Source of the DNA: a virus
Taxonomy: Duplodnaviria > Heunggongvirae > Uroviricota > Caudoviricetes
IMG/VR virus record: IMGVR_UViG_3300010383_000113
Location: 101,830 to 165,829 of that record
Strand: one strand, 5' to 3'
Length of the DNA stretch: 64,000 bases
The notes under the pieces are model-generated. The model saw only the letters and a list, made by a program, of their open reading frames with translations, was not told the DNA's origin and made no database searches. Every line of letters begins with the position of its first letter. Within the stretch, counting starts at the first letter, position 1. The position numbers were made by a program, and so were the translations under genes. Below are positions 1 through 64,000 of the stretch, one piece after another.

Positions 1-228
1 CGGCCGGCCCCATGCAGAAGACGAGCTGATTCCTCGGATTTCGGATGGTCTCCAGGTAGGCCTGCTGGCCCGCCGTCTTGGGCATCACCCTTCGGATGAC
101 GTTGGTTTCCTTGCCGCCGCTGACCGTCTTCACCGCGTCAACGCCATCGAGATCGTCGAACAGATTCATGGGACCATCCCTCTGAGGGGGGATTCGGGGA
201 CTGCGACGCCACCCTTGTTTACACCCGA

Positions 229-714
229 TCAATTAAGCGACCAGACCTCGACGACGACGTCTCGGCCCGCCATGCAGGAGCTTAGGATGGACAGGATTTC
301 CGGCCATTCGCCGCCGCCCAGGCCCGCCCCGATTCGCGGCATCGCGATGCCGATCTTCTCTTCATTGCCGCTGTTGTAGTTGCCCAGGAAGTCCAGCAGA
401 CAGGTGAAGGAGTGCCGGACGGCTTCGTAGTCGACGTATCGGACGCCGGGCTTGCGGCCGTAGCCCTGCTGGGTCGCCATGTTGACGACGGCCTTGATGT
501 GCTCGCCGGGATTCCGAAGGCTGACGAGCTGAATCTGGCCTAGACGCCAGCCTTCGGCCCCATGCTGTTCCAGATAGGCCTTGCGGACCTCGGGGAAGAT
601 CCTGGCGATCTGGCCGGCGATACCGCTGCCGAATCCTCCCGAGCAGTTGACGCCGTGGGCGATGATCGCCTGGGTCGTGGAGAAGAGGTCGCCCTTCTTT
701 ATGATGATGGGCAT
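229..714 (-). CDS. macro domain protein (ADP-ribose binding/processing, MacroD-like)
   Basis: 161 aa; AHGVNCSGGFGSGIAGQIA and G-rich loops typical of macro domains; compact ORF. Confidence 0.6.
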   Translation of the reverse strand: MPIIIKKGDLFSTTQAIIAHGVNCSGGFGSGIAGQIARIFPEVRKAYLEQHGAEGWRLGQIQLVSLRNPGEHIKAVVNMATQQGYGRKPGVRYVDYEAVRHSFTCLLDFLGNYNSGNEEKIGIAMPRIGAGLGGGEWPEILSILSSCMAGRDVVVEVWSLN

Positions 715-1169
715 CAGGACTCGCCGCCCGACACATTCTTGAACAAGGCTTCCTTGCCGATCCGCTTCTTCAGAACAGCCTCGATAGAGGAGTTGATCTC
801 GTCAACAAGAGTCTCATGAATGGCGTTGATCACCACTCCCACCTCGGCGATCAAATCTTCTTTAAGAGATCGAATCACCTCACTTCCGCACAAGGAGATC
901 TTGATTGGATCAGCCTTCTTGCCGGCGTCGGACGCGGGAACTCCACAGAAGGCCTTGCCCTTCAGTGTGTCGGACGAATACTCGACCTCGAAACCCAACT
1001 CGCCCATGTACTGAGTCTCGGCCTGCATGTAGTCCGAGTAGGCCTTCTTGACGACTTCGACGAGCTTCTGGCCGTCGTGGGCGACCCCGGTCAAGGCAAG
1101 GGTGCGGGCGGCCAGGGACAGGTTCTCGAACTTCTCTCGCAGGTCGTTGATGTGCTGGGCACGATTCAT
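714..1169 (-). CDS. hypothetical protein
   Basis: likely real start MNRAQHINDL (ATG about 1167-1169) forming an ATGA overlap with the upstream ORF; the ORF-track N-terminal extension to 1565 is GC-rich run-through. Confidence 0.4.
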   Translation of the reverse strand: MNRAQHINDLREKFENLSLAARTLALTGVAHDGQKLVEVVKKAYSDYMQAETQYMGELGFEVEYSSDTLKGKAFCGVPASDAGKKADPIKISLCGSEVIRSLKEDLIAEVGVVINAIHETLVDEINSSIEAVLKKRIGKEALFKNVSGGES

Positions 1170-1525
1170 CGTTGATCCATGTCCTCGACGGTTTTGATGA
1201 TGTCCATCAGGTGGTGGGTCTGGAGCAGGGAGAGGAAGTCCCGGACCTGGGCCAGCCGTTCGTCCTTGGGGTCTTCGAGCGTGGCCAGGTAGGCGTCGAC
1301 GAAGGGCCCGACGTAGGCCTTGAGGTGCCGCTGGTAGAGGCTGAGGAGGAACTCGATCACCACGCGGGTCATGATCGGCACGTTGACCCCCATGATGAGG
1401 GGCCAGAGGGGCCTGACGACGATCCGCTTGACCATCGGGTACTGGCCCAGCACGTCCTCCTTGCAGACTTCCATGGCCGCCCGGACCTTGGGGGCGATCC
1501 GCTCGGCGAGATCTCGCGATGTCAT
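1166..1525 (-). CDS. hypothetical protein
   Basis: 119 aa ORF; ATG at 1523-1525 preceded about 30 nt upstream by the GC-rich motif and a TATAAT box. Confidence 0.45.
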   Translation of the reverse strand: MTSRDLAERIAPKVRAAMEVCKEDVLGQYPMVKRIVVRPLWPLIMGVNVPIMTRVVIEFLLSLYQRHLKAYVGPFVDAYLATLEDPKDERLAQVRDFLSLLQTHHLMDIIKTVEDMDQR

Positions 1526-1555
1526 GGGTCGGTCCTGAAATGAGGAGGGGGCGGG

Positions 1556-1578
1556 AACCTCCCACCCCCTGCTACTCT
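1556..1578 (-). repeat. GC-rich genome-wide motif copy (mRNA sense GAGTAGCAGGGGGTGGGAGG) in the 5' leader
   Basis: plus cccaccccctgctactc; one of about 45 copies. Confidence 0.6.
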
Positions 1579-1587
1579 CCTATTCAC

Positions 1588-1619
1588 ATTATAGGATATC
1601 AAGCTTCGCAACTCTGACA
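1588..1619 (-). promoter_or_regulatory. putative promoter (minus strand: TGTCAG..N20..TATCCTATAAT) in the nrdA-downstream intergenic gap
   Basis: plus-strand attata at 1588-1593 is TATAAT on the minus strand; 33-nt noncoding gap. Confidence 0.3.
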
Positions 1620-3251
1620 GGCCAGCAGGCTCGCCCCCAACTCCTGGGCGGCGTTCACGCTGTACTGGTAGTAGAAAGACTTGATCCCCATCCGCCACCC
1701 CTCGATGTAGAGGGCGTTCACGTCCTTCACGGGCACCTTGGGATGGATCATGAGGTTGAGGGACTGGCCCTGGTCGATGAACTTCTGACGCTGGGCGGCC
1801 TGGACGACCACCTCACGCTGCGAGATCTCGGCGTACGTCTTGAAGACGGCCTTCTCCCGGTCGTCGAGGAAGTCGAGGTGCTGGACCCCGCCGAAGTTCT
1901 TGAGGATCGAATCCCAGACCTCGTCGGTGTTCCTGCCCTTCGACTCCAGGAGGGCTTCGAGCTGGCGGTTCTTGAGGGTGAACTTGCCCTTGGCCCGGTC
2001 CTGGACCTCGTAGTTGGTCCGATACGGCTCGACGCCCTGGGAGACCTGCCCCAGGATGAACGAGGAGGACTTCGTCGGGGCGACGGCCATCAGGGTCGTG
2101 TTGCGTCGGCCGTAGCCCTTCAGGACCTCGGGCTCCCCGAACATCTCCGCCAGCCTCGCCGAGGCGGCGTAGGCGTCGTCGCGGATGGCCCGGAACAGCT
2201 CGACGTTGAGGTACTTGGCCTCCATCGACTCGAAGGGGATCATGCGGAGTTGGAGCAGCGTGTGCCAGCCCATGACGCCGATGCCGAGGGCCCTGTGGCG
2301 TTCCGCGAAGCGGACGGCCCGTTCCATGTAGGGCAGGCCGCCGGCCTTCTCGATGAACTCCGACATCACGGCTTCGAGGACGAAAGTGGCCGTCTCGACG
2401 GCGTCCGTCCCCTTCCACTCGTCGTAGGTGGCGGCGTTCATGCTGAGGAGGTCGCAGACGAACGACTCATCGGGGCCGTCCGGCAGGAAGATCTCGGTGC
2501 AGAGGTTCGAGTGGGTGATCTTGAGTCCGGCGTCCTTGTAGGCGTCGACCGTGGCGTTGTTGGCGTTGTCCGTGAAGAACAGGTACGGATAGCCGACGTT
2601 GGCCCGGCTCGCCAGGACCTTGGCCCAGACCTTCCGCTTGTCAAGGTCCCCGGCGATCATGGACTCCATCCAGGCGTCGGAGATGGTGACGCCGAACGAG
2701 ATGTCCTGGATCGGCGAACCTTCGGACTTGATCGCCAGGAACTCTTCGATGTCTCCATGATCGATCGGAAGGTAGGCGGCGAAACTGCCACGCCGCGTGC
2801 TCCCCTGCGAGATGACGCCGACGAGGGTCTGGAACATCTGCATGAAGTGGACCGACCCGGACGATTTGCCGTTATCCCGGATGTCGCTCCCGCGTGGACG
2901 AACCTCGCCGAAGTAAGCCGACGTGCCGCCGCCGTACTTCGACATCATGCCCACCTCGGCGTGGGTCGACAGGATCGAGGAGACGGTGTCCTCGATATGG
3001 GAGCCGAAGCACGAGATCGGGAGGCCGCGATCCGTGCCGAAGTTCGACCAGATCGGCGACGAGAGCGAGAACCACCCCCGGGCGACGGCGTGCTCGACCC
3101 TGCCGGCCAGTCCGGGGACGCCGATCCGACGCTCGACCTCGCTGGCGATCACCCGCACGCGATCGGGCACGGTCGCCCCTTCCAGCAGGGCGAACGATTC
3201 GAGGAATTTACGCGACAGGTCGTTCAGCCAGACATACTCGGGCGGCGTCAT
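1599..3251 (-). CDS. nrdA: ribonucleoside-diphosphate reductase large subunit (class I)
   Basis: NLCTEI active-site motif, SPIWSNFGT, LGIGVMGWH, C-terminal CQSCEA cysteine pair; start MTPPEYVW (ATG about 3249-3251) overlaps nrdB stop; ORF-track N-terminal extension rejected. Confidence 0.8.
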   Translation of the reverse strand: MTPPEYVWLNDLSRKFLESFALLEGATVPDRVRVIASEVERRIGVPGLAGRVEHAVARGWFSLSSPIWSNFGTDRGLPISCFGSHIEDTVSSILSTHAEVGMMSKYGGGTSAYFGEVRPRGSDIRDNGKSSGSVHFMQMFQTLVGVISQGSTRRGSFAAYLPIDHGDIEEFLAIKSEGSPIQDISFGVTISDAWMESMIAGDLDKRKVWAKVLASRANVGYPYLFFTDNANNATVDAYKDAGLKITHSNLCTEIFLPDGPDESFVCDLLSMNAATYDEWKGTDAVETATFVLEAVMSEFIEKAGGLPYMERAVRFAERHRALGIGVMGWHTLLQLRMIPFESMEAKYLNVELFRAIRDDAYAASARLAEMFGEPEVLKGYGRRNTTLMAVAPTKSSSFILGQVSQGVEPYRTNYEVQDRAKGKFTLKNRQLEALLESKGRNTDEVWDSILKNFGGVQHLDFLDDREKAVFKTYAEISQREVVVQAAQRQKFIDQGQSLNLMIHPKVPVKDVNALYIEGWRMGIKSFYYQYSVNAAQELGASLLACQSCEA

Positions 3252-4225
3252 GCGAAGAGGTCCTCGGCGGTGTAGGATTGGACTTTCTTGGAGTAGGAGA
3301 CGGGCCGTTTGTGGAAGAAGTCCGTGTCCACCGTGGCGAGGATCTCGACGTTGAACCACTCCAGTTCCTTGAGGGCCTCGCGATCGACTTCGAACGCGGG
3401 ACGTCCCCCGATCATCTCCAAACTCTCGTTGAAGCGGTGCTTGATGAATTCCTTGAGCGTGGCCTTCGAGAGGCACTCCAGCTCGCCCTTCTCGAAGATC
3501 CAGTCGATGATGGCACACTCGGCGTCGTAGGCCTTCTTGCAGGCCCGCTGGAGCTTCTCGTAGAAGCCCTCGTGGAACCACTCGGGGCACTCGGCCTTGA
3601 TCTGCTTGATCAGCCACACGCCGAACAGGGCGTGGATCTGCTCCTCCTTGAGGGTGGCCTGGACGACGTTGTCCACGTCCTTGAGGAGGTTGTAGTATTT
3701 GTTGAAGCTCTTGATGACGGCGAACTGGCTGAAGAGGCTGACGTTCTCGATGAAGATGCTGAAGAGGGTCAGCGAGAGCGTGTAGTTCTCGTTCGAGTTG
3801 TCGGCCGCCCCCTTGAGATACTTCGTCAGGTAGTCGACCCTGTCCTGGATCACCGGGTTCTGGAGGAGCTGCTCGAACTCCCCGTTGAAGCCCAGGACCT
3901 CCAGGAGGTGGGAATAGGCGTCGGCGTGGCGGACCTCGCTCTCGCCGTAGCTGATGCCGACCTGTTCGATCTCGGCCTTTGGGAATCGGTCGCCGATCTT
4001 GGTCCAGAAACGCTTGACGCTGACCTCGATCTGCGAGATGGCGAGAAGGGTGTTCTTGATCGCGTTACGCTGGACGTCGTCGAGCTTGACGTGGAAGTCC
4101 TGCACGTCGCTGATGAAGTTCCACTCGCTGACGAGCCAATAGCTGTGGTTGATCGCGTTCTTGAACTCCACGGCCTCCGGATACTCGAAAGGCTTGAACG
4201 CGACCCGACGGTCGAAGATCCCCAA
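3248..4225 (-). CDS. nrdB: ribonucleoside-diphosphate reductase small subunit (class I)
   Basis: SEVRHADAYSHLL (E-x-x-H iron ligands), FIENVSLFSQFAV; C-terminal EDLF; apparent TTG start with GGGGTGGAG upstream. Confidence 0.8.
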   Translation of the reverse strand: MGIFDRRVAFKPFEYPEAVEFKNAINHSYWLVSEWNFISDVQDFHVKLDDVQRNAIKNTLLAISQIEVSVKRFWTKIGDRFPKAEIEQVGISYGESEVRHADAYSHLLEVLGFNGEFEQLLQNPVIQDRVDYLTKYLKGAADNSNENYTLSLTLFSIFIENVSLFSQFAVIKSFNKYYNLLKDVDNVVQATLKEEQIHALFGVWLIKQIKAECPEWFHEGFYEKLQRACKKAYDAECAIIDWIFEKGELECLSKATLKEFIKHRFNESLEMIGGRPAFEVDREALKELEWFNVEILATVDTDFFHKRPVSYSKKVQSYTAEDLFA

Positions 4226-4282
4226 CGCTCCACCCCGTAGACGAAAAAAGCCAGGACGGAGCCCGGCTGCTGACGAATGAAC

Positions 4283-4295
4283 CTATGAACTTATT
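4283..4295 (-). promoter_or_regulatory. putative -10 element CGTCCTACAAT upstream of nrdB
   Basis: member of the cgTCCTAyAAT family, in the 4226-4304 intergenic gap. Confidence 0.3.
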
Positions 4296-4304
4296 GTAGG
4301 ACGA

Positions 4305-4901
4305 CTAGGCGAGGAACCCGTGCCGCTTCAGGTCGCTGATGAAGTTTCGGTCGACAATCCAGCCGAGATCCGGCCTCGTCCGCCTAATAGTTACCCCGTA
4401 CTTCGCGACGATCTCGGCGAATCGAGCGTCCTCGTTCATGGCCGCGTCGGAGAAGCCGCGACGGTCCGCCATCACCCAGTCCAGGACGCCGTGCTCGGCC
4501 AGATAGAGGGCACAGTCCGAGCAGCACTGGCCCGTCACGTACGCCCTCGCCGTGCCCAGCGAACGCAGGTCCACCGTGCTGTTGTCCACGGCGTTGCGTT
4601 CCGAATGGGATATCAGCGAATAGAGCTTGGGTTTGGTCGTCGCCAGGGCGAGGTCGTCGGACCCCGGAGCGAACCCGTTGTAGCCCGTCCCGAGGACGTG
4701 GTGCGTCGCCTTGTCCACGATGACGCAGCCGTGCTTGGTCGACAGGTCGGGGCTGCGACGCGAGGCCAGGAAGGCCAGGCCCATGAAGTAATCGTCCCAA
4801 CTAGGCCGGGAGAGAGTAGCAGGGAGGGCGGGACCAAGGCGGAAGCCGAAACGCCGGCCGAGGGACGCCAGGACGGCACGGAGATTACGCAGGATCGTCA
4901 C
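4305..4901 (-). CDS. dCMP deaminase (cytidine/deoxycytidylate deaminase family)
   Basis: PSWDDYFMGLAFLASRRS, HSERNA (H-x-E zinc motif), CCSDC; a GC-motif copy lies in the N-terminal codons. Confidence 0.7.
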   Translation of the reverse strand: MTILRNLRAVLASLGRRFGFRLGPALPATLSRPSWDDYFMGLAFLASRRSPDLSTKHGCVIVDKATHHVLGTGYNGFAPGSDDLALATTKPKLYSLISHSERNAVDNSTVDLRSLGTARAYVTGQCCSDCALYLAEHGVLDWVMADRRGFSDAAMNEDARFAEIVAKYGVTIRRTRPDLGWIVDRNFISDLKRHGFLA

Positions 4902-4906
4902 GGAAG

Positions 4907-5122
4907 TTATTTCCCATAGGAGAACATTCGGCGGTATTCTTCTTCCTCGGCGGCCGTCGGCTCGTAGGGGATCTTGTCGGGGTCGAGGTGGATGATCGAG
5001 TCGACTGGCGGCTCGTCATCTGGCTGGGGCGGACATGAAGATCCGCCGTAGATCGACCCACCCATCGAAAGCCAGTCTCGTAGAGAGACGACGGAAACGA
5101 ACGGCAACGGCTCAAGCAGCAT
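4907..5122 (-). CDS. hypothetical small protein
   Basis: 71 aa ORF in gene array. Confidence 0.3.
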   Translation of the reverse strand: MLLEPLPFVSVVSLRDWLSMGGSIYGGSSCPPQPDDEPPVDSIIHLDPDKIPYEPTAAEEEEYRRMFSYGK

Positions 5123-5126
5123 GGCT

Positions 5127-5471
5127 TTACCCTTCGGACTTGAGTTCTTCGACGCATGCCATGACGTCGCCCACCGTGAGGCTCCTCCCGAGGCCCAGGA
5201 CGGCCGCGTAGACCTCCTGGACGCTCAGGCCGCTGCCGGAGTCGGCCACGGCGTGCTTGACGATCCTGCGGACCTTCCAGCGGGCCAGGAGGCCGGGGTC
5301 GCGGCACTGCTCGACGGCCGACGCCGGGTACAACTGCCAGCACTCATAGGCCAGCAGGATGAGCTTCAGGATGGCGACCACCAGGACGACGTCGACCTGC
5401 TTGGGGGAATTCGAACCGCTGTCGGACGGAATCGACGCCAGGACTTGCGAGGCCAATCTTGTGATTGTCAT
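5127..5471 (-). CDS. hypothetical protein
   Basis: 114 aa ORF. Confidence 0.35.
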   Translation of the reverse strand: MTITRLASQVLASIPSDSGSNSPKQVDVVLVVAILKLILLAYECWQLYPASAVEQCRDPGLLARWKVRRIVKHAVADSGSGLSVQEVYAAVLGLGRSLTVGDVMACVEELKSEG

Positions 5472-6388
5472 TCAATCGCCACCTTAGTGCCCGGAATACA
5501 CCAGGACACATTGTCAGGAAAGAAACCACGGCTCAAATCTTTGCGTCTCAACCTAGCCTTGATATCAGGTGCATCTCCAACATCATTGAAAAACGCCATA
5601 ATGTCATCACGCCACGGTTGATGAACATCGATTCCGTTCTCTCGCGATCTCCTGAGCATCCCGTAGTAAGCGTGCCACTCCTTGGTATTCACTTTGTTGT
5701 GATCGGGCTTCAACAACAACGGCGTCGTCAGTGCCTCCTCGTCCGTCCAGCCATTCTTATGGCGGTTCCAGAGCACCTGATACGACACGCCGATTTCTTC
5801 CGCCCATTCCGACGCCGGCAGAGTCCTCCCGTTGTATGAGATGAACCAGGTGAGTTCTCTGTTGTTGGTGTTATCTCTCGGTGTTGACCAGGAGAGATTG
5901 TTCGGCATGCGGTTGGTCCGGCACCACTCGCAATCTCCGCAAGTATAAGATCCCGTATTGTCCCTCCGATCGATCTGATGCCGAGAGTCAGGTCTCGGAC
6001 CTACGACCTCAAGGAACTTGGCGAAGTCGTTTTTAATGCCGTCGCAAACCACCACGGGGATGGGAAGCCTTCCCCCATATCGATGGTAGGCATGGTGGTT
6101 GGGATTGCCACATCGTTCAAGGATCCCGTACCAAACTCCCCACTCCGGAGATTTTTCCTTACGTGTGGCATGTCCGTGTTTGGTATTTCGTCTGATCATC
6201 CTTTCCGACGTCAGGCACCCGCACGATCGAACATTTCCACGACGTAATTCACCGCCGGCCGACACATGCCAGGATTGCTTGGGGCAGGTACATCGACACA
6301 GCCAAACTCGATCGCCGTTCGACGCCCTGCCCCATTCTCTGACAACTTTCAGGCGGCCAAATTCGCGGCCGACCATCTCAATCATCAA
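5468..6388 (-). CDS. HNH homing endonuclease (HNH_3 type) with N-terminal DNA-binding domain
   Basis: HQIDRRDNTGSYTCGDCEWCRTNRMPNNLSWSTPRDNTNN (H-x-D..N..NL..N..N), NTKHGH..W..RC.NPN..Y..YGG; markedly lower GC than flanks. Confidence 0.65.
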   Translation of the reverse strand: MMIEMVGREFGRLKVVREWGRASNGDRVWLCRCTCPKQSWHVSAGGELRRGNVRSCGCLTSERMIRRNTKHGHATRKEKSPEWGVWYGILERCGNPNHHAYHRYGGRLPIPVVVCDGIKNDFAKFLEVVGPRPDSRHQIDRRDNTGSYTCGDCEWCRTNRMPNNLSWSTPRDNTNNRELTWFISYNGRTLPASEWAEEIGVSYQVLWNRHKNGWTDEEALTTPLLLKPDHNKVNTKEWHAYYGMLRRSRENGIDVHQPWRDDIMAFFNDVGDAPDIKARLRRKDLSRGFFPDNVSWCIPGTKVAIE

Positions 6389-6394
6389 GTTGCC

Positions 6395-7369
6395 TCACCA
6401 AAGATCGAAATGCGATCTGTCCAACTTCTGAGCCGGAAACCCATCAAACATACTGTAGACGAAGCTATCGCCCTGCTTGAGCATGGCGTCGATCGTCTCG
6501 GGACGTACCCGCAAGGTGCCCTTCGGCCAGAGGATCGTAGGATCGCGTAGGTCACGCAATTGTCCGTGAACGTCTCCCCAACTATTGAAGACGCACGCAT
6601 GCGGAGGAATGCCGTCGCCTCCGGTGTCGACGCCCAGGATGGCCATCTGATGGTTCCAGGTGCCCTGTGCCCTCATGAAGCCGGAAGAATCGGCGTTCAT
6701 TTGAAATCCGTAGTTGGATGCTACGGAAACGCCGTATCCATTCTTCACGGCGTCACAGCAGGCGTCCCATCCTGGAACAAGCGAAGAACTCTTGACAAGA
6801 TGCTTCTTACCCTCGGTGATGAAATTTGCCGGCGGACCACTGCCTCGGCCCCAGGACCTAGCCAAGGATCCGCTGTAAGGGGGCACGCCCTCACCATCGG
6901 CGGCCAAGGCTCCATACTGCAAGACGCCTCGACTCCCCCAGACGCCGAGCGACCCGTCCGTCAGTCCCAGACGAGTTCCTCCGATCTGGACGCGAGAAAT
7001 GCCGTAGAAGTATGGGGGAAAGGTGTCATGCCATTCGTAAAACTCGCCATTGAGGATCGGCAAGCACTGAGTCGCATTGATGGCGTTACGAATACCCCAA
7101 CTTACGCAGTCACCTATAGCTTGTGCAATGTTCGGCCAGTCTTTGCCACCACTGATCTTTCTGTAGAGTTCCCAGAGCATGACACGGGCGGGCTTCTCAC
7201 CCTGATCGCCCACGATACGGAACGTCGGAAACTCGTCACCCCAGAGATCGAAGGCCTGACGCAGCAGGTCCGGACGCTCCTGGCCGACGTATCCGCACAA
7301 CTCCTGGACCGGGAACGACCCGTGCTCATTGACGATGACGTCGGACATGGAAACGGCTCCCCTGTGCAT
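6395..7369 (-). CDS. papain-like (C1-type) cysteine peptidase-like protein
   Basis: Q..GDCVSWG (Cys), HQMAILGVD (His), NSWG (Asn) in papain order. Confidence 0.5.
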   Translation of the reverse strand: MHRGAVSMSDVIVNEHGSFPVQELCGYVGQERPDLLRQAFDLWGDEFPTFRIVGDQGEKPARVMLWELYRKISGGKDWPNIAQAIGDCVSWGIRNAINATQCLPILNGEFYEWHDTFPPYFYGISRVQIGGTRLGLTDGSLGVWGSRGVLQYGALAADGEGVPPYSGSLARSWGRGSGPPANFITEGKKHLVKSSSLVPGWDACCDAVKNGYGVSVASNYGFQMNADSSGFMRAQGTWNHQMAILGVDTGGDGIPPHACVFNSWGDVHGQLRDLRDPTILWPKGTLRVRPETIDAMLKQGDSFVYSMFDGFPAQKLDRSHFDLW

Positions 7370-7417
7370 AAAGGCGTGATTAGACCATCACACATAAATA
7401 CGCCGGGGAGCCGATCT

Positions 7418-8377
7418 TCACTTCTTGGGGATCGCGGCGAATCCCTTCGCGGCCTCGTCGGCGGCGGCCTTGAAATCCTCGGCCGTCCGACAGGTGCCGT
7501 TCTGGTAAAGGGTATAGAGATACCCGCTCATCGTCGACTTGAGGGTCTCGATCTTGGAGGTCGGCACCCCGCTGGAGGCCAGGTTGTCGTTCGCGAGGGT
7601 CTTGGCCGTCTGCAAGATCGTGTTCACGTCCCGCATCTGCGAGAGGGCCGCGATCTGAGACGAGACGGTCTCGTAGGTGACCTTCAACGCCTGCGAGACC
7701 TTGTATTTCTCCTCGCCGGTCAGGCCCTCATAGGTTTTCATGTAGTCGTAGAGCATCTTGGAGATGCCGTACTTGCCCGGATCGAAGGTCGGCTCGGGAT
7801 CCGGCTTGGGGGTCGGAGGGTCCGGATTCGGCGGCGTCGGCGGGGGCGGATTCGGGACGTCCGGCTCGGGCTTCGCCCCGCCCCCCACCTTGATCGTCTT
7901 GACGGAGATCTCGGGGCTGTCGATCTCGGGGTTGACGAGGGCCGACTTCCCTTCGACGGTCTGCTGGGTGCCGAAAAGGCAGTCGACGTCGAGGAAGACG
8001 TTGTAGGTGGCCGGCTTCATCCCGGCCGCGAAGAACAGCTTGGAGCCGTCCGGCCAGACGATGACGTTGTCCTTGGGCTTGCCGTCCTGGACCACGGTCC
8101 ACTGGAACTTGACCTGGACGAGGCCCTCGGGGAACTTCGTCCGGTCGAGGTTGGCCGACACGACGATCATCTCGCCGGGGTCAACCTCCTCCTGGCTGAC
8201 GATGTCGACGGTGGGCAGCACGTAGGTGGAGCCGCGAAGTTCGACGGCGTCGATGCCCTGGGCCTTGAGGATCCGGGCGGCCTCGGCCTTGGAGCCCTTG
8301 ACCTCCAGGATGGTCTTGGGGGCGTCCTGGAAGCCGACGACGCCGAGGCAGAGGACGAGGCTGAAGATCGAGTTCAT
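7418..8377 (-). CDS. secreted protein with proline-rich linker
   Basis: N-terminal signal peptide MNSIFSLVLCLGVVGF; PNPPPPTPPNPDPPTPKPDPEP linker. Confidence 0.5.
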   Translation of the reverse strand: MNSIFSLVLCLGVVGFQDAPKTILEVKGSKAEAARILKAQGIDAVELRGSTYVLPTVDIVSQEEVDPGEMIVVSANLDRTKFPEGLVQVKFQWTVVQDGKPKDNVIVWPDGSKLFFAAGMKPATYNVFLDVDCLFGTQQTVEGKSALVNPEIDSPEISVKTIKVGGGAKPEPDVPNPPPPTPPNPDPPTPKPDPEPTFDPGKYGISKMLYDYMKTYEGLTGEEKYKVSQALKVTYETVSSQIAALSQMRDVNTILQTAKTLANDNLASSGVPTSKIETLKSTMSGYLYTLYQNGTCRTAEDFKAAADEAAKGFAAIPKK

Positions 8378-8392
8378 GGGGTCCTTTCGGAA

Positions 8393-8764
8393 TTATTCGT
8401 CGGGAGTTTCGCCGTCTTCGCCCACCCCCTGCTCCTCTTCGGCCTCGGCCGTCTGGGGAGCAGCAGGGAGGGCGGGTTCGTCGACGGCCGTTTCGGCGGA
8501 GGCGGGGTCTTCGGTCGACTCAAGCTTGTCGATGTCGGCCTGGATGTCGGCGAGAGAAGGCCCGGGGACGATATCGGTCAGGTCGACCTCCTCGGCGGGG
8601 ACCTCGACCGTCTCGACCAGTAGTTCGTCGGCGTCGGTTTCGGGCGAGGGCACCAGGTTCTCGAAGAAGGTCGGCGGCAGGACGAGGTTGACCTGGCCGG
8701 TGTAGACGGGGGGCGTGTCGAGGACGTTCTCGGGCTTGGCGGGGTCGATGGGCTGGCTGGACAT
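8393..8764 (-). CDS. acidic hypothetical protein
   Basis: 123 aa, highly acidic; C-terminus EEEQGVGEDGETPDE encoded by an inverted pair of GC-motif copies. Confidence 0.45.
   Translation of the reverse strand: MSSQPIDPAKPENVLDTPPVYTGQVNLVLPPTFFENLVPSPETDADELLVETVEVPAEEVDLTDIVPGPSLADIQADIDKLESTEDPASAETAVDEPALPAAPQTAEAEEEQGVGEDGETPDE
8421..8476. repeat. inverted pair of GC-rich motif copies (CCCACCCCCTGCTCC..N19..GGAGCAGCAGGGAGGGCGGG)
   Basis: direct reading; lies inside coding sequence. Confidence 0.6.
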
Positions 8765-9240
8765 CAGCAGAACTCCTGGAATTGTCGGTCGGCTTTCTTC
8801 TTCATCTTGGCCATCGCGGCGTGGTAGACGCCTGCGGCCTCCTCGGGACTCATGGACAGGGCCTCGCCGATCCGCTTGAAGGTCATGTCGTCCCGGAATC
8901 GCATGTCGACGACGGCACGTTCGCGGTCGTCCAGATGGGCCAGGAGCCGGCCCGCCACCTCCTGGGCGTCGAGCCGGGCCTCCAGGTCCTCGAACGGCCG
9001 GGATTCGACCGGCCCCGGCGGGGCCTCCCTGACCTTCCGCATGAGCCGACGCTTCCGGAACTCGGTCCGCTGATGCGTGATCATCATGCGGCGGACGCTG
9101 AAGTACAGCGACGTGACGAATTTCCGGCGGCTGTCGGGCTTGTGGCCGATCAGGGTCTTCATGAGGGCGATGCGTCGGATCTGCTCGCCCTCCTCATGGG
9201 TGATATAGGGCACGAAGGGCAGGCACGCCCTCGCCATCAT
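8764..9240 (-). CDS. ECF-type sigma-70 family sigma factor
   Basis: region 4 LDDRERAVVDMRFRDDMTFKRIGEALSMS; region 2-like IRRIALMKTL..FVTSLYFSVRRMMI. Confidence 0.65.
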   Translation of the reverse strand: MMARACLPFVPYITHEEGEQIRRIALMKTLIGHKPDSRRKFVTSLYFSVRRMMITHQRTEFRKRRLMRKVREAPPGPVESRPFEDLEARLDAQEVAGRLLAHLDDRERAVVDMRFRDDMTFKRIGEALSMSPEEAAGVYHAAMAKMKKKADRQFQEFC

Positions 9241-9298
9241 CTTGACGTTGTTGGGATTCTTCCAAGCGGCCTCGAAAGCCTCGTCCGTGATTCGGGCC

Positions 9299-9955
9299 TC
9301 AGAGGTCGTAGTAGACCTCCCCGCCCACGGCCGTCTTGGCGTTCACGTAGTCGGCCAGGCGTCGCACGACGGCCCGGTCGTCGCCGCTCCGGACGAAGTC
9401 GACGGAGCCGTTGGGCAGGGCCAGGAGGGCCCAGAACTGCCCCTTCTCCCTCGCCTCGGACTCCACCTCGACGATGGCCCGGTCGACGTCCGGCCTCCCG
9501 TCCCGCGAGGAAGGGTCGGCCCCGAGGAGCCGCTCGATCCCACGCCGGATGCGGCTCGTGTTCCAGCCGCCGGCCGCGAACGCCTTGCCGAACCCCACCT
9601 TGAACCGATACCGGGTCAGGACGTCCAGGGTCTCCACCCCGGGGAACTCCTCGATCTCTTCGAGGACCTCCTCCGAGATGTTGAAGTTGGCGTGGCCCGT
9701 CCAGAAGTCGAAGGCCTTGGTCGTGTCGGCGGCGATCTTGGTGGGCACCAGGCCCGCCGAAGTCGGGATCAGGACCGGGAGGGCGGCCAGGCGATCGGGC
9801 CGGACGAACCCGTCCTCCACCTCGTCGCCGTCGTCGTCCTCGTGGTCGGCCCCCATGTACTCGGACGGCCGGGCCTCGTCCTCGGGCACCCACTCCCTGC
9901 TCCCGCCCAGCGGATGCTGCCAGTATTCCCAGCGGATCTTACGAACCGGCTCCAT
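9299..9955 (-). CDS. hypothetical protein
   Basis: 218 aa ORF; no recognisable motif. Confidence 0.45.
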   Translation of the reverse strand: MEPVRKIRWEYWQHPLGGSREWVPEDEARPSEYMGADHEDDDGDEVEDGFVRPDRLAALPVLIPTSAGLVPTKIAADTTKAFDFWTGHANFNISEEVLEEIEEFPGVETLDVLTRYRFKVGFGKAFAAGGWNTSRIRRGIERLLGADPSSRDGRPDVDRAIVEVESEAREKGQFWALLALPNGSVDFVRSGDDRAVVRRLADYVNAKTAVGGEVYYDL

Positions 9956-10883
9956 GAATCAGTTCCATGATCTGTCGTCCTTCGAGGGCGGCGTTCATGT
10001 CCAGCCCGAAAGTCTTTTCCGGAAATCCCCGCAGTTTTGCGAAGAACTCTCCCTGCTCCCGCTTGTTGTCGACCCCCTCGGCGATCAGGGCGTGTCGAAG
10101 GTCTTCCTCGTCGTATCCGTCCAGGAAGTCGCGAAGGACCGCCATCTCCATCCGCGTGAACGAGACGGCGTCGAACCGATAGTCCAGGAAGGCCTCGAAG
10201 CAGATCGGGGCCACCTTGTGGACGATGCCGGCGATCACGTCGGCGAACGACCGGGTCTGGGCCTGGGCGTCGGGCTTGCACCTCAGCGACAGGAAGTGGA
10301 ACAGGTTGTGGAGGTCCATCTTCCAGTTGAAGTAGGTGTAGGTCGACAGCGGCAGGTCGATCCGGGCCATCTCCCGGGCGATCCCATCCGCCAGGTTCTC
10401 TTTGTAGGACGAGAACGCTTGGCGGGCCAGGAAGTCGTGCAGCTCGACGAAATCCTCGTACTGGGCCGGCGAGACCGGGCCTCCGCTCCCCTGCTTGTTG
10501 TCGGACGACTGGAAGCAGACCTCGGAGGAGCAGGGGGTGTAGACGACGTCCGGCAGTTCGACGTATCGGCCGGAGATCTCATTGGCGTTGCTCGTGCGAT
10601 GTCTCATCCACTGCCGGGCCACGAAGATTGGCATTCCGATGTGGAAGCTCAGCTCGGTGGACTCGAACGGCGAGGTGTGGCGATGCCGCATGAGGTAGCG
10701 GAGAAGGCGTCGGGTGTCGGCGATGCTGCGGGCCTGCGGGGCGATCTCGTAGGAACCTCGGGCGAACCGTTCCACGGCCAGGTCCCCGCCCATGTAGTCG
10801 GTCAGGGCGACGAAGCCGTGGTCGAGTACGGGGAAGTACCTATCGAGGATCTCGTCGGCCGCCGGGATGGCGAGTCTCGGCAC
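9939..10883 (-). CDS. thyX: flavin-dependent thymidylate synthase ThyX
   Basis: RHRHTSPFESTELS (ThyX RHR-x7-S motif), LDHGFVALTDYMGGD; start probably GTG near 10883 rather than the ORF-track ATG at 10958, which would overlap the upstream gene by 74 nt. Confidence 0.8.
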   Translation of the reverse strand: MPRLAIPAADEILDRYFPVLDHGFVALTDYMGGDLAVERFARGSYEIAPQARSIADTRRLLRYLMRHRHTSPFESTELSFHIGMPIFVARQWMRHRTSNANEISGRYVELPDVVYTPCSSEVCFQSSDNKQGSGGPVSPAQYEDFVELHDFLARQAFSSYKENLADGIAREMARIDLPLSTYTYFNWKMDLHNLFHFLSLRCKPDAQAQTRSFADVIAGIVHKVAPICFEAFLDYRFDAVSFTRMEMAVLRDFLDGYDEEDLRHALIAEGVDNKREQGEFFAKLRGFPEKTFGLDMNAALEGRQIMELIHGAGS

Positions 10884-10884
10884 G

Positions 10885-11241
10885 TCAGTCCTCCGACGGC
10901 CGGTAGCCGTGCATGATCCGGGCGACGGCCTCGGTCGGGGGGACGACGGGGTCGTCACGCCGGGCCCGCATCTTCTCGTTCATGAAGCCGGCCATGTGAC
11001 GCTTGATCTCCCGGGCGTCGCCCTGGGCGTCCATGACCTCGGCGAACCCGTCGACGGCCTCGACGATCTGGGGGATGCAGGACCCGATCTGGAGGTGGGT
11101 GATCAGGCCGGCGAAGGCCTTCAGGTCGGTGTCGGGGCCCCACTCGGCCAGGAAGGTGGGCTCGTCGCCGGCCAGCTCGACCACGATCCGGGCCAGGATC
11201 TCGTCGTCCGCCTCCACCTCGATCTCGATCTCTTCGCTCAT
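10885..11241 (-). CDS. acidic hypothetical protein
   Basis: likely start MSEEIEIEVEADDE (ATG about 11239-11241). Confidence 0.4.
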   Translation of the reverse strand: MSEEIEIEVEADDEILARIVVELAGDEPTFLAEWGPDTDLKAFAGLITHLQIGSCIPQIVEAVDGFAEVMDAQGDAREIKRHMAGFMNEKMRARRDDPVVPPTEAVARIMHGYRPSED

Positions 11242-11251
11242 GAGAATCCTT

Positions 11252-11614
11252 TCAGGACGAGACGACCAGGCCGAGGGTCTTGAGGGCGGCCAGGATGTCC
11301 TGGAAGGCCCCGAGCTGGTCGGCCGGGGTGAGGACGAGGCGGCTGTAGGCACGGGCGACGAGTCCGCTGGCTTCGAGGTAGTCGGCGGCCGTCGCGTCCT
11401 TGAGGCCCCCCTTGACGCTCGTGCCGAGGCCGAAGAGGGACGCCGCCGCCAGCAGGTCGGTCACGCCCCCCTGGATGTCGCGGGGGTCGAGGACGAACTT
11501 GCTGTAGGCACGGGCCACGAGGCCGGTCCCCTGCAACACGTCGGTCGGGGCGAAGGAGGTAGAGGGATCGGAGATGAAGTCGAGGAACGTCACGGGCTTG
11601 GACATGGGTTTCAC
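11252..11614 (-). CDS. hypothetical protein with internal tandem duplication
   Basis: GLVARAYSKFVLDPRDIQGGVTDLLAAASLFGLG repeated as GLVARAYSRLVLTPADQLGAFQDILAALKTLGL. Confidence 0.4.
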   Translation of the reverse strand: MKPMSKPVTFLDFISDPSTSFAPTDVLQGTGLVARAYSKFVLDPRDIQGGVTDLLAAASLFGLGTSVKGGLKDATAADYLEASGLVARAYSRLVLTPADQLGAFQDILAALKTLGLVVSS

Positions 11615-12282
11615 ACCAATGTGGGGTTTTGGATTTTGGGATACTGTCGGTTGTAGATCCGGACCGTCGGCTTGCCGCCGAAGCCCTTGTGGGTGCCGTA
11701 CTCGCCGTACCGCAGGATCCGGTCGATCCCGTGGCGGTCGAGCAGCATGAACCAGGTTCCCCTGGGGAGGGACATCTCGACCTCGACGTCGGGGTCGCCG
11801 TTGCCGCCCACCATGTACGAGGGCGTCGCCACGACGAGGAGCCGGGCGTCCTTGGTGTCCAGGTAGTTGACCAGGTCGGCGACCTTGAAGGTCAGGAAGG
11901 CCTGGGAGGGGGCGTACTTGACCTCGACCGGGTAGGAGCCGGACGGCCCCGTCACCTTGAAGTCGAGCAGCCGATTCCGCCAGCCGCCGTCGACGACCAG
12001 GCGGCCCTCGTTGTCGAGTCCGAGGTCTTCGAAGGCCTCCCCTGCTCCTCCGAAATGCGGCCAGCAGGCCTCGAAGAGGAGGCGTTCCCGGACGGTGTTG
12101 TCGTAGAGGCCCAGGGCGAATCGGCCGAGGCTCCGCTCGTCGCGGCGGTGGCGGAACTTGGCGAGGGCGTGGGGCGGGAGGGAGGCGGCGATCGAGTTGA
12201 TCTGGTCGAAATAATCCCGGCGGGAGATTTCGCTTCGCTTCAGCCTGTCGAAAATATCATCGAGGGTTTTCTGGACGTCCAA
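11611..12282 (-). CDS. hypothetical protein (possible PD-(D/E)XK nuclease fold)
   Basis: D...VEVK arrangement (VVDGGW..YPVEVKYA); weak. Confidence 0.4.
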   Translation of the reverse strand: MDVQKTLDDIFDRLKRSEISRRDYFDQINSIAASLPPHALAKFRHRRDERSLGRFALGLYDNTVRERLLFEACWPHFGGAGEAFEDLGLDNEGRLVVDGGWRNRLLDFKVTGPSGSYPVEVKYAPSQAFLTFKVADLVNYLDTKDARLLVVATPSYMVGGNGDPDVEVEMSLPRGTWFMLLDRHGIDRILRYGEYGTHKGFGGKPTVRIYNRQYPKIQNPTLV

Positions 12283-12391
12283 CAGCGGGGCCGCCGTGCC
12301 TCACGCATTCCGCGTTCGCCTCCGCCGGATTCTGCGGCGGGTTCGAAAGGGACGGCCGGGCGAGGAGCGTGTCCAGGCCCGGCCGCGTGCG

Positions 12392-12667
12392 TCACGGGAG
12401 GAAGGTGCCCTGGTTGGGGCCGTGGCCGTTGGGGGCCAGCTCGACCTGGGCGGGCCGATTGCTGCGGGCCTGCTCATAGGCGGCGAAGTCGGCGAGGACG
12501 CCGTTCAGCGTGGCCAGCGTCATGCCGGTGTCGCGGAGGATGCCGTCCTTGTCGAACAGCCCGGCGGTCCGCTTGAAGAACCAGAGCAACTGGTTGATCA
12601 CGAGCTTGGCGGCGGCGGTCTCGGCCTCGGCGGCGTCGATCAGGTCTTGCATTTCTTCTTCAGTCAC
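12392..12667 (-). CDS. hypothetical protein
   Basis: 91 aa ORF; two GC hairpins downstream at 12330-12391. Confidence 0.4.
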   Translation of the reverse strand: MTEEEMQDLIDAAEAETAAAKLVINQLLWFFKRTAGLFDKDGILRDTGMTLATLNGVLADFAAYEQARSNRPAQVELAPNGHGPNQGTFLP

Positions 12668-13142
12668 TTCGGATCTCCAGGCTGTTTTCGTCTCGGGGTG
12701 GCGGGTTGAATTTGACCATGCGTGGGGCCGGAGCCCTGAATTTCGTCATCTTTTCGGGGGTGCGGACGATCGGCTCGGGCTTTTGCCATCCATCCTCTTG
12801 GAGGATCTCCTCGACCAGGGCCCACACATCCAGGATTCTAGGACATGAGGAAAAGTTCTTGGCGGCCCTCTTGGCTTCGAAGCGGCGGAGACGCTCGGCG
12901 TCGCGGTCGCTGTAGATGTGGTCGGACGTGGCGACGTGGGGATCACGAGACGGACGGTGGCTCATGACGGGCGGCTCCTGGATGTTCGGCGTCGAATCCT
13001 TCGTCGGACCCTGCGGTCTGGCTGATCGTGAGATGGCATCCTCCTCATGGATGTGCCGCCACTTTATGCGAGAGCGTCCTTGCACGCAAGCAAAATGCGG
13101 CTTCGACGACCGTTTTCGAAAAGAAACGGGAGGGGGTTCCAT
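12660..13142 (-). CDS. hypothetical basic protein
   Basis: ATG at 13142 preceded by GGAGGGGGTGCAGG and a promoter-like element. Confidence 0.35.
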   Translation of the reverse strand: MEPPPVSFRKRSSKPHFACVQGRSRIKWRHIHEEDAISRSARPQGPTKDSTPNIQEPPVMSHRPSRDPHVATSDHIYSDRDAERLRRFEAKRAAKNFSSCPRILDVWALVEEILQEDGWQKPEPIVRTPEKMTKFRAPAPRMVKFNPPPRDENSLEIRSD

Positions 13143-13162
13143 CCTGCACCCCCTCCAGTTAT

Positions 13163-13191
13163 ATTATAGGATACGAACTCTCGCCTGTCAG
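13163..13191 (-). promoter_or_regulatory. putative sigma-70-like promoter (minus strand CTGACA-N17-TATAAT, extended GTATCCTATAAT)
   Basis: 45-nt intergenic gap; 17-nt spacing. Confidence 0.4.
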
Positions 13192-13658
13192 CGAGGATCG
13201 ACTCCGACATAGAACCGCTCATACCCCTTGGGGATCATGGCGGACGGGATCACCTCGCCGGTCTTCCAGTTCTTGGAGTACGGCATGGTGGTCGGAGTGC
13301 CCATCACCATGTTGGGGATGCCACGCGGACCCGACTGGTCCGGCCTGAACGTCGGGCCGCCGATCTTCGGTGCCCTTCCCTCCTGCACGGCCGACATGGG
13401 GGTCCGCTTCTCTCTCGGGCGTCCCGCCGAGGCGTCGACGGCGGCCTTGTAGGCCTCGACCCGCCGCATGGACTCCATCTCGGCCATCATCTGGCGGGCC
13501 ATGGCCTCGTCGCGGGCCTGCTGGTTGTGGCGGGCGTAGGCGGCCCGCTTGCGGGCCATCCGCTCCTTCACACTCTGGGGCTGGGACTGGGCCCGGACGT
13601 CGGCCCCGACCAGGACGGCCGAGGCGGCGACGACCAGGGCGAGGATGCGATGCTTCAT
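13188..13658 (-). CDS. secreted hypothetical protein
   Basis: signal peptide MKHRILALVVAASAVLVGADVRA. Confidence 0.5.
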   Translation of the reverse strand: MKHRILALVVAASAVLVGADVRAQSQPQSVKERMARKRAAYARHNQQARDEAMARQMMAEMESMRRVEAYKAAVDASAGRPREKRTPMSAVQEGRAPKIGGPTFRPDQSGPRGIPNMVMGTPTTMPYSKNWKTGEVIPSAMIPKGYERFYVGVDPR

Positions 13659-15061
13659 CAGGACTCCTCCGTTTCGGATTCGGGTTTCCGGGGCTTGCGG
13701 GGACGGCCCGGCTTCTTGGCCGGCACGCCGTCCTTCTGCTGCTTATAAGCCTTCCAGCGGCCCTTGTCCACTCCCAGCGTGCTCGCACTCAGGATCTCGA
13801 TGAGTTCCGCCGGGACTCCGTCGACTTTCTCGAAAAATTCGCCGTCGGGCTTTTTGAGGGGTTGGTCCTTGCGGAACATGTCCGAGAAATAAGATTTGGC
13901 GAACTTGTACATGTCGCGACGCTTGTCCTCGGCCGACGTCCCCTCCAACTCCCGGTCGAAGACCAGGGAGGCGTGCTCGACCATCCGCTGGAGTTCCTCG
14001 TCGATCGGGTCGTCGTCCATGCCGATGGCGGCCAGCCTCCAGGCGAAGCAGTTGGCGATGCCGCAGATCATGTGGGAGCCGTACCGGGTGCCCCCCTTCG
14101 AGGTCGGCGACAGGGCCGAGCCCGGCATGAAGAGACGCTTCTCGGAGTTGGGGTTGGCGGGGTCGGACGGCTCGCCGCGTTCCTCCAGCAGTTGGTAGGC
14201 CTGGACGTAACGCTCGGCCAGCCATTCGGGCGACCTCTCGAAGTGCATCGCGATCAGGCTGCCGCCGTACACCGTGGTCGCCAGCGACGACGAATTGTCG
14301 GCGATGAGGGAGGCGTACTGCACCTTGTTCATGGCGGCCTCGTCGAACGTGACGAAGTTGCCCAGGTGGCTCCGCGTGTCCTTGGCCAGGAGGTGGACGG
14401 TCTCGGTGGCGTGCTTCACGACGGGCAGCTTCTCGTCGTCGTAGTCGCCCGACGCGATCGACATCGACTTGACGAGGTTCCGGCTGGCCGCCTTGCCCTT
14501 CTGGAAGTTCAGGAAGTCCTGGGGGAGGTGCTTGGGCGACAGCGACAGCTTGATGTTGATCGGCAGGGCGTCGATGCGACGCATCAGGTCCTCGTCGCCC
14601 TGGGCCTCGGCGAAGAAGAGTTCGAGGGCTTGGCGGCGATGATTGGCGTCGGGCAGGGGCAGTTTGCGGTCGGTCGTCGCCGTCACCTTGACCCAACGGG
14701 GCCCGCCCTCCTCGGTCGGCTCGGAATACTTCAGCCTATTGAGGTGCCAGTCCTCGATCGCCACCTCCCAGGTCGTGGGCGTGTAGGTGTCGTCCTTGAT
14801 GGCTTCGAGCAGGGCACGGACGTGGGCCTTGGTCGTCTTCCGCTGCCACCCGCCGAGTTTCTCGTAGTCGTACTCGCGGACGTAGATCAGACGCTTGAGG
14901 TAGCCGAACGGCACGACCATCGAGCTGAAGGGCCGGTCCTTCTCGGGGTCGTCGGTGACGTTCCAGACGTAGACGGGCCCGTCGAGTTCGAACGTCTCGA
15001 CCTTGGGGACCTCGGCCTTCGGCTTCGTCTTCGGCTTGGCGGGGGTCTTCGCGGCGGCCAT
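13658..15061 (-). CDS. DNA-binding protein with ParB/DGQHR-like core and C-terminal AT-hook
   Basis: 467 aa; N-terminal PAKPKTKPK; GWQRKTTKAHVRALLEAI and LPLPDANHRRQAL resemble DUF262/DGQHR signatures; C-terminal KKPGRPRKPRKP AT-hook. Confidence 0.45.
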   Translation of the reverse strand: MAAAKTPAKPKTKPKAEVPKVETFELDGPVYVWNVTDDPEKDRPFSSMVVPFGYLKRLIYVREYDYEKLGGWQRKTTKAHVRALLEAIKDDTYTPTTWEVAIEDWHLNRLKYSEPTEEGGPRWVKVTATTDRKLPLPDANHRRQALELFFAEAQGDEDLMRRIDALPINIKLSLSPKHLPQDFLNFQKGKAASRNLVKSMSIASGDYDDEKLPVVKHATETVHLLAKDTRSHLGNFVTFDEAAMNKVQYASLIADNSSSLATTVYGGSLIAMHFERSPEWLAERYVQAYQLLEERGEPSDPANPNSEKRLFMPGSALSPTSKGGTRYGSHMICGIANCFAWRLAAIGMDDDPIDEELQRMVEHASLVFDRELEGTSAEDKRRDMYKFAKSYFSDMFRKDQPLKKPDGEFFEKVDGVPAELIEILSASTLGVDKGRWKAYKQQKDGVPAKKPGRPRKPRKPESETEES

Positions 15062-15173
15062 GCGGCCCTCCTCGTGGATGATCGTGGGTGCGGCGGGCCG
15101 CGTCGAGCGGACGCCCTACACAATCAATCTACGCGGAGCGGCGAAAAATACAAATTGGATTTCGAGTTTTTCT

Positions 15174-15446
15174 TCAGTCCTGGATCTTGGACTCGATCTC
15201 GGCCTTCAGGTCGCCGACCTCGGGAGGGGCCATGCCGATCGCCACGGGCCCGTCGATGACCTTGTAGGCCTTGAGCGTGAGCGACTTCCACTCGGCGGAT
15301 TCCTTGACGGCCCGCTCGTACTCCGCCCCCGTCACGATGTAGCCGGCACCCCAGGCCAGGACGACGGCCACGAGGACCGCGATGGCCCCGCCCTTGTTGA
15401 CCCAGTCGTACAGCCCGTTCGCCACCGTCTGATTCACGTCAGGCAT
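15174..15446 (-). CDS. small membrane protein (single TM)
   Basis: start MPDVNQ (ATG about 15444-15446); TM AIAVLVAVVLAWGAGYIV. Confidence 0.45.
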   Translation of the reverse strand: MPDVNQTVANGLYDWVNKGGAIAVLVAVVLAWGAGYIVTGAEYERAVKESAEWKSLTLKAYKVIDGPVAIGMAPPEVGDLKAEIESKIQD

Positions 15447-15648
15447 GGACAGTCCTCTTCCCTCGGCATTCCCGGCAGACCTTCGCGTAGCGGCAACGCC
15501 GACACCCCGACGTGCCCCCGCATCCCGAACATACGCCGGTGCCCTCGCACTCGGGGCATTCGAAGGGGGAAGCCGCCACGGGGATCGCCGCCAGGGCCTC
15601 GGCCAGGGACGAACAGGACGGGCAATGGCAGCGGGCCTCATTCGCCAC
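15439..15648 (-). CDS. DnaJ-type zinc-finger (CxxCxGxG) mini-protein
   Basis: CPECEGTGVCSGCGGTSGCRRC; ATGA coupling with upstream gene. Confidence 0.45.
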   Translation of the reverse strand: MANEARCHCPSCSSLAEALAAIPVAASPFECPECEGTGVCSGCGGTSGCRRCRYAKVCRECRGKRTVHA

Positions 15649-16024
15649 GGCGGGCCCCCTCGATCTTGTGGGCCAGGTCCTTCACCTCGTTGGCCACCAG
15701 GGCCAGGCCCGACGTCATCTCGTGGACCTGGTCCCGCGTGTCCTTCGCAAGGCTCTCGATCTGGTGCTGGAAATTCTGCGACACGTTGGTGATCTGGGCC
15801 TGGAAGCTGTTCGTGAGGGCCTGGACCTGGGCCTGATGGTTGGCGATCACCGTATCCATGCGGGCGTTGTTCTTGTCGACCGCAGCCTGGTCCTTCGCGT
15901 CGCGTTCGTTGAGGTAATACCGGAAACCCCAGAGCATCAGGAGGACGACGCCGACGGTGCCCCCCTGCTGCCAGACGTGGACCATGTCGCCGAAACCGCC
16001 GGTCACGTTCGCCAGGATGTACAT
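15638..16024 (-). CDS. membrane-anchored coiled-coil protein
   Basis: N-terminal TM VGVVLLMLWGF then Q/A-rich heptads. Confidence 0.5.
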   Translation of the reverse strand: MYILANVTGGFGDMVHVWQQGGTVGVVLLMLWGFRYYLNERDAKDQAAVDKNNARMDTVIANHQAQVQALTNSFQAQITNVSQNFQHQIESLAKDTRDQVHEMTSGLALVANEVKDLAHKIEGARRGE

Positions 16025-16100
16025 CGTCTCGCCCTTCGCACTGGAGGAAAATGTATTCCCGCCGACGCGGCGGCGACTCCCCTATTGAATACCCCTGGCG

Positions 16101-16694
16101 TCAACGCCTAATAAAACCTAGCACTTCGTCGGGATACAGCTTCTCGACGTCGAAGCACATCCAGCGTTTGTGGTGGTTGAACGAGGCGGAGAAGGCGATC
16201 TCGTCGAGGTATCCGAGGACCCCGTCCATGTCGTCGAAGAAGAGTTCGTGGGGCAATTTCCCGAACAGCCAGTCGGGGATCGCCGCCTTGCCCTGCTTGC
16301 ACCAGACCAGGACGGGCTTCTTCTGGTCGTTGGCCCGGGAGATCTCGTCGTAGGTGCCGCAGGCGTGGACGTCAAGGTCGACGAGGGCCACCAGGAAGTC
16401 GGAGACGTTGACCATCCGCAGGTCGATGGCGTGGATCTTCTTCATGATCGAGGCGAAGTCGTCGTAACCGGCCGGGCCCTTGAAGGCGTGGCGGGCCTTT
16501 CGGCTCTCGTCGTCCTCGTGGGCCTCGTCGATCGGCTTGTCCATCGGGTCGAGCACGACGATCCCGCGACGGTGGAGTTCCGGGGTGATGCGTCGCCGCC
16601 ATTCGCGGCCGGAATTCGGGCATCGGTCGATGGGGCCGGCGAGGTAGGCTCTCTGGCCCAACAAACGCGAAACGGTTTTCAATTTCCTGGACAT
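16101..16694 (-). CDS. nucleoside 2-deoxyribosyltransferase-like protein
   Basis: start MSRKLK (ATG about 16692-16694); AYLAGPIDRCPNSGREWRRRITPELHRRGIVVLDP resembles the NDT family N-terminus. Confidence 0.5.
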   Translation of the reverse strand: MSRKLKTVSRLLGQRAYLAGPIDRCPNSGREWRRRITPELHRRGIVVLDPMDKPIDEAHEDDESRKARHAFKGPAGYDDFASIMKKIHAIDLRMVNVSDFLVALVDLDVHACGTYDEISRANDQKKPVLVWCKQGKAAIPDWLFGKLPHELFFDDMDGVLGYLDEIAFSASFNHHKRWMCFDVEKLYPDEVLGFIRR

Positions 16695-16734
16695 GATTTC
16701 TCCAACGAGGGCGATCCGGTCAAGCCACAACCTG

Positions 16735-16750
16735 TACGTAGGACGGGATC
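16735..16750 (-). promoter_or_regulatory. putative -10 element CGTCCTACGTA upstream of 16694 start
   Basis: cgTCCTAyAAT family member. Confidence 0.25.
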
Positions 16751-16830
16751 GGCCGCCTGCGGCGGCGGAGCAGGGAGGGCTGGGCCTGTGCGTTGCGGCG
16801 ACGTCGTCATGTCCCCCACTCCCTGCTACT
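16751..16830. repeat. hairpin GCCGCCtgcGGCGGC fused to GGAGCAGGGAGGGC, and inverted partner CCCCCACTCCCTGCTACTC 33 nt away
   Basis: direct reading. Confidence 0.6.
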
Positions 16831-17002
16831 CTTCTCCGTCCGGGCTGATCAGGATGGGGGCGACGATCTCTCACGAGGGTCGCGGAGCCGATCCCCGGGG
16901 CGGCCTTCCGGGGGAGGAGCAGGGAGTTCGGGGGAGGGGAAGATTTTCCACGCGGCTTGGCACGAGAGAACGGCACCGTTTTTGCTATTAATACTTCTTG
17001 GA

Positions 17003-17030
17003 AGCTTTATTGCCCGAAGGGCATAAAGCT
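17003..17030. other. stable stem-loop AGCTTTATTGCCC-GAA-GGGCATAAAGCT in AT-rich patch
   Basis: 12 bp stem with one bulge and GAA triloop. Confidence 0.4.
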
Positions 17031-17494
17031 CCAAGAAGAAGAAAGGTATGCCTCCCTCTCCCCTCCGAGCTTCTTTCCGGAATTCCCAAAGTTTTTTCCG
17101 AGATCGCCGCCCTGCCCTCCCGGCCCGTCCCGCCGCCGGTCTTGATGCGAGGCGTCCTAGAATAGTTATACCGGGGCACTGGGTCATGATGCCGCCGTCG
17201 GGATGTGGGTCCAGCCGAGACGAGTCGACCGTCGAGGCCGTTCCTGGGGTGCCCGAAACCAGTTCCGCGTCCCAGACGCCGGGTTGATCGAGAGATCGCC
17301 ACGCCGTCCGGTCGCGACGTTCGAGGATCCGAGCCTGTCAACGCGGCGTCCGACTGAGACGCCCGGCTCGGCCCGTCCGTCGCGTCGGCCCGGCGGGGTA
17401 GTCTCCCTCGGTCGGCCCGACGGATGGAGACGCGGTTGACCATCAAGACGACTCTTCAACGTGATGACAAGTGGATTTTTAGAAGGAATTTCTC

Positions 17495-19282
17495 GTGGCC
17501 GATTGTCAGACCTGGATGTTCAACCCCGGCAAGCCATGCTGCGGCGACGACGGACTCAAGTGCGGCGTCCCCCTCTTCCCGGGTGACACGCCGAACACCT
17601 GGATATACTCGCCCGTCGCCTCGGCTTCCGTAGCGGGCCGTGGGAACGTGTCCCTGGCCTTCAGGTACGCCCCTGACGGGAATCGGGGCTACTGGCGATC
17701 GTCCGTCGTCCGGTTCGACAGCGACCATGTCGTGAAGGTCGATCGTGATGGGAACCCCGTCTCGATCGGCCCCGGCGTCTCCGGCTTCCGGATCTTCTTC
17801 CGTGGGTCGTCTCGCAACCCCCTCGGGTACGAGGCCCAGCTCGTCTACATGACGGCCTTCAGCCCCCTCGACCCAGCGACCGGCGAGCCGTGGCCGAATC
17901 CCACGTCGATCAGCCAGGGGTTCCTTGACGTCGGCAGCAGGTATTTCCGGATCGACGGGCCCGTCGTCGACGGCGGTGATCCCTTCTCGTTCTTCGGCAT
18001 GAAGCGTGAGTATGAACCGGGTGCCGATGGGCCTTCGTTCGGCGTCTCCGCGTCCGGCCTCTTCGTCGGCACCTCCTTCGGATCGATCGCATTCAACTCC
18101 GCTTTGACGAGACCCGTCGGATCGTCGATCAATTACGGCGGCACGCCGAGGTTCTTGGCGTCCTCTCCTCCGACCGTCGCTTCAAGTTTCGGAGTCTCAA
18201 CCCAGACGGCCGACGCGAGCGAATGCTGCCGTCCATGGTGCCAGACCTGCCAATGCTTCCTGGATTACTTCGCCACGGTGGACGACGGCAACGGAGTCTG
18301 GTGGCTCAATCGGACGAACACGCAGTCTGGCATCGCCGGGGGTAGGAACGTCTACACGGGGAGTGGATGGAAGCACACCGGGCTGTTCTACCCGGACTAT
18401 CCTGGTTCGACCAAGTTGTTCGAGCGTTTCAGTAATTACGACTTCAACGTCTACTGCTGCGGTGATTCCATCAAGCTCGCCGTGCAGTACAACCTCTACG
18501 AATACGGCGTTGGGCTTGGCGGGCAGACCATCATCTACACGCGGAACATGGTGCCCTTGTATAAGCAGTTCGTCCTAACGGGCGACCCCGGTTCCGGTCA
18601 GATGTCGCTCGAACCGATGGATGGCGTCTACACACAGAACACCTACTCGCCGCCGAGCGTCCGGGACGCCTGCACGAACCTCGTCAAACTCGACGTCGAT
18701 GCCTACAACGCCCTCTACTCGAACAACCAGACCTTCCCTCACACGATGTTCGTGCTGGACCATGACGGCGGTCCGAACATGCCGGTCACCGGCGGCACGG
18801 TCGCCATCCGGACGATGGACCAGCGTCGTGTCGTGTGCTGTCGCTATCCCTTGCCGAAGAAGAACCTCGTCCTGAGCTGGACCCACCCCGAGATCGGCGA
18901 CGGATCCGTGAGGTTGATCTACAACGGCGGCGACCAGATATTCACGGCCGGGTGGGTCGCCGAGTCCGTCGTGCAGACGAGCGTGCCGTTCCCGGCCGGG
19001 ACTTCGTGTGCGGGTCGTCCGGCGGGATTGAAGTTCATCCTCGGATGCGGAGGCCTCGGCTACCAGCCTCATTCCACGGACGGATGCTTCAGCACGGACA
19101 CGTCATCCCTGCTCGAATTCCACCCCTATCCGGTCGCCACGACGTCGGAAGACCTCCTCTTCTGGATCAGCAGCCGCCCCCTCGTCATCGAATGGCAGAA
19201 GTATTGGCGTCCCGAACTGGGTACTCCCGTGCCCTCGTTCTTCTCTCAGCTCGGCTTCACCAGCCTGACGATCACGGAGTGA
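17495..19282 (+). CDS. large Gly/Ser/Cys-rich hypothetical protein (possible structural or adsorption protein)
   Basis: 595 aa; GTG 17495 or ATG 17516; CCRPWCQTCQC, YCCGDS; only long plus-strand gene. Confidence 0.5.
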   Translation: MADCQTWMFNPGKPCCGDDGLKCGVPLFPGDTPNTWIYSPVASASVAGRGNVSLAFRYAPDGNRGYWRSSVVRFDSDHVVKVDRDGNPVSIGPGVSGFRIFFRGSSRNPLGYEAQLVYMTAFSPLDPATGEPWPNPTSISQGFLDVGSRYFRIDGPVVDGGDPFSFFGMKREYEPGADGPSFGVSASGLFVGTSFGSIAFNSALTRPVGSSINYGGTPRFLASSPPTVASSFGVSTQTADASECCRPWCQTCQCFLDYFATVDDGNGVWWLNRTNTQSGIAGGRNVYTGSGWKHTGLFYPDYPGSTKLFERFSNYDFNVYCCGDSIKLAVQYNLYEYGVGLGGQTIIYTRNMVPLYKQFVLTGDPGSGQMSLEPMDGVYTQNTYSPPSVRDACTNLVKLDVDAYNALYSNNQTFPHTMFVLDHDGGPNMPVTGGTVAIRTMDQRRVVCCRYPLPKKNLVLSWTHPEIGDGSVRLIYNGGDQIFTAGWVAESVVQTSVPFPAGTSCAGRPAGLKFILGCGGLGYQPHSTDGCFSTDTSSLLEFHPYPVATTSEDLLFWISSRPLVIEWQKYWRPELGTPVPSFFSQLGFTSLTITE

Positions 19283-19284
19283 AC

Positions 19285-19722
19285 ATGAAGTGCGATCACT
19301 GTCCGGTCGCCCGAGGAGGATCGTGCCGTGGAGAACGGATCAAACGATATTGCGAGTTGTCCGACCCGGCCCGCAAGGACTACGACCCCACCTACGTCGA
19401 CTTCTTGATCGGGGATGCGAAGCAGGGAGGGGTTGGGCCCGGCCCCTCGTTCCTCAAGAAGGCCGCCAACTTCGCCAGGGCCGCCGTCAAGCACGCGGCC
19501 GACGGGTTCGGCGTCGTCCCGGACGAGGTCCGCGAGGCGAGGCTGGCCAGATGCCGCCCATGTCGCTTCTACGACGACGGGACGTGCCGGCACGAGGAAT
19601 GCGGCTGCCACCTGGAGACGAAGGCGTCCTGGGCCTCCCAGGCCTGCCCGATCGACGAGTGGGGCCCTCATGAGGTCGACGGCCCCGGGCATGGCTGTTC
19701 CTCGTGCGGGGGTGGGCGATGA
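19285..19722 (+). CDS. cysteine-rich putative metal-binding protein
   Basis: MKCDHCPVARGGSCRGE..CRPCRFYDDGTCRHEECGCH; the ORF-track upstream extension overlaps 17495..19282 in another frame and is rejected. Confidence 0.5.
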   Translation: MKCDHCPVARGGSCRGERIKRYCELSDPARKDYDPTYVDFLIGDAKQGGVGPGPSFLKKAANFARAAVKHAADGFGVVPDEVREARLARCRPCRFYDDGTCRHEECGCHLETKASWASQACPIDEWGPHEVDGPGHGCSSCGGGR

Positions 19723-20381
19723 AGATCTGCTGCGTTTCCGATCTCCACGGCCATCTGCCCGAGATCCCCGACTGCGACCTCCTGCTCCTCGGCGGCGACC
19801 TGGTCCCGAGGTGGGCCCACGAGCCTCTCATCGGCCGATCCTGGCTCGACACGAACTTCCGGCGATGGCTTGACGGTCTAACGAGTCGGTGTCGCGTCGT
19901 CGGCGTGGCGGGCAATCACGACTTCGTCTTCGAGGCCGGGATGGGCGATCTCGCACGCCCCCTGCCCTGGACCTACCTCCAGGACTCGGACTACACAGTC
20001 GGTGGCCTCAAGGTCTACGGGAGCCCTTGGCAGCCCTACTTCGGCGGATGGGCGTTCAACCTCGAAGAGGACGACCTGGCCGCCAGGTGGGAGATGGTCC
20101 CGGGCGACGCGGACATCCTCCTCCTGCACGGCCCTCCCTATCTCCATGGCGACTTGACGCCCGAGGGCCTCCATGTGGGCAGCCCCTCCCTGCTCCGATC
20201 CATCCGGAGGGTCCGACCACGCCTGGTTGTTTGCGGACACATCCATTCGGCTCGCGGCGTCTACGAGGTCGGCGTCACGACGATCGTGAACGCCTCATTG
20301 GTCGACGAGGCCTATCGGCCCATTCATGAGCCGTTCCTGGTCGAGATCGACGGCGACGAGGCCGAGGTCCTTCGGGTGTAA
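19719..20381 (+). CDS. metallophosphoesterase (calcineurin-like)
   Basis: VSDLHGH, GGDL, GNHDF, GHIHSARG; ATGA overlap with previous gene. Confidence 0.7.
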   Translation: MKICCVSDLHGHLPEIPDCDLLLLGGDLVPRWAHEPLIGRSWLDTNFRRWLDGLTSRCRVVGVAGNHDFVFEAGMGDLARPLPWTYLQDSDYTVGGLKVYGSPWQPYFGGWAFNLEEDDLAARWEMVPGDADILLLHGPPYLHGDLTPEGLHVGSPSLLRSIRRVRPRLVVCGHIHSARGVYEVGVTTIVNASLVDEAYRPIHEPFLVEIDGDEAEVLRV

Positions 20382-20383
20382 AC

Positions 20384-20426
20384 GAAAAAAGCCGCAGAGG
20401 TCGTGCCCCTGCGGCTTGGTTCTTCA
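20384..20426. terminator. bidirectional rho-independent terminator between convergent genes
   Basis: AAAAAA-GCCGCAG-loop-CTGCGGC-TTGGTTCTT; a U-run follows the hairpin on both strands. Confidence 0.6.
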
Positions 20427-21194
20427 GTCGATGATCTCGGCGATGGCCACCTTCATGCTGGCGGCGGCGGTCTCGTAGGCCTCGGCCGACTCCTTGGGGT
20501 TCAGCTTGAGGCGGCGGCCGATCTTGGCGAGGGACTCGGGCTCCTCCCGGTCGATCCCGAAACGCCTCACGAGGAAGTAGCGTTCGGCGGGGTCGATGCG
20601 ATGGAGGCCGTCCCGGACCAGCTTCACGACGCCGTCGCAGCCGATGTCCGAGGGGTCGGCCTCGTCCTCGTCGGCCACGTCGAGCCTGGTGCCGTCCTCT
20701 CGCGGCGAGTGGAAGGAGGCCGTCTTGCGAGACGCCAGCACGGCCACGATGGCGTCGTACTCGTCCGACGACAGGTCGAAGGACGACATCGCCTCCTCCT
20801 TGGTCGGACGGCGGCCGTTCTCGTCCTGGAACCAGCGGACGAGCCGCTGAAACTTCAGGATGGTCTTGCTGGCGTGGACGGGGACGCGGATCAGGGTGCC
20901 GTTGCGATAGATCGCGTTCTGGATGGCCTCGACCACCCGGAACTTCGCGTGGGTGGAGAACCGGGCCTTGCCGGGGTCGAAGTCCTCGACGGCACGGCAG
21001 AGGCCCAGCATCCCTTCCTGCATCAGGTCCTCGCGTTCGACGCCGCGTCCGACATATGTACGGGCGACGGCCCGGACCAGGGGGATGTGCTTGGCGACCA
21101 GGTCGGCTTTCGACGTGGGCCGGCAGTTCGTGTCGGCTTCGACGCCGCAACCTTCGAAAAAACCACGTTCCTCTTCCAGCGTCAGGTAGGCCAT
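20424..21194 (-). CDS. sigma-70 family sigma factor (group 3-like)
   Basis: region 2 DLMQEGMLGLCRAVEDFDPGKARFSTHAKFRVVEAIQNAI; region 4 YFLVRRFGIDREEPESLAKIGRRLKLNPKE. Confidence 0.7.
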   Translation of the reverse strand: MAYLTLEEERGFFEGCGVEADTNCRPTSKADLVAKHIPLVRAVARTYVGRGVEREDLMQEGMLGLCRAVEDFDPGKARFSTHAKFRVVEAIQNAIYRNGTLIRVPVHASKTILKFQRLVRWFQDENGRRPTKEEAMSSFDLSSDEYDAIVAVLASRKTASFHSPREDGTRLDVADEDEADPSDIGCDGVVKLVRDGLHRIDPAERYFLVRRFGIDREEPESLAKIGRRLKLNPKESAEAYETAAASMKVAIAEIID

Positions 21195-21205
21195 GCGAGG
21201 TTCTC

Positions 21206-21472
21206 TCAGGCGTGGATGTCGGTCAGGAGGTGGGGGAGGCGTTCGATCTGGTGGCCGTAGGTGCCGGTCTGCTCTTTCAGCGGGTCGACGATGACCAGGC
21301 GGACCTTCTGGTTGTCCGAACCGGGCTTGCCGGTGATCTTCCCGATGTAGATCTCGATGGGGCGTCCGGTCGAGGGGGGGACGAGTTCGATGCCTTCGTT
21401 CAGCTTCCGTTCGATGACGAGTGCCAAGCGGATTCTCCGTGCGTTCGATGCGTTTCCATGTGCGGTCTCCAA
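21206..21472 (-). CDS. hypothetical protein
   Basis: 88 aa ORF. Confidence 0.45.
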   Translation of the reverse strand: METAHGNASNARRIRLALVIERKLNEGIELVPPSTGRPIEIYIGKITGKPGSDNQKVRLVIVDPLKEQTGTYGHQIERLPHLLTDIHA

Positions 21473-21497
21473 GTGCCGGGGCCGGGCCCCTATTCAG

Positions 21498-21510
21498 AAT
21501 ATAGGACAGA
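21498..21510 (-). promoter_or_regulatory. putative -10 element TGTCCTATATT in 75-nt intergenic gap
   Basis: cgTCCTAyAAT family. Confidence 0.3.
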
Positions 21511-21548
21511 AGGTTTCGTGTTCGTGCGATCAGGAGTGCGTGATCATC

Positions 21549-21802
21549 TTAGGCGTGAAACGGCACGATGCAATAGGAATCTTCGAGATGTCCGCATGTC
21601 GATGCCAGTTCAGCCTTTCGGCAAGCCTCGCGGTAGGACGGGAATCGGGTGGCGGTGGCGGGGTCGGTCGTGAACCGGGTGCCCCAGACGTAGGAGGCGA
21701 TCGGGCGGCGGGGGTTGTCGACGCGGATGATGAGCGATTCGGCCATCGGGGTCTCCGGGTGAAAGTTCGGCGGACCCCTGTAATGTAGGACGAGCGGATC
21801 CA
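21549..21802 (-). CDS. hypothetical small protein
   Basis: ATGATG at about 21797-21802 lies 4 nt after GGAGCAGGGAGG; an alternative start MAESLII (about 21740) is preceded by CGTCCTACATT and GGAG. Confidence 0.35.
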
Positions 21803-22639
21803 TCATCCGGCCTCCCTGCTCCTCTGCCCTCCCCCTTTGGTCATGAGATGGTGACGGGCCAGGTCGAGGATCGTGATCGCCGCCGACTCCGGGAGGTCGG
21901 GGTGGACGATCTTCACCTCGACCGAGGCCTTGTACGCGGGCGTCTCGACGGGGATGATGAACTTGGAGACCTTGCCCTTCAGGAGGGTGGACTCCTTGGG
22001 GTTCTCGGCCCTGGCGACGCTGTAGGCTTTCGTCAGGCTGATCTTGCCCTCGATGAGCTGCTGCCTGGTCGTCTCGTTCAGCTTCAATATACTCAGCATC
22101 TTCGAGACGTGTCCGGCGGAAATCCCGATTTTCTTGGCGACCTGATCCTGGCTCATGCCGAGCTTGTCCATCATGGCCTTGTAGGCCTCGGCCTGCTCGA
22201 CCGGATTGAGGTCTTCGCGGGTGCAGTTCTCGATGAGCTGGTCGACCAGCAGGTTCCCGTCGTCCAGCTTGCTCGTCTCGATCAGGGCCTCGATCGCCGT
22301 CACGCCCGCCATCCGGCAGGCCTGCCAGCGACGCTCCCCGGCGATGATGACGTAGTGTTCGAGCAGGTCGTCCCACCGGACGCGGATCGCCTGGAGGAGC
22401 CCCCGGTCGCGGATCGTGTCGGCCAGGCGTTCGAGTTCGACCTGGTCGAATTGCTTGCGGGGCTGGTTCGGGTCCGGCTTGATCCGGTCGATCGGGATCA
22501 GGCCCGAGTTCTTGAGCTTCTTGACGCCCTGATGCTGGGCGGACCTGGCGGGGGCCGGCGTGGCGGCTTCGGCCGACGCGGCCTCTTCGAGCCCGGCCCC
22601 CATCGACTCGGCCATATGGTCTTCGTTGAACCTGCTCAT
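21803..22639 (-). CDS. parB: ParB partition protein
   Basis: IIAGERRWQA (ParB GERR box), HTH region; start MSRFNEDHMAESMG near 22639. Confidence 0.75.
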   Translation of the reverse strand: MSRFNEDHMAESMGAGLEEAASAEAATPAPARSAQHQGVKKLKNSGLIPIDRIKPDPNQPRKQFDQVELERLADTIRDRGLLQAIRVRWDDLLEHYVIIAGERRWQACRMAGVTAIEALIETSKLDDGNLLVDQLIENCTREDLNPVEQAEAYKAMMDKLGMSQDQVAKKIGISAGHVSKMLSILKLNETTRQQLIEGKISLTKAYSVARAENPKESTLLKGKVSKFIIPVETPAYKASVEVKIVHPDLPESAAITILDLARHHLMTKGGGQRSREAG

Positions 22640-23439
22640 GCCGCGATCTCCCCGTTTCCGTTCGTGAGGATGCGAAGCTCGATCTCGTTGGCGAGGTCCC
22701 CCACCGCCTCGTGGGCCGCCGACTTCTTCTTGAAGTGGCAGATGGGGGTCCGGCCGACCACGGCCTCCTTGAAGGCCGAGGCGTTGGGGATCGTGGTCAG
22801 CATCACCCGCTGCTTGTACGTGTTCCGGAGGAGTTGGTGGAACTTCTGGTGGACGGCCAGTTGGCGGTTGTATTGCGAGATGAGGTAGCCCAGGAGGGTG
22901 GGAGGGCCGCCCCGGATCTTCTGGGCCTTGGCGATGGCCTGGTTGACCTCGAAGATGCCCTGAGTGCCCAGGTCCTCGGGCTGGAGCGGCACCAGGACCC
23001 AGTCGCTCGCGATCAGGGCCGCGTGGGTCGTGAAGTCGAGCGACGGCCTCGTGTCGATGAGGACGTAGTCGTAGTCGTCGCGGACGTCGTCGAGGAAGTC
23101 CTTCAGCGACTCTTCGCCCTCGTGCCACTCCTCCTCGGCGGTCCGGTCACGCTTGATGACGTCGCGATGGCCGGGCAGCAGGTGGAGGTTGTCGAAGCCG
23201 GTCGGGTGGATCACGGACTCGTCGACGATCTCGTCCGAGTAGACCTGGTCGATCGACCGTTCGCGGGGCAGGGCGTGGAGGCCCTTCGGCCCCCAGAACA
23301 ACTGGGTGAGGCTCGACTGGGAGTCGTTGTCCACGACGAGGACTTTCCGGCCTCGTTGGGCCAGGACGCCCCCCAGGTGGAAGCAGGTGGACGTCTTGCC
23401 GACGCCCCCCTTGAGGTTCGTGACCGCGATGATGGGCAT
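22636..23439 (-). CDS. parA: ParA partition ATPase
   Basis: deviant Walker A KGGVGKTS, VDNDSQ; ATGA-coupled to parB. Confidence 0.8.
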   Translation of the reverse strand: MPIIAVTNLKGGVGKTSTCFHLGGVLAQRGRKVLVVDNDSQSSLTQLFWGPKGLHALPRERSIDQVYSDEIVDESVIHPTGFDNLHLLPGHRDVIKRDRTAEEEWHEGEESLKDFLDDVRDDYDYVLIDTRPSLDFTTHAALIASDWVLVPLQPEDLGTQGIFEVNQAIAKAQKIRGGPPTLLGYLISQYNRQLAVHQKFHQLLRNTYKQRVMLTTIPNASAFKEAVVGRTPICHFKKKSAAHEAVGDLANEIELRILTNGNGEIAA

Positions 23440-23549
23440 GACGATCGGGCTCCGGTTAGATGGTGATCACCACCCTTCTTATCGGAGCCGTGCCCGTGGG
23501 CCTGCAAGAAAAACGGGAGGAGCAGGGGGTGGTGTCGTCCCGGCCCCGT

Positions 23550-23728
23550 CTTTCTCGGAGAAAGTTGCCGGCCGCCCTCGCCGTCACGGTCCCCGGCGGG
23601 GCGATCTTTCCTCAAGAAAGGTCCGGCTGTGCGGCCTCTGATATGTTCGATCGACCCGTCTTTCTCGAAGAAAGATCGACCTGCGGCGTGCCGGCCGGCC
23701 CGTCGGACGACGCCTTTCTTGAGGAAAG
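23550..23728. repeat. centromere-like array: four 15-bp palindromes CTTTC-N5-GAAAG at about 55-bp spacing
   Basis: CTTTCTCGGAGAAAG (23550), CTTTCCTCAAGAAAG (23606), CTTTCTCGAAGAAAG (23660), CTTTCTTGAGGAAAG (23714); immediately upstream of parA. Confidence 0.6.
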
Positions 23729-23738
23729 ATCGCCCGTT

Positions 23739-23767
23739 CGCCCTCCCTGCTACGCGGCGAAGCCGCC
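23739..23767. repeat. motif-hairpin module CGCCCTCCCTGCTAC + GCGGCgaaGCCGC
   Basis: direct reading; flanks the parS array opposite GGAGCAGGGGGTGG at 23512-23530. Confidence 0.6.
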
Positions 23768-23780
23768 GAGGGTCGCGACC

Positions 23781-24311
23781 TCAGACGTGCTCGTAGATGT
23801 CGCCCAGGTCGAAGTGGCCGTAGACGACGCCGTCCAGGTCGATGGGCACCGGCTCGCCGGGACGGTAGTCCTTGACGCCTTCGAGCGAGGTTTCCTGGAG
23901 TACGCCCTCGATCGGGTCGATCATCCAGTGGGTCCTCAATCCGCTTCGAAGGTAGATTTGCCTGCCGACGACGATGCGTTCGTGATTCGATCGCGAGGCC
24001 ACGTCGATGACGAGCCCGGCGTCTTTGGCGTTGATCGCCCGATGGTCGGTCCCTCGGCAGACGAGGACGGCCGGCACGTAGACGTTGTAGGGGTCGCAGA
24101 AGACCCATTTCTCGCGATGCGACGCGGCCGTCCAGAGGGACGGGTCCAGGCTGTCTTCGACGAGGTGGACGAGGCGTTCCGCGATGGAGTCGACCGTGAA
24201 GCTCTGGAGCAGGAGGTGGGGGACGCCCCGGAAGAGTTCGACCTGGTTGCTCCGGGTCTCGTCCCTGTACCACCCCAGGCCGATCGTCTGGATGAATTGG
24301 CGGGCGTCCAT
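23781..24311 (-). CDS. Uma2-family (DUF820) putative endonuclease
   Basis: start MDARQF; DVASRSNHERIVVGRQIYLRSGLRTHWMIDP matches the Uma2 C-terminal pattern. Confidence 0.5.
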   Translation of the reverse strand: MDARQFIQTIGLGWYRDETRSNQVELFRGVPHLLLQSFTVDSIAERLVHLVEDSLDPSLWTAASHREKWVFCDPYNVYVPAVLVCRGTDHRAINAKDAGLVIDVASRSNHERIVVGRQIYLRSGLRTHWMIDPIEGVLQETSLEGVKDYRPGEPVPIDLDGVVYGHFDLGDIYEHV

Positions 24312-24340
24312 CCGGTACGGGGAGTAGGGGCGTGCCGGCG

Positions 24341-24803
24341 TCAGGTAGTCTCGACGCCGAACCTTAACTGGTGGTCGCTCAGGTCGCAGTAGCCCTTCAC
24401 CTTCGTGTGCTTGCATACGGCCCTCATGAAGTACCAGGCGTCGGCCTCGTGGGCCCGTTCGTCGTGCTCCATCCCGAGTCCCCGGAGGGCGTCGAGGCAC
24501 CTCTCCGTCAGACGATAGGCGGATTCGCCGGCAGCCGCAAGGCGAGGTACGGCCAGCCAGTCGTCCGGGGGGAGCCCGATCGGCCCCGGCTCCTCGGAGG
24601 CGGTGAGGACGACGCGGCCGTCCGGAAGCGGGATGAAGTCGAGGACCATCTTGGCGATGATCGTCCCGACGCGGAATTTTCTCGGGCCGTAGGGAGACGT
24701 GGCCGGTTCGGCGTAAGGCCCGACGACGGACTTGGGATCGAGCAGGCGGCCTCGACGATCGAAGGGGAGGGCGACCCCGCCGAGGTCGACGTAGCCCTTA
24801 ATG
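24341..24803 (-). CDS. hypothetical protein
   Basis: probable GTG start VTRIKGY overlapping the upstream stop. Confidence 0.35.
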
Positions 24804-25190
24804 CGTGTCACTGAGGTGCCCGATCGGCTGGAAGATGATGAGTTTCTGTCTGCGGACCGTCTTGCAAACCATGCTGAACGGCAAGGAGTCGACAGGGGCG
24901 GTCGTAAATGGGTGTACGGCCCGATCATGATCCGGGCCCAAGATCCAGCGAACGATCCCCTGGCCGTCGAGTTCCTTGAGCTTGGCTCGGTTGAGGCCGA
25001 ATTTGCTGTCGGTCAACAATTCCCCAACGCGATCGAAATCGAAACCCTCGGACACCCAGATCAGGGCGAACAGCGTTTCGTCTTCCTCTAGCAGTTCTAC
25101 CAGGTCGCCATAAGTCTTAAGCGGGTGGAGCATCTCGATCTCCGAAGGATTTCGTTCGTCACGGTGGCCCGTCGTCCCCACGAAGATCAT
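24798..25190 (-). CDS. hypothetical protein
   Basis: 130 aa ORF. Confidence 0.4.
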   Translation of the reverse strand: MIFVGTTGHRDERNPSEIEMLHPLKTYGDLVELLEEDETLFALIWVSEGFDFDRVGELLTDSKFGLNRAKLKELDGQGIVRWILGPDHDRAVHPFTTAPVDSLPFSMVCKTVRRQKLIIFQPIGHLSDTH

Positions 25191-25205
25191 ATTCGTCGCT
25201 CCGTT

Positions 25206-26606
25206 CTAGCGGGGCGTGTTTCCCCGATTTTCCAGGATGTAGCGAATTATCTTCTCTCGCAGGGCTGCCGACTTCAGCGTCTTCCGCCATCCAGCCTTCC
25301 TCGGCTCCGCATGCTCATTATCAATATCTCTGAATGTCAGTTCAAGTTCGTTTTTGTAAAGTTCCTCGACTTTCTCGGTAATTTCACGTCGCACGGCATC
25401 CGACATCTTCGACCAGATCCTCTCGGCGACCGCTGAATCGTCGAGTTTTGACTCATGATTGGCACCATCCCGTCCGACATGAATAGTTGTACGCACCCGA
25501 GATGAGATGTCAACGGGCAGTCGGTGGAAACCTCCCGGAATCGCACGAACGACATATCCTGCCAGGCTTCTCTTGATTTCCCCTTTTGACTGCATTTCCC
25601 GTGCCACCTTCACGGTGTGCAGGATGTCGTCCTCGCGATGCTCGGCGGCCAGCTTCTCGGCGGCCTGGCGGGCGACACCGCACTCCAGCAGGGCCCTCAA
25701 CCCCTCGGAGGCGGGGGCCTGGACGGGGAGGGGAGGAGCAGGGGGGGTCGAGGGGAGGGTCGCATTTCCGGCCCGGACGACGACGCGGACGTCCCAACCC
25801 CCGTCGGGCCTCTTCCTATAACGCCCCTCGGGGCCGGGTTGTTCCAGGAATCCGACGGATTCAAGCTGTGCAAAACCCGGGCTGAGCTTCTGTTTGATCT
25901 GGCCGGCGTCGAGCTTTTCACGCCCCATCATCCCCATCTTGTCGAACGCGAAGCTCCGAAGGTCATAGGCCTGCTCCAGGGAGCCGACGTGGGCCTGCCT
26001 CCCGAGGTAGCGGAACATGTGCTTGGCGAGGGGCTTCGAAATCCGGCGATACGTCTCGAAGTCGAACTCGCGGACGTTGCCGGCCCGCAGGCTGTTGAAC
26101 ATCCGGCTGTCCCAGGTGACCTCGTAATACGATCGCCCCCTGCTCCCGGCCCCCTTGCCCTCCACGAAGTTGCCGATCACCTGGAAGTGGGCGTCCTCCA
26201 GCACGCCCGTCGTCTTGTTGAACCAGGCGTTCTTGAAGTCGAGCAGGACGAGCCGCCACAGGCTGATGGAGGCTTGCAACCTCTCATACGACCACCCCTG
26301 CTTCCTCCACCCTATCAACTTGATCATTTCCGTAGGGGTGAACGAGAATGCGGGCGTCTCAAATCCGTCGATCCGATGATGCAGCGTAATCAGACCCAGG
26401 ATCACTTCCTCGTCGACCGTGGACGGGAGGTTCAGGCTGCCGTTGACCGATATCGTGAAGGACCTGACGACGGGCTGGCCCGTGATCGGGTGCGGGATCC
26501 GGTCCTGGTAGGTCACGGACCTGGCCCCGACCATCTTCTCGCTCGCGGGGAAGCACATGGGGAAGTCCGACATGTTCAACTCGTCGCGGCCGGGGTCCGT
26601 CGTCAT
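25206..26606 (-). CDS. repA: replication initiator protein (RepA-like)
   Basis: 466 aa; sits directly between an AT-rich inverted repeat and an eight-copy iteron array, and next to parAB; assignment is by context plus weak family resemblance. Confidence 0.5.
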   Translation of the reverse strand: MTTDPGRDELNMSDFPMCFPASEKMVGARSVTYQDRIPHPITGQPVVRSFTISVNGSLNLPSTVDEEVILGLITLHHRIDGFETPAFSFTPTEMIKLIGWRKQGWSYERLQASISLWRLVLLDFKNAWFNKTTGVLEDAHFQVIGNFVEGKGAGSRGRSYYEVTWDSRMFNSLRAGNVREFDFETYRRISKPLAKHMFRYLGRQAHVGSLEQAYDLRSFAFDKMGMMGREKLDAGQIKQKLSPGFAQLESVGFLEQPGPEGRYRKRPDGGWDVRVVVRAGNATLPSTPPAPPLPVQAPASEGLRALLECGVARQAAEKLAAEHREDDILHTVKVAREMQSKGEIKRSLAGYVVRAIPGGFHRLPVDISSRVRTTIHVGRDGANHESKLDDSAVAERIWSKMSDAVRREITEKVEELYKNELELTFRDIDNEHAEPRKAGWRKTLKSAALREKIIRYILENRGNTPR

Positions 26607-26612
26607 CCGGGT

Positions 26613-26660
26613 CTCCTGTTGTTGATTCTTTTCGAAAGAACATCAAACAAACAACAGGAG
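26613..26660. promoter_or_regulatory. AT-rich inverted repeat at repA start (operator or DNA-unwinding element candidate)
   Basis: CTCCTGTTGTT..N26..AACAACAGGAG with internal TTCTTTTCGAAAGAA. Confidence 0.45.
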
Positions 26661-26710
26661 CGGACGTCACGATCCGCAAATGCCGTTTGTTCCGCTACTT
26701 ACGATGGACG

Positions 26711-26883
26711 CCTACTCGGTTTGACTCCAAATCCTACCCGGGATGACGCCAACCCTACCCGATTTGACTCCAGATCCTACTCGGGACGACTCCAAGCCTA
26801 CTCGGTTTGACTCTTGGGGTTCCTACCGCCTTTGACTCCAGACCTACCCGAGATGACTCCAAAGCCTACTCGGTTTGACTCCA
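26711..26883. repeat. iteron array: eight tandem 21-22 bp direct repeats, consensus CCTACYCGRKWTGACTCCA (putative oriV)
   Basis: direct reading; two-helical-turn periodicity; adjacent to repA. Confidence 0.7.
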
Positions 26884-26907
26884 GGGCGACGGCGTCCGAG
26901 AGCATGG

Positions 26908-26951
26908 TAACAAGAAAGCCCCGCACCAGTCCAGGAGACTGATACGGGGCT
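26908..26951 (-). terminator. possible terminator for the minus-strand gene ending at 27011
   Basis: AGCCCCG-21 nt loop-CGGGGCT followed by TTTCTTGTT on the minus strand. Confidence 0.3.
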
Positions 26952-27010
26952 GCTATTAGGCTGGGGTTATGGCGGTCGCCCGGCCCGGAGGACGCATCCC
27001 GTATGCGGGA

Positions 27011-27270
27011 TTAGGTGGGCTTAAGCAGGCCGAGAGCCAGGTCCACGGCCTCTTTCTCGCCCTCGCACCACTTCAGGAGGCGGTAGCGGGGGGTCTCGCC
27101 CTCCGGGGCCTTCTCGTACACCAGGATGCGGTCGGCGGCGTGGTGGTCGATGTGGACCAGTCGATCGCCCAGGGCCACCGTGTAGACCCGGGGCCTGTCG
27201 CCCGTGGCCGAGACTCCATCCGTCCAGTCATGGAAGGCTTCATCCAGCCTGTCGTGGAAGGCGTCTTGCA
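27011..27270 (-). CDS. hypothetical protein
   Basis: start MQDAFHD; ORF-track extension rejected. Confidence 0.35.
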
Positions 27271-27969
27271 TCACTGGGGCCTCGCCTCCAGCAACTCCAG
27301 GATCAGGTCGAACGCCTCGTCGGCACTGGAGGCCGGCGTCTCCTTGCCCTGGTAGTCGTCGAGGGTGATGTGGTTCTCGTCCTTCCAGGACACCAGGAGT
27401 TTGGAGCCAGAAGGTGACTCGACGACGAATAGGTAGCAGTCGTTCAAGGGTGCCGAGTAAGCCCATCGAACGATGATGCCCATCGGCACGAGTTGCTGGG
27501 ATGTTCTATTCCAGAATTGTTCCAGGAGGAGCTGACTGCGTTTTCCGTCTTCGTACTTCCTGACCCGAGCGGCGGCTTCGGGGTTGTCGTTAAGGTAACG
27601 CCGTCGCGTCTCGATGGCCACCTGCCTGGCGTGCTCGATGCTGATCGGCGAATAGACCCAGGCTCCCCAGTTGCTTTGATCGACGAGGCACTTCTCGGGA
27701 TGCCGCAGGAACCTGATCGGATCGTATCGACTATCGTCCGATATCTCGCCGCTCTCGAAGTTGATGACGACACAATGAAGGTCCCCGACCTCATATCCCT
27801 CGATGGGGACGGAGTCCGAGTCGAGTTCGAACTCCTTGGGTGAGTTCCAGATTCCGGGGCCGTCTTCGATGTGGGCCGCCATGTACTGGAAGGCCTTCTC
27901 CTCCGAAGAGAAGACGCCCTCGACCGTGTAATCCGAGTAAGACCCTGTGCTTGCGATCCAGACTTTCAT
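27271..27969 (-). CDS. hypothetical protein
   Basis: start MKVWIASTG with ATG 5 nt after GGAGCAGGGAGGGG. Confidence 0.45.
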   Translation of the reverse strand: MKVWIASTGSYSDYTVEGVFSSEEKAFQYMAAHIEDGPGIWNSPKEFELDSDSVPIEGYEVGDLHCVVINFESGEISDDSRYDPIRFLRHPEKCLVDQSNWGAWVYSPISIEHARQVAIETRRRYLNDNPEAAARVRKYEDGKRSQLLLEQFWNRTSQQLVPMGIIVRWAYSAPLNDCYLFVVESPSGSKLLVSWKDENHITLDDYQGKETPASSADEAFDLILELLEARPQ

Positions 27970-27972
27970 GAG

Positions 27973-28002
27973 GCCCCTCCCTGCTCCCCGCCGAAGGCGG
28001 CG
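27973..28002. repeat. motif-hairpin module GCCCCTCCCTGCTCC + CCGCCGaagGCGGCG
   Basis: direct reading; functions on mRNA as hairpin-GGGAGGGG-5nt-ATG. Confidence 0.6.
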
Positions 28003-28036
28003 AACGAAAGTATTCTCGATCGGCCGAAGGTCGATC

Positions 28037-28331
28037 TTAGTAGAGGTAGTTGACGCACCAGACGGCCCCGGTGTGTTCCCCGGCCATGATGTGGCGGAAC
28101 GGGACGCCTTCGAGCTGGGCCATGTCGGAGGCCTTGGCGGCGTTGCAGAGGATGGCGTCGCCCCTGGCCGAGTAGTAGGTGCCGTACTGGCGACCCTCGT
28201 CCCAATACTGACCGGCTTCAAGCTCGATCCACGTCGAGGTGCCCAGGATCTTGCGACGCTTCAGGTAAGCCCAGGGGGGACGGCCAAGGTCGGAGGTGAC
28301 GGGCGGGCGTTCGATGGTGACGGTGCTCATG
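28037..28331 (-). CDS. hypothetical protein
   Basis: start MSTVTIERPP. Confidence 0.35.
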
Positions 28332-28359
28332 ATGCCTTCGGCATTATCCAGGTTGTTCG

Positions 28360-28914
28360 TCAAAGGGGACAGTTCCAATTCAGGTCTTTCGGGATGGGGA
28401 TGGGTTTGTCGCGGAGTCGCTGGTCGACCTCCTCCCAGGGCAAGGGCCTGAAGTCGTTCGCGTCGACCCCTACGTCGAGACGACGCATCAAGGGGTGGTC
28501 CGGCAGGTTGCCGTGCGTGTGGCCGTGAAGGTGGTAATAGCCCTTCCAGATCCCAGGCCAGGTGTAGAGGGGATAGTGCGAGAGCCACATGGTCGTCTCG
28601 TCGTACTTCAGCTTTTGGATCTGCTTGATGGTCACGAAACGGTCGCGACACTTCGTCGAAATCATGGACTCGTCGTGATTGCCCTCGATGGCGTGGATGC
28701 GGCCCTTGAGCCTGTCGAGTATCTTTCGCAGCTCCGGTTTGGGGGCTCCACCCAAGTCCCCCAGGAAATAGACTCGGTCTTGCTTGGATACGACGGCGTT
28801 CCATCTCGCGATGATCGTCTCGTCGTGTTCTTCGACGGATTTGAACGGCCTGAACTTGAGGACGCCGGGTGACAAGAAATGCGTGTCGGCCGTGAACCAA
28901 ATGTTCTCAGGCAT
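28360..28914 (-). CDS. metallophosphoesterase (calcineurin-like)
   Basis: start MPENIWFTADTHF; GDLGG, GNHDE, HGHTHG. Confidence 0.65.
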   Translation of the reverse strand: MPENIWFTADTHFLSPGVLKFRPFKSVEEHDETIIARWNAVVSKQDRVYFLGDLGGAPKPELRKILDRLKGRIHAIEGNHDESMISTKCRDRFVTIKQIQKLKYDETTMWLSHYPLYTWPGIWKGYYHLHGHTHGNLPDHPLMRRLDVGVDANDFRPLPWEEVDQRLRDKPIPIPKDLNWNCPL

Positions 28915-29398
28915 TATGGCTTTCCACCACGATTTGAGACTGGGCCTCCACGGATCCCTGATAGGACGTCGGGGCCTTGCCGTAGGGCCGAACGACGAAG
29001 CGGCTCCCGTCCCAGTCGTCGTCGGGTAGTGAGGTGACATCGGTGACCCTCATGACGCCTCCATAGTTAACGTCGATCGATACCGTGAGATCACCGTCAT
29101 TTCGAAAGATGTGCTTGGCGATAGGTCGGATCACGGACCCGGTCAGGGTTTGGGCGAGGGCCTTGGCGGCCTGATCTTCGTATGGCCCGAAGACCTCTTT
29201 GACCCCGACTTCCAGATTGCCCGTTATCACGACATAGCGAGTGGCCAGGGTCTTGGATTCCTCAAGAAGGGCGTCTCGCTCGGGCTTCATGAGGCTTTCG
29301 TATTTGAGGACGGCCAGGGCTACGGCATGCATGAGGACGTCGGCGTTCGATCCAGTGACGTCCAGGGCTTCGTTGGCGATGCCTTCGATGTAGGACAT
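28907..29398 (-). CDS. hypothetical protein
   Basis: 163 aa ORF, TAATG overlap with downstream start. Confidence 0.4.
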   Translation of the reverse strand: MSYIEGIANEALDVTGSNADVLMHAVALAVLKYESLMKPERDALLEESKTLATRYVVITGNLEVGVKEVFGPYEDQAAKALAQTLTGSVIRPIAKHIFRNDGDLTVSIDVNYGGVMRVTDVTSLPDDDWDGSRFVVRPYGKAPTSYQGSVEAQSQIVVESHNA

Positions 29399-29405
29399 AG
29401 GAGCC

Positions 29406-29888
29406 TCAGAGGTTGAAGGGCCAGAAGTTCCGGAACGGCTCGTCGCCCTGGTCGGTCGGGGGAGTAGCAGGAGGGGTAGGAAGGTCGGGTAGTCGGATCT
29501 CTGGCAAGGAGGCGAACTCCTCGACCAGCCCTGAGACGGCCGACCTGTAGCCTTTCAGGTCCGTGGGAATGTCGCTCATCGAGGTCTGGTACAACGGATA
29601 GTGCAGCATAGTGAACCATCGCCCCAGCCGTTGGATTTCGTCGGGACCTAGACTGTCGCCGCACTGCCTCAGCCGCCTGGAGGTGTCATCGCGAAATCGC
29701 TCGATCTCGTAGAAAAGCTCGTGGACGGCCTTCTCGGCGTCCTGGATCAAGGCCACACCTTCTTCGATGTGGTCGAAGGCCTCGGCGACGGATTCTCGGA
29801 AGCCATCGTCGGCAAGGCTGATGCGGTCGGCATAGTGACTATGAGCGAAGTTGGTGGCCTGAATGAAGGATTCGAGATTGGTTTTCAT
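29406..29888 (-). CDS. hypothetical protein
   Basis: 160 aa ORF. Confidence 0.4.
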   Translation of the reverse strand: MKTNLESFIQATNFAHSHYADRISLADDGFRESVAEAFDHIEEGVALIQDAEKAVHELFYEIERFRDDTSRRLRQCGDSLGPDEIQRLGRWFTMLHYPLYQTSMSDIPTDLKGYRSAVSGLVEEFASLPEIRLPDLPTPPATPPTDQGDEPFRNFWPFNL

Positions 29889-30310
29889 GACTTAGTCCAA
29901 AGGTAGGATGGTAGCCAGGGCCAGCGTCGAGGTGCTGATGGGTCTCGATCTGTAGGAAGAGACTCGAAGTCTTCGAGCAGTTGCTTGAGGCTGTCGCCGC
30001 GATCGTCCAGGTCCGAGAGGTCGTCTTCGGGCGGACCCGATCGGTAGTCGCAAAGCTCGATGGACCAGTCGGTCCAGCCGGGCGTGTCGACTTGGGACTC
30101 GACGGTCTCTCGGAAGGATTCTAGGACGTGGCGACAGTCGTCGAGGATATGGTCGGCCAGCCGGCTGTGGGTGACGGCCAGGAGGAAGTAGTGGCGGGCC
30201 TGGTCGATGTGCTCTCTGTACTTGACGTCGCGTTTACTAACCTCGACGATTGCCTGCCGGCGTTGTTCGAGCAATTCTTCACTGAACTCGAAGGGCTTCG
30301 CTTGGCTCAC
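29885..30310 (-). CDS. hypothetical protein, paralog A of a tandem pair
   Basis: MSQAKPFEFSEELLEQRRQAIVEV aligns with the next gene MPTPKPFKFTKELLEQRQAVIEGV. Confidence 0.45.
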   Translation of the reverse strand: MSQAKPFEFSEELLEQRRQAIVEVSKRDVKYREHIDQARHYFLLAVTHSRLADHILDDCRHVLESFRETVESQVDTPGWTDWSIELCDYRSGPPEDDLSDLDDRGDSLKQLLEDFESLPTDRDPSAPRRWPWLPSYLWTKS

Positions 30311-30725
30311 TGGTCTTGACCTTATTGACGTGGATTGGGAGTTCGAGGAACTGATCGAGCATCTCTTGATGGACGTCTTCTGCTCCGGACAAGACGGGAA
30401 TGCTGGAGGCCGACGTTTCGCCGGACGGATACTCGATCTCCAGTTCCATCCAGTCGTTCCACTTCTCCATCTGCCTCGGCGTCATGTCGTAGTGGAGATT
30501 CTCGATGTCATCCACGATCTTGCTCCGAAACTCTTCCAGTTCATCCCAGGACTGGTCCATCAGATTTTCCGCGTCATGGATAGTCGATGCGGCTTCTTTG
30601 AGAAGGTCGTCAGCCCTGGCGATCAGACGCCTGTAGGTGGCGTCGCGAGCCTTCACCCCTTCGATGACGGCCTGACGCTGTTCGAGCAGTTCCTTGGTGA
30701 ACTTAAAAGGCTTTGGCGTGGGCAT
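30279..30725 (-). CDS. hypothetical protein, paralog B of a tandem pair
   Basis: N-terminal similarity to 29885..30310. Confidence 0.45.
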   Translation of the reverse strand: MPTPKPFKFTKELLEQRQAVIEGVKARDATYRRLIARADDLLKEAASTIHDAENLMDQSWDELEEFRSKIVDDIENLHYDMTPRQMEKWNDWMELEIEYPSGETSASSIPVLSGAEDVHQEMLDQFLELPIHVNKVKTSEPSEALRVQ

Positions 30726-30901
30726 TTCAACGTCCGATTCTTGGGGGCGGAGGAGGTGGGTTGGGTAGTGGTTTTGTGAGCGTCGGAGGCTGTCGAGGCT
30801 TCGGTGTGGGCAGAACCCACTCTACAAGCCGTGAGAGCTTACTCATGAACACGGTGATCTCCACATCAAGCACAAAGGACGAGCCGGAGAGTCTCCGAAC
30901 T

Positions 30902-30931
30902 CGCCCTCCCTGCTACGTCGGCGTAGCCGAC
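30902..30931. repeat. motif-hairpin module CGCCCTCCCTGCTAC + GTCGGCgtaGCCGAC
   Basis: direct reading, just downstream of the 30934 stop. Confidence 0.6.
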
Positions 30932-30933
30932 TC

Positions 30934-31854
30934 TTAGGACAAGACAACGCTGGGCTTCGGGCCGTCGTCTTCTCCACCAGTCAGGTAGTCCGAGATCCAA
31001 GTCCACCGTCGCTTGTTCTCGATCCTGGGGCCGTGGACGACCCGTCTCCAGTGCCCCCTCCTGTGTTGGGGTGCCATCCGGAGATCTGAGAAAGTAGCAG
31101 GGGGAGTATAGGACGAAGGCCTGGCCTTCAAGACCAGGTCCCTGAAGACGATCTGCTGGAACTGGCGAGCGGCGAGGTGCTGGAGCTTGGGGTCGCGGCC
31201 TTGGCGGTGCCGGACCGTCTTCGTGGGCAGGGGCGTCGTCGAGATCTGCCGGTGGGCCGCGAGCATGACCAGGTTGCAGGCCACTCGGCCGCCCAGCACG
31301 ACCAGGCGGACCTCGTCCTCGTCGTCGGCCCCCTCGGCCAGGATGAGCTGGTCCTCGATCGTGGGGGTTCTGGTATCACCGATCATTGTATGGTACATCA
31401 CCTGGTTATACTTCGAGAGAGTCCAAAGCATGACGGTGTCCGGAAACATCTTCCAGGCCATCGTCAGCGATCCCTTGTGGCGTCCGACGATCTCCTCGGG
31501 CAGTTCGACGCCGATGATGGGGAACGGCATCCGGAACTCTCGGGTCGAAACACGGATCTCCGTCTCATGCAGAGCACGACAGAGATCCAGGTTCGGCCGG
31601 ATGATGACGGGACCCTGACGCATCCAGAGGCCGAGGCAGCGGTACGCCAGGGCGGTGGGGGCGATCTCCGAGCGAGGAATCTCGGTCCCGCTGAGTAGTT
31701 GTTCGGCTAAAGGGCCCCTGTCGCCGATCCGGACGTCGTGACTGGTCGTGGATTCGCCCCTCTCGATCTCCAACTCGTCGTAGACGTCCCAGGACAACTG
31801 GAGGGCCTCTTTCGGGAAGTATCGCGTCAGGTCATCCACGGCCACGCCTCTCAA
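30934..31854 (-). CDS. hypothetical protein
   Basis: 306 aa ORF; internal CGTCCTATACT -10-like element at 31100-31115 with adjacent motif. Confidence 0.4.
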   Translation of the reverse strand: MRGVAVDDLTRYFPKEALQLSWDVYDELEIERGESTTSHDVRIGDRGPLAEQLLSGTEIPRSEIAPTALAYRCLGLWMRQGPVIIRPNLDLCRALHETEIRVSTREFRMPFPIIGVELPEEIVGRHKGSLTMAWKMFPDTVMLWTLSKYNQVMYHTMIGDTRTPTIEDQLILAEGADDEDEVRLVVLGGRVACNLVMLAAHRQISTTPLPTKTVRHRQGRDPKLQHLAARQFQQIVFRDLVLKARPSSYTPPATFSDLRMAPQHRRGHWRRVVHGPRIENKRRWTWISDYLTGGEDDGPKPSVVLS

Positions 31855-32522
31855 TCGAGTTCGACGACGGAATCCTCGATGGCATTATCCACTTCGCGGC
31901 GATCCTCGACCAGACGGAGCTGGTCCTGGGCCATCAAGAGGGCCTTGTGGAGTTGGTGGGCGTCGATCTCGCCCTTGGCCATCGTGACGATGTTCTGCAT
32001 CTGCTCGCCGAACGAGTCGAGGACGAACGGCAGATTGCAGACGATCTGCGTATGGGCCTTCTCGACGAGGCCTTGGACCTCCTGCATTTTCGACTTGGTG
32101 ATCGTCTTGCCCGACATCGCTTCTTCGATGACGCTCTGAACCTCGTCGAGGATCTTGCCGACCTTCCTGACGCCTTGTTGGAACTCGTTGTGGAACTGCT
32201 CGGCCCTGTCAGTGAACGGCGGCCTGGGGACGTCTCCCACACCCTTCGTCCACGAGATGGTGCAGGGCACTCCGGTCCCGTGAGTCGTCAAGAGTTCGGC
32301 GAATTGGACGGGCGACATCAGGACCTCGATGATCCGGCCCTCGTCGGTGATCCAGTCGGAATGCAGATCTCGCTTGAGGGAGGCCTCCGAGATCCGGATG
32401 GCGATGAATTCGCCGTGCTTGACCGAACTCGCGAATAGGACCCCGGGACTGCCCGTGCAACGCGAGATTTGGATCTTGCCGTAACTGGGATGCGTTTCCC
32501 TCTCGGGGCTGTCTTTCATCAT
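31851..32522 (-). CDS. hypothetical protein
   Basis: start MMKDSPERETH (ATGATG about 32517-32522). Confidence 0.4.
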   Translation of the reverse strand: MMKDSPERETHPSYGKIQISRCTGSPGVLFASSVKHGEFIAIRISEASLKRDLHSDWITDEGRIIEVLMSPVQFAELLTTHGTGVPCTISWTKGVGDVPRPPFTDRAEQFHNEFQQGVRKVGKILDEVQSVIEEAMSGKTITKSKMQEVQGLVEKAHTQIVCNLPFVLDSFGEQMQNIVTMAKGEIDAHQLHKALLMAQDQLRLVEDRREVDNAIEDSVVELD

Positions 32523-32545
32523 AGGGTCCTTAGTGTGCTTGTTGG

Positions 32546-32869
32546 TCAGACGAACATCGCAAAGCCGTCGGTGTCGGTGTCGTACCTGACGCCGCATCGT
32601 ATCAGATCGAGGATATCTTCCCGAGTAGCAGGGGAGTCCACCTCGAAGAGTTTCTGGGGGTCGCCCTTGAGGTAGATCTCGTCATGTTCGGCGGCGACCA
32701 CGACATCGCCTGGCTCGTTGGGGAACAGGCGGTCGATCAGGATGAAGGCGTTCAGGTCGTTGGACATGGCGACCCTGTTCCCGGGCGTGATCCGCTCACT
32801 CATCAGATATTCGTCTTCATTGTCTTCCCAGAACTGGTGGGCGTATTGCAAGGTGTCGTTCTCGGTCAT
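32546..32869 (-). CDS. hypothetical protein
   Basis: 107 aa ORF. Confidence 0.35.
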   Translation of the reverse strand: MTENDTLQYAHQFWEDNEDEYLMSERITPGNRVAMSNDLNAFILIDRLFPNEPGDVVVAAEHDEIYLKGDPQKLFEVDSPATREDILDLIRCGVRYDTDTDGFAMFV

Positions 32870-33318
32870 CGGCTCTTGTTCTCAATCATTCGCTCGTCGT
32901 CGCAGACGAAGCAGATTTGATGGCGGTAGTGGGTGACGATGGCTTGATAGTCCTGCCCGTCCCAATCGTTAGACTCACGGATCGTTTGCCAGAAGTGCTG
33001 GCAGGAGGTGCGATGGTTCTTGATTTGGTCCTTAGCTTGCTCGATCTCACGCCGGAGATCATTTATAGCGATTCTTGGTGATAGTCTTCCCTTGGCGAGA
33101 GTGACGAGTTCCAGGGCGGTTTCGACCCACAGCTTGGGGTCGTCGGCAACAGCACCCAAGAAGGCGGCCGTGAGGTTAATCTTCTGGATACGGGGCTCAA
33201 GATCGTTGCGGAGGTCCCGGCACATCTCCTGCTTTTCATGATCGGTGAGTAGTGGATGAGAGAGGATCTGGTGAGCTTGTGTAATGGTCCGAAGAAGCAT
33301 GTCGGCGTCGCTCACCAC
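32866..33318 (-). CDS. hypothetical protein
   Basis: 150 aa ORF. Confidence 0.4.
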   Translation of the reverse strand: MVSDADMLLRTITQAHQILSHPLLTDHEKQEMCRDLRNDLEPRIQKINLTAAFLGAVADDPKLWVETALELVTLAKGRLSPRIAINDLRREIEQAKDQIKNHRTSCQHFWQTIRESNDWDGQDYQAIVTHYRHQICFVCDDERMIENKSR

Positions 33319-33569
33319 CCACCCCCGTCGTATCTGAAGCCGACAAGAGCCACGACGGCCCCGAAGTCGGGGTCGCCATCATTGGTGTGCTCGGGCCTGG
33401 AGTCGTGGATCAAATTCCCTATTCCGTCGTTCCCGTAAACGGTCAGTTTCAAGTCCTGGAGGAGGGGTTGGCACTGGTCGAACAGCTTCAGTAGTCGAGT
33501 CAGTTTGCGTTTGTCGATGCCGGCCTCCGCGATTTGGGCGTCGGTCCAGCGGATGTTTGGGTGGTTCAT
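33312..33569 (-). CDS. hypothetical protein
   Basis: ATG 3 nt after GTAGCAGGGAGGGCG. Confidence 0.4.
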   Translation of the reverse strand: MNHPNIRWTDAQIAEAGIDKRKLTRLLKLFDQCQPLLQDLKLTVYGNDGIGNLIHDSRPEHTNDGDPDFGAVVALVGFRYDGGGW

Positions 33570-33823
33570 TCGCCCTCCCTGCTACCCGCCATCGGCGGCC
33601 AGAGCAGTTCAAGAGTGGGACGGCCCGTGATCTGGGTCTTGTCGACGAAGGCAAAGGAGCCGTCATACTCCCCCTTCTCCTGGGCGTGTCTGACGGCCGT
33701 GGGGAAATCGGCGTAGCGATCCTCCAGGGTCTCGACTTGTCCGGTGTCGTACCAGGCCTGGACGACCCAGGCGTCCTTCTGCTGGGCCACGACGTAGATG
33801 TAGGAGCAGTATTTCCTGTTCAT
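33566..33823 (-). CDS. hypothetical protein
   Basis: 85 aa ORF. Confidence 0.4.
   Translation of the reverse strand: MNRKYCSYIYVVAQQKDAWVVQAWYDTGQVETLEDRYADFPTAVRHAQEKGEYDGSFAFVDKTQITGRPTLELLWPPMAGSREGE
33571..33598. repeat. motif-hairpin module CGCCCTCCCTGCTAC + CCGCCatcGGCGG
   Basis: direct reading; encodes the C-terminus AGSREGE of the upstream gene and the ribosome-binding region of the downstream gene. Confidence 0.6.
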
Positions 33824-34003
33824 TTGAGGTTATCCACGACGCTGATGAAGGCTTCCAGGCGGACGGGGCGGTTCAACCCGAGCTTCTCCACGACCTGGAG
33901 CACGTCGAAGTAGGAGAGGTGGCCGGAGAGGGGAGCCCCGTCGGCGTCCCAGGACGCCAGCATGCAGTTCAGCACCTCACGTTCGCGGTTGATCAGCATG
34001 GCC
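33823..34003 (-). CDS. small hypothetical protein (59 aa, below ORF-track cutoff)
   Basis: MLINREREVLNCMLASW...; ATGA overlap with the downstream start; GGAGCC 10 nt upstream. Confidence 0.3.
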
Positions 34004-34058
34004 TCGGGGCTCCGAAATCAGGGGAGTAGCAGGGGGTGGGCCGTACCCACCTCAGAGA

Positions 34059-34586
34059 TCATACGCACGACCCACGAATCTTGCCGAGGATTTTGAGGGA
34101 TTTCTTGTGGTGGTCGTAGACCTGGCGGAATCCATGGCCGCCGACCGTCGCCAGGAAGGGGTAGCAGCAGGCCGACGCGAAGCACGCGACCTGATTGAAC
34201 TCGTCCTCGAATGGGAAGTCGGCCGCCTCTTCCCCGCAACGACTAGCCCTGAAACGCCGCCATGTCCCGACGCTTTCGACGGGCTTGGTGTTCTTCAGGA
34301 TCTCGTCCCAGGTCTTCTCCAGGATGAAAACCGATCGTTCCTGGGGGTGGGTGTCGCCCTTCGCGAACTCGGGCTCGAAGCCTTCGACCCAGCCGTAGTG
34401 GTTGTAGGCCCCCTTGACGATCGCATGGACGAACTCGCTGATGTCGCAGTGGGTCGTGAGGAAGTTGTGGTGCGGATGTCGTGAATCCTCGACGCCCTCC
34501 TCTGTAAGCCAGATCATCACGACCCGGCGGCCCTTGCGGATGGGCTCCTGGGTGAAAGCGTCGGTAGCCTCGAAGCAGCCCATCAA
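34059..34586 (-). CDS. hypothetical protein, paralog pair member
   Basis: MMGCFEATDAFTQEPI..VVMIWLTEEG..YNHYGWVEGFEP parallels the next gene. Confidence 0.45.
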   Translation of the reverse strand: MMGCFEATDAFTQEPIRKGRRVVMIWLTEEGVEDSRHPHHNFLTTHCDISEFVHAIVKGAYNHYGWVEGFEPEFAKGDTHPQERSVFILEKTWDEILKNTKPVESVGTWRRFRASRCGEEAADFPFEDEFNQVACFASACCYPFLATVGGHGFRQVYDHHKKSLKILGKIRGSCV

Positions 34587-35092
34587 AACTCCTCCATTTC
34601 TTTCTCATGATCGTGAAGCCTCTGCTTTCCCCAGGCTCGAAGATCAGAGAGGAGTTCGTACTTATCGACGTCGTCGCCTCCCCAGTATTGAAGACCTTTG
34701 GTGGCCAGTGGTCCCTTGAGATCAATCCTGCATCGGCAAGCGAAATCTAGGACCGTCGCCAGCTCGTTCATAAACTCGATGCCTTTTGGGTCGTTCGCCC
34801 TCACTTCGGTTTTAACGATGGTGTCCCAGACGTGCCGAGCAACGAAGATCGTGTGGCATTGAGGATGAGTGTACTTCTCGTCGGTGTCGTCTGGGTCGTC
34901 AAGATCCTCAAGCCAGCCATAGTCGTCGTACACTCCCTTCTTGATGAATCCCACTGAGTATTTGAGCGAATATGCGTCTCTCAGCATAATGTTGTTCTTG
35001 AGACCGGAGTGTGTCAAAAATATCATAACGACTTCATCGCCCGCGAAAATCGGATGTGTCGTGATGGCATCAGACTCTTGCCAGCAACCCAT
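34583..35092 (-). CDS. hypothetical protein, paralog pair member
   Basis: MGCWQESDAITTHPI..VVMIFLTHSG..YDDYGWLEDLDD. Confidence 0.45.
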   Translation of the reverse strand: MGCWQESDAITTHPIFAGDEVVMIFLTHSGLKNNIMLRDAYSLKYSVGFIKKGVYDDYGWLEDLDDPDDTDEKYTHPQCHTIFVARHVWDTIVKTEVRANDPKGIEFMNELATVLDFACRCRIDLKGPLATKGLQYWGGDDVDKYELLSDLRAWGKQRLHDHEKEMEEF

Positions 35093-35093
35093 A

Positions 35094-35279
35094 TCAGATG
35101 TTCTCCTTCGTGTGCTTCAGGATGATGGCGACACAGTCGTCGACCAACGCCCAGGTGTCCTCCCATTCGTCTTCGTTGCACTCTTCGTCATCGGGGTAGA
35201 CGAACATCTCCTTGTACATGTCGTAGTCGAGGCGTTCCGTGAGTTCTTTGAGCAGTTCGACGGCCTGGGCGTGAGTCAT
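35094..35279 (-). CDS. small acidic hypothetical protein
   Basis: start MTHAQAVELL. Confidence 0.3.
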   Translation of the reverse strand: MTHAQAVELLKELTERLDYDMYKEMFVYPDDEECNEDEWEDTWALVDDCVAIILKHTKENI

Positions 35280-35710
35280 GACTGGGTTTCCTGTTGCTTC
35301 CAGTGGGCTTTGCGGATTTCGACGATCTCTTCCCGGGTCAGGATGGGGCCTTTGACGTAGTCTCGAACCAGGTGTTTGCGTTCGAGCTGTGGCAGTGGGC
35401 CGCTGACGTTCAATCGCCAGAAGGCCCATCCCTCCTCGGCGTAGCCGCAGCCCGTGCAGACGCGGACTGGCAAGAAGTCGCAGATCATGCCGTACTCGGC
35501 GGGGCTTTCGAGCACGATGTGATTGTGATCGCATTCCTCCTGTCGGCGGGCGATGATGTCCTTGATGCGGGCCCTGTGCTCGGCGATGACGACCTTGGAC
35601 TTTTCGATCTCTTCACTATCCGCCTGACGTCGTTCCTTGAGATCCTTGGAGATCGATTCCATGCTTTTGATGAGGCCTTGGCCAAGTAGGGTCTTCTCGT
35701 CCGTGCTCAT
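35276..35710 (-). CDS. hypothetical protein with CxxC..CTGCG zinc-binding pattern
   Basis: CDHNHIVLE...VCTGCGY. Confidence 0.4.
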   Translation of the reverse strand: MSTDEKTLLGQGLIKSMESISKDLKERRQADSEEIEKSKVVIAEHRARIKDIIARRQEECDHNHIVLESPAEYGMICDFLPVRVCTGCGYAEEGWAFWRLNVSGPLPQLERKHLVRDYVKGPILTREEIVEIRKAHWKQQETQS

Positions 35711-36204
35711 TCGGCCAACCTCTTGAGGACATCCTCTTGTTCATTGCTAATCATCTCCACAACCTCGCGAACTCGATCCAGACGAGAAAGACAGGGGGTA
35801 TCCTGACGGTTCGCCCTCCCTGCTCCGTCGCCGAAGGCGACCTCTCTGAGGTAGAGGAGACGATACAGGACGGCCTGCCAGCCGAAGTGCGACCTCGGAT
35901 CGAACTCAAAGCGTTCGCCTTCGTCGGTTATGTCGTTGGCCAGGCAACTCTCCCATGTCGCAGATAGCTCGTCCCCGAATCCCCAGATCGTGATGTAGGG
36001 CAGGAACTTGCCCATGTTGTACCAGACAAGTTCGACGACGTTCCTGTCTTCGGCGGAATCAATCATGGTGCATTCATCGAAGGTGATGTCGTGGATCCCT
36101 GACATCGTCTTTAGGGTGGGCTCGAAGTCTTCGCCAAGGTTCAGTGCCCGAAGGCTTGATAGGAGTTTGACCATCGGTAATCCTTGGGTTTGAGTCGTCC
36201 GCAC
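35707..36204 (-). CDS. hypothetical protein
   Basis: 165 aa; motif-hairpin module 35812-35841 is read in-frame as VAFGDGAGRAN. Confidence 0.4.
   Translation of the reverse strand: MRTTQTQGLPMVKLLSSLRALNLGEDFEPTLKTMSGIHDITFDECTMIDSAEDRNVVELVWYNMGKFLPYITIWGFGDELSATWESCLANDITDEGERFEFDPRSHFGWQAVLYRLLYLREVAFGDGAGRANRQDTPCLSRLDRVREVVEMISNEQEDVLKRLAE
35812..35841. repeat. motif-hairpin module CGCCCTCCCTGCTCC + GTCGCCgaaGGCGAC
   Basis: direct reading. Confidence 0.6.
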
Positions 36205-36719
36205 ATGCCCCAGCCGTCACAGTCCTTGCACACGCCGTCGATGATGTACTGGTGCGAGTACAGCCCGCCGCCGCAGATGCCGCACCAGTCCGAGCCGTCC
36301 ACCTCGCGGAAGTCCCCGAAGCAGTAGCCCTTGCCTCCGCAGGTGCGGCACTCCAGAACCCTGTGGATGGCCTTGGAAGCGTTGGCCTGGACCTGGCTGT
36401 GGACGCTGCGGCGGGCCCAGAACATCCAGCGGAGGACCTCTGGGCCCATCTTGGCGACGTCCTCGACGCCGCGATCCTTGCACCTTGGGCACTCTTCATC
36501 CCAGAGGTCCACGGCCTTGGCCACCTCCGGGGGCATGAAGGAGCCGTACAGCACCGGCTTCTCGGGATGGCTTTCTCGTTGGGCGGCGATCGTGCTGTCG
36601 ATCACGAAGTCTTCCTGGGCCCGGTCGAACCAGAAGTCGTCGATCGTGTAGGAGCCGGAAGACCAGACGGGGGTTTGGGCTAGGAGGCAGAGGAGCAGGG
36701 TGGTGGATAGGATACTCAT
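36141..36719 (-). CDS. secreted cysteine-rich protein
   Basis: signal peptide MSILSTTLLLCLLAQTPVWS; multiple CxxC pairs. Confidence 0.45.
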   Translation of the reverse strand: MSILSTTLLLCLLAQTPVWSSGSYTIDDFWFDRAQEDFVIDSTIAAQRESHPEKPVLYGSFMPPEVAKAVDLWDEECPRCKDRGVEDVAKMGPEVLRWMFWARRSVHSQVQANASKAIHRVLECRTCGGKGYCFGDFREVDGSDWCGICGGGLYSHQYIIDGVCKDCDGWGMCGRLKPKDYRWSNSYQAFGH

Positions 36720-37017
36720 TCCATAGACCAGATCAGGGGCTTGATGTTGAGTTCACGGTTCAGGGCCAGGACGATCTCGCGTTTCTCGTCGTCGGTCAGC
36801 CCTACGAGGTCTTCGGGCATGTACTTGCGGATCTTGCTTTGTGACGACAGCACGATGATGTCGACGTCGATACTGGGCGTGTCTGCGTCCAAGTCGGGCA
36901 GGTTGGTGTTGATGAGGTAGTCGGGCATCCGGCCGCTGTAGTGGACGATGATTTCGTCGCCCTCGACAACGCTGAAGGGGGCGTCATCTTCGCCGAATGG
37001 AACGGAGTTCTCAGCCA
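36716..37017 (-). CDS. hypothetical protein
   Basis: start MAENSVPFGEDD. Confidence 0.35.
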
Positions 37018-37358
37018 TCGAGGAGGCACCTGATTGAGATGGAATAGCCGGACTTGAACAGCAGAAGGAAGTGCCCATCGTCCGAGATCCCCAGCGAGGA
37101 CGGATCGAAGCCGACCGTCCCCATCGTCTGGTCGTAGAGGATCTGCTCGATCGTGTCGTACCTGACGCGATGGACCTTGAGACTGGCGGTGATTAGTTCG
37201 ATCCAGTCGTTCGCTAAGTCACGGCGAACCCCGATGAGGATCTCGTCCAGGTCGAGGTCGTCTTTCTTTGTCGCGATGGCGTAGAGCCGATCGAAGGGGA
37301 CGACGTAGGTGGAGTGGTCGAACATAAGGGGCTCTAGGATCCTGGTTTTTAGTTCCAT
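37011..37358 (-). CDS. hypothetical protein
   Basis: start MELKTRILEPL. Confidence 0.35.
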   Translation of the reverse strand: MELKTRILEPLMFDHSTYVVPFDRLYAIATKKDDLDLDEILIGVRRDLANDWIELITASLKVHRVRYDTIEQILYDQTMGTVGFDPSSLGISDDGHFLLLFKSGYSISIRCLLDG

Positions 37359-37563
37359 TTTTTCGGGCACGAAGTGCTCATCGCCTTCCGAACTTCTTCG
37401 GGCCACTCACGCAGCATCCGAGTCATGTAGTCGAGCCACGCTTGATGTTCGGCGTCAAACTCGGCGTTCTTGCGGTCTTCTTCGAGCCTCTCCCGATCCT
37501 TGCGGCCGATGCGGCTCAGGATCCGTTCTTCGCGGGCTTGGCGGCGTTCGTTGTGAGATTTCA
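37349..37563 (-). CDS. hypothetical basic protein
   Basis: start MKSHNERRQ. Confidence 0.35.
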
Positions 37564-38358
37564 TCAGCAGTTCTTGGCCAGGGCCGAATAGAAGGCGTCG
37601 GGGTCGATGCACGAGAGGCCGGACTGTTCGAAGGTGTTCATTTCGACCATGATCCAGCCGCCGGCCGCCTTCTCCGCGACGTCGATGACGAAGGAATGGG
37701 CGTGGCACTTGGCGACGGCGGCGACCTGGTCGGCGAACTCCCTGGCTTCCGCAGGCACTTCGCCACGGCTGTCCGCCCTGTCGGACTCGCTCCAGTAGAA
37801 GCCGCCGGCAAGATACTCGCCCTGGTCGTAGAACAGCCGATACTCATTCGTGAACGGCAGGCCGTTGAGGCCGACCTCATGGGTGACCAGCGGCTCATAC
37901 TTCCGATATAGGATGGACTGCGAGGCCAGCAGCGAGTCTTCGCTCAGCATGCAGCCGATCCGGACGGCGTCTTGCTTGGTCCGGGCGAACATGTGGGTGT
38001 CCCAGTTGTACTTCTTCGAGTTGGTCCTTCCCTTGACCACGAACGGCCCGGGGTGGGTGCATCGGTAGAAGTCGTCTGGGGTCCAGGTCTGGAACGTAAA
38101 CTCCTTCAGTTGGTCGTAGTAGCCGAAGTCGGCGATCCACCTGAAGGCGTCGGGGCTGCTCGGATACTCGTTGCAGTTGAATTCGAGATCCAGGACCAGG
38201 TCGACGTAGTGGGGCAGGGCGGAATATCGCGGGATGACCAGGGTGCGTCGGCACGAACATCGGCTGGTCGTGACGTCGAAGTACCTGGCCGCAGCCTCGA
38301 ACTCGTCAGGGTTGTTAAGCAGTGCTTCCGTGGTCGTCAGGATCGTAGCCCGTCTCAT
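37564..38358 (-). CDS. ATP-grasp-like domain protein (phage DUF4343-type)
   Basis: YVDLVLDLEFNCNEYP, KGRTNSKKYN, GGWIMVEMN resemble the ATP-grasp_4 family; weak. Confidence 0.4.
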   Translation of the reverse strand: MRRATILTTTEALLNNPDEFEAAARYFDVTTSRCSCRRTLVIPRYSALPHYVDLVLDLEFNCNEYPSSPDAFRWIADFGYYDQLKEFTFQTWTPDDFYRCTHPGPFVVKGRTNSKKYNWDTHMFARTKQDAVRIGCMLSEDSLLASQSILYRKYEPLVTHEVGLNGLPFTNEYRLFYDQGEYLAGGFYWSESDRADSRGEVPAEAREFADQVAAVAKCHAHSFVIDVAEKAAGGWIMVEMNTFEQSGLSCIDPDAFYSALAKNC

Positions 38359-38594
38359 CCAACGACCTCCATGGAGGGGGAGGAGCAGGGGGTGTAGGGG
38401 ACGACGTCGTGACGGCGGGTGATCGTCGTGGTGGTCTTGAGGATGCGGAACTCCCAGGCGTTGTCGGGCCGAGACGTGAAGTAGTCGACCTCGGCCTTGG
38501 CCTCGGGCAAACTAAGGTTGTCAGCCCAGACCTCCCAGGAAGTGGCTCCCGGGAGTCGATGGCATACGCAGTAAGTGATCTCAGTGCTTTTCAT
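38355..38594 (-). CDS. hypothetical protein
   Basis: 79 aa; its C-terminal codons form the palindrome CCTCCATGGAGG next to a motif copy. Confidence 0.35.
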   Translation of the reverse strand: MKSTEITYCVCHRLPGATSWEVWADNLSLPEAKAEVDYFTSRPDNAWEFRILKTTTTITRRHDVVPYTPCSSPSMEVVG

Positions 38595-39075
38595 GGGCGG
38601 CAGACTTCCTCTTGAGGCACTCTATAATCTCTTCCACGGAATTGATTCGATCACTCGGGTCGACGTCGAACATCTTGAGGGCTTCTTCGAGGGCGGGCCG
38701 AAGCTTACCCATGACCTCGCTCGCCCTCGGGCCCTTGACAGTGATCATCTGCCTCCAGTGCCCCTCGTACTCGAAGGCGATCGTTGTGTCGGAGCCCTTG
38801 GCGTAAAGTTCGACGAACTTCGAGGTGACAAGTGGCACTCGGTACTTGTCTTGGATCACCTCGACGTCGAAGTAGAGTTCGTCGTTGTGGGTGTTGTATG
38901 AGACGACCTGAAAGATGTCGCCGGCCCTGACGGTGTGGGGCTGGCCGTCGGTCGTCCGGTCGGCTGCGTATTCGTGGTCGGGCCCCGTATACCGAACCCA
39001 ATCACCAGGCTCAATCTTCAAGGTAGGATCTCCCATCGCGAGACTGTTCTCCAAGTTGGGCTTAGACATCTCCAC
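38581..39075 (-). CDS. hypothetical protein
   Basis: ATG directly follows GTAGCAGGGGGTGGAG. Confidence 0.4.
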   Translation of the reverse strand: MEMSKPNLENSLAMGDPTLKIEPGDWVRYTGPDHEYAADRTTDGQPHTVRAGDIFQVVSYNTHNDELYFDVEVIQDKYRVPLVTSKFVELYAKGSDTTIAFEYEGHWRQMITVKGPRASEVMGKLRPALEEALKMFDVDPSDRINSVEEIIECLKRKSAAHEKH

Positions 39076-39790
39076 CCCCTGCTACTGTCTTTTCTAGGGC
39101 GGCCCAGGCGTTCTTGGCTTCTTCCTCGGACAGCCCGGACGAAGACAGTCGATGGACTAGAGTCTCAAGCTGCTCGGTCGATTGAGCGAGGCATTCCGAC
39201 GCTTCCGTAAAAGACTTGGCCGCCGCCTTGATCTTCAAGTGATCCACCACGTCGGACGACCCGAAGCCGTTGGTCCCACGCGAGGTCTTCGGGAGGGCTT
39301 CGTAGGCTTTCGGCGTGATGTAGTCGGGCCGAGGGAACTTGGTCTCGACCACGAGGATCTGGGTCAGGGCCTTGCCGTAGGGTACGGTGATCGTTGCTTC
39401 CTGGATGGCGTTGTTGATTGCCCAGACGGATGCGGCGGCATTATGGCCGATCTCCATGGCCGACGCTAATCGGCCGAGCATGGTCTGGATGATGGGCCAG
39501 ATGTTCACGTTCGTCGCCACGACCTTGAGTTCGCCCCGATAGGGCCCGTCGATGCAGCCGCCGAGGATGGTGAGGCCTACTTTGGCACGGCCGCTCTTGT
39601 CCCAGGCTAACGCCGTTTGGCCTTCGTCTAGGGCGATCTGAAGGCCGGTCCGGATGCTGACGACTTCGCCAGGGCGGATGACAACCTCTTCAAGGGCGAA
39701 GATGTCGATGCCTGCGTCGTCGGGGTTGTTCCTGACGGGGTCGATGGCACGGGGGTCATTTTTGGTATAGGGGAGCAGGGGGGTGGTCAT
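39062..39790 (-). CDS. dut: dUTP diphosphatase with C-terminal extension
   Basis: DAGIDIF, GCIDGPYRGELKVV, SRGTNGFGSSD (dUTPase motifs 1, 3, 5). Confidence 0.75.
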   Translation of the reverse strand: MTTPLLPYTKNDPRAIDPVRNNPDDAGIDIFALEEVVIRPGEVVSIRTGLQIALDEGQTALAWDKSGRAKVGLTILGGCIDGPYRGELKVVATNVNIWPIIQTMLGRLASAMEIGHNAAASVWAINNAIQEATITVPYGKALTQILVVETKFPRPDYITPKAYEALPKTSRGTNGFGSSDVVDHLKIKAAAKSFTEASECLAQSTEQLETLVHRLSSSGLSEEEAKNAWAALEKTVAGGGDV

Positions 39791-40506
39791 GATGCGAGAC
39801 TCGCGATTCCTTTGTCGTTGTGGTTACGGACGAATGCGTATTCCTTCGACTTGCCCTTGGAGGTCTTGAAGTCGCCCAGTTCTCGGAAGGGGAGCCAGTC
39901 TGCGTTCGGTCCTTCGCAGACGATGAGTTGTCCCGTCCTCGTTAGGCACCAGGAAGCCAGCCGCTCGTAGTCGTCGAACCTCATCCGGTAGTATTTGCCC
40001 TTCTCCTTGTAGGGCGGGTCGACGTGCCAGGTCGCCTGGATTTCGGGGGCCGTTTCGAAAGATCCCAGTGAAACGGTCCATTCCCGGATGAAACTGATCT
40101 GTTCCGCGATCCTCTGCTTGGCCTTCGGCCCCCAGTTTAGCTGGGCCTTATCGGATCTAGCCGAGTAGGCGGTTCGCGACTTTTTGGGGCTGGCACTACC
40201 TCGATTTAACCAGAAGCCGATCAACCACTTGGCTTCTTCGGGGATGGTGTGATCATCGACGGAGTCGCCCACCAAGGGGAGTTCTGGAAGGGAGAGGATT
40301 TCCTCTTCCGAGACGGAGATCAAGTATGACCAGACACCCACGATGATGGGGTCTGCGTCGACCAGGATTGCTTTTTGAACGTGGTGGAACGTCGAGTATC
40401 CGGCTGATCCAGCGAACGGTTCGATGACGGTTTCGTGTGCTGGTGACGGATAGTGTTTCGCCAGGCTCCACTTGGATCCGTAATAAGGGAAGAACGGCCG
40501 CAGCAC
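39787..40506 (-). CDS. DNA N6-adenine methyltransferase (Dam-like)
   Basis: YYGSKWSLAKHY..VIEPFAGSAGY and WHVDPPYKEKGKYY (DPPY motif). Confidence 0.75.
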   Translation of the reverse strand: MLRPFFPYYGSKWSLAKHYPSPAHETVIEPFAGSAGYSTFHHVQKAILVDADPIIVGVWSYLISVSEEEILSLPELPLVGDSVDDHTIPEEAKWLIGFWLNRGSASPKKSRTAYSARSDKAQLNWGPKAKQRIAEQISFIREWTVSLGSFETAPEIQATWHVDPPYKEKGKYYRMRFDDYERLASWCLTRTGQLIVCEGPNADWLPFRELGDFKTSKGKSKEYAFVRNHNDKGIASLAS

Positions 40507-40788
40507 TTAGTTGAACTCCAAAACGATGTTCGAGTCGTTGTTGGTGGTCAGGCAGTTCCAGGGGGAGAAGTCGCTCTGCATGGTGGCTTCAAGCCAGCCG
40601 AAGAGGATGTGGTCTCCGGCCATCTTGCGGATCTCCTCATAGGGCACCATGATTGGGCGAGTCCAGTGTTCCCAGTCGAACTCGCACTGGTCTTCGATCT
40701 CGTTCCAATGCTCCAGCTCCTCATCGACGTCGAGACTCTCAGAGTAGGAGCGTTTGCCGGCGTGGATCGTGGCTTTCAGGTAGCTCAT
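40507..40788 (-). CDS. hypothetical protein
   Basis: 93 aa ORF. Confidence 0.4.
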   Translation of the reverse strand: MSYLKATIHAGKRSYSESLDVDEELEHWNEIEDQCEFDWEHWTRPIMVPYEEIRKMAGDHILFGWLEATMQSDFSPWNCLTTNNDSNIVLEFN

Positions 40789-41363
40789 CAGACCCTCACT
40801 TCGACCTTGAGCTTGTCGGAAATCTCCTTGAGCTGGATCTTGACGGTCTCGTGGATCCCCTTGGCGATCGAGTTGTTGGCGTTCTTCAGGGCTTCTCGCA
40901 TGGTGGATTCGATCTGGACGTACAGCATGCTGTGGACCAGGTGGGCGACGCGGGTCTGCTTGGGGCTGAAGTTGTAGTCGCCTTGCCCCTTGGGCTTGCC
41001 GCTGTAGTCGACCGGCTCGTTGAGATACCTCTCGGCCTGGGAGATGAGGTACTCGCGGAAGGTGACCTCTTCACCCTTCTTCTCGCCCCACTTGTTGGTC
41101 GCCTGGAGCTTGATGTTCTCGACGGCCTCCGCCGTGATGGGCTCGACGACCCGCGTCGCCAGGTCCTCGACGGCCTTATCGATCTTCTTGCGGGCCTCGT
41201 TCAGGATGGTGTCGCGGAACTTGGAGGATCCCTCGAAGTCGTAGAGATCTCCGTACTCGTCGTAGCGGGCCGACGAAAGGATGTTCTTGACGATGCCGTC
41301 GACGACGCGATCCTGGAGGACTTCGGGGGTGAGGCCGGCGAGCTGGAGCAGTTCGTTGTTCAT
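40788..41363 (-). CDS. hypothetical protein
   Basis: 191 aa ORF. Confidence 0.4.
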   Translation of the reverse strand: MNNELLQLAGLTPEVLQDRVVDGIVKNILSSARYDEYGDLYDFEGSSKFRDTILNEARKKIDKAVEDLATRVVEPITAEAVENIKLQATNKWGEKKGEEVTFREYLISQAERYLNEPVDYSGKPKGQGDYNFSPKQTRVAHLVHSMLYVQIESTMREALKNANNSIAKGIHETVKIQLKEISDKLKVEVRV

Positions 41364-41418
41364 GGCGTTCCTCGGGGAAGGGGGAAAGGCCGGAGAGTTG
41401 TTCCCCGGCCCTTAAGAA

Positions 41419-42318
41419 TTACTTGCTGTCCGGAACCTGAATGAAGGGCAGGGGGGATTGGCCGCTCATGAGGGTGGGGAGCTTGCCGTCCCACTTCTCG
41501 ACGGTCTGATACTTGAGCAGGTCGGGCGTGATGCTCTGCTGCAACAACTGGTTGGCCTTGGATTCGGCCTCGGCGATGGCCAGCGTGGCAGCCGCCTTGC
41601 CCTCGGCCTCGGCCTTCTGGGCGTCGGCCTTACCCTTGGCGACCGCGACGGCCTGGCGGGCCTCGGCCTCGCTCTGCTTGACCTTGGCGTCGGCTTCGAG
41701 GGCCTTTTGCTGCTGCGTGATCGTCGCACTGATCGCGTCGATGACCTTGCTGTCGACACGCATTTCGCCCACGATGCTCACCATGTCGATGACATAGCCC
41801 TTGGACTCAAGCTCCTCCTTCAGGTCGTTCGTGACGTCCGTGAGGACCTTCTCCTTGCCGCTGCCCATCACCTCGTGGACCAGGGCCTTTCCGCCGTGAC
41901 GCACGAAGGCGTCGCGTACCTTCGACCGAAGATAGACGTTGGTGATGCCGTCGATGTCGCGACGCTGCTCGCGGAAGATCGTCGTGACCTTGTCCTCCTT
42001 GATGGAGTAGGCCAGGGCCACGTCGCAGTTCACCGAGTTGCCCTCGGCGGTGTTGAAGGTGATCGACTCGTCGCCGTCCGGCCCGTCCTTGTGCCAGACG
42101 GGCTGCTGCATGAAGATGGGGAAGGTGTAGATCTCGGTGGCCAGGGGGTTGTACCAGACTCGGCCATAGGCGATGTCGTAGTCCTTCTTGGCCTCCTTGG
42201 AGCCGTAGAGCGGCACGATGACCCCGACGTAGCCGGGCTTGATGGTCTCGCAGCAGCAGCCGGTGTTGAAGATGCTGGCCAGGGCGATGAGGCAGAGGCC
42301 GATTCGGTTGAACTTCAC
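41419..42318 (-). CDS. SPFH/band-7 (prohibitin/HflC-like) lipoprotein
   Basis: lipobox-like LIALASIFNTGCC; coiled Ala/Lys/Gln segment and C-terminal LLKYQTVEKWDGKLP typical of SPFH. Confidence 0.6.
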   Translation of the reverse strand: MKFNRIGLCLIALASIFNTGCCCETIKPGYVGVIVPLYGSKEAKKDYDIAYGRVWYNPLATEIYTFPIFMQQPVWHKDGPDGDESITFNTAEGNSVNCDVALAYSIKEDKVTTIFREQRRDIDGITNVYLRSKVRDAFVRHGGKALVHEVMGSGKEKVLTDVTNDLKEELESKGYVIDMVSIVGEMRVDSKVIDAISATITQQQKALEADAKVKQSEAEARQAVAVAKGKADAQKAEAEGKAAATLAIAEAESKANQLLQQSITPDLLKYQTVEKWDGKLPTLMSGQSPLPFIQVPDSK

Positions 42319-42545
42319 TTCGAGGGGCTCCAGAGCTTGAACAGGTGGGCGACCAGGTAGACGGGCAGGAGGAGAGAGCCGACGAACGTAGCGAACCCCA
42401 TGAAGAGGAGCAGGGGGTCTCCCGAATTCACCATGTGGGAGGAGGCGACGAAGCCGAGCTGACAGACGAGGAACGCCAGGGCGATCCAGATGACGGTGAG
42501 GGCGATCTTGTGCTGAATGCGTTTGATCTTGGGGGCTCCTTGGGG

Positions 42546-42749
42546 CTACCGCTCGTTGGTCCAGAAGACCAGACCTGCGTCGTCTCGGATCCGGTAGAGA
42601 CGCTCGCCGTCGAACTTGCAGGTCACGACGCGGCGATGACAGTCGGCGAGTACGGGCGACGAGATGATTTCGTGCCAGGCCTTACCGTAGTTGTAGGACA
42701 CCTCAAGCAGGTACTTGGGCGTCGCCTCTGCGATTTCTTGGGTGGTCAT
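42546..42749 (-). CDS. hypothetical protein
   Basis: start MTTQEIAEATP. Confidence 0.3.
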   Translation of the reverse strand: MTTQEIAEATPKYLLEVSYNYGKAWHEIISSPVLADCHRRVVTCKFDGERLYRIRDDAGLVFWTNER

Positions 42750-43234
42750 TGGGGTAGGGGCATCCAGTGGGTGGGTCGTGATCCTCCGTCGGTGAATCGG
42801 TCGTTCGCGTGGTTGACCCAGTCGTCTCGAAAGTCTGCGATCCACGCCCCGACGCTGACTCGATAGGGAGTGGTTGAATAGCCGCTAGGCCCCCTTAGAA
42901 GGACGTAGGTGCCGTCGAGAGGGGCCGTGGAGATCGGCATCCATGGGGACTCTGGAATGTCGACGTCCCGTTTGCCAGCACTCTGAAGTGCCTCGACACC
43001 TCGATCTGTGAGGATGGCAGGGACGTTTGATTTCTCGCAGAGCCCTGTGTGATACCATCCGGATTTGATGTAGCCGAGCATGCGGAGCGTCTCGAACGCA
43101 TCGACAAAGGCTTGGCGGTCCGAGAAGCTGTATCGAGTCGCCCCGATCCTCCAGATTTCCTTGATGTCGAACCCGCGATCTCGGCTCGCGATGATGTCGA
43201 GGATGTCGCACTCGATCTGCGAGATGGGATTCAA
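42746..43234 (-). CDS. DUF551-domain phage protein
   Basis: C-terminal WMPISTAPLDGTYVLL...THWMPLPQ. Confidence 0.5.
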   Translation of the reverse strand: MNPISQIECDILDIIASRDRGFDIKEIWRIGATRYSFSDRQAFVDAFETLRMLGYIKSGWYHTGLCEKSNVPAILTDRGVEALQSAGKRDVDIPESPWMPISTAPLDGTYVLLRGPSGYSTTPYRVSVGAWIADFRDDWVNHANDRFTDGGSRPTHWMPLPQ

Positions 43235-43551
43235 GCGTCTTCCTTCCTGAGAATGTCGTCCCAGATGGGGGTCGTGGTCCGCTTCAGCTCGTCGATGTCA
43301 GCCTGGGTGACTTTGACGAGTCCGTAATGGCCGGAGTGCCACTGGGCTGAGAATGGGTCTTCGTCTTTCAGGCCGTTGTGATCAGCGACGGACACAACCC
43401 GGATGGGGTAGTTCATGAATCTTTTGCCGTCGGCCTCCCGATCTATCCCAACCACCCTCCAGAAAGGTCCATAGGGTTTTCCATCCAAGTCAACCATGCG
43501 GAGGACATCGCCGACCTCCAGGCCCATTTCACCGAGAGTTTGAATCATCAT
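43231..43551 (-). CDS. hypothetical protein
   Basis: start MMIQTLGEMG 3 nt after GGAGCAGGGGACG preceded by hairpin GCGTCCaaaGGACGC. Confidence 0.4.
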   Translation of the reverse strand: MMIQTLGEMGLEVGDVLRMVDLDGKPYGPFWRVVGIDREADGKRFMNYPIRVVSVADHNGLKDEDPFSAQWHSGHYGLVKVTQADIDELKRTTTPIWDDILRKEDA

Positions 43552-43843
43552 CGTCCCCTGCTCCGCGTCCAAAGGACGCCGCTTCCCTGACCTCGAAGCC
43601 GTGAACCTTGCTCTGGTCGTCTTCGATGGTCACGGCGATCCGATACTCAGGCTCGATCAATGCATTCAGCACGCCGAGCAGTCCGACCTCGCACGAGCCG
43701 TCCTCCCTCGCCCTGACCTGGATCGTAGGATGATCGGCCAGGGCGTCGTTGCAGGGCACCCGATTGAAGACGAGATTGCGAGTCGCCTCGGGATCCAACG
43801 CAAGCATTTCGTTCAGCAGACTTGCGACTTGTTTGGCGTCCAT
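43529..43843 (-). CDS. hypothetical protein
   Basis: 104 aa; AAGGAG 12 nt upstream of ATG. Confidence 0.4.
   Translation of the reverse strand: MDAKQVASLLNEMLALDPEATRNLVFNRVPCNDALADHPTIQVRAREDGSCEVGLLGVLNALIEPEYRIAVTIEDDQSKVHGFEVREAASFGRGAGDDDDSNSR
43552..43579. repeat. motif-hairpin module CGTCCCCTGCTCC + GCGTCCaaaGGACGC
   Basis: direct reading. Confidence 0.55.
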
Positions 43844-43891
43844 CTCAGAAGAACTCCTTGTCGATCAGGCTCATTTCACCGGGGGTTTGCT

Positions 43892-44347
43892 TCACGATCG
43901 CCCTCCCTGCTCCGTCGCCGCAGGCGACTTCTTCGGGTGTTCAGGTAGCGGCATCCAGTGGGTCACCTTGTCGATCGGAGGTCGTCCGTCGACACCCAGC
44001 CATCTACCATCTTTCTCCTCGCGATTCTTGACGAAGCCCATTTCTCGGACGTTCCCGTTGTCCATGGCCGCCAAAACCCTAACATAGAGCTGATGGTATC
44101 GATGATCGTGAGGGATGGTCGGAAGTTCGGTCTTGACGGAGATCCAAGGCTCGATGTGTTCGTCGGCAGTCTGCATGTTAACATTTCCTGTTCTAAGGTA
44201 CGTGAAGATCATAGGTCGATGATTAGGGCGACCGCCCACAGCGATCACCTCACCATCCGTCCTGGATAAAGCACCGCTCTGCTCGTACGACCGTTCAACG
44301 ACCACACCGTCTTTCTTCACCATAACGAACGAGCTGTTAGTGGGCAT
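43892..44347 (-). CDS. DUF551-domain phage protein (second copy)
   Basis: KVTHWMPLPEHP; ATG 5 nt after TAGCAGGGAGGGCGGCC. Confidence 0.5.
   Translation of the reverse strand: MPTNSSFVMVKKDGVVVERSYEQSGALSRTDGEVIAVGGRPNHRPMIFTYLRTGNVNMQTADEHIEPWISVKTELPTIPHDHRYHQLYVRVLAAMDNGNVREMGFVKNREEKDGRWLGVDGRPPIDKVTHWMPLPEHPKKSPAATEQGGRS
43899..43928. repeat. motif-hairpin module CGCCCTCCCTGCTCC + GTCGCCgcaGGCGAC
   Basis: direct reading. Confidence 0.6.
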
Positions 44348-44567
44348 GGCCGCCCTCCCTGCTACCCGCCGTAGGCGGCACCAGCCGGTCCAACTTCTCC
44401 TCGATCCGCTTGAGCCTCCAGATGATGTGGTGATGGACAGTTGGTCCGTCGCCCCGAGGCTCGTAGTCGTTCGACTCGGGGTTGTCGCAGCCCTGGATTA
44501 GAATCGAGAGCAGAACCAGCGACATGACGGCGAAGTAGAGAAGGGCAGTTTTTAGACCTTCGGTCAT
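44337..44567 (-). CDS. small lipoprotein-like protein
   Basis: signal and LIQGCDN. Confidence 0.4.
   Translation of the reverse strand: MTEGLKTALLYFAVMSLVLLSILIQGCDNPESNDYEPRGDGPTVHHHIIWRLKRIEEKLDRLVPPTAGSREGGHAH
44349..44377. repeat. motif-hairpin module CCGCCCTCCCTGCTAC + CCGCCgtaGGCGG
   Basis: direct reading. Confidence 0.6.
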
Positions 44568-44893
44568 TTCTCTTTTCCTACCTGTGAGGTGCCCAGCACC
44601 ACCATGCTGGTGCCGTACTCCTCATCCTCGACCTTGGGAGGATTGACGGAGCCCGAGGAACGCAGCACGACCGTCTCACGGGACAGTTTCTTGTCCACGA
44701 TGGTGACGACCTCGAAGAAGGTGTTCGTGCCGGGGTGGCGGTCGACGCCCGAGGTCGTCACCTGGAAACGGCCGGCGTCGAAGGCGAGGGGTGCTGGCGG
44801 GGGTTTCGTCTCGCAGCCACAAATCACTAATATCGCGACGCCGAGAAGTTTCAAGCGTCCTTCAGAAATCTTCGTCTTCGTCGATGAATTCAA
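44564..44893 (-). CDS. lipoprotein
   Basis: LGVAILVICGCETK lipobox. Confidence 0.4.
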   Translation of the reverse strand: MNSSTKTKISEGRLKLLGVAILVICGCETKPPPAPLAFDAGRFQVTTSGVDRHPGTNTFFEVVTIVDKKLSRETVVLRSSGSVNPPKVEDEEYGTSMVVLGTSQVGKEK

Positions 44894-45140
44894 AGAGGGG
44901 CTCCTCGCTGTCGGCCAGGGCTTCGTTCAGGGCCTCGCAGGCTCGGTTGAGTTGATCGTACCTGTCAGCTTCGGGGAGATGGTGATTTTCGCTGACATAG
45001 GACGAACGGACGATTTCCCCCGTTCTTTCGAACTTCACTTCGACACTTCCATAAATCACCGTCAGTACGCCGACTTTCTCCCTGTCTAGGAAGAACTCAT
45101 AATGGTCGGAGTCCTTTTGCCTAACCTTTAGTTTCTGCAC
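44862..45140 (-). CDS. hypothetical protein
   Basis: GTG start with GGAG 9 nt upstream; motif in leader. Confidence 0.35.
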   Translation of the reverse strand: MQKLKVRQKDSDHYEFFLDREKVGVLTVIYGSVEVKFERTGEIVRSSYVSENHHLPEADRYDQLNRACEALNEALADSEEPLFEFIDEDEDF

Positions 45141-45179
45141 GATCGGATCTCCAGGGGTGAAGGGGAGGAGCAGGGAGGG

Positions 45180-45710
45180 TCAGTCATCGAGTCCGTGCCA
45201 ACGCACGAAGTTGTCGATGAGGCCACGATAGAACTTAGGATAACGGTGGGCGAAGGCGTCCTCGATCAGGCAGAGGCCGAGGATGAGGTTCAGGGGCAGT
45301 CGCACGATCAGTGTGGCGACGGCGGTGAGGCCTTTGAGCATCGGGAGGATCGGCCGAGCGAAGAAGAGGACGCAGTAGTCTCGTCGTTCGGACTCGATCT
45401 TGACCCGGAGCCAGCCAATGAACTCGTGGTCGGTCAGATCCGGCGAGGGGTACGTCAACTTCCGAGACCGGCCGACGATCTTGCCCATCTGGACTTCGTT
45501 GAAGTAACTCTGGCAGATCCCACAGACGACCACGTAGAAGGTGCAGAGAAGGATCCCAAGGGCGAACAGACCGTTCATCGAATCTCCAAACAGGGCTGAG
45601 AGGGAGGGGGTTTGAGCAACGTCCGATTTCGTGAAAATCATTATCAGCGTGGGACGAGGGCTCGAACCCCCAGAAACCCTGGAAAACAAGCCCCCTGCCC
45701 GTGCATCCAC
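45180..45710 (-). CDS. membrane protein
   Basis: several hydrophobic segments (LFALGILLCTFYVVVCGI, LTAVATLIVRLPLNLILGLCLI). Confidence 0.4.
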   Translation of the reverse strand: MDARAGGLFSRVSGGSSPRPTLIMIFTKSDVAQTPSLSALFGDSMNGLFALGILLCTFYVVVCGICQSYFNEVQMGKIVGRSRKLTYPSPDLTDHEFIGWLRVKIESERRDYCVLFFARPILPMLKGLTAVATLIVRLPLNLILGLCLIEDAFAHRYPKFYRGLIDNFVRWHGLDD

Positions 45711-45778
45711 TCATGAAATTCAGACCGGGAATCGCGTTTATGTATCAGAACGACTGGTGTAGGACCCAGTAAGGGGTC

Positions 45779-46506
45779 TCAGGTGACGTTTGTGCGGCGT
45801 TTGTTCTCTACGATGAGTTTGATCGCCGCCGGGGAAACGCCGTATACTCGGGCGATTTCGGCCTTCCGACGGCCGTCCTGATAGAGTTTGCGAATTCCAC
45901 GTACGTCATCGTCCGAGAGTTTCTTCCTCGGTTGACCCTGAGCTTTAGGATTGGGCGTAGGACTGTAGTGAATGCCCGTGAGGCTGCTCCAGGATCTTCC
46001 TTTGATGATCGCGTTGATGGTGGTCGGGTCAACGCCAAAGAGAGCGGCGATTTGCTCCTGCGAAAGGCCCTCGTCTTTGTAGAGCCTGATGATTTCCAGG
46101 ACTTTATCAGGGTCGAGTTTTGCGTGGGGGTGGTGACCACCGGGTTGGAGGTAGTTGGTGCCGTGCTCGACCTGATCCTGGTAGTTCTCGGCCGGGCTAC
46201 CGTATTTGAGGTTGTCCAGTCTGTTGTTGGATGGATCCCCGTCGAGGTGCCGGATGAGCATCCCATCCGGTCTAGGCCCAACGTAAGTCAGGAGTACGAG
46301 TTCGTGGACGAAGAAGAAGTTCTTCCTCCCGAGTTCCACCCCGCGATGCCCCCTGTACTGGACGCTCTGCTTAAGCTGCTTCCAAGGCCCGGTGACGATA
46401 TGGTCTTTTCGTTTGTAGTGAAGGTTTGACCAAACGGTGCCGTCGTTGCCAACTCGGTAGTTGCTATAGCCGGGAACAAGGCGATACTCAACTCGAAATT
46501 CCACCG
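45779..46506 (-). CDS. HNH homing endonuclease (NUMOD4 + HNH_3 + C-terminal HTH repeats)
   Basis: YRVGNDGTVWS, HLDGDPSNNRLDNLKYGSPAEN; GTG start with AAGGAG; lower GC than flanks. Confidence 0.65.
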
Positions 46507-46680
46507 GCAGACGTCTCCTTGATGTTGAAGTGCATGGCCTGGGTGATGATCGGACCTTCGCAGTAGACCGAAAGGTCGATGGCGACCTTGACGGCGGCCT
46601 TGGGGTCGTGGCCGAGGTGCATGGCGGCCGTGGCGAAGTCGCAGCCGGCCCCGATGGCGTCGTACGCCAGGATCTCGTCA
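46507..46680 (-). pseudogene. C-terminal fragment of an HslV/proteasome-beta-like (Ntn hydrolase) gene
   Basis: NHCDGYYVDEILAYDAIGAGCDFATAAMHLGHDPKAAVKVAIDLSVYCEGPII aligns with the HslV C-terminus; N-terminal 100+ residues absent, in-frame stop upstream. Confidence 0.3.
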
Positions 46681-46795
46681 ACGTAGTAGCCGTCGCAGTG
46701 GTTTCAAAAGCTTCTTCGAAGCTTAACGGATGGGATCGGTAGGGAGTTTGAGGTGATACTCAAGTGATGGAACAACTCGGCCGGGAGGTCGACCT

Positions 46796-47041
46796 TCAAC
46801 TGTCTTGCCCCTCCCTGCTCCTCTTTCTCCACGACTCCTCCAGGTATTGGGTCAGAAGTTCACACTCCAGCATGGTCATCGTCGACCACTCCGAGTACAT
46901 GCCGTCCTTGACTTCAGCGTAACGTGCCGGGAGGCCCATTCTGACGGCCTCACAGTAATCTTCATAGGACGCGGCTTTGTGGACCCTGAGAGACGCCCTG
47001 CCCTCCAGGATCATCCTGGCGATAGCCCGCAAGTCAGACAT
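46796..47041 (-). CDS. hypothetical protein
   Basis: start MSDLRAIARM. Confidence 0.35.
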   Translation of the reverse strand: MSDLRAIARMILEGRASLRVHKAASYEDYCEAVRMGLPARYAEVKDGMYSEWSTMTMLECELLTQYLEESWRKRSREGQDS

Positions 47042-47305
47042 CGGAGATGTAGCCCCGCACATGGTCGTTGACGCAGCGATGCTCAGACTCAGTGACCTCG
47101 ACAAGCCCCTTCTTGAGTTTGAGGATGGGACCGAAGTGGGAACTGCTCATCGCTTCTCCTTCTTGATTGTGGCGATCTCGGCTTTCAGTTGGCGGATCTC
47201 GCTGTCTTGAGCGAAGTTGTAGATCATGGTCAGCAGGATCATGAGCGTTAAGCCGACCACTTGGACGAGACAGAATCGCTCTCCTTCAGACACGAAGGGC
47301 TCCTT

Positions 47306-47536
47306 TCAGATGTCGTAGTGTTCTTTCAGCAGCAGCGTGAGTTCTTCGGGATCCACGATCACGGCCTTGTCCTTCCAGGCCAGGCACTTGTCACGCTCGA
47401 TCACGGCGTCTTCATAGGACGGGAAGGTGTAGATGTGGCGGACGTCGTCCTCCGAGGATCCCGCGATGACGATCCAGCAGTTCAGGGTGATGGTCTCGCG
47501 GACTTTCTCGTACTCGTCACAGCCTCGCAGGGCCAT
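47306..47536 (-). CDS. hypothetical protein
   Basis: start MALRGCDEYEK. Confidence 0.35.
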   Translation of the reverse strand: MALRGCDEYEKVRETITLNCWIVIAGSSEDDVRHIYTFPSYEDAVIERDKCLAWKDKAVIVDPEELTLLLKEHYDI

Positions 47537-47793
47537 CAAGAATTCTCCGGAGTAGCAGGGAGGGAAGGGTGATATTCCTTTGTCCTGTCTGGCAGGTCTG
47601 TGTATATAAGAGCCGCATAGACAGAGCCTTGAGTGCCCTGGCGAACATGCTTCCAATATGGACCCTCGGCTACAACCCAGATGTACTCAACGTCCGCCGG
47701 GATTAGGTCCCTGCAATAGTTTGTGTCCGGCAAGGTAAGCACTGGAATGTCAGGACCAAGAAGTAATTTGCGAGCGAGTTCATGTGTGGTCAT
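47536..47793 (-). CDS. hypothetical protein
   Basis: ends PATPENS within a repeated 30-nt junction sequence. Confidence 0.4.
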   Translation of the reverse strand: MTTHELARKLLLGPDIPVLTLPDTNYCRDLIPADVEYIWVVAEGPYWKHVRQGTQGSVYAALIYTDLPDRTKEYHPSLPATPENS

Positions 47794-48401
47794 CAGGAAT
47801 TCTCCGGACTGGCGGGGAGGATGATCGAGGTACGCTTAGTGCCCGGAAACCAAGACAGGGGATCTTTGCGGGCTTCACGACCTCGGATCACCTGGTTGAG
47901 GCTTTCGATGGCCTGGTAGATGTCGGGGGCGGCCTCAGAGAGACTGTGACCCTCGGGCAGGAAGTCGCAGGCCCAGTCGTCCGGATCGATCTCGCGGCCG
48001 TATTCGGGCTCGCAGACGACGAGGTCAAGGTCGGCCGGGTCCAAGTCCTGATCTTCGCAGTAGTCGTAGACGTCATCTTCATCGAAGAAGTAGCGGTCGC
48101 CGCTGTAGAGAGTCAGCGGCGTTTCACCGTCCCACTCGACGAATTCAAGGCCTTGGTAGGCCAGCCGATCCTTTGCGGCTCGGCACTTCTCGCAGGACAT
48201 CCAGCCATGCTTCTTAACGAAGGCCCCACACTCGCACTGCCGATGGGTCGAGCCGTCGTAGCGGGCCGCACGCTCATCGGCCCCGTAGAAATGGCCTTCT
48301 CGCGAAACCCAGCCGGTGACGGTCTGGAGTTTGGCGGCCTCGTCGGATTCGGGCAGGACTACCAGTTCGTCCTTCTTGGTCTCAGGCATCGTCGGCCTCA
48401 T
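47793..48401 (-). CDS. hypothetical acidic protein
   Basis: ends PASPENS, same junction sequence as previous gene. Confidence 0.4.
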   Translation of the reverse strand: MRPTMPETKKDELVVLPESDEAAKLQTVTGWVSREGHFYGADERAARYDGSTHRQCECGAFVKKHGWMSCEKCRAAKDRLAYQGLEFVEWDGETPLTLYSGDRYFFDEDDVYDYCEDQDLDPADLDLVVCEPEYGREIDPDDWACDFLPEGHSLSEAAPDIYQAIESLNQVIRGREARKDPLSWFPGTKRTSIILPASPENS

Positions 48402-48903
48402 TCCCGTTGGAGATCACGGTCAACCTGCCCTGTGCGAAGGCCTTCAGAAGTTCTTCGAGGAACCGGCAGTCGTAGTGGGCCCCCTCGTAGACGTGCCCAA
48501 GGGTGATGCCGGACGATCCGAGGGTGGAGCACTCAGGGTAGTAATAGCTTCCCGGCTCATCCTCGTAAGAACTTCGCCCATCCCACTCGTAGTCGCCGTC
48601 CTCGGCCCACGAGGTCTTCTCGAACAGGCGGCGGAGGGCTTTGTCCGACATCCCCACCCCCTGCTCCTCCCACTGCATTTCGGTCGTCTCCACCGCGTCA
48701 CTCGCGAGCCGCAGCAGAACGCCGGCATCCTCCAGGACGGTGACGACCTTGGTGATCTTGAAGCGGGAGTATCCCATCGAACGTCGCTCGGCCGCCGCCT
48801 CGACGGCCTGCTCGATCGTGTTGTAGCCGTCGAACAGGCAGAGCCAGGGCGTCGTCCCGTCCGCGTCGTCGACCTGGCCGTACAGGACGTATCCAGTCCG
48901 CAC
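48382..48903 (-). CDS. hypothetical protein
   Basis: 173 aa; an internal motif copy encodes EEQGVGM, so it could be two genes. Confidence 0.35.
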   Translation of the reverse strand: MRTGYVLYGQVDDADGTTPWLCLFDGYNTIEQAVEAAAERRSMGYSRFKITKVVTVLEDAGVLLRLASDAVETTEMQWEEQGVGMSDKALRRLFEKTSWAEDGDYEWDGRSSYEDEPGSYYYPECSTLGSSGITLGHVYEGAHYDCRFLEELLKAFAQGRLTVISNGNEADDA

Positions 48904-49130
48904 TATGAAACCCTCTCCGCTTTGAGTTCGAATGATGCGATCGTCTTGACCTCCTCTTCATAGGACACGATCCGGACGATCTTGTAGGTGCGGACGATGT
49001 CCGCACTCTCGCAGGTCTCCTCGATGTCCCAGATGGCCTGTTCCGCATCTTCGAGCGTCCGGTATCCGTCGAAGACCCAGGCCCATTTTCCGTTCTTTTC
49101 GAGCGTGTAGATCGTGAACGTGACGTTCAT
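48903..49130 (-). CDS. hypothetical protein
   Basis: 75 aa ORF. Confidence 0.4.
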   Translation of the reverse strand: MNVTFTIYTLEKNGKWAWVFDGYRTLEDAEQAIWDIEETCESADIVRTYKIVRIVSYEEEVKTIASFELKAERVS

Positions 49131-49552
49131 GAGGTTGTTCCGGGGAGTAGCAGGGAGGGGCGAAGTTTGGTTTCCACTTGGAGTTCACCATGTTCATCTT
49201 GGAAGAACTTGGCGTAGACGACCTCGATATGCAGATGCTCGTTGTAGTAGGTTTGATCCACCCCCTGCTCCAGGCCCGCCAGGGCCTTCTTGTGCAGAGT
49301 TCGAGGGTTCCACCTTCGCCACTTGAACTCGCGAATGGAGCCGGGATCGAAGTTCTTTGCGATACCCTCCCCGTCGTCGTCTGCTGTCAGAAGATCGACT
49401 ATGGCGTCTTCGATGATCTCGTCCGTCGAAGTGAACGAGTAACGCTGGACGGGCTCAAGCAACAGGACAGGCCGGTCGAATTCCCAGCGGGCGTCCCAGG
49501 TCACGGACAGGAAGCGGATGGTCTGGTTCAGGGGTGGGCGATAGTTAGGCAT
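49127..49552 (-). CDS. hypothetical protein
   Basis: start MPNYRPP; CGTCCTACTGT -10-like element at 49560-49575. Confidence 0.4.
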   Translation of the reverse strand: MPNYRPPLNQTIRFLSVTWDARWEFDRPVLLLEPVQRYSFTSTDEIIEDAIVDLLTADDDGEGIAKNFDPGSIREFKWRRWNPRTLHKKALAGLEQGVDQTYYNEHLHIEVVYAKFFQDEHGELQVETKLRPSLLLPGTTS

Positions 49553-49839
49553 CAGTCTACCCAAGACAGTAGGACGAGGCTCCAGTCGACGGGTTCCAGG
49601 TTGGACTTTGCACGGGCCGCATTCACCTTGCCGAGCCACACGTCAATGAAGTCGTCGTCCATGTGGTGTCCGACCCCGACCTCTTCGTCCTGGTCGTCGT
49701 AGAGCGTGAGGAAGGTGTCGTCGTTGTAGCCCTCCAGGCTGATCCTCCAGCCGTCGGGCAGATACTCGGCGGTCGCGAAGAGTTTCTGGAGGTCCATGCA
49801 GAAGTCGGTCCGGCTCGTATGCGTGAGAAGTGGAGGCAA
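49552..49839 (-). CDS. hypothetical acidic protein
   Basis: 95 aa ORF. Confidence 0.35.
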   Translation of the reverse strand: MPPLLTHTSRTDFCMDLQKLFATAEYLPDGWRISLEGYNDDTFLTLYDDQDEEVGVGHHMDDDFIDVWLGKVNAARAKSNLEPVDWSLVLLSWVD

Positions 49840-49883
49840 GGGTGACCTCGATGTGATTGTGGGGGCGTTACCGCCTCCTGAAC

Positions 49884-50285
49884 TTAGTCATAGGGCAACA
49901 ATACGGCGTCTTCCAAAGGCCCGACCATGATGATCGGGGACAGCGGGATGATGTATTGGTAGTGGTCAAACCAGCCCTTATGTGGCGGATACATGATCTT
50001 TGCGTGATGTGCCGCACGCTCTCTGGCCTCTTCGATCGAGTTTGCCGCGTCCAGAAGATGACCGTGCGTAATGTGCAGTGAGACAGTTCCGTCTTTCAGG
50101 CGATAACGACGAGCCGTATGCACGACGGCAAAAGCTTGCGATGCTCGAACGGCTTTGATGCCTGTCGCGATAACTTCTGGCTGAGTATCTGGAACTACGA
50201 AGATCTCCTCTCTTGGTGCCTCCTCCAGTTCGCTCTTAGCAAACAGACTCAGGACGCGATTCCAGAGACATCTGAGGTGTTCCAT
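49884..50285 (-). CDS. hypothetical protein in locally lower-GC segment
   Basis: 133 aa; LHITHGH; AT-richer than surroundings. Confidence 0.4.
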   Translation of the reverse strand: MEHLRCLWNRVLSLFAKSELEEAPREEIFVVPDTQPEVIATGIKAVRASQAFAVVHTARRYRLKDGTVSLHITHGHLLDAANSIEEARERAAHHAKIMYPPHKGWFDHYQYIIPLSPIIMVGPLEDAVLLPYD

Positions 50286-50286
50286 C

Positions 50287-50553
50287 TCAGTCCTTCTTGG
50301 CGGCCTCGTCGGCCTTCTTCTGGTTCTGTTCGATGGCGATCTGGGCGTCGACGAAGTAGCCGACTCGGGCCATGTCGTTCATGGCTTTGAGTTTGGGCAG
50401 GGCTTCCGGGTTCTGGATGATCCAGGCCGATCGTGCCTCCCAGTACGAGTTGTGCGTGTCGCAGGCGAAAGGGACCGTCGCGAACAATCCGGCGACAGAG
50501 AAAAGCAAACAGCCGAAGCCAAACTGGATAAAGCCTTCGAGGATGTCGCTCAC
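50287..50553 (-). CDS. small membrane protein
   Basis: TM FGFGCLLFSVAGLFATV. Confidence 0.4.
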   Translation of the reverse strand: MSDILEGFIQFGFGCLLFSVAGLFATVPFACDTHNSYWEARSAWIIQNPEALPKLKAMNDMARVGYFVDAQIAIEQNQKKADEAAKKD

Positions 50554-50798
50554 TTCAGTCCCTCGATCTTGAGCTTGGCATCAATGTAGGTGGACCTGTC
50601 TTCGAAGCTGCTGAGTTGTTTGATGGCTGAAACTTCGTCGAGATGGGTCAAGACGTATTCCAGGCGAGCACTCTCTTCGGCGGCGTACGATTTACCGTTC
50701 ATGATGACGGTAAACCAGCAGACGACGAACATCACCATCAGCAAGAAGATCATAAGCGGGCCCGTGTAATCATCATTCGACTGCGGCTGTGTCTGCAT
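50550..50798 (-). CDS. small membrane protein
   Basis: TM LMIFLLMVMFVVCWFTVIM. Confidence 0.4.
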   Translation of the reverse strand: MQTQPQSNDDYTGPLMIFLLMVMFVVCWFTVIMNGKSYAAEESARLEYVLTHLDEVSAIKQLSSFEDRSTYIDAKLKIEGLK

Positions 50799-50893
50799 CG
50801 GGTGAGTCCAGTAAGTCTGCGAGGAATTGGTCGGCGGCCGGAGTTAGTCTGGTATAGCGAACGCCGACGTAGCGGCTACGGGCACGTTGTTCG

Positions 50894-50924
50894 GGGCTGG
50901 CTTCGCCAGCCGTAGCAGGGAGGG
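50894..50924. repeat. hairpin-motif module GGCTGGCttcGCCAGCC + GTAGCAGGGAGGGC
   Basis: direct reading (opposite orientation to most modules). Confidence 0.6.
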
Positions 50925-50926
50925 CC

Positions 50927-51226
50927 TCAGACGATGGCGACGTGCTCGTGGGCGATGATGACGGCTCGGGAGGTGACTTTGAATCCGGCGGAGGGGCTTC
51001 TCTCCTTGAGGACGTTGGCATGGTCGACGGCTTCCTTCTGGCTTGTGAAGGTGAGATGGCGTTCGCGGTCGTCCCTGACGATCTCCCAAAAGCCACCATA
51101 CGTCGCCCAGGGGTCTCCGATCCGAGTCTCCCAGATCAGGTACTCGATCCGGGCCTCCACTGCGTCGGCTTCCTGGATGTAGTAGACGATATCGTCGGGG
51201 TCGCTGAGGATCTTGGTCATGGTCAC
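50927..51226 (-). CDS. hypothetical protein
   Basis: 99 aa ORF. Confidence 0.4.
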   Translation of the reverse strand: MTMTKILSDPDDIVYYIQEADAVEARIEYLIWETRIGDPWATYGGFWEIVRDDRERHLTFTSQKEAVDHANVLKERSPSAGFKVTSRAVIIAHEHVAIV

Positions 51227-51558
51227 CGGAGGTTTTGAAGGAGTTTGTTCATCTTGTCCTCACCGCAGAGTTCGACGAGGCGTCTCTCCGCCCTCTTGAT
51301 ATAGGTCGGACGGTATGCCAGCTTCTCTCGGACGCACCGGGTGATGACGATCGCAGACATGACGAGGACGGAACTGAGCCGGTCTGGGTCGAGGAATCCA
51401 AGGAAATCGTTGATCTCGCCAAACATGCCCGCATGGCACATGCGGTCAATCTGGTCGAAAAGGAGATCGGCAGCCTCTTCGTCCCTGTCTTCGTCCGGCT
51501 CCGCCAGGCGATAGAACTCATCAAGCAGTTCAGCGACGCCGAGAATCTCATTCGCCAT
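51223..51558 (-). CDS. hypothetical protein
   Basis: 111 aa ORF. Confidence 0.4.
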   Translation of the reverse strand: MANEILGVAELLDEFYRLAEPDEDRDEEAADLLFDQIDRMCHAGMFGEINDFLGFLDPDRLSSVLVMSAIVITRCVREKLAYRPTYIKRAERRLVELCGEDKMNKLLQNLR

Positions 51559-51663
51559 GCACGCCGCTCCATTAATCCAATTCGTACGACAAGAGTAGAA
51601 GGCCCATGAAGATGGCGATCAGCATCAAGATAAGGCCGTAAGCCATGAGGTGCCGCAAGTAGT

Positions 51664-51933
51664 TCACGAGGGATCCGAGTTGAGGGCCACCTGGTAGTCG
51701 TAGAGACTCTGACGTTCCTCCTCAAGCTGCTTCTCGTCGATCTCCAGGTAGGCCATGATTAGCGACTCGTGCGACCGGGTATGCTCCACGACGCGGTCGT
51801 TCGGCAGATACTCGCCGATCATGAGGTCCTGTTCGTAATACAGCCATTCGAGGAAGGACTGGATGGTGAGTCGCTCGGACCGGAAGGCGGCCAACTTCTC
51901 GCACATCGGCGTGTCGGGACACTCAGTGGGCAT
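51664..51933 (-). CDS. hypothetical protein
   Basis: 89 aa ORF. Confidence 0.35.
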   Translation of the reverse strand: MPTECPDTPMCEKLAAFRSERLTIQSFLEWLYYEQDLMIGEYLPNDRVVEHTRSHESLIMAYLEIDEKQLEEERQSLYDYQVALNSDPS

Positions 51934-52140
51934 TCTTTCGCTCCTTGGCCTGTTCGATCGTGATTTTGGTGTCGATGAAAGGGTAGATTTGGCGAATAGT
52001 GTCGAGGGTCAGAATGTCGTCAGCGGCCTCGGGGTGAGACGCAACCCAATGGATGCGACTAGTGATGAGTTTATCGTGTTGTTCGGTGATCCAGACGATA
52101 AGCCCTGTAAGGAGGGTAGAGAACGCCACTATCATCAGCA
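51923..52140 (-). CDS. small membrane protein (paralog of 52858..53076)
   Basis: MLMIVAFSTLLTGLIVW..HWVASHPEAADDIL vs ..NWLAAHPEAGAHVL. Confidence 0.4.
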
Positions 52141-52190
52141 TGATTCGCACGCGAGGTTCCTTTCGTGGTGGTGGAGGGCCGTGTTGGACT

Positions 52191-52220
52191 TTGCCCTCCC
52201 TGCTACGTGGCCGAAGGCCA
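52191..52220. repeat. motif-hairpin module TGCCCTCCCTGCTAC + GTGGCCgaaGGCCAC (intergenic)
   Basis: direct reading, immediately after the TAA of the 52224 gene. Confidence 0.6.
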
Positions 52221-52223
52221 CTC

Positions 52224-52499
52224 TTACTCAATGACGACCATGTCTTGTTCACCGAGGATCACGATACGCCTGACGATCTTGTAGATGAAGTCGGCGTTCT
52301 TGTTGGTCGCCACCCAGAGCTTGGCCTGGTCCAGGGACGCGGCGATCACCGGCTGTCCGCCCTCGATCGGGGCACGCCAGAAGCCGTTGGACAAGCTGAC
52401 CGAGTCGCCGATCTTGGTACGCAGGACGTGAAACTCTTCCCTAGCCTCAAGACCCTGGAGGTCGTCGAAGATTGTCTCGTCGAAGTTTTGATAGATCAT
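52224..52499 (-). CDS. hypothetical protein
   Basis: 91 aa ORF. Confidence 0.4.
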   Translation of the reverse strand: MIYQNFDETIFDDLQGLEAREEFHVLRTKIGDSVSLSNGFWRAPIEGGQPVIAASLDQAKLWVATNKNADFIYKIVRRIVILGEQDMVVIE

Positions 52500-52861
52500 C
52501 GATCCTCATTCTCGCGAAGAAAGTTTAGGGCGGACCTTACACTCTGCTCAAACCCTGGCTTCGAGGTGATTTGCCGTAAGGATGCGGCGAGACCACTTCT
52601 GTCGGATGGGTAATCGATGATTCGTGGATCAGCCAGGCTGTGCGGCAGAGCATTCGATTCTGGATGATCGGTTATAGTGCCGACACGTACTTGCTCGCCG
52701 ACTTCCAGCTTGAGCATGTCGAGCATGATGAAACGCTCGATTGGAATCCCATCGAAGTCGTCGTCGGCCAGGCCGCACTCCTCATCATTCAGTAGGATGA
52801 CGAAGCACTTGGATCCGCGAACGTCGGCGATACGCTTCAGATAGATGTGGCCGTAGTTCAC
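52496..52861 (-). CDS. hypothetical protein
   Basis: 121 aa ORF. Confidence 0.4.
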   Translation of the reverse strand: MNYGHIYLKRIADVRGSKCFVILLNDEECGLADDDFDGIPIERFIMLDMLKLEVGEQVRVGTITDHPESNALPHSLADPRIIDYPSDRSGLAASLRQITSKPGFEQSVRSALNFLRENEDR

Positions 52862-53076
52862 GGACGCTCCTTCTCGATTTCGGCGTCGATGTAGCGACGC
52901 ACCGCGTCGTAGTCTCGGAGCTGGAGCACATGAGCACCGGCCTCGGGATGGGCGGCCAGCCAGTTGATTCGTGTGTGGTGTTGGTTAGTGCCGCCAATCA
53001 TCAGAAGCATCACGATCAGGGACGCCACCACGCAGATCAAGATTCCGGCCAGCGAGAGAAGGTCTAGGTCTTTCAT
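52858..53076 (-). CDS. small membrane protein (paralog of 51923..52140)
   Basis: start MKDLDLLSLAGILICVV. Confidence 0.4.
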   Translation of the reverse strand: MKDLDLLSLAGILICVVASLIVMLLMIGGTNQHHTRINWLAAHPEAGAHVLQLRDYDAVRRYIDAEIEKERP

Positions 53077-53111
53077 GGGGTCTCCTAGGTGAGAATGTGG
53101 GAGCAGTGAGG

Positions 53112-53568
53112 TCATCCCTTGTCGTCCTGGTTGAAATACTCATAGGACAGGTGTTCGGCCCGGGGGACGCGGATGGCGTTCACGCGGTCGCACATAGGGC
53201 TGTTCGCGAGCATTGTGCATCGGAAGTCGAGAGAGTCCGGCTTCGCGTTATGTACGAACGGGTGACAGCACAATGAACAGCTCGCGGGAACCATGATCTC
53301 GCTCCAGGCAATGTCGTCCGGGTCGATGAGGTCGCCGTCTTGATACTTGGGAGGTCCGATCCCATCTTCGACGAAGGGGATGATAACGCTCCATGACATC
53401 GGGGCGGCCCCATAGACCTTGTCGGGATTCTGGGTGTGGAGCGACTCGGCCGCCGCACGAGCCTCCTTCCAGGTCATGTGGCGAGACACCACGTCCAGAC
53501 AGTCCGCTCGCTGGACCAGGACGAAGTATCGAGGCTTGTTGTAGAGATCATCAACATCAACCATCACG
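53112..53568 (-). CDS. hypothetical protein with Cys-rich C-terminus
   Basis: probable start MVDVDDLYNK; SCSLCCHPF. Confidence 0.4.
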
Positions 53569-53585
53569 TAGTCTCCCACAAAGAA

Positions 53586-53634
53586 GAGGAGCAGGGAGGG
53601 CACGTCTCCACCCCCTGCTCCCCGACGAAGTCGG
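53586..53634. repeat. near-perfect inverted motif pair GGAGCAGGGAGGG-8nt-CCACCCCCTGCTCC plus hairpin CCGACgaaGTCGG
   Basis: direct reading; 12-13 bp potential stem. Confidence 0.65.
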
Positions 53635-53826
53635 TCAGCTTTTGACGCCCCTGTGAAGATCACGGCACTTCTCTGAGCAGTAGTGCAGCCATCTTCCCTT
53701 TCGGCTCCGCTCGTAGATCAGGGTTCCTTCATCGACCATCTTACGTCGAGCCGTGCAACCATCTACGAGTTCGTTGAATATCTCCCTGGAACATCGATCG
53801 CAGATGGCCTTCCATCCTTTGGTCAT
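53635..53826 (-). CDS. zinc-ribbon mini-protein
   Basis: CDRC...CSEKC. Confidence 0.35.
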   Translation of the reverse strand: MTKGWKAICDRCSREIFNELVDGCTARRKMVDEGTLIYERSRKGRWLHYCSEKCRDLHRGVKS

Positions 53827-54293
53827 TCATCCGCCCTCATCAGATTGATGCTGCGGTCGTTGTTGATCATGATCCGGAAGATGTCGCCGACTTGCGGGAG
53901 GTGGTCGAAGAAGACCCTGTCGGCGTGTTCTCGCAGGATCATGGTCCGGCCGTCCTTCAGGCCGCGAACTTCTACGACGACATCATAGGACCGGGCCTCG
54001 TGCTGCTTGTAATTGCCGTACTTGTAGACGTCGGTTTCGCCCAGGGCTCGAACAACTTCGACCAGGCCGTCGTTGCTCTTGGCATAGCCCTGAAGATTTG
54101 TCAGGACGGCCTGTTTCTTCAGGTGGTCGTTAACGGCCATGTAGCCGAACACAGTCAGAATCAGGAACAACGGGAGGAGTAAACCTCCCATCATCGTCCA
54201 GAAAAAGATCTGGGCGTCTTTGTCGGCGTCGGAGACGCCTCCCTTGGTGGTTCTGGTCGCATTCGAGATCGCCACCATCGCTGGTAGGTTCAA
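53823..54293 (-). CDS. membrane protein
   Basis: TM MMGGLLLPLFLILTVFGYM. Confidence 0.4.
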   Translation of the reverse strand: MNLPAMVAISNATRTTKGGVSDADKDAQIFFWTMMGGLLLPLFLILTVFGYMAVNDHLKKQAVLTNLQGYAKSNDGLVEVVRALGETDVYKYGNYKQHEARSYDVVVEVRGLKDGRTMILREHADRVFFDHLPQVGDIFRIMINNDRSINLMRADE

Positions 54294-56080
54294 GACTGGG
54301 CCCTCCTGCGGATCTCGGCGAAGGTCTCGTCGATCAGCAGGCGGCCATCGCGAAAGACTTCACGCATCTGGTCGTCCGGCTCGTTGATCGAGGCACAACG
54401 ATCCACCAGGCGGTAGTCGCCGTTCTCGTCGAGGACCACCTTAGTATATCCACGAGCTGATTTCTTGGTGCCGGAATCGGTCGCGGGATCCTTGAAGATC
54501 TCGCGGAACTCGCCGTTGACGATGCCGGCCGTGGACTTCACAGCGAAGCCGAAGGTGTCCCGAGTGACCATCTGATAGGTGTTGTGGGATAGGTAGCCGT
54601 TCGTGATGAACGTGCCACACGAGGTCTGAATGCCTGCGATCGGTTGTTTCCCGACGGGGTTGATCGAGGTGATCGTCGCCAGTTGGTAGGTCCTCCCTCT
54701 GGCCAGAGCGGGCATCTCTGCGGTAATCGCGTCGATCTTCTCCAGTAGTCGTTCGGGTCGTACCTGGCCGAGGAAGCGGAGTGTTTCTACCCATCCCCCC
54801 GTAAGGATGACGTGTTCGCACTTACGGTCAAGACGGTAGTACGTGAATTCTCGATCGTCGAGTCGGGCTTTGATTCGTTCCAGTGTGGGCGTTTGGTTTT
54901 GGGAGATGCTTACCTTCCATGACGGAATTCGATCCCCGGTGTTGCAGACACCAAGTCCTCCTTCGCCGTCGAACATGCCCGCAAGCCACCCGCCTTCGCG
55001 GGTATTGTCTGTTTCCCAGGGGTCGCATAGGTAGGCGATCTGATCGCCCACTTCGAGTTCGTAGGTTCGTTTCCAAACCAGGCCGGGATTTCGAGGGAAG
55101 TCCTTCGATGATTGGGCTTTGTTTGGGTCGAAGAAGACGTTGTTCTTACGGCGGCTTGGTGCGTAGACCAGCCAGGGATGGTCGTCGCTGGCGGTGATGT
55201 CTGGTCCGATATCGGTTGAGATCTGGGTCGAGAGTTTCGTGCCTGGATTGTTGTACTCGATGGTAGCCTTGCGGAATCGACGAGTGGCATGACGACCATT
55301 GTCGAAATTCGGATCCTCGTCGAACGCGATGATTTCCTGCCCGACTTTCAAATCACCGGCACGTCGCCAGATCAAATCGGCACACAAAATGAGAGTTTCG
55401 GGATGGACGCAATAGGAACCGACCCCAAACGTGATGTTCGAGGATGCGAACCCCTTTGCTTTCAGGCCCTCCAGGATGGCCTTGGCACGCTCCAGGGTGA
55501 TCGAGTCCCCATAAATCGTCCCGATGTGGCTGTCGAGGACTTTGTAGCCCTTGGAGTTGATGGTCCCGCCGAACGTCTGCCATAGCACGTCCAGGGTTCC
55601 CATCTCGGCGGGCTCGGGAATGGCGACATTCCAGTCAGAGATCCAAACCCGGGTCGCGACGCCCTGCTGGGCCTCGTACGAGCAGGTAAGGTCCCAGTAG
55701 ACGACCAGACCATCCTTGTCCACGCGAATGCGGTCGACGTACTTATGAGGCCGTCCGCCGACATGCAAGACCTCCTCGTTGATCTTGAACTTGGCTACAT
55801 CGCCGTGTTCCTGTATCGCTTGCTCGATCGACGAGTAGGTCCGGACTGGCTTTCCGCAGATCACTTCGACTGGACTGCCAGAATCTGGTCTCACTACAGT
55901 CTTCCCGTCGCGGGACATGATGACTTTCTTGAGACGTGGAAGGCTGTCTGATAGCACAGACCAGTAGTCGAATGAGTCAGACACCAGCGATACGATCCCC
56001 TTGGGATAAACGTTGGTGATCATGTGCTTGATGAAGGCGGTTTCAGACAGCAGTCGGTAGTTCGTCTCGAAACTCGTCAT
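54290..56080 (-). CDS. nicotinamide phosphoribosyltransferase-family protein, C-terminal half, interrupted by an intein
   Basis: LVSDSFDYW and RPDSGSP (NAMPT motifs) then GVGSY|CVHPETL...TASDDHPW...LAGMFDGEGGLG...ITNGYLSHN|T (intein blocks A, B, LAGLIDADG, terminal HN). Confidence 0.7.
   Translation of the reverse strand: MTSFETNYRLLSETAFIKHMITNVYPKGIVSLVSDSFDYWSVLSDSLPRLKKVIMSRDGKTVVRPDSGSPVEVICGKPVRTYSSIEQAIQEHGDVAKFKINEEVLHVGGRPHKYVDRIRVDKDGLVVYWDLTCSYEAQQGVATRVWISDWNVAIPEPAEMGTLDVLWQTFGGTINSKGYKVLDSHIGTIYGDSITLERAKAILEGLKAKGFASSNITFGVGSYCVHPETLILCADLIWRRAGDLKVGQEIIAFDEDPNFDNGRHATRRFRKATIEYNNPGTKLSTQISTDIGPDITASDDHPWLVYAPSRRKNNVFFDPNKAQSSKDFPRNPGLVWKRTYELEVGDQIAYLCDPWETDNTREGGWLAGMFDGEGGLGVCNTGDRIPSWKVSISQNQTPTLERIKARLDDREFTYYRLDRKCEHVILTGGWVETLRFLGQVRPERLLEKIDAITAEMPALARGRTYQLATITSINPVGKQPIAGIQTSCGTFITNGYLSHNTYQMVTRDTFGFAVKSTAGIVNGEFREIFKDPATDSGTKKSARGYTKVVLDENGDYRLVDRCASINEPDDQMREVFRDGRLLIDETFAEIRRRAQS
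54580..55410 (-). mobile_element. intein (about 277 aa) with LAGLIDADG homing-endonuclease-like domain inside the NAMPT C-half
   Basis: N-terminal Cys, TxxH block B, LAGMFDGEGG, C-terminal SHN followed by Thr; lower GC; coordinates approximate. Confidence 0.6.
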
Positions 56081-56663
56081 AGTACATCCAGATTAGTGGC
56101 TCGTTGGTTTCCGGGTGTTTGCCCGCAGATCTACATCCGTAGAGCTTACGACAAACCCGAGTCAAGTTGCCGCTGTCGATTCCGTATTTCTGAGCGGCTA
56201 ATCTAGCAGATTCAAAAACATCGCCTGTGTTCAATAGGACAACAGGCGTTGACTTGGGATTTTCCTTGCCTGTGCGTTTGCCCTTGTGGGCCTTGGATAG
56301 CTTCTCGCTGCGTTCCACGGTCGATTTCAGGAGATTGTTGTCCCATGCGTGTTGAATGTTCTCAGCGTGGGTCATCCACTCCAGGTTGCCGTGGTGGTTG
56401 TCGAGTTTGTTTCCGGACTTGTGGTTCACCTCCGGCTTATCGTCCGGATTTGGAACGAACAGGATCGCTACTAGCCGATGAATCCGAAGCGTTTTGCGTC
56501 GACCGTCGTCGCCTCGAAGAGTGATGACCGGATAGCCGTCCTCGTTGATTTGAACGGGAAGGTGCGATTCAGACTTTGTGTCGCACACTTCGCCGGAGTC
56601 GGATATCCGGTAGCGGCCGAACCCCTCATAGGTCTTCCAGGTTGATTCCGTTCCACGATCCAT
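56043..56663 (-). CDS. HNH homing endonuclease (NUMOD4 + HNH_3) inserted between NAMPT halves
   Basis: YEGFGRYRISDSGEVCD, EVNHKSGNKLDNHHGNLEWMTHAEN; about 50% GC; overlaps both NAMPT half-ORFs by about 37 nt. Confidence 0.7.
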   Translation of the reverse strand: MDRGTESTWKTYEGFGRYRISDSGEVCDTKSESHLPVQINEDGYPVITLRGDDGRRKTLRIHRLVAILFVPNPDDKPEVNHKSGNKLDNHHGNLEWMTHAENIQHAWDNNLLKSTVERSEKLSKAHKGKRTGKENPKSTPVVLLNTGDVFESARLAAQKYGIDSGNLTRVCRKLYGCRSAGKHPETNEPLIWMYYDEFRDELPTAV

Positions 56664-57456
56664 TGACGCGAAGGCTCTCCTCGATGTTGAAGATGTTGAG
56701 CGTGGCGACGCTGTGTTCCGTGGCTGGAACGCTTACGCCCACCACCTCCTGCTCCACATCCGCGTTGTAGTAGCTCTCGACCAGGTCGATGGCACAGATC
56801 GAGTCCGTCCCGATGAACGAAGTCAGGTGCCCCGCTCCGCTCATCGCCCCGTCTTCGAGCCCACTCAAACCACGCATCGAAAAATCGTGTGCCTGAGTGT
56901 TCAGATGGGCGTCCGAGTCGCAGGTCTCATCCGCGTACTTCTTGAGGAGCAGGCGGTAGTGCCTCGCCACCGTCGCGGAAGTCGTGGGCTTCCAGAGGTA
57001 GGCCGAGAGGGCCGTCTCCAGGAAGTTGGTCAGCCACGCGAAGTCCTCGTGGGTGTTGTAAAGAACCAGCACAGGGGTCTTCATCGGCACCTGACAGCCT
57101 TCGGGCAAGGCCTTGATGCAGATGGGCAGGTAGCCGAGGTCGTGGAGTTGTTCGATGTGGTCGGTCGGGACCGCGTCCTTGCCGAGGTAGGCGTCCATAC
57201 GACGCTTGAACCGCAGGACGACCTCTCGCTTGGGCCGCTGGAAGAAGCCGACGTCCCAGGTTTCCTGCAAGAACTCCTTCAGGAAGTATTGGAGGCCGAA
57301 GAACGTGACCTTCCCCGTCCACAGATCGTCGGGGATGTTCTTGAGGCGATCACTTCTAGGGGTCAGGTTGCTGTACACCATCGAGGTGCCGGCCGGGTAC
57401 TGCTGGCGGTGGCTCTGCTTGTAGCCGTCAGCACACGTCAGGGGGTTCTTAAGCAC
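56626..57456 (-). CDS. nicotinamide phosphoribosyltransferase-family protein, N-terminal half
   Basis: ADGYKQSHRQQYPAGTSMVYS, DFSMRGLSG, GAGHLTSFIGTDSI, VSVPATEHSVAT match the NAMPT N-terminal region; homology stops where the HNH insert begins. Confidence 0.7.
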   Translation of the reverse strand: MLKNPLTCADGYKQSHRQQYPAGTSMVYSNLTPRSDRLKNIPDDLWTGKVTFFGLQYFLKEFLQETWDVGFFQRPKREVVLRFKRRMDAYLGKDAVPTDHIEQLHDLGYLPICIKALPEGCQVPMKTPVLVLYNTHEDFAWLTNFLETALSAYLWKPTTSATVARHYRLLLKKYADETCDSDAHLNTQAHDFSMRGLSGLEDGAMSGAGHLTSFIGTDSICAIDLVESYYNADVEQEVVGVSVPATEHSVATLNIFNIEESLRVNGSWNGINLEDL

Positions 57457-57718
57457 TGTCTTTCCTCCGGGCGTATCGCCCGTCCAATTCTTCAGTTTCG
57501 AACATTTCCATCCGGCCGTTCGGGAAGCGGATGTAGTAGGCGGCTCTCGGGGTCACTAGACAGCGAATGATGTCCTCGACGATCCCTTCCTGCCCAAGCA
57601 AGTCACGGATTGCGTGGACGTTCTCGGTGAGATTCTTGCGTACCCTGACGGCCTGGCCCACCTCGAAGATGGGCTCTGGCCGAGGTGCCTGTGCGGCGAG
57701 TTCGATCATGTGTTTCAC
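57449..57718 (-). CDS. hypothetical protein
   Basis: 89 aa ORF. Confidence 0.4.
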   Translation of the reverse strand: MKHMIELAAQAPRPEPIFEVGQAVRVRKNLTENVHAIRDLLGQEGIVEDIIRCLVTPRAAYYIRFPNGRMEMFETEELDGRYARRKDSA

Positions 57719-58116
57719 GAGAGAGTGACCCCTGACTCTTCGATCCGTTCAACGAAGTAGTCAAGAGTCCGGCCGATCGCTTCGACGACATAGGTGGTGT
57801 TGACGGGCTTGTCCATGGTGCCGGATGAGGAACTCGCACAGAGGGATGAGATCTGACTCTCAACCCTGAAATGAGCGGTGACCCAATTGACTTCCTCGTG
57901 GCACGAGAGGGTCAAACTGATGGGGTCTTTCCCCTTCTGCCAAAATCGGGCCTTGGCGTAAAGCTTCCGGTTGTCGTTCCACCAACTGAAGAAACCATGG
58001 CAGGTCTTCACGACGACGGTGCGGTTTTCATAGCCGTGGTTTTCCAAAATGTCGGCGATATCAGAGATTTTGGCGGAAGTCGCCTCGACGACCTCATCCC
58101 AAGCGATGGTTTCCAT
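57715..58116 (-). CDS. hypothetical protein
   Basis: 133 aa ORF. Confidence 0.4.
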   Translation of the reverse strand: METIAWDEVVEATSAKISDIADILENHGYENRTVVVKTCHGFFSWWNDNRKLYAKARFWQKGKDPISLTLSCHEEVNWVTAHFRVESQISSLCASSSSGTMDKPVNTTYVVEAIGRTLDYFVERIEESGVTLS

Positions 58117-58125
58117 GAGAACCTC

Positions 58126-58368
58126 TCAAAATTCGTGACAGATACAGGGACAGTCGTAGTCCAGACCCAGGCACTCACAGCACTCCTCGTCCTCGAAGTC
58201 AAACGACGGAGGGCCTGCTTCCTGCTGTTCGAGCTTTCGTTCGAGTTCGTCGAGTCGCCGGGTGGCGTTGTGCCACTCGTTCTCAACCCTGGCGAACTGA
58301 CTGATGGCCCAGAACGCCCAGGACCCGTGTAAGATAGTTAGGACGACGACGGTGATCAGGATGCTCAT
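58126..58368 (-). CDS. membrane protein with Cys-rich tail
   Basis: start MSILITVVVLTIL; CCECLGLDYDCPCICHEF. Confidence 0.35.
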   Translation of the reverse strand: MSILITVVVLTILHGSWAFWAISQFARVENEWHNATRRLDELERKLEQQEAGPPSFDFEDEECCECLGLDYDCPCICHEF

Positions 58369-59286
58369 GAGAAGCTCCGAAGGTTGCCGTAGGAATCGAA
58401 GTCGAGGGGCATCACGCCGAAAGGTTGATTGGGCCAGAGCCACAGCATGTCGTCGGCTCGCAGGACGGATTCCGACTTAAAGCTGTCGGTCGTGTAGATT
58501 CCGTCGATATCTTGGTAGAGAACGTCCACACCCTTGGAGAAGATCCCGTGGGTGACGTACAGGAGGACCTTGGAGGCCCCCGCCTTCTTCAAGACCTTGG
58601 CCAGTTCGAGGAAGGTGCGTCCGCCGTCGCAGATGTCGTCGACGATGAGGCAGGCCCTCCCTGCTACCTTGTGACCCTCGGGCAGCTCGGTCGAAAGGAT
58701 GTCGCCCGTCTTCGTGCATCGCACCTTGGTGGCCGTCACCACGTCCAGGCCGTAGGCCGAGGCGGTCTTCCAGGCCTTCTTGTAGGCCCCGGCGTCCGGG
58801 CTGACGATAACCGTCTGGGAATCCTTGAGGACGCCCTGGAGGCCGCTGTGGGCCCTCACAAGGGCATCCTGCTCGATCACCCGGCAGTTGTTCAGGAGGG
58901 CCGGCGTGACGTCCGAGTGAGGGTCGCAGATGATGATGTTGTCGTGCCAGGGATGGTCGTCGATGAGGCGGGCGATCGACTTCAGGGAGAAGGCCTCGCC
59001 GTGTGCCATCCGACGGTCCTGGCGGGCGTACGGGAAGTAGGGCACGACGAGGTTGCAGATCCCACCAAAACTGCATTGCTCGTTCAACAGATCGAGGAGG
59101 AGCAGGAGGTGAATGACATCGTCGCTCGACTGGAGCCTCGCCGTGATGGTTACGTCGCCGGAGAAGTGCTGTGGGACCAGGGAGGCCTTGGCCTGAATCT
59201 CTCCTCCAGAGAACTGGAAGGAATTGGTGTTGAGGATCTCGCGTTCCCAGGGTTTCGGCCAGTGGGAGATTTCGATCTGATTCATG
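58365..59286 (-). CDS. ribose-phosphate pyrophosphokinase homolog (Prs-like; possibly ADPR-pyrophosphate synthetase)
   Basis: start MNQIEISHW; VVPYFPYARQDR and LIVDDICDGGRT (PRPP-binding loop). Confidence 0.7.
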
Positions 59287-59344
59287 GGGCCTTCAGTTGG
59301 TGTCGTGATAGAGGACTTCCAGGACCGTCTTGTGGCAGCAGCGA

Positions 59345-59722
59345 TCAAGATTTGCCATTTACTCGTTCGACCACATAGAAATACAGGTAAGACGACGCTA
59401 TCAAGGCCACGGTGATTGGTCCAAAGGCGGAACCGACGGCGACGGTCCCACTGAGTTTGAGACGCTCTCTCCAGCAGAGGTCTTTGATTGGGAAGCCGAG
59501 ACGAAGGTCGATCTTGTAGTGGCGGTCCAGGTAGAAGAGAAGGCTTTCCGTCATCATCACGCAGGCGATGAGCGAACAGACGGCCCAGAAGACGAAGAAG
59601 TTCACTTGACGGTTCCTCTGACCTTGATGGAGTTCGAGAGGCGACGCATGATACCATTCCAGCCGTTCACGGCCCCTGCCCTCGTGTACCACTTGGGGCC
59701 ACCGCTGCCGCACCGCCGACAA
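59345..59722 (-). CDS. membrane protein
   Basis: hydrophobic segments VNFFVFWAVCSLIACVMM, ITVALIASSYLYFYVV. Confidence 0.35.
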   Translation of the reverse strand: MSAVRQRWPQVVHEGRGRERLEWYHASPLELHQGQRNRQVNFFVFWAVCSLIACVMMTESLLFYLDRHYKIDLRLGFPIKDLCWRERLKLSGTVAVGSAFGPITVALIASSYLYFYVVERVNGKS

Positions 59723-59835
59723 ACGACCTGGTAGGTGCGACTGCCGAGGTCGAGGAGGTCGGGAGCAGGGAGGGCGGCCAGGTCGAGCATCTCGCAGACG
59801 CGACAGCCCTCTAGTCTGTAACGGGTTCTCGGCAT
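59602..59835 (-). CDS. zinc-ribbon mini-protein
   Basis: CRVC...CRRCG. Confidence 0.3.
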   Translation of the reverse strand: MPRTRYRLEGCRVCEMLDLAALPAPDLLDLGSRTYQVVCRRCGSGGPKWYTRAGAVNGWNGIMRRLSNSIKVRGTVK

Positions 59836-59874
59836 CGTCTCGTCGCCTCTCGGGTTAGGGTGCGACGAAGTATA

Positions 59875-60111
59875 TCACGAACGCCGCAGTTTCCTTCGTC
59901 GGCAGTTCGAACACCCTTCGCAGGGGCCGAGTTCGCCGCTACCACCGCACCTCTTGCAGGTGATGACGACTCGAAGTTCGCCGCCGAGGTAGATCGAGCC
60001 GCCGCCACCGCACTTCTCGCAGATCTTACGGCCGAACCAGTTACAGCCGAAAATGATCGAGCCGAGACCTGACTTCTTCGGGAAGCTGGAAATCCAAGAG
60101 GTAGATTTCTT
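59875..60111 (-). CDS. DnaJ-type zinc-finger (CxxCxGxG) mini-protein, second copy
   Basis: CEKCGGGGSI, CKRCGGSGEL, CEGCSNC. Confidence 0.4.
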   Translation of the reverse strand, partial: KKSTSWISSFPKKSGLGSIIFGCNWFGRKICEKCGGGGSIYLGGELRVVITCKRCGGSGELGPCEGCSNCRRRKLRRS

Positions 60112-60565
60112 CATCCCAGGTGTCGTCGGTGTTCCTGTCGCGGTAATGGAAGCCTCCAAAGCATTCGCCGATGTAGAGGGAGGCGTGGCGGCCGTCCCTG
60201 TTCCAGTAGTAGATGATGTCGCCCTCTCCATCGGGCATGGCGTCGGGTAGTTCTAACTTGCCCTTGTAGTCGAGGGACAGTCGCCCCCAGATTTCGATCG
60301 CCAGCATCGCGACGCTGTGGCTGATGTTCTTCTCGTCGACCTGGGAGAAGAGATAGGTGATGTGCCTCCGCTTGTCGTTGTCGATGACCCACTGGAAGGA
60401 CTGAAGTCGTTCGATGGCTTGCCGAGTCTCTTGGAGTAGGATCTCCACTCGCGTGAACGCCTCCTTCTCGCCTTCACAATACCTATTGTAACCGCGATGG
60501 ACGATGAGATCGGCCATTTCTTGAAGGTTTTGCCGGCAGTCATTAAGCTCAAGAATCTTTCTCAT
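60041..60565 (-). CDS. hypothetical protein
   Basis: 174 aa ORF; overlaps the previous gene by about 70 nt. Confidence 0.4.
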   Translation of the reverse strand: MRKILELNDCRQNLQEMADLIVHRGYNRYCEGEKEAFTRVEILLQETRQAIERLQSFQWVIDNDKRRHITYLFSQVDEKNISHSVAMLAIEIWGRLSLDYKGKLELPDAMPDGEGDIIYYWNRDGRHASLYIGECFGGFHYRDRNTDDTWDEEIYLLDFQLPEEVRSRLDHFRL

Positions 60566-61002
60566 GATTCATCTCCCAGGGCGTTCTTCTCCATCTCGAT
60601 GGCCCTCTTGAGCCTCTTCAGGGCGACCCTCAACGCGAGGATGGCCGACGCCACCTCCAGTTCGACCTCATCACCCCCTGCTCCTCCCTCCCTCTCGGCC
60701 ATCTCAAGAGTGAGAACAGCGAGGCGGTGGTGAAAATCGGCCAGGCGATGAGATGGATCTTGCTGCGTATGAAATGTGACCAGTTCGTCCTGGGCCTTCC
60801 GTACCAGGTTGTAGTCGCTTCGGTCAAAGTAGACCATGCTGAAGTTCTGGTCTTCTTCGATGCAGTTGTGCACGTAGTTGACCAGTTTTACGACAGCACT
60901 CTCTGTTTTGCTTTCCGTGCTTTCCCCCTGGCCGATCTCGTCGGGTGCACTTTCAGATTCTAGTTTTGGCTCCGGCGAGAACAGCTTGGTTTCCTCAATC
61001 AT
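60562..61002 (-). CDS. acidic hypothetical protein
   Basis: 146 aa ORF. Confidence 0.4.
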   Translation of the reverse strand: MIEETKLFSPEPKLESESAPDEIGQGESTESKTESAVVKLVNYVHNCIEEDQNFSMVYFDRSDYNLVRKAQDELVTFHTQQDPSHRLADFHHRLAVLTLEMAEREGGAGGDEVELEVASAILALRVALKRLKRAIEMEKNALGDES

Positions 61003-61214
61003 TCAGAGTTTCCTGATGTCTTGTATGCTTTGCCGCTGCATCTGGGACAGATCGTGGTTCCGTCTCTCTTGAAGACCCAGCCCCGTCGACGTGCCATTCG
61101 ACGGCAGGAGGATCCCTTCTGGTCGATGAACTGGTGCGGGAACTCATCAAAGGCATGGTTCGAGTTCTCGGCGTCGCAGTAGAGATCGAGCGTGTAGCAG
61201 CCGTATTCGCTCAT
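60999..61214 (-). CDS. zinc-ribbon mini-protein
   Basis: CYTLDLYC...CPRCSG. Confidence 0.35.
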   Translation of the reverse strand: MSEYGCYTLDLYCDAENSNHAFDEFPHQFIDQKGSSCRRMARRRGWVFKRDGTTICPRCSGKAYKTSGNSE

Positions 61215-61747
61215 AGCGGAGGATCCATGTTGAGTTCACGGCGAGCGTCGTCGACCGCTTCGTCGCTGAGGACCGCCAGGAAACGGTCGCCAGGCACGCC
61301 CGGCCCCTCCGCCCTGGGCATCGCCTGATAATTCGACAGAACGTCCATCAGGTACTTCACCCCCTCGCCAATCTCCACTTTGGGCCTTCGCTCCACGGTA
61401 AGGAGGAGTGAGAGCAGATTCTCAAGCCCCTCTCGGGGAATCGTCAGCCACTTGCTGTTGGGCTGTACTGAGTAAAGGTCTAGCCATCCGAGCACCATGG
61501 TTTCGGCCTTGGCCAACTTTTCGGAATTTCCGGATAGCTGACCGCCCGCCCGCTCGGCCGGCGGGACGGCGAGGTGGGTGGCGAACTTCGCAGCCTCGGC
61601 AATCGCCCACGCGGCGGTAAACCGTCTCTGGCGAGACGGGCTGTAGGCGTAGCCCTGATCGACCTCCCAGTCGTCCACCCCGTCCCATGCAACCCTGTTC
61701 ATCCATTCGCACGCCCGCTCAAGGCTCATCTCAGACATGATCGTCAA
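61211..61747 (-). CDS. hypothetical protein
   Basis: 178 aa ORF. Confidence 0.4.
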   Translation of the reverse strand: MTIMSEMSLERACEWMNRVAWDGVDDWEVDQGYAYSPSRQRRFTAAWAIAEAAKFATHLAVPPAERAGGQLSGNSEKLAKAETMVLGWLDLYSVQPNSKWLTIPREGLENLLSLLLTVERRPKVEIGEGVKYLMDVLSNYQAMPRAEGPGVPGDRFLAVLSDEAVDDARRELNMDPPL

Positions 61748-62153
61748 TCCTCGCTAGAACGGCCTCGTACATCTGCTCGTCTGGCAGGTTGAACAGCCTA
61801 ACCAGACCATCGAACGCTTCGTCATCGACCTGAAGACGCGAATCGACAGCCCTTCTAGCGGCGTCGCGGATCATGTGGGCGACCGTGGTCATCGCCCGTC
61901 GAACGGCGTTGGTGTCAAACGACTCGGCAGGCGTCTTGTGACCCAACATCCATCTGACGGCCTCTTTGAAACCGGCGTCGAACCCGAGGTGGTAGCACGT
62001 CTCCTTTCCGATGGTATGCCATGTGCTGTCGTTGAACAGGCGGTCCATCATCCAGGCCCGATCGGCCGCTTCGCACGCCTCGCTGATCTCTTTTGCCGTC
62101 ATCTCAGCCATCACTCGCACCTTCCTTTGTCCATATTTTCGATGCGGATCCAC
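61731..62153 (-). CDS. hypothetical protein
   Basis: start may be MAEMTAKEIS near 62111. Confidence 0.35.
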   Translation of the reverse strand: MDPHRKYGQRKVRVMAEMTAKEISEACEAADRAWMMDRLFNDSTWHTIGKETCYHLGFDAGFKEAVRWMLGHKTPAESFDTNAVRRAMTTVAHMIRDAARRAVDSRLQVDDEAFDGLVRLFNLPDEQMYEAVLARIDDHV

Positions 62154-62410
62154 TCGCGATCGATGGACAGGGCATCGAGCATCTCAAGAAGCTCGTTATA
62201 GCCATCCTTCAGGAGTATGCCGTCGACGAAGATCGCCAGATTCTTGTTCTTGTCATCGACCACGATTTGAATCCTCAGTTCCTTGCCGGTCCTGCTGTTT
62301 TGCAGGCTGGTTTTCGTCCGATAGGTGTCTAGGGGTATCAGGCCACTCCCGGCGGTGATGGTAGGATCGGTCCTGTCGATGGGGCCACGGTAGAAAGTCA
62401 ATTCAGCCAT
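62111..62410 (-). CDS. hypothetical protein
   Basis: 99 aa ORF. Confidence 0.35.
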   Translation of the reverse strand: MAELTFYRGPIDRTDPTITAGSGLIPLDTYRTKTSLQNSRTGKELRIQIVVDDKNKNLAIFVDGILLKDGYNELLEMLDALSIDREWIRIENMDKGRCE

Positions 62411-62759
62411 TAGCGAGTTCCTCAGCGTGCTCTTTGAGTGCTTGAAGTTCTTCTCGGGCGGACCTCACGTCTTGAGGGCAGATGAACCCTCGATGGGTCT
62501 CATGCGTGCCTTTGGCCACATAAACAATGGCTTGGACACCCTCGTGACCGCTCGACGATTCAAACTCCGAGATGAGTAGGTCGATGATTTCTGTCGATGG
62601 TGTGTTCTTAAGTGCCGGCCGACGATTCCACTTCAGAAGGCTGTCCGTCCAGATGTCGCAGGACTCACAGCCATAGGTGTTGTACCACCAGCCAGTTTCA
62701 TCTAGGGTTCGCTCGCTGGTCGCCGCCTCGCCGCAGAATGGGCAATTCTCAACTATCAC
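62403..62759 (-). CDS. Lar-family-like zinc-ribbon protein (possible restriction alleviation)
   Basis: N-terminal NCPFCGE...CESC resembles the Lar-family KPCPFCG signature. Confidence 0.4.
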   Translation of the reverse strand: MIVENCPFCGEAATSERTLDETGWWYNTYGCESCDIWTDSLLKWNRRPALKNTPSTEIIDLLISEFESSSGHEGVQAIVYVAKGTHETHRGFICPQDVRSAREELQALKEHAEELANG

Positions 62760-63349
62760 GTCTCGCTCTCCTCTGTTCCGGGTGATTGGTTTAGTAGTTC
62801 ACGCAATGTAGCGACAGCGATGGAGACTGGCGGTTGTGAGGTGTGGGTGTTGATCTCGACCCTCCATTCGTTCGGCATGTCGGCCATGACGAGCAACAGA
62901 AGCGATCGGGCACCGTCCATCTGAGCCTTCGTTAAATTGTTGGCGTCACGGGCCTCGGTTGACGCTTGCTCAAACTTCGCCGCGAATGCCCGGGGCTTGT
63001 ATGAACGCACCTCGCCATCGGGCATGGTGACGATCCAATCACCTACGTCCACGGGGCACTTGCCGCTACGGGTTTGGACTCCTGGTAGTGGGACTCCATC
63101 GAAAGTACAGCCGACCACTGCGGGGTGATCTCCCCACTTAAACCATTGAATAGCTTCAACTTCGAATGACCTCGGTCGATATCGTCCAACATTCATTAGT
63201 CGAATTGCCTTTCGTCTTGGTACTTCCAACGCTCGGAGGATCTGATCTCCGGATTGGGCATTGTCGTCGCTGAGGAATGCTTTCGTCAGGGCGTGACTGT
63301 CTTGGTCGAGCAGTCTTCGGACTTCGGGCGACATGGGGACTTTTGACAT
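62756..63349 (-). CDS. hypothetical protein
   Basis: 197 aa ORF. Confidence 0.4.
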   Translation of the reverse strand: MSKVPMSPEVRRLLDQDSHALTKAFLSDDNAQSGDQILRALEVPRRKAIRLMNVGRYRPRSFEVEAIQWFKWGDHPAVVGCTFDGVPLPGVQTRSGKCPVDVGDWIVTMPDGEVRSYKPRAFAAKFEQASTEARDANNLTKAQMDGARSLLLLVMADMPNEWRVEINTHTSQPPVSIAVATLRELLNQSPGTEESET

Positions 63350-63385
63350 CAGTCTGTCGACCTTTTCTTTGGTTGGTCTAAGTGG

Positions 63386-64000
63386 TCAATGACGCAGTTG
63401 CAATTCGATACCGCTTCTTGACGTGCCCACCCCCTGCTCCTCTTCGCGTTTCTGATCGTACTTCCAGACGCCCCAGGCCACGGCCCAAAGGGCCCAGATC
63501 AGGCCGTATGAGGGAGCCGTCAGATTGTAGTCGTAGATGCTCTCGAAACCGAAATCGCAGGCAATCCTCGTCGCCTCTTCCTGGCCGTGGTCGGCATATC
63601 CCGCGACATCTGCCCCCTCAAGACGCTCGTCTTCCGTCCCGTCTTCTACCATCTCCATGATGGCCTCGCGGAAGCGTTCGGGGCTGTATCGCTCCATCCC
63701 ACGGCCGACGTCGGCGGCGACCACCTTCTCGCCCCAGTAGTACGGATTGATGGTCAGGGACGCTTGGGGCCCGGCCTGCCGGAAGAACTCGAACATGTCC
63801 TCCGTCCGCCGGAAGACGTAGCAGCCGAGGTCTCCGCTCAAGGCTAGGTGGTCGGGCCAGGTCGTCAGGCTGTAGCTGGAGAAGCCCGTGCCCGGCGTCG
63901 CGAATCGGATGTGGCGGTGGACGCCCTGGTCCAGGACCACCTCCATGACGTGGCCACGCACCTCACGCAAGAATTCCTCAAGGCTCGGCTCGAACTTCAC
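63386..64000 (-). CDS. hypothetical protein, 5' end beyond window
   Basis: partial; C-terminus KREEEQGVGTSRSG encoded through a motif copy at 63425. Confidence 0.4.
   Translation of the reverse strand: MKFEPSLEEFLREVRGHVMEVVLDQGVHRHIRFATPGTGFSSYSLTTWPDHLALSGDLGCYVFRRTEDMFEFFRQAGPQASLTINPYYWGEKVVAADVGRGMERYSPERFREAIMEMVEDGTEDERLEGADVAGYADHGQEEATRIACDFGFESIYDYNLTAPSYGLIWALWAVAWGVWKYDQKREEEQGVGTSRSGIELQLRH

Follow-up and report, generated by a model that had tools for sequence, protein, structure and literature searches.

A 13-base signal occurs about 45 times in a 64-kb window of the genome of an uncultivated large phage-plasmid, and it is genuine and restricted to this phage lineage. (The window is the whole stretch of DNA that was analysed, out of a 172-kb genome; the gene calls are heuristic and were made for this analysis.) We tentatively propose, as a possible explanation in which our confidence is low, that the signal is a DNA-level site that is read strand-specifically by a putative lineage-encoded factor and that has been co-opted as a ribosome-binding site.

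The repeat has sharp boundaries, and its 13-nt consensus is G-K-A-G-C-A-G-G-G-R-G-K-G. These 13 nt hold all of the information content and the flanks are at background, as is usual for a recognition site but not for a mobile element. The window contains 27 matches to CCCTCCCTGCT with at most one mismatch (2.06 expected) and 43 copies of the strict pattern [GT]AGCAGGG[AG][GT] (about 1.4 expected). The latter expectation is 1.5 under an order-1 Markov null and 1.3 under an order-3 null, or roughly 30-fold enrichment, and it is 6.7 at order 5, which already absorbs part of the motif. The sequence-only reading that first described the motif had judged it to be far beyond chance, and the enrichment survives at all three orders. 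Nearly all of the coordinates in that reading agree with our copies to within about 10 nt; its positions 12050, 29465, 32633, 43552, and 59100 are degenerate variants of the 13-mer, and copies at 1222, 9891, 10047, 10527, 20184, and 26134 were absent from its list. Once the motif was masked, no other over-represented word was found in the window.

The 13-mer comes in two co-varying variants, GGGAGGG and GGGGGTG, and the spectrum of variants I and II is identical for both orientations. Because the copies that are C-rich in the mRNA, which are beyond the reach of Shine-Dalgarno (SD) shaping, show the same spectrum, the variants are properties of the duplex site.

The motif core is common to two distant relatives, L012 (GC 50%) and L014 (GC 57%), whose flanks of the core differ as "dialects." (The comparison with these two covered about 20 kb of each.) L014 is syntenic with the window at 30–66% amino-acid identity, and its dUTPase-like ortholog has the same core at the place equivalent to our copy 39772..39784 (+), a variant that is C-rich in the mRNA and occupies codons 3–7 of the dUTPase-like gene. 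As a repeat, the motif is absent from other relatives, RepA-type plasmids, and IMG/VR and GTDB genomes. None of the bacterial genome stretches that we searched has more than one copy, and the density is 0.026 per kb in 0.88 Mb of GC-rich bacterial DNA versus 0.70 per kb in the window, so the motif is not a generic host repeat. These counts also rule out a host uptake sequence. A DNA-uptake role had been suggested, and in its genomic statistics the motif does resemble uptake sequences, with evenly spaced copies that show no bias in orientation, form inverted pairs, and are in excess in non-coding DNA (PMC1939737).

As had been noted, the motif occurs on both strands, and the orientations are split about evenly: in the mRNA, 23 of the 43 copies read G-rich and 20 C-rich. 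In contrast, mycobacteriophage stoperators (PMC9283540) and start-associated sequences (PMC3203893) are families that are each defined by one orientation relative to transcription. The suggestion that the copies are operators analogous to either family therefore holds as a functional analogy only. There is a precedent for a monomeric phage repressor that acts on a 13-bp asymmetric site at more than 20 dispersed sites (PMC9283540). As candidate binders, the two sigma factors would call for sites in one orientation only.

Orientation alternates along the genome at 31 of 42 to 35 of 44 transitions (p = 5 × 10−5 to 1 × 10−3), or at 41 of 60 transitions with a relaxed definition of the 13-mer (p = 0.005). 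Neighboring copies alternate because each strand bears its own evenly spaced series, with an interval of about 2.6–3.1 kb (same-strand spacing has a coefficient of variation of 0.52 and 0.65, versus 0.96 when placed randomly). As the spacing is Poisson-like when both strands are pooled, each strand is read on its own. A point against a DNA-binding factor is that one blind to orientation would have no need of separate spacing on each strand, and the alternation could instead come from avoidance of close direct repeats. Another live alternative is a network of SD/anti-SD pairing in RNA, in which alternation could reflect the need for complementary partners: a G form and a C form that share a polycistronic RNA would inevitably be able to pair, and the G-rich copies lie in exact SD register. 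However, neighboring copies show neither extra flank identity nor class matching, which argues against co-evolved RNA partners as well as against local inverted duplication.

Gene junctions are enriched for copies. The sequence-only reading often placed the G-rich form just before an ATG, and at least eight genes do have the G-rich form in true SD register, with the GGRGG core ending 4–6 nt upstream of the start codon, which is the normal SD spacing of this genome. A site that is G-rich on the mRNA strand offers two SD cores (GGAG and GGRGG), and one orientation of the motif serves as a ribosome-binding site. The class I copy 21810..21822 (−) lies in the last codons of parB and is the SD of the next ORF (ATG at +15); the class II copy 39073..39085 (−) sits within the final codons of the dUTPase-like gene and has the same relationship to the next gene (ATG at +15). 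Three class I composites with hairpins are the SDs of genes 27271-27969 (27975..28000, −, ATG at +17), 33312-33569 (33573..33598, −, ATG at +15, with 13-mer and hairpin both within the 3′ end of the upstream ORF), and 43892-44347 (44353..44378, −, ATG at +17). There is also a start codon just beyond 43552..43579 (−, ATG at +15), 43901..43928 (−, class I, where a GTG at +17 starts a 15-codon mini-ORF), 48655..48667 (−, class II, G-rich in the mRNA, ATG at +15, 48651), and 9891..9903 (−, an A8/T10 variant, G-rich in the mRNA, GTG at +13), which is 39 nt past the stop of a thymidylate-synthase-like gene.

Start-proximal placement does not extend to long intergenic regions, where the motif is directly 3′ of the upstream stop codon and away from the downstream start. 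Among the copies past a stop codon, the class II copy 1563..1575 (−, G-rich in the mRNA) is 27 nt past the stop of the ribonucleotide reductase (RNR) large subunit and 49 nt before the next ATG, and a complementary C-run follows to give a terminator-like hairpin. The class I composite 30904..30931 (−) is 21 nt past a stop codon and is also followed by a terminator-like hairpin. The class II copy 34026..34038 (+, C-rich in the mRNA) is 26 nt past a stop and 36 nt before an ATG, and its C-run pairs with GGTGGG upstream. The class I copy 45167..45179 (+, C-rich in the mRNA) is 6 nt past a stop codon, and a separate GGAG SD and GTG 45140 follow. Two class I composites bracket three small genes: 52194..52221 (−), 21 nt past a stop codon, and 50895..50924 (+), which is wholly inverted, with the C-rich form 8 nt past a stop codon and then the hairpin.

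Other copies that are C-rich in the mRNA precede genes: 4816..4828 (+, class I, intergenic, with ATG 4784 41 nt on), 38382..38394 (+, class II, ATG 38358 33 nt on), 42407..42419 (+, class II, about 90 nt ahead of the start of the SPFH gene), 47552..47564 (+, class I, ATG 47536, with a GGAG SD of its own, 25 nt on), 49147..49159 (+, class I, ATG 49130 26 nt on), and 59762..59774 (+, class I, upstream or at the 5′ edge of a PRPP-synthetase-like gene). The class I composite 35814..35841 (−) is about 105 nt upstream of gene 35276-35710. A stretch of 19 kb with co-directional genes showed neither sigma-70 promoters nor canonical terminators.

About a dozen copies, in both orientations, lie within long coding sequences, where about one was expected. 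The thymidylate-synthase-like gene has a G-rich variant (10047..10059, −) and, 478 nt away, a C-rich class II copy (10527..10539, +); the repA-like gene has a C-rich G7 variant (25735..25747, +) and, 401 nt away, a G-rich variant (26134..26146, −). C-rich copies also lie inside a metallophosphatase gene on the + strand (20184..20196, −, class I), within CDS 30934-31845 (31094..31106, +, a variant), and near the 3′ end of ORF 1166-1525 (1222..1234, +, variant GGAGCAGGGAGAG). G-rich copies lie within a coding sequence at 49259..49271 (−, class II), within the PRPP-synthetase-like gene (58655..58667, −, class I), within ORF 60562-61002 (60672..60684, −, class II), at the 3′ end of ORF 46796-47104, with an HNH-HTH gene about 130 nt downstream (46809..46821, −, class I), and in the final codons of ORF 63386-64000, with the next start about 75 nt on (63428..63440, −, class II).

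Three inverted pairs that had been reported are borne out (8423/8460, 16767/16817, and 53588/53609). In the first, a class II copy (8423..8435, −, G-rich in the mRNA) within the final codons of ORF 8393-8764 faces variant GCAGCAGGGAGGG (8460..8472, +, C-rich). In the second, a class I copy, part of a composite that is antisense to local transcription (16752..16779, +), is separated by a 37-nt loop from a variant at 16817..16829 (−); a further variant (16916..16928, +) shares this non-coding region. In the third (53588..53634), the G-form (53609-53621, −) and the C-form (53588-53600) make a stem of about 13 bp in the mRNA, followed by CUCUUCUUUGU, and the whole looks like a terminator.

Triloop hairpins fused to the motif had been claimed in at least 14 cases. 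Fusion is confirmed at the lower count of 12, at zero spacing, versus 0.09 expected (P = 6 × 10−22), where we required a perfect stem of at least 5 bp with a 3-nt loop directly abutting the 13-mer. Hairpins precede the 13-mer at 16752-16766 (GCCGCCtgcGGCGGC; 13-mer 16767-16779) and 50895-50911 (GGCTGGCttcGCCAGCC; 13-mer 50912-50924). They follow it at 23754-23766 (GCGGCttcGCCGC), 27988-28000 (CCGCCttcGGCGG; 13-mer 27975-27987), 30917-30931 (GTCGGCtacGCCGAC), 33586-33598 (CCGCCgatGGCGG), 35827-35841 (GTCGCCttcGGCGAC), 43565-43579 (GCGTCCtttGGACGC, after the degenerate 13-mer GGAGCAGGGGACG at 43552-43564), 43914-43928 (GTCGCCtgcGGCGAC), 44366-44378 (CCGCCtacGGCGG), 52207-52221 (GTGGCCttcGGCCAC), and 53622-53634 (CCGACttcGTCGG). 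Across these 12 hairpins, the stems are 5–7 bp and covary, all 66 base pairs are Watson-Crick without a single G.U, a C:G pair invariably closes the loop, and 10 of the loops, taken on the C-rich strand, are GNA. The C(GNA)G geometry on the C-rich strand matches the extrudable DNA-hairpin promoters of phage N4, for which the requirements for extrusion are known; this geometry allows short inverted repeats to extrude from supercoiled DNA (PMC4496689). An RNA processing or stability element, which had also been suggested, is possible, though stems free of G.U pairs and the presence of GNA loops on the C-rich strand favor DNA over RNA. Single-stranded-DNA initiation signals are a live alternative. 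Also, the hairpin sub-class is biased 10:2 toward the sense orientation (P = 0.04), which points to a transcription-linked role for the hairpin, either at the RNA level or promoter-like.

One pair of copies brackets a parS-like array upstream of parA, as had been reported. The array consists of four palindromes (CTTTCTYGARGAAAG) at 23547-23735; in mRNA order, the left-hand bracket is a class I composite 31 nt past a stop codon (23741..23766, −, 13-mer 23741-23753) and the right-hand bracket is a class II copy that reads C-rich in the mRNA and leads into a T-run (23519..23531, +). ParB and RepA each have a separate site array of their own, so they are unlikely to bind the motif.

The earlier view that no single classical function fits the motif stands. 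Under the explanation that we tentatively prefer, the motif would be a 13-bp asymmetric recognition site for a sequence-specific factor encoded in the phage lineage, and recognition would occur on DNA and be strand- or direction-specific. The two orientations would be maintained as separate even series, with about one site per 2.6–3.1 kb. Sites would settle where a G/C-rich 13-mer is tolerated: after stops, in the ribosome-binding position, in the arms of terminator-like hairpins, and occasionally in frame in long genes. The site, where G-rich on the mRNA strand, has been recruited as the ribosome-binding site for at least eight genes, and the hairpin in the 12-site sub-class probably presents or strengthens the site. 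The most likely job of the bound protein would be genome-wide control of transcription, in a system related to the mycobacteriophage stoperators but working in two directions. (The two-way version is an extrapolation, as known stoperators are strictly in one orientation.) One orientation could act on RNA polymerase as it transcribes in the sense direction, and antisense or read-in transcription could be the target of the other. If true, such a role would suit a plasmid-prophage with ParAB and RepA.

The 13-mer that the sequence-only reading had described as recurring far beyond chance is genuine, and it has more features than were described there (alternating orientations, regularity on each strand, and the extrudable GNA geometry of its hairpins). 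With up to one mismatch, CCCTCCCTGCT matches the window 27 times, as compared to 2.06 expected. The strict pattern [GT]AGCAGGG[AG][GT] has 43 copies, while Markov null models of order 1, 3, and 5 predict 1.5, 1.3, and 6.7 copies, respectively. The excess of the 13-mer is about 30-fold over the order-1 and order-3 nulls and still about 6-fold over the order-5 null, which rules out a compositional artefact; the enrichment proposed earlier thus survives a compositional null. The short core AGCAGGG occurs 59 times in the window, as compared to about 12 by chance (our own estimate from base composition). As 14 of these copies lack the 3′ extension, which is about the number expected by chance, it is the long motif, rather than the short core, that forms the functional unit.

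The information content is limited to 13 positions, G-K-A-G-C-A-G-G-G-R-G-K-G, and the flanks on either side are at background. The G at position −1 is conserved in 98% of copies, and positions 8 and 10 covary, which gives two classes (class I, GGGAGGG, n = 20; class II, GGGGGTG, n = 13). Once the motif was masked, we found no further over-represented word in the window. Like REP and BIME elements, the motif is often intergenic, occurs in both orientations that often alternate, and is accompanied by hairpins. However, REPs span about 35 nt as imperfect palindromes, are conserved over their full length, and are abundant in the host chromosome, whereas only 13 nt of the motif are conserved, its stems differ among copies, and no host copies were found. 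We rejected a REP- or MITE-type element because the similarity stops at 13 nt (the flank identity between copies is about 0.29).

Genes in the window were called with our own codon-usage caller, which is heuristic, so we compared every copy of the motif with the local open reading frames (ORFs) by hand. By these calls, nearly all of the genes are on the − strand. (The exception is a + strand island at 17495-20381, which encodes a 595-aa protein without a Pfam or PHROG match, a small ORF, and a metallophosphatase.) Relative to this nearly unidirectional array, 23 of the 43 strict copies have the G-rich strand in the mRNA (G-forms) and 20 have the C-rich strand (C-forms), and the spectrum of variants is alike in the two sets. 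Along the window, the orientation alternates far more often than expected by chance. This holds for the strict 9-mer (31 of 42 transitions, permutation p = 0.0008), for AGCAGGGRG (35/44, p = 5e-5), for GCAGGGRGKG (28/35, p = 5e-5), and for the 13-mer with up to two mismatches (41/60, p = 0.005). Neighbors that are less than 1.5 kb apart have opposite orientations in 27 of 29 pairs, while those farther apart split 8:7. The copies on each strand are also spaced more regularly than random (CV 0.52, P = 0.0008, and CV 0.65, P = 0.012), with mean same-strand spacings of 3.1 and 2.6 kb. Pooled over both strands, the copies are Poisson-like, and each strand is roughly independent of the other. Neighbors have no extra flank identity (0.296 vs. 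0.290) and are not matched by class (9/35 vs. an expected fraction of 0.33), so they are neither local inverted duplications nor co-evolved partners. A replication skew of the KOPS or Chi kind was rejected, as there is no strand switch or skew anywhere in the window.

According to the automatic gene calls, 37% of copies have their centers in non-coding sequence, as compared to 16% of random positions (p = 6e-4), and 26% are followed by a called start within 45 nt, as compared to 8.8% (p = 9e-4). These percentages are higher after manual curation because several starts were mis-called. The G-forms fall into three groups. First, for at least eight, the start codon falls between +13 and +17, so that the GGRGG core ends 4-6 nt before the start (only 2 nt separate them for the copy at 9891). 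Second, some lie 7-31 nt past the stop codon of the upstream gene, with the next start distant; these are often followed by a partial complement that gives a terminator-like hairpin. (Examples of such stop-adjacent G-forms are at 1563, 23741, 30904, and 52194 in the window, and at 1345, 9001, and 14868 in L012 and 3928 in L014, which are related phage contigs that carry the motif.) Third, about six G-forms are inside coding sequences. The C-forms lie 4-26 nt past stop codons and/or 21-37 nt ahead of starts, with a separate GGAG Shine-Dalgarno sequence (SD) between the C-form and the start, and about seven are within coding sequences. We also observed the motif-encoded peptide EEEQGVG near the C-termini of two unrelated ORFs (8423-8435 and 63428-63440). 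They share this ending because a class II G-form is read in one frame (GAG GAG CAG GGG GTG GGC).

The spacing of the first group is that of an SD. In L012, the start is at +9/+10 from the motif and the first SD core, GGAG, is in use, instead of at +15/+17 as in the window. A distance from motif to start that varies among relatives fits use as an SD and speaks against a fixed promoter geometry; for this reason, and because there are two orientations, we rejected a promoter for the phage's sigma factors. One reading of the SD register, with its mostly ATG starts, would be a purely translational element, in which only the G-forms function (as an extended SD or a stand-by site) and the C-forms are by-products. 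A precedent is the SAS of Cluster K mycobacteriophages, which is likewise a 13-bp asymmetric repeat with an SD core, a few nucleotides ahead of the ATG starts of non-structural genes, with a subset of copies after an inverted repeat (ESAS); it is common to subclusters and absent from the host (PMC3203893; PMC12699233). The order of hairpin, motif, and start in the window resembles that of ESAS plus SAS (PMC3203893). However, SAS has a single orientation and is nearly always adjacent to a start, whereas about half of the motif copies are C-rich in the mRNA and many are adjacent to stops or within coding sequences. The single orientation of SAS is not seen for our motif, and about 8 of the 43 copies, with spacings of 4-6 nt, have the SD core 3-7 bp upstream of a start as SAS does; the others are elsewhere. 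Also, the arms of ESAS are 17 bp long, with a conserved sequence and a variable spacer, and do not support base-pairing, while the hairpins in the window have stems of 5-7 bp and a fixed 3-nt loop, and their sequence varies with perfect covariation. The motif serves as the SD of about 8 of the 113 genes in the window, mostly with ATG starts, and 74 of the 113 have ordinary SDs (spacing mostly 5-9 nt). Many G-forms are 50-1000 nt from any start or are just past stop codons. Above all, 20 C-forms, where about 0.7 are expected, cannot be by-products. The orientation statistics leave a role as an SD alone close to refuted, and it is the least credible of the readings that we considered.

The hairpins are the other conspicuous feature. 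At 12 copies, a hairpin with a 3-nt loop and a perfectly paired stem of 5-7 bp lies upstream of the motif (in the G orientation), as compared to 0.09 expected by chance (P = 6e-22), and the end of the hairpin abuts the invariant G(−1) exactly. The stem sequences vary while the pairing is retained (13 double-sided changes vs. 3.1 in shuffles). As these stems were selected to be perfect, the statistical test to rely on is the enrichment, and not the covariation. Copies have either a perfect stem or no stem, and G·U is absent from all 66 base pairs. The pair that closes the loop is C:G in all 12 hairpins. The loop is T-N-C, or G-N-A on the C-rich strand, in 10 of 12, as compared to a background of 8.7% (P = 1e-9), and its central base is A in seven, T in three, and C in two. 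In 10 of these 12 copies the G-form is in the mRNA sense (P = 0.04), which puts the GNA hairpin on the template strand; class I motifs also account for 10 of the 12. Because the 13-mer is fixed to the base of the stem, its distance to the loop changes with the length of the stem. Generic DNA folding parameters do not distinguish GAA from TTC loops.

A long imperfect hairpin at 17000-17032 (GGAAGCTTTATTGCCC-GAA-GGGCATAAAGCTCC) has a C(GAA)G loop, as in the motif's hairpins. This hairpin, with T-runs and A-runs on its flanks, is located in an AT-rich patch, within the divergent non-coding region that separates the − strand genes from the + strand island.

Neither sigma-70 promoters nor canonical terminators are associated with the motif over 19 kb of genes that share one direction. 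We found two promoter-like sites in these 19 kb, as compared to 5.3 expected, and none at a copy of the motif. The mini-hairpins are followed by the 13-mer and not by a U-tract as in intrinsic terminators; U-rich tails are present only at 53588/53609, at 23519, and in a few of the cases in which a G-form is followed by its partial complement. A UUCG-type RNA tetraloop was rejected because its register does not fit the stems (by inspection).

The SD register, the complementarity of neighbors, and the alternation fit equally well with a network of SDs and anti-SDs at the RNA level, which we consider a possible but rather doubtful account. In long polycistronic transcripts, the G-form would be a strong double SD and the C-form an exactly complementary mimic of the anti-SD, so that alternation gives each G-form a complementary neighbor. 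Like a "zip code," the motif would let junctions that are 0.02-1.6 kb apart pair with each other, which would couple or limit translation or would make double-stranded processing sites like the stems that bracket rRNA. Besides the SD register of at least eight genes, with two SD cores that are used in differing registers in the window and in L012, this would explain why the C-forms that are 21-37 nt ahead of starts are directly 5′ of an ordinary GGAG SD that could be sequestered. It would also explain the complementary neighbors in 27 of the 29 closest pairs, the local G/C pairs that give stems of about 13 bp, and the roughly equal numbers of the two forms. The invariant GKAGCAGGG is common to all G- and C-forms, as would be needed if the partners are interchangeable. 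However, neighbors are not matched by class and have no extended complementarity, and when we folded the RNA around all of the copies, we found no common structure. The mini-hairpins contain no G·U pairs, and their loop bias is meaningful only on one strand, which in 10 of the 12 is antisense to the mRNA. Ribosomes would keep unwinding the copies within coding sequences. Finally, pairing by itself would not explain why the sequence is the same in distant relatives.

For the geometry of the mini-hairpins, the only rationale that we know of comes by analogy from bacteriophage N4. The hairpin promoters of the N4 virion RNA polymerase have a stem of 5-7 bp, a 3-nt loop, and a C:G closing pair (PMC4496689). 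The closing pair and a sheared 5′-G:A-3′ pair within the 3-nt loop allow such short stems to extrude from supercoiled DNA, and the bases of the stem are not conserved and need only stay paired (PMC4496689). Similarly, in the window, the loop ends are 5′-G...A-3′ on one strand, and a variable paired stem adjoins a conserved sequence. All 12 hairpins have the N4-type stem and closing pair, 10 have a GNA loop, and 10 are on the template strand. In contrast, the purine at the center of the N4 loop and the fixed distance from start to loop are not features of the hairpins in the window. The start of N4 transcription is measured from the loop or from position −8, whereas our 13-mer is anchored to the base of the stem and most of its copies have no hairpin. 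Also, N4-like phages have about three such promoters at one end of the genome and a virion RNA polymerase of 3,500 aa, and we found no virion or single-subunit RNA polymerase within the 64-kb window.

By this analogy, the motif could be an initiation signal in single-stranded DNA: a phage polymerase would read the 13-mer and the C(GNA)G hairpin on the hairpin strand. Either an RNA polymerase, as at the early promoters of N4, or a primase with sequence specificity, like that of plasmid ssi sites, could fill this role. Once extruded from supercoiled or replicating DNA, the hairpins would place the polymerase on the adjoining conserved sequence; bare copies would be weaker or auxiliary sites, and the spacing would reflect the length of a transcription unit or of an Okazaki fragment. 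This would account for the match of stem, loop, closing pair, and loop ends to what extrusion and stability demand in N4, for the position of the GNA hairpin ahead of a gene, on its template strand, in 10 of the 12 composites, and for stem covariation beside a fixed 13-mer. The regular spacing of 2.6-3.1 kb on each strand, the absence of sigma-70 promoters from the region, and the DnaG-type primase and Pol III alpha that the relatives encode are consistent with it as well. Nevertheless, we think that this is unlikely. Only 12 of about 45 copies have the hairpin, the motif is anchored to the stem base and not to the loop, and the central base of the loop is sometimes not a purine. Neither a giant polymerase like that of the N4-like phages nor a primase was found in the window. 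If the copies were promoters, then the C-forms would lead to antisense transcription, and if they were priming sites, replicative primases are known to read 3-5 nt and not 13.

Database comparisons place the motif in a narrow lineage. The window had no match among INPHARED phages (megablast and tblastn), a protein search of IMG/VR gave no relative, and a metagenome scan returned only distant homologs of the window's SPFH protein. Related contigs were reached through SPFH homologs. L012 and L013 (GC 50%), which are identical haplotypes, have 0.43 copies per kb of TTGGAGCAGGGRG and its complement CCTCCCTGCTCCAAA. L014 (GC 57%), which is syntenic with the window over 11 genes whose products are 30-66% identical in amino-acid sequence, has 0.19 copies per kb of CCCCCTGCTCCA. 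No copies were found in five other relatives with similar SPFH identity, and scans of IMG/VR with several dialects of the motif gave only single chance matches. A dUTPase-like gene has a C-form in its first codons both in the window (39772-39784, MTTPLLP) and in L014 (11742-11748, ...TTPLLQ); the nucleotides CCCCTGCTCC are retained although the proteins are only 59% identical. The relatives that share SPFH also have accessory modules that the window lacks (L014 735-1868; L140 1-3102; L142 7411-8586; and L141/L143). These include IS605-type TnpB genes, a Ro60/TROVE-vWA protein, a ProQ-like protein, RtcB, and a PrkA/DUF444/SpoVR module.

The sequence-only reading had noted that an equal density in the host chromosome would mark the motif as a generic host repeat, and we made this comparison. 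When GTDB representative genomes were scanned for GKAGCAGGGAGGGCG, at least 120 stretches matched, and the matches listed were only single ones in unrelated taxa. The density was 0.026 extra copies per kb in the 0.88 Mb of listed GTDB stretches, as compared to 0.70 per kb in the window. Also, three plasmid-like contigs with the RepA type of replicon, from a possible host lineage, have no copies or two (0-0.09 per kb). These low densities argue against a generic host repeat. On these contigs (L384, L385, and L386), which belong to bacterial metagenome-assembled genomes, homologs of RepA (about 30% identity) lie beside ParA, and nearby genes encode PEP-CTERM, sulfatase, PATR, and dockerin domains. 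These neighbors hint that the host range of this replicon type is Planctomycetota- or Verrucomicrobiota-like.

The even spacing on each strand also raises the question of whether the motif is a self-marking signal, analogous to Chi or to DNA uptake sequences. The 13-mer would be read directionally by a translocating enzyme or other DNA machine (a helicase-nuclease, a packaging or partition-condensation machine, or a discriminator of self from non-self), so a correctly oriented copy would be needed within a few kilobases in both directions. The G-rich sequence is reminiscent of known Chi sites, which are G-rich. The equal orientations, the evenness on each strand, and the roughly 7% of copies that belong to hairpin-forming inverted pairs would all be expected. 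Indeed, the uptake sequences of Neisseriaceae and Pasteurellaceae (DUS and USS) are short asymmetric words in many-fold excess, with no orientation bias and unusually even spacing; some form inverted pairs that give terminator-like hairpins, and they combine a non-coding excess with in-frame copies in genes and with dialects (PMC1939737). The motif has the same lack of orientation bias, even spacing, inverted pairs, and non-coding excess, and with its in-frame copies and dialects it carries that genomic signature (PMC1939737). But DUS and USS are signals in the host chromosome for the competence machinery, whereas our motif is confined to a phage lineage and, among the GTDB matches listed, is not a repeat in any bacterial genome. 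Self-marking also does not demand the association of many copies with stop and start codons, 13 nt far exceeds the known lengths of Chi, and no candidate machine was found. We regard this reading as improbable.

We give as little credence to the idea that the 13-mers are recombination linkers or the ends of cassettes. They would be crossover points for the shuffling of small accessory genes, as with the PeSL elements of T4-like phages, or, in a variant, inverted termini that are recognized by a phage recombinase or an HUH-type enzyme. PeSLs place a stem-loop and an expression signal between small accessory genes and may be recombination linkers (PMC4122927), which makes them a precedent. Pairs of inverted termini would yield alternation and near-equal numbers of the two forms. 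In the window, the copies at 52194-52221 and 50895-50924 enclose three small genes, and the dUTPase-like gene lies between 39772 (C) and 39073 (G); in L012, 6536 (G) and 7077 (C) enclose two genes. Where the window and L014 differ, the differing blocks tend to be delimited by copies (by inspection), and relatives contain IS605-type TnpB genes. However, a PeSL spans about 50 bp and includes an early promoter of the sigma-70 type, and PeSLs occur in one orientation only, while the motif has 13 conserved nucleotides in both orientations and no promoter-like site at its copies. Nothing is alike past the 13 nt, and the stems differ at the two ends of a would-be cassette. G-to-C and C-to-G intervals are alike in their length distribution and both contain genes (partly by inspection). 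Copies within conserved coding sequences do not fit, and we saw no recombinase or transposase in the window.

The gene content of the window points to a phage that also maintains itself as a plasmid. The window belongs to a metagenomic JGI contig of 171,667 bp, on which its SPFH, sigma, and RepA-like proteins find themselves at 100% identity; our analysis covered this roughly one third of the genome and two short relatives. GC falls from about 0.65 at the left to about 0.57 at the right. The gene families that we identified are ribonucleotide reductase, a thymidylate-synthase-like protein, two sigma factors, ParA, ParB, a RepA-like initiator, a Dam-like methylase, the SPFH protein, an HNH-HTH protein, and NAD-salvage and PRPP enzymes; searches of the window gave neither an Rfam family nor a tRNA. 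Four palindromes of 15-17 bp (CTTTCTYGARGAAAG), spaced by about 55 bp (23547-23735), lie directly upstream of parA (22636-23439). They are probably the parS or operator array of the ParAB system. They are unrelated to the canonical parS (TGTTNCACGTGAAACA), a search for which was negative in the window. A G/C pair of 13-mer copies brackets them. Immediately upstream of the RepA-like gene (25206-26606), at least five direct repeats of about 21-25 nt, with a consensus of about CCTACTCGGTTTGACTCCA, lie at 26689-26890; these iteron-like repeats probably mark a plasmid-type replication origin. As ParB and RepA have these separate arrays, which are unrelated to the 13-mer, we rejected the 13-mer as their parS or iteron. 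The sigma factors are encoded at 20424-21194 and 8764-9240. The only match for the larger one is to Sigma70 region 2, and among 5.8 billion proteins it has no homolog but itself at E ≤ 1e-20. Two NAPRTase/NamPRT-like genes and a PRPP-synthetase-like gene form a module for NAD+ salvage (54290-59657), of a kind that is known from some large phages. Finally, two − strand ORFs of about 300 aa (5468-6388 and 6395-7369), without family matches, lie in a stretch of lower GC (5470-7420) and are absent from the gene model because of their atypical codon usage. They may be a recent acquisition.

Among the closest known analogs of the motif is the stoperator of Cluster A mycobacteriophages, which is bound by a monomeric repressor of the L5 gp71 type. 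Like the motif, stoperators have more than 20 copies, mostly in short intergenic spaces, a consensus that is specific to the lineage, and a temperate phage as their setting (here, a plasmid-prophage of the ParAB/RepA type). The motif shares with them a conserved asymmetric block of 13 nt with more than 20 dispersed copies (43 strict ones). On the other hand, the orientation of a stoperator is strictly tied to the direction of transcription, and reversing the 13-bp asymmetric site abolishes its function (PMC9283540), while the orientations of the motif are about 1:1, alternate, and are not correlated with the direction of transcription. The sequences are dissimilar, and stoperators neither overlap SDs nor are fused to hairpins. 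As stoperators and SAS both have a single orientation, the motif is neither of these in the strict sense. Among about 30 proteins of the window that we scanned, none had a repressor-like match.

With these comparisons in mind, our tentative preference is that the motif is a site that is read strand-specifically by a putative factor encoded by the lineage. Both forms are equally enriched and have the same variants, the 13 nt are sharply bounded, and relatives have their own dialects, which suggests that what is read is the duplex or each strand, and not that the RNA has two unrelated functions. The copies within coding sequences, the regular spacing on each strand, and the DNA-like features of the hairpins argue for recognition at the level of DNA rather than RNA. 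In the most plausible version, the factor would control transcription in both directions in the manner of a stoperator repressor, in a plasmid-prophage, and the G-rich orientation would have been co-opted as a ribosome-binding site.

The motif belongs to the family of dispersed asymmetric phage repeats, and such short repeats are among the few cis-regulatory "grammars" that are legible directly from phage genomes. To our knowledge, stoperators are the only repeats of this kind with a proven mechanism, and SAS is unexplained 15 years after its description. The motif is a third, independent example, from an uncultivated lineage of phage-plasmids of about 170 kb. As no known system does, it joins alternating orientations and a regular series on each strand to use as an SD in one direction and to a fused mini-hairpin with a rare loop of the extrusion type. 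We did not find the combination of alternation, regularity on each strand, and extrudable GNA hairpins in the papers that we read on stoperators, SAS, N4, PeSL, and uptake sequences. If the copies do initiate synthesis from single-stranded DNA, then both strands would have regularly spaced initiation points, and a mechanism that is known from the three promoters of N4-like podoviruses or the two ssi sites of RSF1010-type plasmids would have been made into a general grammar for the expression or replication of a large phage-plasmid. Because the sites are many, short, and sharply bounded, the competing models give clean and cheap predictions, and the outcome would be a new type of global phage regulator, a code of long-range RNA pairing, or a wider use of DNA hairpins for initiation.

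Follow-up and report, generated by a model that had tools for sequence, protein, structure and literature searches.

The stretch analysed here, referred to as the window, covers 64 kb of a 171,667-bp contig from an uncultivated, densely packed phage/plasmid-like element, and all counts given below refer to it. Gaps between genes make up about 9.7% of its length. It carries nrdA and nrdB, a dCMP-deaminase-like gene, a plasmid-like RepA/ParA/ParB module and, as a sequence-only reading had stated correctly, genes for two sigma factors: a sigma70-family protein of 256 aa (20424-21194, minus strand), which covers regions 2, 3 and part of 4, and a small ECF-like protein (8764-9240, minus strand) with a Sigma70_r4 match and a weak Sigma70_ECF match. 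The same reading had listed nine copies of a promoter-like element, all on the minus strand: TATCCTATAAT (1588-1598), CGTCCTACAAT (4293-4303), GTATCCTATAAT (13163-13174), CGTCCTACGTA (16735-16745), TGTCCTATATT (21498-21508), CGTCCTACATT (21782-21792), CGTCCTATACT (31105-31115), GGTCCTACACC (45756-45766) and CGTCCTACTGT (49566-49576). All nine sequences are present, with small slips in their coordinates; the copy placed at 4283 was 10 nt off. They had been described as lying mostly in real intergenic gaps, which is so for the copies at 1588, 4293, 13163, 16735, 21498, 21782 and 45756; the one at 31105 falls in the tail of an ORF and the one at 49566 inside the end of a gene. A family of 9 to 13 copies could not be upheld. 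In a weight-matrix scan five sites scored 17.8-25.8 bits and every other match 13.6 or less, so sharp is the fall after the five. The copies at 16735, 45756 and 49566, and those called weaker, have no TAnnnT hexamer, are coding, or both, and most of the other listed copies are plain Ser-Tyr codons.

All five firm sites are on the minus strand. Site 1 (TCCTATAAT, context gaTA-TCC-TATAAT, 1588-1596, matrix score 25.8) starts 2 nt beyond the stop codon of nrdA (1599-1601), 63 nt ahead of the ATG at 1525. A stable hairpin (1537-1579, minus strand, -27 kcal/mol, z = -2.4), with no T-run after it, lies at the predicted 5′ end of its transcript. Site 2 (TCCTACAAT, context tCG-TCC-TACAAT, 4293-4301, score 20.8) starts 3 nt after the stop codon (4305-4307) of the dCMP-deaminase-like gene and is located upstream of nrdB. 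An intrinsic terminator on the same strand (4243-4268, also given as 4249-4268; a 7-bp stem, then TTTTTT) begins about 17 nt past the start point predicted for this site. Site 3 (TCCTATAAT, context gTA-TCC-TATAAT, 13163-13171, score 24.8) is the only one with a good -35 box; the CTGACA (13186-13191) with a 17-nt spacer reported earlier is indeed there, and 11 of 12 consensus positions are matched. A GC-rich hairpin with a 9-bp stem followed by GTTTCTTTT (13119-13156, minus strand) begins at its predicted start point. The gene start after site 3 is uncertain, as the gene caller places it at 12965, about 200 nt downstream, and the ATG of ORF 12660-13142 is 21 nt downstream. Site 4 (TCCTATATT, context cTG-TCC-TATATT, 21498-21506, score 24.7) precedes a 73-aa ORF and the larger sigma factor gene. 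Site 5 (TCCTACATT, context tCG-TCC-TACATT, 21782-21790, score 17.8) follows the stop codon of parB by 12 nt and precedes the ATG at 21746 by 36 nt. Start codons are found 36-75 nt downstream of sites 1, 2, 4 and 5, and three of the sites rank within the ten or so most AT-rich intergenic islands. Sites 1 and 4 have 16 of 19 bases in common and each overlaps an exact palindrome, CCTAT-N7-ATAGG (1579-1595 and 21489-21505).

A sixth copy, TCCTATACT (31105-31113, minus strand), is ambiguous. It scores 9.8 with its flanks and, in frame as Ser-Tyr, falls within the tail of ORF 30934-31854, where coding character is weak; a copy of a GC motif directly follows it. Two variants are located in the divergent control region, which is 785 bp long and the only one in the window. 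The first, TCCTAGAAT (context gCG-TCC-TAGAAT, 17155-17163, plus strand), is the top plus-strand matrix match in the window and faces the only plus-strand operon (17495-20381); the chance of the best plus-strand match landing in this region is about 785/64,000. Its hexamer, TAGAAT, fits TAnnnT with A-11 and T-7. The leader would be about 325 nt long with no convincing ORF inside, which would count against a promoter. The second is the listed copy at 16735, which points the opposite way, about 38 nt before the start codon (ATG at 16696) of the gene that leads the minus-strand unit running out of the region. Its hexamer, TACGTA, has no T-7 and does not fit TAnnnT.

The element that recurs at these sites, yR-TCC-TAyAnT, is 9-11 bases long, longer than the core GTCCTAY, and it is real. 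TCCTAYANT was found six times, with 0.87 copies expected, always on the minus strand, and five of the six lie in gaps, all co-oriented with the genes. TCC stands ahead of the TAYANT hexamer in 5 of 7 intergenic cases and 1 of 12 coding cases, and its background frequency is 2.3%. The hexamers of the six exact copies (TATAAT twice, TACAAT, TATATT, TACATT and TATACT) all fit TAnnnT with A-11 and T-7: T-12, A-11, A-9 and T-7 are invariant, -10 is a pyrimidine and -8 is free. Upstream of the hexamer T-15, C-14 and C-13 are invariant (both cytosines in all six copies), and a pyrimidine-purine step precedes them in all six. All six have a purine at position +7 after the hexamer. This pattern of conservation mirrors that of a sigma70-type -10 hexamer. 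The claim of a conserved element fused to the upstream side of a TAnnnT hexamer, placed in gaps and co-oriented with transcription, was thus borne out; the conserved part, given before as CGTCC, is instead TCC after a pyrimidine-purine step (TA, TA, CG, CG and TG at the five sites). No related genome was found for a conservation test of the element.

The strand bias of the short core has a different origin. GTCCTAY occurs 21 times on the minus strand and never on the plus strand of the window, and shuffles expect 9 ± 3 copies. Inside minus-strand genes, 27 of the 40 TCCTAY copies are in-frame TCC-TAY, that is Ser-Tyr, and codon-shuffled genes gave 16.8 sense and 3.6 antisense copies (about 5:1). 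TCC accounts for 56% of Ser codons in Ser-Tyr pairs vs 29% overall, and the reverse complement of the core contains TAG. The 21:0 bias is therefore mainly a coding effect and no evidence of a signal, since most coding copies are in-frame Ser-Tyr and the codon shuffles predict a sense excess. Orientation consistency, which the sequence-only reading had offered as evidence, arises from codon usage together with the TCC-TAY codon-pair preference; the contrast that it drew with the orientation-free GC motif is correct. As a whole, its observation was real in part, and its interpretation is partly supported.

A motif search limited to the gaps gave two answers. Within the patterns containing TAnnnT chosen a priori (xxxTAnnnT), the element ranked first and only 1 of 2000 shuffles (0.05%) matched it, and the antisense strand of the gaps held nothing comparable among TAnnnT patterns. 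In the blind test over all 9-mers with two wildcards it scored 5.8 and ranked 7th, which is not significant, as the best pattern in shuffled gaps had a median score of 5.4 and a 90th percentile of 6.3. This latter result, the coding origin of the core's strand bias and the several listed copies that are clearly coding or have no hexamer speak for the view that the element has no function, and that a few AT-rich -10-like strings in the gaps of a GC-rich genome resemble a family only through a post hoc choice of pattern and the many TCC-TAY codon pairs on that strand. We consider this unlikely. A random origin does not account well for the rank within the promoter-shaped family, the TCC before five of the seven gap hexamers, the regular pyrimidine-purine step, the 19-base likeness of sites 1 and 4, or matrix scores that are discontinuous and form no continuum. 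The copy at 17155 is, moreover, independent and located where a plus-strand promoter is needed.

With a probability of roughly 0.55, we take the sites to be a few extended -10 promoters that do not depend on a -35 box and whose plausible reader is the larger sigma factor. The best -35 matches at the five sites were 3, 1, 5, 2 and 2 of 6 (the random mode is 2-3); they are at random level in four sites, and only site 3 has a TTGACA-like -35 at 16-19 nt. Canonical two-hexamer promoters were not enriched in the window. The extended -10 behaviour proposed before agrees with a usable -35 at only one of five sites. As the element begins only 2-42 nt after the stop codon of the preceding gene, the -35 position falls inside that gene. 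The whole recognition signal would be yR-TCC-TAyAnT, a -10 hexamer, TAyAnT, extended by TCC at -15 to -13. RNA polymerase holoenzyme would bind this single element without a -35 box, melt the AT-rich stretch downstream of it and start about 7 nt downstream, at the purine; the predicted mRNAs begin with a GC-rich hairpin. The two tandem copies upstream of the sigma gene (sites 4 and 5) would give positive autoregulation of the factor, and downstream of the remaining copies are nrdB-nrdA, the genes after nrdA and those after 13188. All 5-7 sites lie within 1-31 kb and the 32-64 kb half of the window has none; hence, the element is not a general promoter of the phage/plasmid-like element. At sites 2 and 3 the element comes before the terminator-like hairpin with T-run, whereas a terminator usually precedes the promoter, and this counts against promoters.

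The larger sigma factor shares no more than 36% identity with its nearest database homologs. Identity is about 31-36% to each of RpoD, SigA and RpoS, and the similarity scores to SigA, RpoD and RpoS chains are close to each other (E 1e-26 to 1e-20). An ungapped alignment of query residues 1-57 to E. coli sigma70 427-483 places H107 and K110 opposite sigma70 H455 and E458, K110 being at the position of sigma-S K173. This lysine is absent from the 12 nearest homologs. K173 of sigma-S, in helix 3.0, contacts C(-13) (PMC3367168, PMC6719511). K110, in a predicted helix 3.0 where housekeeping sigmas have Glu, would fit the invariant C at -13, and this divergent protein is plausibly the reader of the element. 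Two of its nearly invariant region-2.3 positions carry the unusual residues H82 and R86; these, and the extension TCC in place of the sigma-S TC at -14/-13, count against the promoter reading.

It is also possible, though improbable, that the element is not a promoter and is an asymmetric binding site of a regulatory protein, where a bound repressor blocks initiation or elongation. The geometry is that of the stoperators of cluster A mycobacteriophages (L5, Bxb1), asymmetric 13-nt sites in short intergenic spaces whose orientation follows transcription (PMC9283540). The palindromes at sites 1 and 4 look operator-like, an operator could sit ahead of terminator-like hairpins without difficulty, and the RepA/ParA/ParB module makes a maintained, repressed state plausible. 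FliZ is a protein that binds non-promoter -10-like sequences (PMC3367168). On the other hand, a generic DNA-binding protein would have no reason to copy the -10-like pattern of invariant and variable positions, and the palindrome is present at only 2/5 sites. Stoperators number more than 20, spread across L5-type genomes, their 13-mers are unrelated to a -10 hexamer and their repressor is known, whereas here 5-7 sites with -10-like conservation occupy half of the window and no repressor candidate was recognised among the ~60 proteins scanned.

Alternatively, the signal could act in the transcript, where UCCUAYAAU, flanked by a stop codon and a stable hairpin, would be cut by a sequence-specific endoribonuclease and the 5′ hairpin would protect the downstream mRNA; T4 RegB and RNase E sites next to stem-loops are the systems to compare. 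Copies are sense in every case, come shortly (2-42 nt) after a stop codon and are followed within 4-17 nt by a GC-rich hairpin; an AU-rich single-stranded segment beside a stem-loop is a usual feature of RNase E-type sites. We regard such processing as very unlikely. The hairpins that follow vary, most of them being no more stable than shuffles; none of the scanned proteins was recognised as an endoribonuclease, the copy at 17155 has no upstream plus-strand gene to be processed from, and the likeness to DNA -10 conservation would be a coincidence. ECF-type promoters, with CGTC of CGTCCTA as the -10 read by the 8764-9240 sigma, are already disfavoured: TCGTCCTAY occurs in four copies, the ECF-like sigma is encoded in the window and the 49566 copy is within a perfect GGAAC-N16-CGTC (49573-49597; another is at 17219-17244 in the divergent region), but none of the five firm sites has a GGAAC-like -35 separated from CGTC by 16-17 nt or an AAC-type -35 at 15-18 nt, two have TA and not CG before TCC, and the ten G[GA]AAC-N15-18-CGTC matches in the window (nine coding) are about chance by a rough base-composition estimate.

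Seen as -35-independent promoters, the sites can be compared with several known systems. In T4 late promoters (TATAAATA), a single -10-region element suffices and the reader, gp55, is a phage-encoded, minimal and highly divergent sigma, dependent on gp33 and the sliding clamp; the single-element layout and a phage-encoded reader would be shared, and there is no sign here of partners of the gp33/clamp type. The classical extended -10 promoter (TGnTATAAT), whose TG is contacted by E458 and H455 of the housekeeping sigma, likewise consists of a -10 hexamer with a 3-nt upstream extension that offsets a missing -35. Here, TCC takes the place of TGn, TG at -15/-14 is absent from the sites, and the Glu of sigma70 is Lys. 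The extended -10 promoters of E. coli sigma-S (RpoS) have an invariant C just upstream of TAnnnT, a weak or absent -35 and a sigma with Lys at the K173/E458 position, as the candidate has here (PMC3367168, PMC6719511). They differ in having T/G-C at -14/-13 where the present sites have T-C-C at -15/-14/-13 (T or G at -14 in 0/6 copies), and the larger sigma, judged from its even identities, is probably not an RpoS orthologue. By analogy, the closest precedent is phiEco32 gp36, which reads six single-element 9-nt middle/late promoters, tAATGTAtA, which have no -35 and start 6-8 bp downstream (PMC8948821). Those promoters were mapped by experiment and the present sites are predictions from sequence; the element sequence differs, and gp36 is without region 4, while the sigma here aligns through part of it. 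Copy number, element length and layout are alike, and in both cases a sigma factor is encoded by the element itself, here within the window.

We found the promoter-like element yR-TCC-TAyAnT (core TCCTAYANT, positions -15 to -7) at six places in the window, where 0.87 copies were expected, and all six are on the minus strand. Five of them, named here by their start coordinates (1588, 4293, 13163, 21498, and 21782), are located in true gaps between genes; gaps account for 9.7% of the window. TCC precedes five of the seven intergenic TAYANT hexamers and one of the 12 coding ones, at a TCC background in gaps of 2.3%. A pyrimidine-purine step stands directly before TCC in each of the six copies. 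A weight matrix was built from the five gap sites, which scored 17.8–25.8 bits, with everything else at 13.6 bits or lower; therefore, the family is small and sharply bounded, with no continuum of weaker members. An earlier sequence-only reading had proposed a family of 9–13 copies. The strings it listed are present, with small slips in their coordinates (4283 should read 4293), and the matrix scan narrowed the family to the five firm sites. The listed copies at 45756 and 49566, as well as those described as weaker, have no TAnnnT hexamer, lie in coding sequence, or both. The sixth exact copy, at 31105, is situated in the tail of ORF 30934–31854, where the coding score is zero or below. It is ambiguous because it encodes Ser-Tyr in frame and directly adjoins a copy of the GC motif, a separate orientation-free repeat. 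A literal literature search for TCCTATAAT returned irrelevant matches only. We predict, with a probability of about 0.55, that the five sites act as a small group of extended -10 promoters that do not need a -35.

The window has about 60% GC and tightly packed genes, nearly all of which are carried by the minus strand; the plus-strand exception is a single block (17495–20381). All 21 occurrences of the short core GTCCTAY are on the minus strand, compared with 9 ± 3 copies in shuffles. This bias had been taken as a sign of a transcription signal, an argument that does not hold, since codon usage and a preference for the TCC-TAY pair account for it. Within minus-strand genes, 27 of the 40 TCCTAY copies are in-frame Ser-Tyr codons. 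When codons were permuted within genes, TCCTAY was obtained 16.8 times in the sense and 3.6 times in the antisense orientation. The residual 2.4-fold sense excess over codon shuffling reflects codon-pair preference: serine before tyrosine is encoded by TCC in 27 of 48 cases, compared with 29% for all serines. The reverse complement of TCCTAY contains TAG and rare codons. A comparison of motif frequency between orientations cannot discriminate in this genome because coding usage already yields a strand bias. Where transcription proceeds almost entirely from one strand, codon and codon-pair usage makes short motifs strand-consistent, so that orientation consistency alone is no proof of a transcription signal; here, TCC-TAY accounts for most copies.

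Because the motif was picked after inspection of the data, family-wise tests were run. In the blind test, which covered all 9-mers with two wildcards, TCCTANANT ranked seventh, being present in five gaps against 0.19 expected, with a score of 5.8. In shuffled gaps, the best pattern scored 5.4 at the median and 6.3 at the 90th percentile, a range that spans this value, and as a blind discovery among such 9-mers the pattern is not significant. TCCTA did not stand out in an unbiased k-mer enrichment analysis of the gaps either, and a count-based family-wise test was uninformative, as it was swamped by GC-rich low-complexity patterns. In the targeted test, limited to patterns with the a priori core TAnnnT, the element came out on top, and one of 2000 shuffles reached its score; when the same gaps were read in antisense, no TAnnnT pattern was comparable. 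The blind result supports chance combined with post hoc selection, but the targeted test, the flanking pyrimidine-purine step, the identity of sites 1588 and 21498 at 16 of 19 bases, and a plus-strand copy speak against this explanation, which we consider unlikely.

The plus-strand copy is located in the 785-bp region 16731–17515, the sole place in the window that must contain divergent promoters. Here, facing the plus-strand operon, lies gcgTCCTAGAAT (17152–17170), which scores best with the matrix on the plus strand of the whole window. It was absent from the sequence-only list, and it would fall in this region by chance with a probability of about 0.01. A minus-strand variant, CGTCCTACGTA (16735–16745), precedes the first gene on that strand by about 38 nt. 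Transcripts from the plus-strand copy would carry a leader of about 325 nt in which no ORF is convincing, and the variant at 16735 lacks T-7; the support from this region for the promoter reading is moderate. A small ORF following the plus-strand copy had negative coding scores and was rejected.

The stop codon of the preceding gene is found 2–42 nt before the start of each firm site, and consequently the -35 position falls in coding sequence. In the case of site 13163, we confirmed a usable -35 noted earlier: CTGACA, separated from the hexamer by 17 nt, with 11 of 12 positions agreeing with the consensus. The other four sites match TTGACA at one to three of six positions, which is the random level, and no part of the window showed enrichment of canonical two-hexamer promoters. 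In the hexamers, T-12, A-11, A-9, and T-7 are invariant, position -10 is a pyrimidine, and -8 is free, a pattern of conservation like that of sigma70-type -10 elements. Also in keeping with a promoter, the six bases after the hexamer are AT-rich in four sites, a purine occupies +7 in six of six copies, and three sites rank among the approximately ten AT-richest intergenic islands. A GC-rich hairpin begins 4–17 nt after the sites. The hairpins are heterogeneous: the one after 1588 is stable (-27 kcal/mol) and has no T-run, site 4293 is followed by an intrinsic terminator (4249–4268, 7-bp stem and T6), and site 13163 by a 9-bp stem and then GTTTCTTTT. No shared -35, shared downstream structure, or longer repeat was found around the sites.

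The exact palindrome CCTAT-N7-ATAGG occurs in the window only twice, at 1579–1595 and 21489–21505, overlapping the -10 to +1 region of sites 1588 and 21498, and may be an operator for a regulator. In cluster A mycobacteriophages, stoperators are located in short gaps and their orientation follows transcription (PMC9283540). An asymmetric repressor site of this kind would account for the geometry, for the palindromes at two sites, and for the location ahead of terminators, but would leave the -10-like conservation profile and the small copy number unexplained; we consider it as improbable as chance. That the element is an RNA processing signal beside protective hairpins is less probable still.

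The window encodes two sigma factors. The small ECF-like sigma (8764–9240, minus strand) is an unlikely reader because an AAC-type -35 is absent from all firm sites (0/5); the ECF-type reading of CGTC was rejected on the same count, and ECF-type promoters are the least probable of the explanations considered. Two perfect GGAAC-N16-CGTC strings are present elsewhere on the minus strand, at 17219–17244 in the divergent region and at 49573–49597 at a gene junction, the latter overlapping the copy earlier listed at 49563. By a rough base-composition estimate, the pattern is at about chance frequency overall, and the two strings are possible targets of the ECF-like sigma.

The second factor, a sigma70-family protein of 256 amino acids (20424–21194, minus strand), has a region 2 above the Pfam threshold and aligns to SigA, RpoD, and RpoS chains over regions 2, 3, and part of 4. 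An ungapped alignment to residues 427–483 of E. coli sigma70 places H107 at H455 and K110 at E458. Sigma-S K173 contacts C(-13), the base that chiefly determines sigma-S selectivity, and housekeeping sigmas have Glu at this position (PMC3367168, PMC6719511). A Lys-bearing helix 3.0 would fit the invariant C just upstream of the hexamer. The residue equivalent to K110 is Q, E, or S in the 12 nearest homologs and Lys in none of them. Two nearly invariant residues of region 2.3 are also altered (H82 and R86). We infer a link between this sigma and the five candidate promoters. A host sigma is a possible alternative reader, particularly at 13163 given its good -35; if the sites are promoters, we somewhat favour the sigma encoded by the element itself.

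The closest precedent is phage phiEco32, whose sigma gp36 reads six promoters that each consist of one 9-nt element, tAATGTAtA, with starts 6–8 bp downstream (PMC8948821). The element differs from the classical TGn extended -10 in that TG is absent. It would follow the same C(-13)/Lys logic as sigma-S promoters but differs from the canonical form in having C, not T/G, at -14, and the encoded sigma, which scores similarly against SigA, RpoD, and RpoS chains, is no clear RpoS orthologue. The element is best filed as a predicted extended -10 or single-element promoter.

If the promoter reading is correct, yR-TCC-TAyAnT promoters would be packed into the few non-coding bases behind stop codons, their transcripts would start with a hairpin, and the tandem pair of copies upstream of the sigma gene would provide positive feedback. 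A fuller proposal, possible but doubtful, is that the divergent sigma, with its K110 and altered melting residues H82 and R86, reads this -35-independent class through TCC at -15 to -13. Transcription from sites 4293 and 13163 would then run directly into intrinsic terminators, which would imply either antitermination control of these units or RNAs of about 40 nt, and the tandem pair would auto-activate the sigma gene, all in an orphan, phage/plasmid-like genetic element of about 172 kb. If the five sites are promoters read by the element's own sigma, they would constitute a small self-contained regulon (RNR, the sigma, and neighbouring genes) in a lineage of which no relative has been sequenced, and a further natural case of Lys versus Glu in helix 3.0 shifting extended -10 specificity.

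The search for relatives covered several collections. Megablast against deposited phages and an IMG/VR protein search gave no near relative. In a search of 5.8 billion proteins, the 467-aa protein (13658–15061), the sigma (20424–21194), and RepA (25206–26606) had high-identity matches to themselves only, the next best being at most 36% identical, which suggests a lineage without sequenced relatives. A metagenome scan with nrdA, in a collection from which the source contig itself is absent, gave 66–67% identity at best, an IMG/VR scan with a 14-mer of the GC motif as a tag gave 78 single background matches, and the contexts of distant sigma and RepA homologs offered no usable relative. No fetched locus had either motif or anything beyond RNR genes in common, and none of the collections searched yielded a relative for phylogenetic footprinting.

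The window belongs to a single 171,667-bp JGI contig. Its genes include those for the RNR large (1599–3251) and small (3248–4225) subunits, a dCMP-deaminase-like protein (4305–4901), thymidylate synthase (9939–10958), and a nucleoside deoxyribosyltransferase-like protein (16101–16976); dUTPase, PRPP synthetase, and a split NAMPT are also recognisable. ParB (21803–22639), ParA (22636–23439), and a RepA-like initiator (25206–26606, PF10134) form a plasmid-like replication and partition module. An iteron-like tandem array at 26689–26890 (within 26607–27010), with units of about 43–45 nt containing TGGAGTCAAA and GAGTAGG, is placed between a strong terminator (26917–26951) and the RepA-like gene, and looks like a plasmid-type origin. 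No virion genes, known RNA families, or tRNAs were found in the window, and the genetic element may be a phage-plasmid or large plasmid rather than a strictly lytic phage. RepA relatives (about 30% identity) occur on plasmid-like MAG contigs with PATR, PEP-CTERM, and PF07638-type ECF genes, content that suggests Planctomycetota- or Verrucomicrobiota-like hosts.

Several AT-rich intergenic islands have no TCC element (7377–7400, 15144–15167, 16986–17009, 17467–17490, and 35014–35037) and are candidate promoters of another class, as exemplified by TTGTAT-N16-TAGATT in the gap 15062–15173. The GC motif, G[T/G]AGCAGGG[A/G]G, is present across the window in 55 copies with at most one mismatch (about 10 expected), 19 of them exact (examples are at 1567–1575, 16821–16829, 30908–30916, 34026–34034, 47552–47560, 50912–50920, and 52198–52206). 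It occurs on both strands, mostly at gene junctions and often as one arm of a hairpin. Some copies in the G-rich orientation also act as the ribosome-binding site (27979, 53613), and several TCCTA sites have a copy within 30 nt.

ORFs 5468–6388 and 6395–7369, amid the nucleotide-metabolism genes, show atypical codon usage and lower GC, and may be mobile or recently acquired. The NAMPT gene (54290–57456) is divided into two ORFs, 56626–57456 and 54290–56080, the latter with an HNH endonuclease segment at residues 362–408, and ORF 56043–56663 overlaps their junction; the split may be due to an intein, an intron, or a homing-endonuclease insertion. The 300-aa protein encoded at 45779–46681, with an HNH_3 endonuclease domain and several helix-turn-helix domains, looks like a free-standing homing endonuclease.

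Follow-up and report, generated by a model that had tools for sequence, protein, structure and literature searches.

The window analysed here, a 64-kb stretch of DNA, belongs to a large environmental phage (~60% GC). The record of the window proteins places them on a contig of 171.7 kb, of which about 107 kb lie outside the window. No close relative of the phage was found in any collection searched. The features discussed below are the following, with the type of evidence in brackets:

5468..6388, minus strand: HNH1, 306 aa, Cys-rich putative homing endonuclease (ORF and PHROG matches)
45779..46504, minus strand: HNH2, 241 aa, HNH_3 and two C-terminal HTH domains (Pfam)
46488..46703, minus strand: 3' remnant of an HslV/BPH-like Ntn-hydrolase gene, 71 codons and stop (PHROG, HMM)
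46704..46706, minus strand: in-frame TGA at the 5' edge of the homology that is still present (sequence)
46708..46724, minus strand: 17-nt palindrome, also at this 5' edge (sequence)
54290..56080, minus strand: C-terminal ORF of a NAMPT-family gene, 596 aa including an intein (Pfam NAPRTase, 7e-23)
54581..55411, minus strand: intein, 277 aa, with the LAGLIDADG-like motif LAGMFDGEG (alignment to intact NAMPTs)
56043..56663, minus strand: HNH3, 206 aa, I-HmuI-like free-standing homing endonuclease gene (Pfam NUMOD4 and HNH_3, PDB)
56626..57456, minus strand: N-terminal ORF of the NAMPT-family gene, 276 aa (Pfam NAMPT_N and NAPRTase)
58365..59657, minus strand: PRPS-like gene, candidate Adps (phrog_619, 2e-80; TIGR01251, 130.7 bits versus a cut-off of 113)

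An earlier note on this DNA had reported three mobile HNH_3 genes, each 8-12% lower in GC than its surroundings. The ORF check of the window confirmed all three as real, and 5468..6388 and 56043..56663 are exact minus-strand ORFs. The third had been placed at 45779..46506, which is out of frame; its in-frame start is the GTG at 46504, with AAGGAG 9 nt upstream. Membership in HNH_3 holds for HNH2 (Pfam HNH_3 4.5e-11, HTH_38 and HTH_23 each ~1e-9; phrog_59 3e-36) and HNH3 (NUMOD4 and HNH_3 in Pfam, 2.2e-8). HNH1 was not assigned to HNH_3, because it matches only PHROG families named 'HNH endonuclease' (phrog_374 at 1.4e-43, phrog_3377 at 5e-41) and none in Pfam; NCBIfam and PDB gave no match either. 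The GC deficit is of the claimed size for HNH1 (0.533 versus 0.640 in the ten genes around it, a difference of -10.7 points and rank 8 of 94), but not for HNH3 (0.528 versus 0.577 in neighbouring genes, -4.9 points, rank 5 of 94) or HNH2 (0.555 versus 0.577, -2.2 points, rank 21 of 94). Several ORFans in the window have a GC content equal to or below that of the HNH genes. Mobility is supported in that all three genes are of the HNH endonuclease type, from groups whose members act as mobile homing genes. Homologues of HNH1 occur in 583 phage records, commonly with 2-4 copies per genome, and the genes on both sides of HNH1 are intact.

HNH3 is inserted into the loop-coding part of a NAMPT-family gene. 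The insertion makes this gene three overlapping ORFs in three frames, the N-piece, the endonuclease and the C-piece. The N-terminal ORF ends 38 nt into the HNH3 ORF, and the ATG of the C-terminal ORF, which has no clear Shine-Dalgarno sequence in the window, is located 38 nt inside the HNH3 end. The N-terminal ORF (GC3 0.83) aligns to the part of intact phage NAMPTs from residue 1 to ~262. When the two pieces are joined and the intein is removed in silico, the product spans intact phage NAMPTs over their whole length (99% coverage in a single uninterrupted match, E = 2e-146), scores 537 bits with NCBIfam NF006629 (cut-off 405; model positions 4-462 of 465) and matches PDB 9w5x at 1.8e-140, with the break between chain residues 251 and 257. 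Near-invariant residues, defined by 85 columns at least 95% conserved among 142 unsplit NAMPT genes, are retained in 84 cases (35 of these columns lie in the N-piece), and the pieces contain neither a frameshift nor a stop. Neither an intron nor a split intein is involved in the break. HNH3 is the demonstrable case of endonuclease-associated gene interruption in the window, and one that the earlier note had overlooked.

The order of N-terminal ORF, HNH gene and C-terminal ORF was also found in four other metagenomic lineages, three of which have an ATGA overlap at the HNH/C junction (4 nt in relatives versus 38 nt in the window). The other split genes keep 83-85 of the 85 near-invariant columns. 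The HNH proteins of the five split lineages are 41-58% identical to each other, while homologues from cultured phages reach no more than 39%, and all close homologues of HNH3 (46-58% identity) with context read occupy the same split-NAMPT position. NAMPT genes were contiguous at 148 loci (69 of 71 in one set and 79 of 79 in another), and at one locus the same loop is split by a GIY-YIG gene. HNH3 is a member of an I-HmuI-like free-standing HEG lineage with one fixed position, the variable surface-loop region of phage NAMPT-family (Namat/NadV) genes by a PRPS-like gene. The five split NAMPT genes were monophyletic in 0 of 100 bootstraps of a neighbour-joining tree, which fits repeated invasion; the distances underlying the tree are saturated, and one ancient insertion of the HNH gene with several precise losses afterwards is also conceivable.

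The PRPS-like gene is located three genes upstream of the split gene, and by neighbourhood the two constitute a candidate NARP1-type NAD+ reconstitution module. The neighbourhood criterion for NARP1 (Adps and Namat) comes from bioRxiv 10.1101/2024.02.11.579819, and the window agrees with it in having a PRPS-like gene no more than three genes away from a NAMPT-family gene. It differs in that the latter is split in two and contains an intein, and the Adps and Namat identities are candidate assignments.

The intein starts with Cys1, ends with His-Asn, has Thr at +1, and is inserted between GVGSY and TYQ of a conserved NAMPT motif. Pfam does not recognize it; NCBIfam gives a match at 3.6e-7 to the intein section of model NF038136. 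Full-length homology (41-44% identity, E = 4e-48) and identical boundaries (Cys1 to SHN, followed by T) relate it to actinobacteriophage inteins in the gp8 portal of Gordonia phage Minos and in terminases of cluster C mycobacteriophages. The host protein is a portal or terminase there and a NAMPT-family enzyme in the window; the 44% identity to the Minos portal insert runs from Cys1 to the terminal HN and the following T, and the flanks are unrelated. None of the 164 phage records holding this intein family has it in NAMPT, and it is absent from this place in the other NAMPT loci examined (71 and 79 loci and three further split lineages).

Residues 9-170 of HNH3 align to residues 3-155 of I-HmuI, the intron-encoded nicking enzyme of the HNH type from Bacillus phage SPO1 (PDB 1u3e, E = 1.2e-16), with the same domain order (NUMOD4, HNH, C-terminal DNA-binding part). 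In contrast to I-HmuI, the putative endonuclease HNH3 is free-standing without an intron, and its target gene is another one. A 'gene in pieces' is an already known kind of arrangement, to which the NAMPT gene of the window adds another case: the free-standing HNH gene mobE is reported to interrupt nrdA of Aeromonas phage Aeh1 ('genes in pieces', PMC3045599). In both phages a free-standing HNH gene within a metabolic enzyme gene gives two separately translated ORFs (predicted for the window), the break involves no intron or intein, and both halves are conserved. The host gene codes for RNR in Aeh1 and for a NAMPT-family enzyme in the window, the window-type NAMPT is split in at least five divergent lineages, and the window gene also has an intein and only a predicted assembly of its pieces. 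The Aeh1 nrdA/mobE gene in pieces was reportedly described by Friedrich et al. in 2007. In the 'fractured genes' of PMC2677866, host genes are split by a HEG between split-intein halves. The window likewise has two ORFs with an endonuclease gene in between, but neither the tail of the N-piece (~11 aa past the homologous part) nor the head of the C-piece (~8 aa) is anywhere near long enough for a split-intein half, and the NAMPT intein is contiguous and situated 223 codons downstream of the HNH3 break.

The two NAMPT pieces would be translated separately, the C-piece probably by coupling to termination of the HNH3 ORF, and the intein would splice out of the C-piece. By analogy to Aeh1 NrdA, the pieces would associate non-covalently to an active enzyme. 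The endonuclease would spread in co-infected cells, where it would cut or nick alleles that are still uninterrupted. That the gene is simply broken, with both ORFs as non-functional leftovers after arrival of the endonuclease gene and the intein, appears quite improbable to us. The candidate enzyme activity is deduced from sequence, the C-piece start lacks an obvious Shine-Dalgarno sequence, and NARP1-type modules are accessory and non-essential (bioRxiv 10.1101/2024.02.11.579819). However, the retention of near-invariant residues without frameshift or stop is matched in the four other split lineages, ~50-60% identical to each other, and such conservation in five divergent lineages would not survive neutral decay. 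An alternative with hardly any probability would place HNH3 as an ORF inside a self-splicing intron (group I or other), with one full-length NAMPT mRNA and protein as the outcome. I-HmuI, the closest solved relative of HNH3, is indeed intron-encoded, but no Rfam intron match was found at HNH3 at the gathering threshold or even at E<=10. The insert (~570-600 nt) is essentially ORF only and would not accommodate a ~200-nt ribozyme core, and the N-piece's own stop and the C-piece's own ATG are conserved in five lineages.

The HslV-like remnant (open frame 46491..46703, stop 46488..46490) covers approximately the final third of a phage Ntn hydrolase of ~165 aa, without the N-terminal nucleophile. 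Its identification in the earlier note as a C-terminal HslV-like fragment is statistically solid: the match to phrog_1040 ('peptidase HslV family') has an E-value of 6e-12, and the fragment aligns at 6e-27 to positions 108-161 of an HMM built from 13 full-length relatives. At E<=1e-3, 167 proteins were found among 1.84 billion, the best full-length ones being 60-65% identical. The suggested BLAST-type comparison with the HslV family was significant for Xp10 50L (1e-5, tblastn, 2.3 Gb searched), though E. coli HslV itself did not match. The family is not recognized by Pfam; its profile matches PDB entries for BPH (5ovs, 8.6e-7) and HslV (1e-3). The N-terminus is gone, as claimed, with nothing in the 64-kb window matching HMM positions 1-107 (best E = 15), and the HMM alignment does not continue beyond the TGA. 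All 13 invariant C-terminal columns are retained, and GC3 is 0.86 (sampling error ~0.05 for 71 codons), ~2 SD above local genes (0.73 +/- 0.06).

HNH2 does adjoin the remnant, with a 17-nt overlap and its ribosome-binding site within the remnant, but the contact is at the intact 3' end and not at the truncated end. Given this position, and as no related genome was found, we regard it as possible but doubtful that HNH2 activity or insertion disrupted the HslV-like gene, for example by faulty break repair deleting the 5' two thirds. The overlap and the embedded ribosome-binding site would fit, free-standing HEGs mostly cut in the adjacent gene (as T4 mob/seg genes do), and in Xanthomonas phage Xp10 the HslV-like gene 50L likewise has an HNH gene, 49L, overlapping it at its 3' end, this HNH gene being absent in phage NR08; 49L is of a different HNH family without BLAST similarity to HNH2. 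Yet the lost part is on the far side from HNH2, with the break ~190 bp away, and Xp10 50L is full length (144 aa), in contrast to the window remnant. Furthermore, the closest HNH2 homologues lack HslV-like neighbours, a similar HNH gene is directly adjacent at 0 of 99 loci with intact HslV-like genes (none syntenic with the window), and no relative was found that shows the before-and-after state. It is also unlikely that the remnant was never resident, HNH2 having come by recombination and brought the donor's last ~200 bp as a co-conversion or illegitimate-recombination flank. The high GC3, the embedded HNH2 expression signals and the lack of any further piece of the HslV-like gene in the window would agree with such an import, whereas the strong difference in GC3 between the remnant (0.86) and HNH2 (0.67) is unexpected for a single imported block, and HNH2 relatives are unlinked to HslV-like genes. 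Most likely the HslV-like gene was truncated independently, by a deletion or replacement upstream, and perhaps not long ago, as what is left of it shows no decay.

Taken as a whole, the observations are probably best explained by a phage colonised by several selfish endonuclease elements, with HNH1 and HNH2 as ordinary intergenic endonuclease genes, and by a remnant from which ~107 N-terminal codons are gone, the catalytic Ser/Thr at the N-terminus among them. This loss makes the remnant a dead pseudogene or, at most, an ORF of 44 aa that was left over. Alternatively, the remnant's full conservation and high GC3 could be a sign of continued use, and an N-terminal piece might conceivably be encoded elsewhere on the source contig, in the ~107 kb beyond the window.

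The palindrome reported near the fragment (AAGCTTCTTCGAAGCTT) is present, two bases from the position noted (46710-46726). Hairpins with 7 bp and a 3-nt loop occur 5 times in the window, versus 4.6 +/- 2.3 times in shuffles, so that their number is within chance.

One of the three HNH endonuclease genes in the window (HNH3) splits a gene of the NAMPT family, which the earlier note had overlooked. This recurrent endonuclease-split gene, which here also carries an intein, is the notable feature of the region and belongs to the known 'genes in pieces' kind. The HslV-like pseudogene beside another HNH gene (HNH2), on which the earlier note had focused, is real in parts and ordinary as a headline. 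The features concerned are the following.

5468..6388, minus strand: HNH1, endonuclease gene
45779..46504, minus strand: HNH2, endonuclease gene
46488..46703, minus strand: remnant, 3' piece of an HslV-like gene, overlapping the start of HNH2
54290..56080, minus strand: C-piece, 596 aa, downstream of HNH3, with the rest of the NAPRTase domain
54581..55411, minus strand: intein, 277 aa, within the conserved GVGSY/TYQ of the NAMPT-family C-piece
56043..56663, minus strand: HNH3, endonuclease gene
56626..57456, minus strand: N-piece, 276 aa, upstream of HNH3, carrying NAMPT_N and the first part of the NAPRTase domain

The N-piece, HNH3 and the C-piece lie in three frames, with an overlap of 38 nt at each junction. 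When the two pieces were joined without the 277-aa insert, the product aligned end to end and in one piece with intact phage NAMPTs (99% coverage, 2e-146). It scored 537.5 bits against NCBIfam NF006629 (equivalog cut-off 405) and matched the solved NAMPT PDB 9w5x at 1.8e-140; full-length matches to either require that both ORFs are joined and the intein is removed. The break maps between residues 251 and 257 of chain 9w5x, in a region of variable length among homologues, and the material inserted there is essentially the HNH3 ORF alone. A group I intron around HNH3 was considered and rejected, as no Rfam intron model matched even at E<=10, and so was a split intein at the break, as neither the N-piece tail nor the C-piece head is long enough to be half of a split intein. 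The arrangement is that of a gene in pieces, in which separate ORFs flank a homing endonuclease gene (HEG) with neither intron RNA nor a split intein.

The insert in the C-piece has the ends of an intein, with Cys1 as first residue and a C-terminal SHN followed by Thr at +1 (GVGSY/C...SHN/TYQ), and removing its 277 aa restores a motif common to all NAMPT homologues. It aligns from first to last residue (Cys1 to HN/T) with an insert in the portal protein of Gordonia phage Minos, the flanks being unrelated, and is also homologous over its full length to inserts in mycobacteriophage terminase proteins. The family is found in 164 phage records, in portal or terminase genes, and was absent from all other NAMPT loci examined, split or unsplit. 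Pfam gave no match at E<=0.01, and NCBIfam NF038136 matched in its intein portion (3.6e-7), far below the whole-protein cut-off. A LAGMFDGEG motif in the intein was spotted by eye.

In order to judge the state of the two pieces, near-invariant columns were defined by a conservation of 95% or more across 142 unsplit NAMPT genes (n=85). Of these, 35 belong to the N-piece and 50 to the C-piece; 84 are retained in the window and 83-85 in the other split lineages, and unsplit genes retain a median of 85 with a minimum of 73. At the level of sequence, this conservation is strong evidence that both pieces remain under selection, and such selection would imply that they work together. By analogy with Aeh1 NrdA (PMC3045599), the N-piece and the C-piece probably assemble.

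The split is not confined to the window. The closest HNH3 homologues are 46-58% identical, with no cultured-phage homologue above 39%, and every one, traced to its contig, sits in the same N-ORF/HNH/C-ORF arrangement (metagenomic loci L100, L255, L256-258 and L259-260). The HNH/C junction is an ATGA overlap in three of the four other split lineages. Split genes also share an N-piece tail, G-x-W-N-G-x-K-L-E-D-L-stop, and a C-piece head, M-T-...-A-E-x-A-F; the unsplit locus L142 has a similar loop that is contiguous. NAMPT genes are contiguous in 148 of the 150 other evaluable loci, and the site of HNH3 thus shows fixed-site presence/absence, with five occupied lineages (the window, L100, L255, L256-258 and L259-260) versus 148 contiguous loci. 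At a further metagenomic locus (L148; Ga0307992_1004295, 1840..4012), NAMPT is split in the loop that holds the HNH3 site by a 2.2-kb insert with a SegE-like GIY-YIG gene (417 aa, opposite strand) and a pair of small ORFs, so that the NAMPT site of HNH3 has been hit by a second endonuclease family. In a distance tree, the five HNH-split NAMPT genes were scattered among unsplit ones and were monophyletic in none of 100 bootstraps, albeit with saturated distances. Because split and unsplit genes are interspersed, again subject to this saturation, repeated site-specific invasion fits the data.

A PRPS-like gene (58365..59657, minus strand) lies three genes upstream of the split NAMPT. NARP1, the phage NAD+ reconstitution pathway made up of Adps and Namat, has been recognized by a NAMPT-family gene within ten genes of an Adps-type PRPS-like gene, and Namat prefers ADPR-PP over PRPP (bioRxiv 10.1101/2024.02.11.579819). 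Since the same neighbourhood is found here, the two genes most likely form a candidate Adps/Namat NAD+ reconstitution module. The PRPS-like candidate Adps has 430 aa, including an N-terminal extension of ~140 aa for which no family was found in Pfam, PHROGs or NCBIfam.

A literature search for split or intein-bearing NAMPT/nadV found no description. To our knowledge, host genes that are split by a free-standing HEG yet functional are known from few phage genes only (nrdA, DNA polymerase, topoisomerase). To these, the window adds a member of the NAMPT family, most likely the Namat of an NAD+ reconstitution counter-defence pathway; its split is found in five or more divergent lineages, a different (GIY-YIG) endonuclease gene has entered the same loop, and the intein is a second parasite, in an active-site motif. 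The position of HNH3 would be a place where NAMPT-family enzymes naturally tolerate being split, and surveys of phage NAD+ pathways that use single full-length genes will misread split loci as fragments. It is conceivable, though rather improbable, that the N-ORF/HNH/C-ORF unit goes beyond tolerated damage and is a stable, horizontally spreading two-piece counter-defence Namat/NAMPT, in which the endonuclease-linked tail and head sequences would drive assembly and translational coupling would tie enzyme output to endonuclease expression. If this were true, the two-piece form and the coupling would turn the selfish gene into an integral regulator, or an addiction device, of NAD+ reconstitution.

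The earlier note had described three HNH_3 genes, each 8-12% lower in GC than the surrounding genes. Two of its gene calls, 5468..6388 and 56043..56663, are exact ORFs, while the third, 45779..46506, does not keep the reading frame; HNH2 begins in frame with a GTG at 46504, with AAGGAG upstream at 9-nt spacing. HNH2 and HNH3 score 42.6 and 34.0 bits with Pfam HNH_3, above its gathering cut-off of 24.8 bits. HNH2 combines the HNH_3 domain (4.5e-11) with two helix-turn-helix domains, HNH3 combines it with NUMOD4 and can be aligned (1.2e-16) to I-HmuI, a homing endonuclease of known structure, and HNH2 and HNH3 are only 26% identical. The family label did not hold for HNH1, which has no match in Pfam (E<=0.01), NCBIfam or PDB and is placed only by PHROG families named HNH endonuclease (1e-43), large phage families whose members are often multi-copy per genome. 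Relative to ten neighbouring genes, the GC deficit amounts to 10.7 points for HNH1, within the range given, but to 2.2 for HNH2 and 4.9 for HNH3. HNH2 ranks only 21st-lowest in GC among 94 window genes, and several ORFans (34583..35092, 50550..50798, 44862..45140 and 49884..50285, minus strand; GC 0.51-0.53) are as low as the HNH genes or lower. Checked as further endonuclease genes, these ORFans gave no recognizable endonuclease or other family. As a marker, low GC is therefore weak and not specific to endonuclease genes in this genome.

The fragment beside HNH2 is real: its open frame (46491..46703) matches PHROG phrog_1040, 'peptidase HslV family', at 6e-12 and Xp10 gene 50L at 1e-5. E. coli HslV itself gave no match in BLAST. 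In a library of 1.84 billion proteins, 167 matched the remnant; the best full-length ones have 162-173 aa and are 60-65% identical to it over their residues ~109-160. Relatives begin with MSVVA or MTVIA. The Proteasome domain of Pfam was not found in these full-length relatives, but their profile matches PDB BPH 5ovs at 8.6e-7 and HslV at about 1e-3 to 5e-3, which justifies the label 'HslV/proteasome-beta-like'.

The N-terminus is indeed gone. An HMM of 13 relatives aligns to the remnant at positions 108-161 only (6e-27), and the alignment stops at the in-frame TGA at 46704..46706, with no homology found beyond it. Translated in all six frames, the window gave no match to positions 1-107 of the HMM, and tblastn with E. 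coli HslV and three phage proteins found no N-terminal piece. The remnant thus lacks the catalytic N-terminus with its Thr/Ser nucleophile and two thirds of a fold of ~165 aa. The part that remains is undecayed, with 13 of 13 invariant columns kept and a GC3 of 0.86. Judged by its sequence, the piece is a remnant and not a member enzyme, an ordinary pseudogene that matters little. Loci L084 and L086, considered as further truncated copies, were rejected as such, since their genes are full length and belong to a more distant subfamily.

The earlier note saw the truncation as consistent with disruption by an endonuclease, and HNH2 may or may not have caused it. HNH2 overlaps the intact 3' end of the remnant, whereas the missing part is on the far side. 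In Xp10 (L001, 1213..2168), HNH gene 49L likewise overlaps the 3' end of the HslV-family gene 50L, and yet 50L is full length. In the related phage NR08 (L003, 1210..2098), the peptidase gene is followed by an unrelated ORF, with HNH absent; the two phages are a presence/absence pair for an HNH gene 3' of an HslV-family peptidase gene. No HslV-like gene neighbours the closest homologues of HNH2, and no link between that lineage and HslV-like genes was found when one was sought. Among 99 loci where the HslV-like gene is intact, none is syntenic with the window or has a similar HNH gene directly adjacent.

Several further observations were made around HNH2 and the remnant. The palindrome reported beside the remnant does abut the edge of homology, but its frequency is that of chance (5 such hairpins versus 4.6 +/- 2.3 expected); it was rejected as a terminator, as no terminator-like site was found. 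The reading frame of HNH2 continues without a stop for another 59 codons upstream, as far as a TTG (45779..46681); this extension crosses the remnant out of frame, and its translation is rich in Pro/Ser/Thr/Arg. The public gene call begins HNH2 internally (186 aa) and calls the remnant only as a 44-aa ORF; automatic annotation of the locus is therefore unreliable. Two consecutive minus-strand genes share a 33-nt direct repeat at their 3' ends (85% identical; 47531..47563 and 47788..47820); their proteins both end in ...P(T/S)PENS, with the stop overlapped by the ATG of the next gene. The repeat may reflect a boundary of recombination or duplication of the junction. A 15-18-nt motif, GAGGAGCAGGGAGGG, occurs in both orientations at 45165..45182, 46806..46823 and 47550..47564, with arms 94% complementary and 1.6 kb apart.

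No close relative of the window phage was found in the collections searched (phage records, IMG/VR, metagenomes and genomes). In blastn, the 44-49 kb part of the window matched none of 50,697 phage records, and IMG/VR scans with the product of 47793..48401 and with the N-piece returned no close relative. With the remnant as query, the best matches in genomes and IMG/VR reached no more than 64-67% identity over 33 residues and were not syntenic, and a metagenome scan with the NAMPT alignment gave relatives of at most 47% identity among the matches listed. Exact-protein look-up had no record of the C-piece or of the 44-aa remnant ORF. Two proteins of the window are on record, both from one JGI contig of 171,667 bp. 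The window has a GC content of ~60.4%, with almost all genes on the minus strand, and neither tRNA nor Rfam families were found across it. Its genes include phage-type nucleotide-metabolism genes (RNR large subunit, dCMP deaminase, thymidylate synthase and the PRPS-like gene) and a ParA-like gene. The latter (22636..23439, minus strand; phrog_164, 3e-53) encodes a ParA-like partition ATPase, whose presence in a large phage genome may point to pseudolysogeny or a plasmid-like lifestyle.
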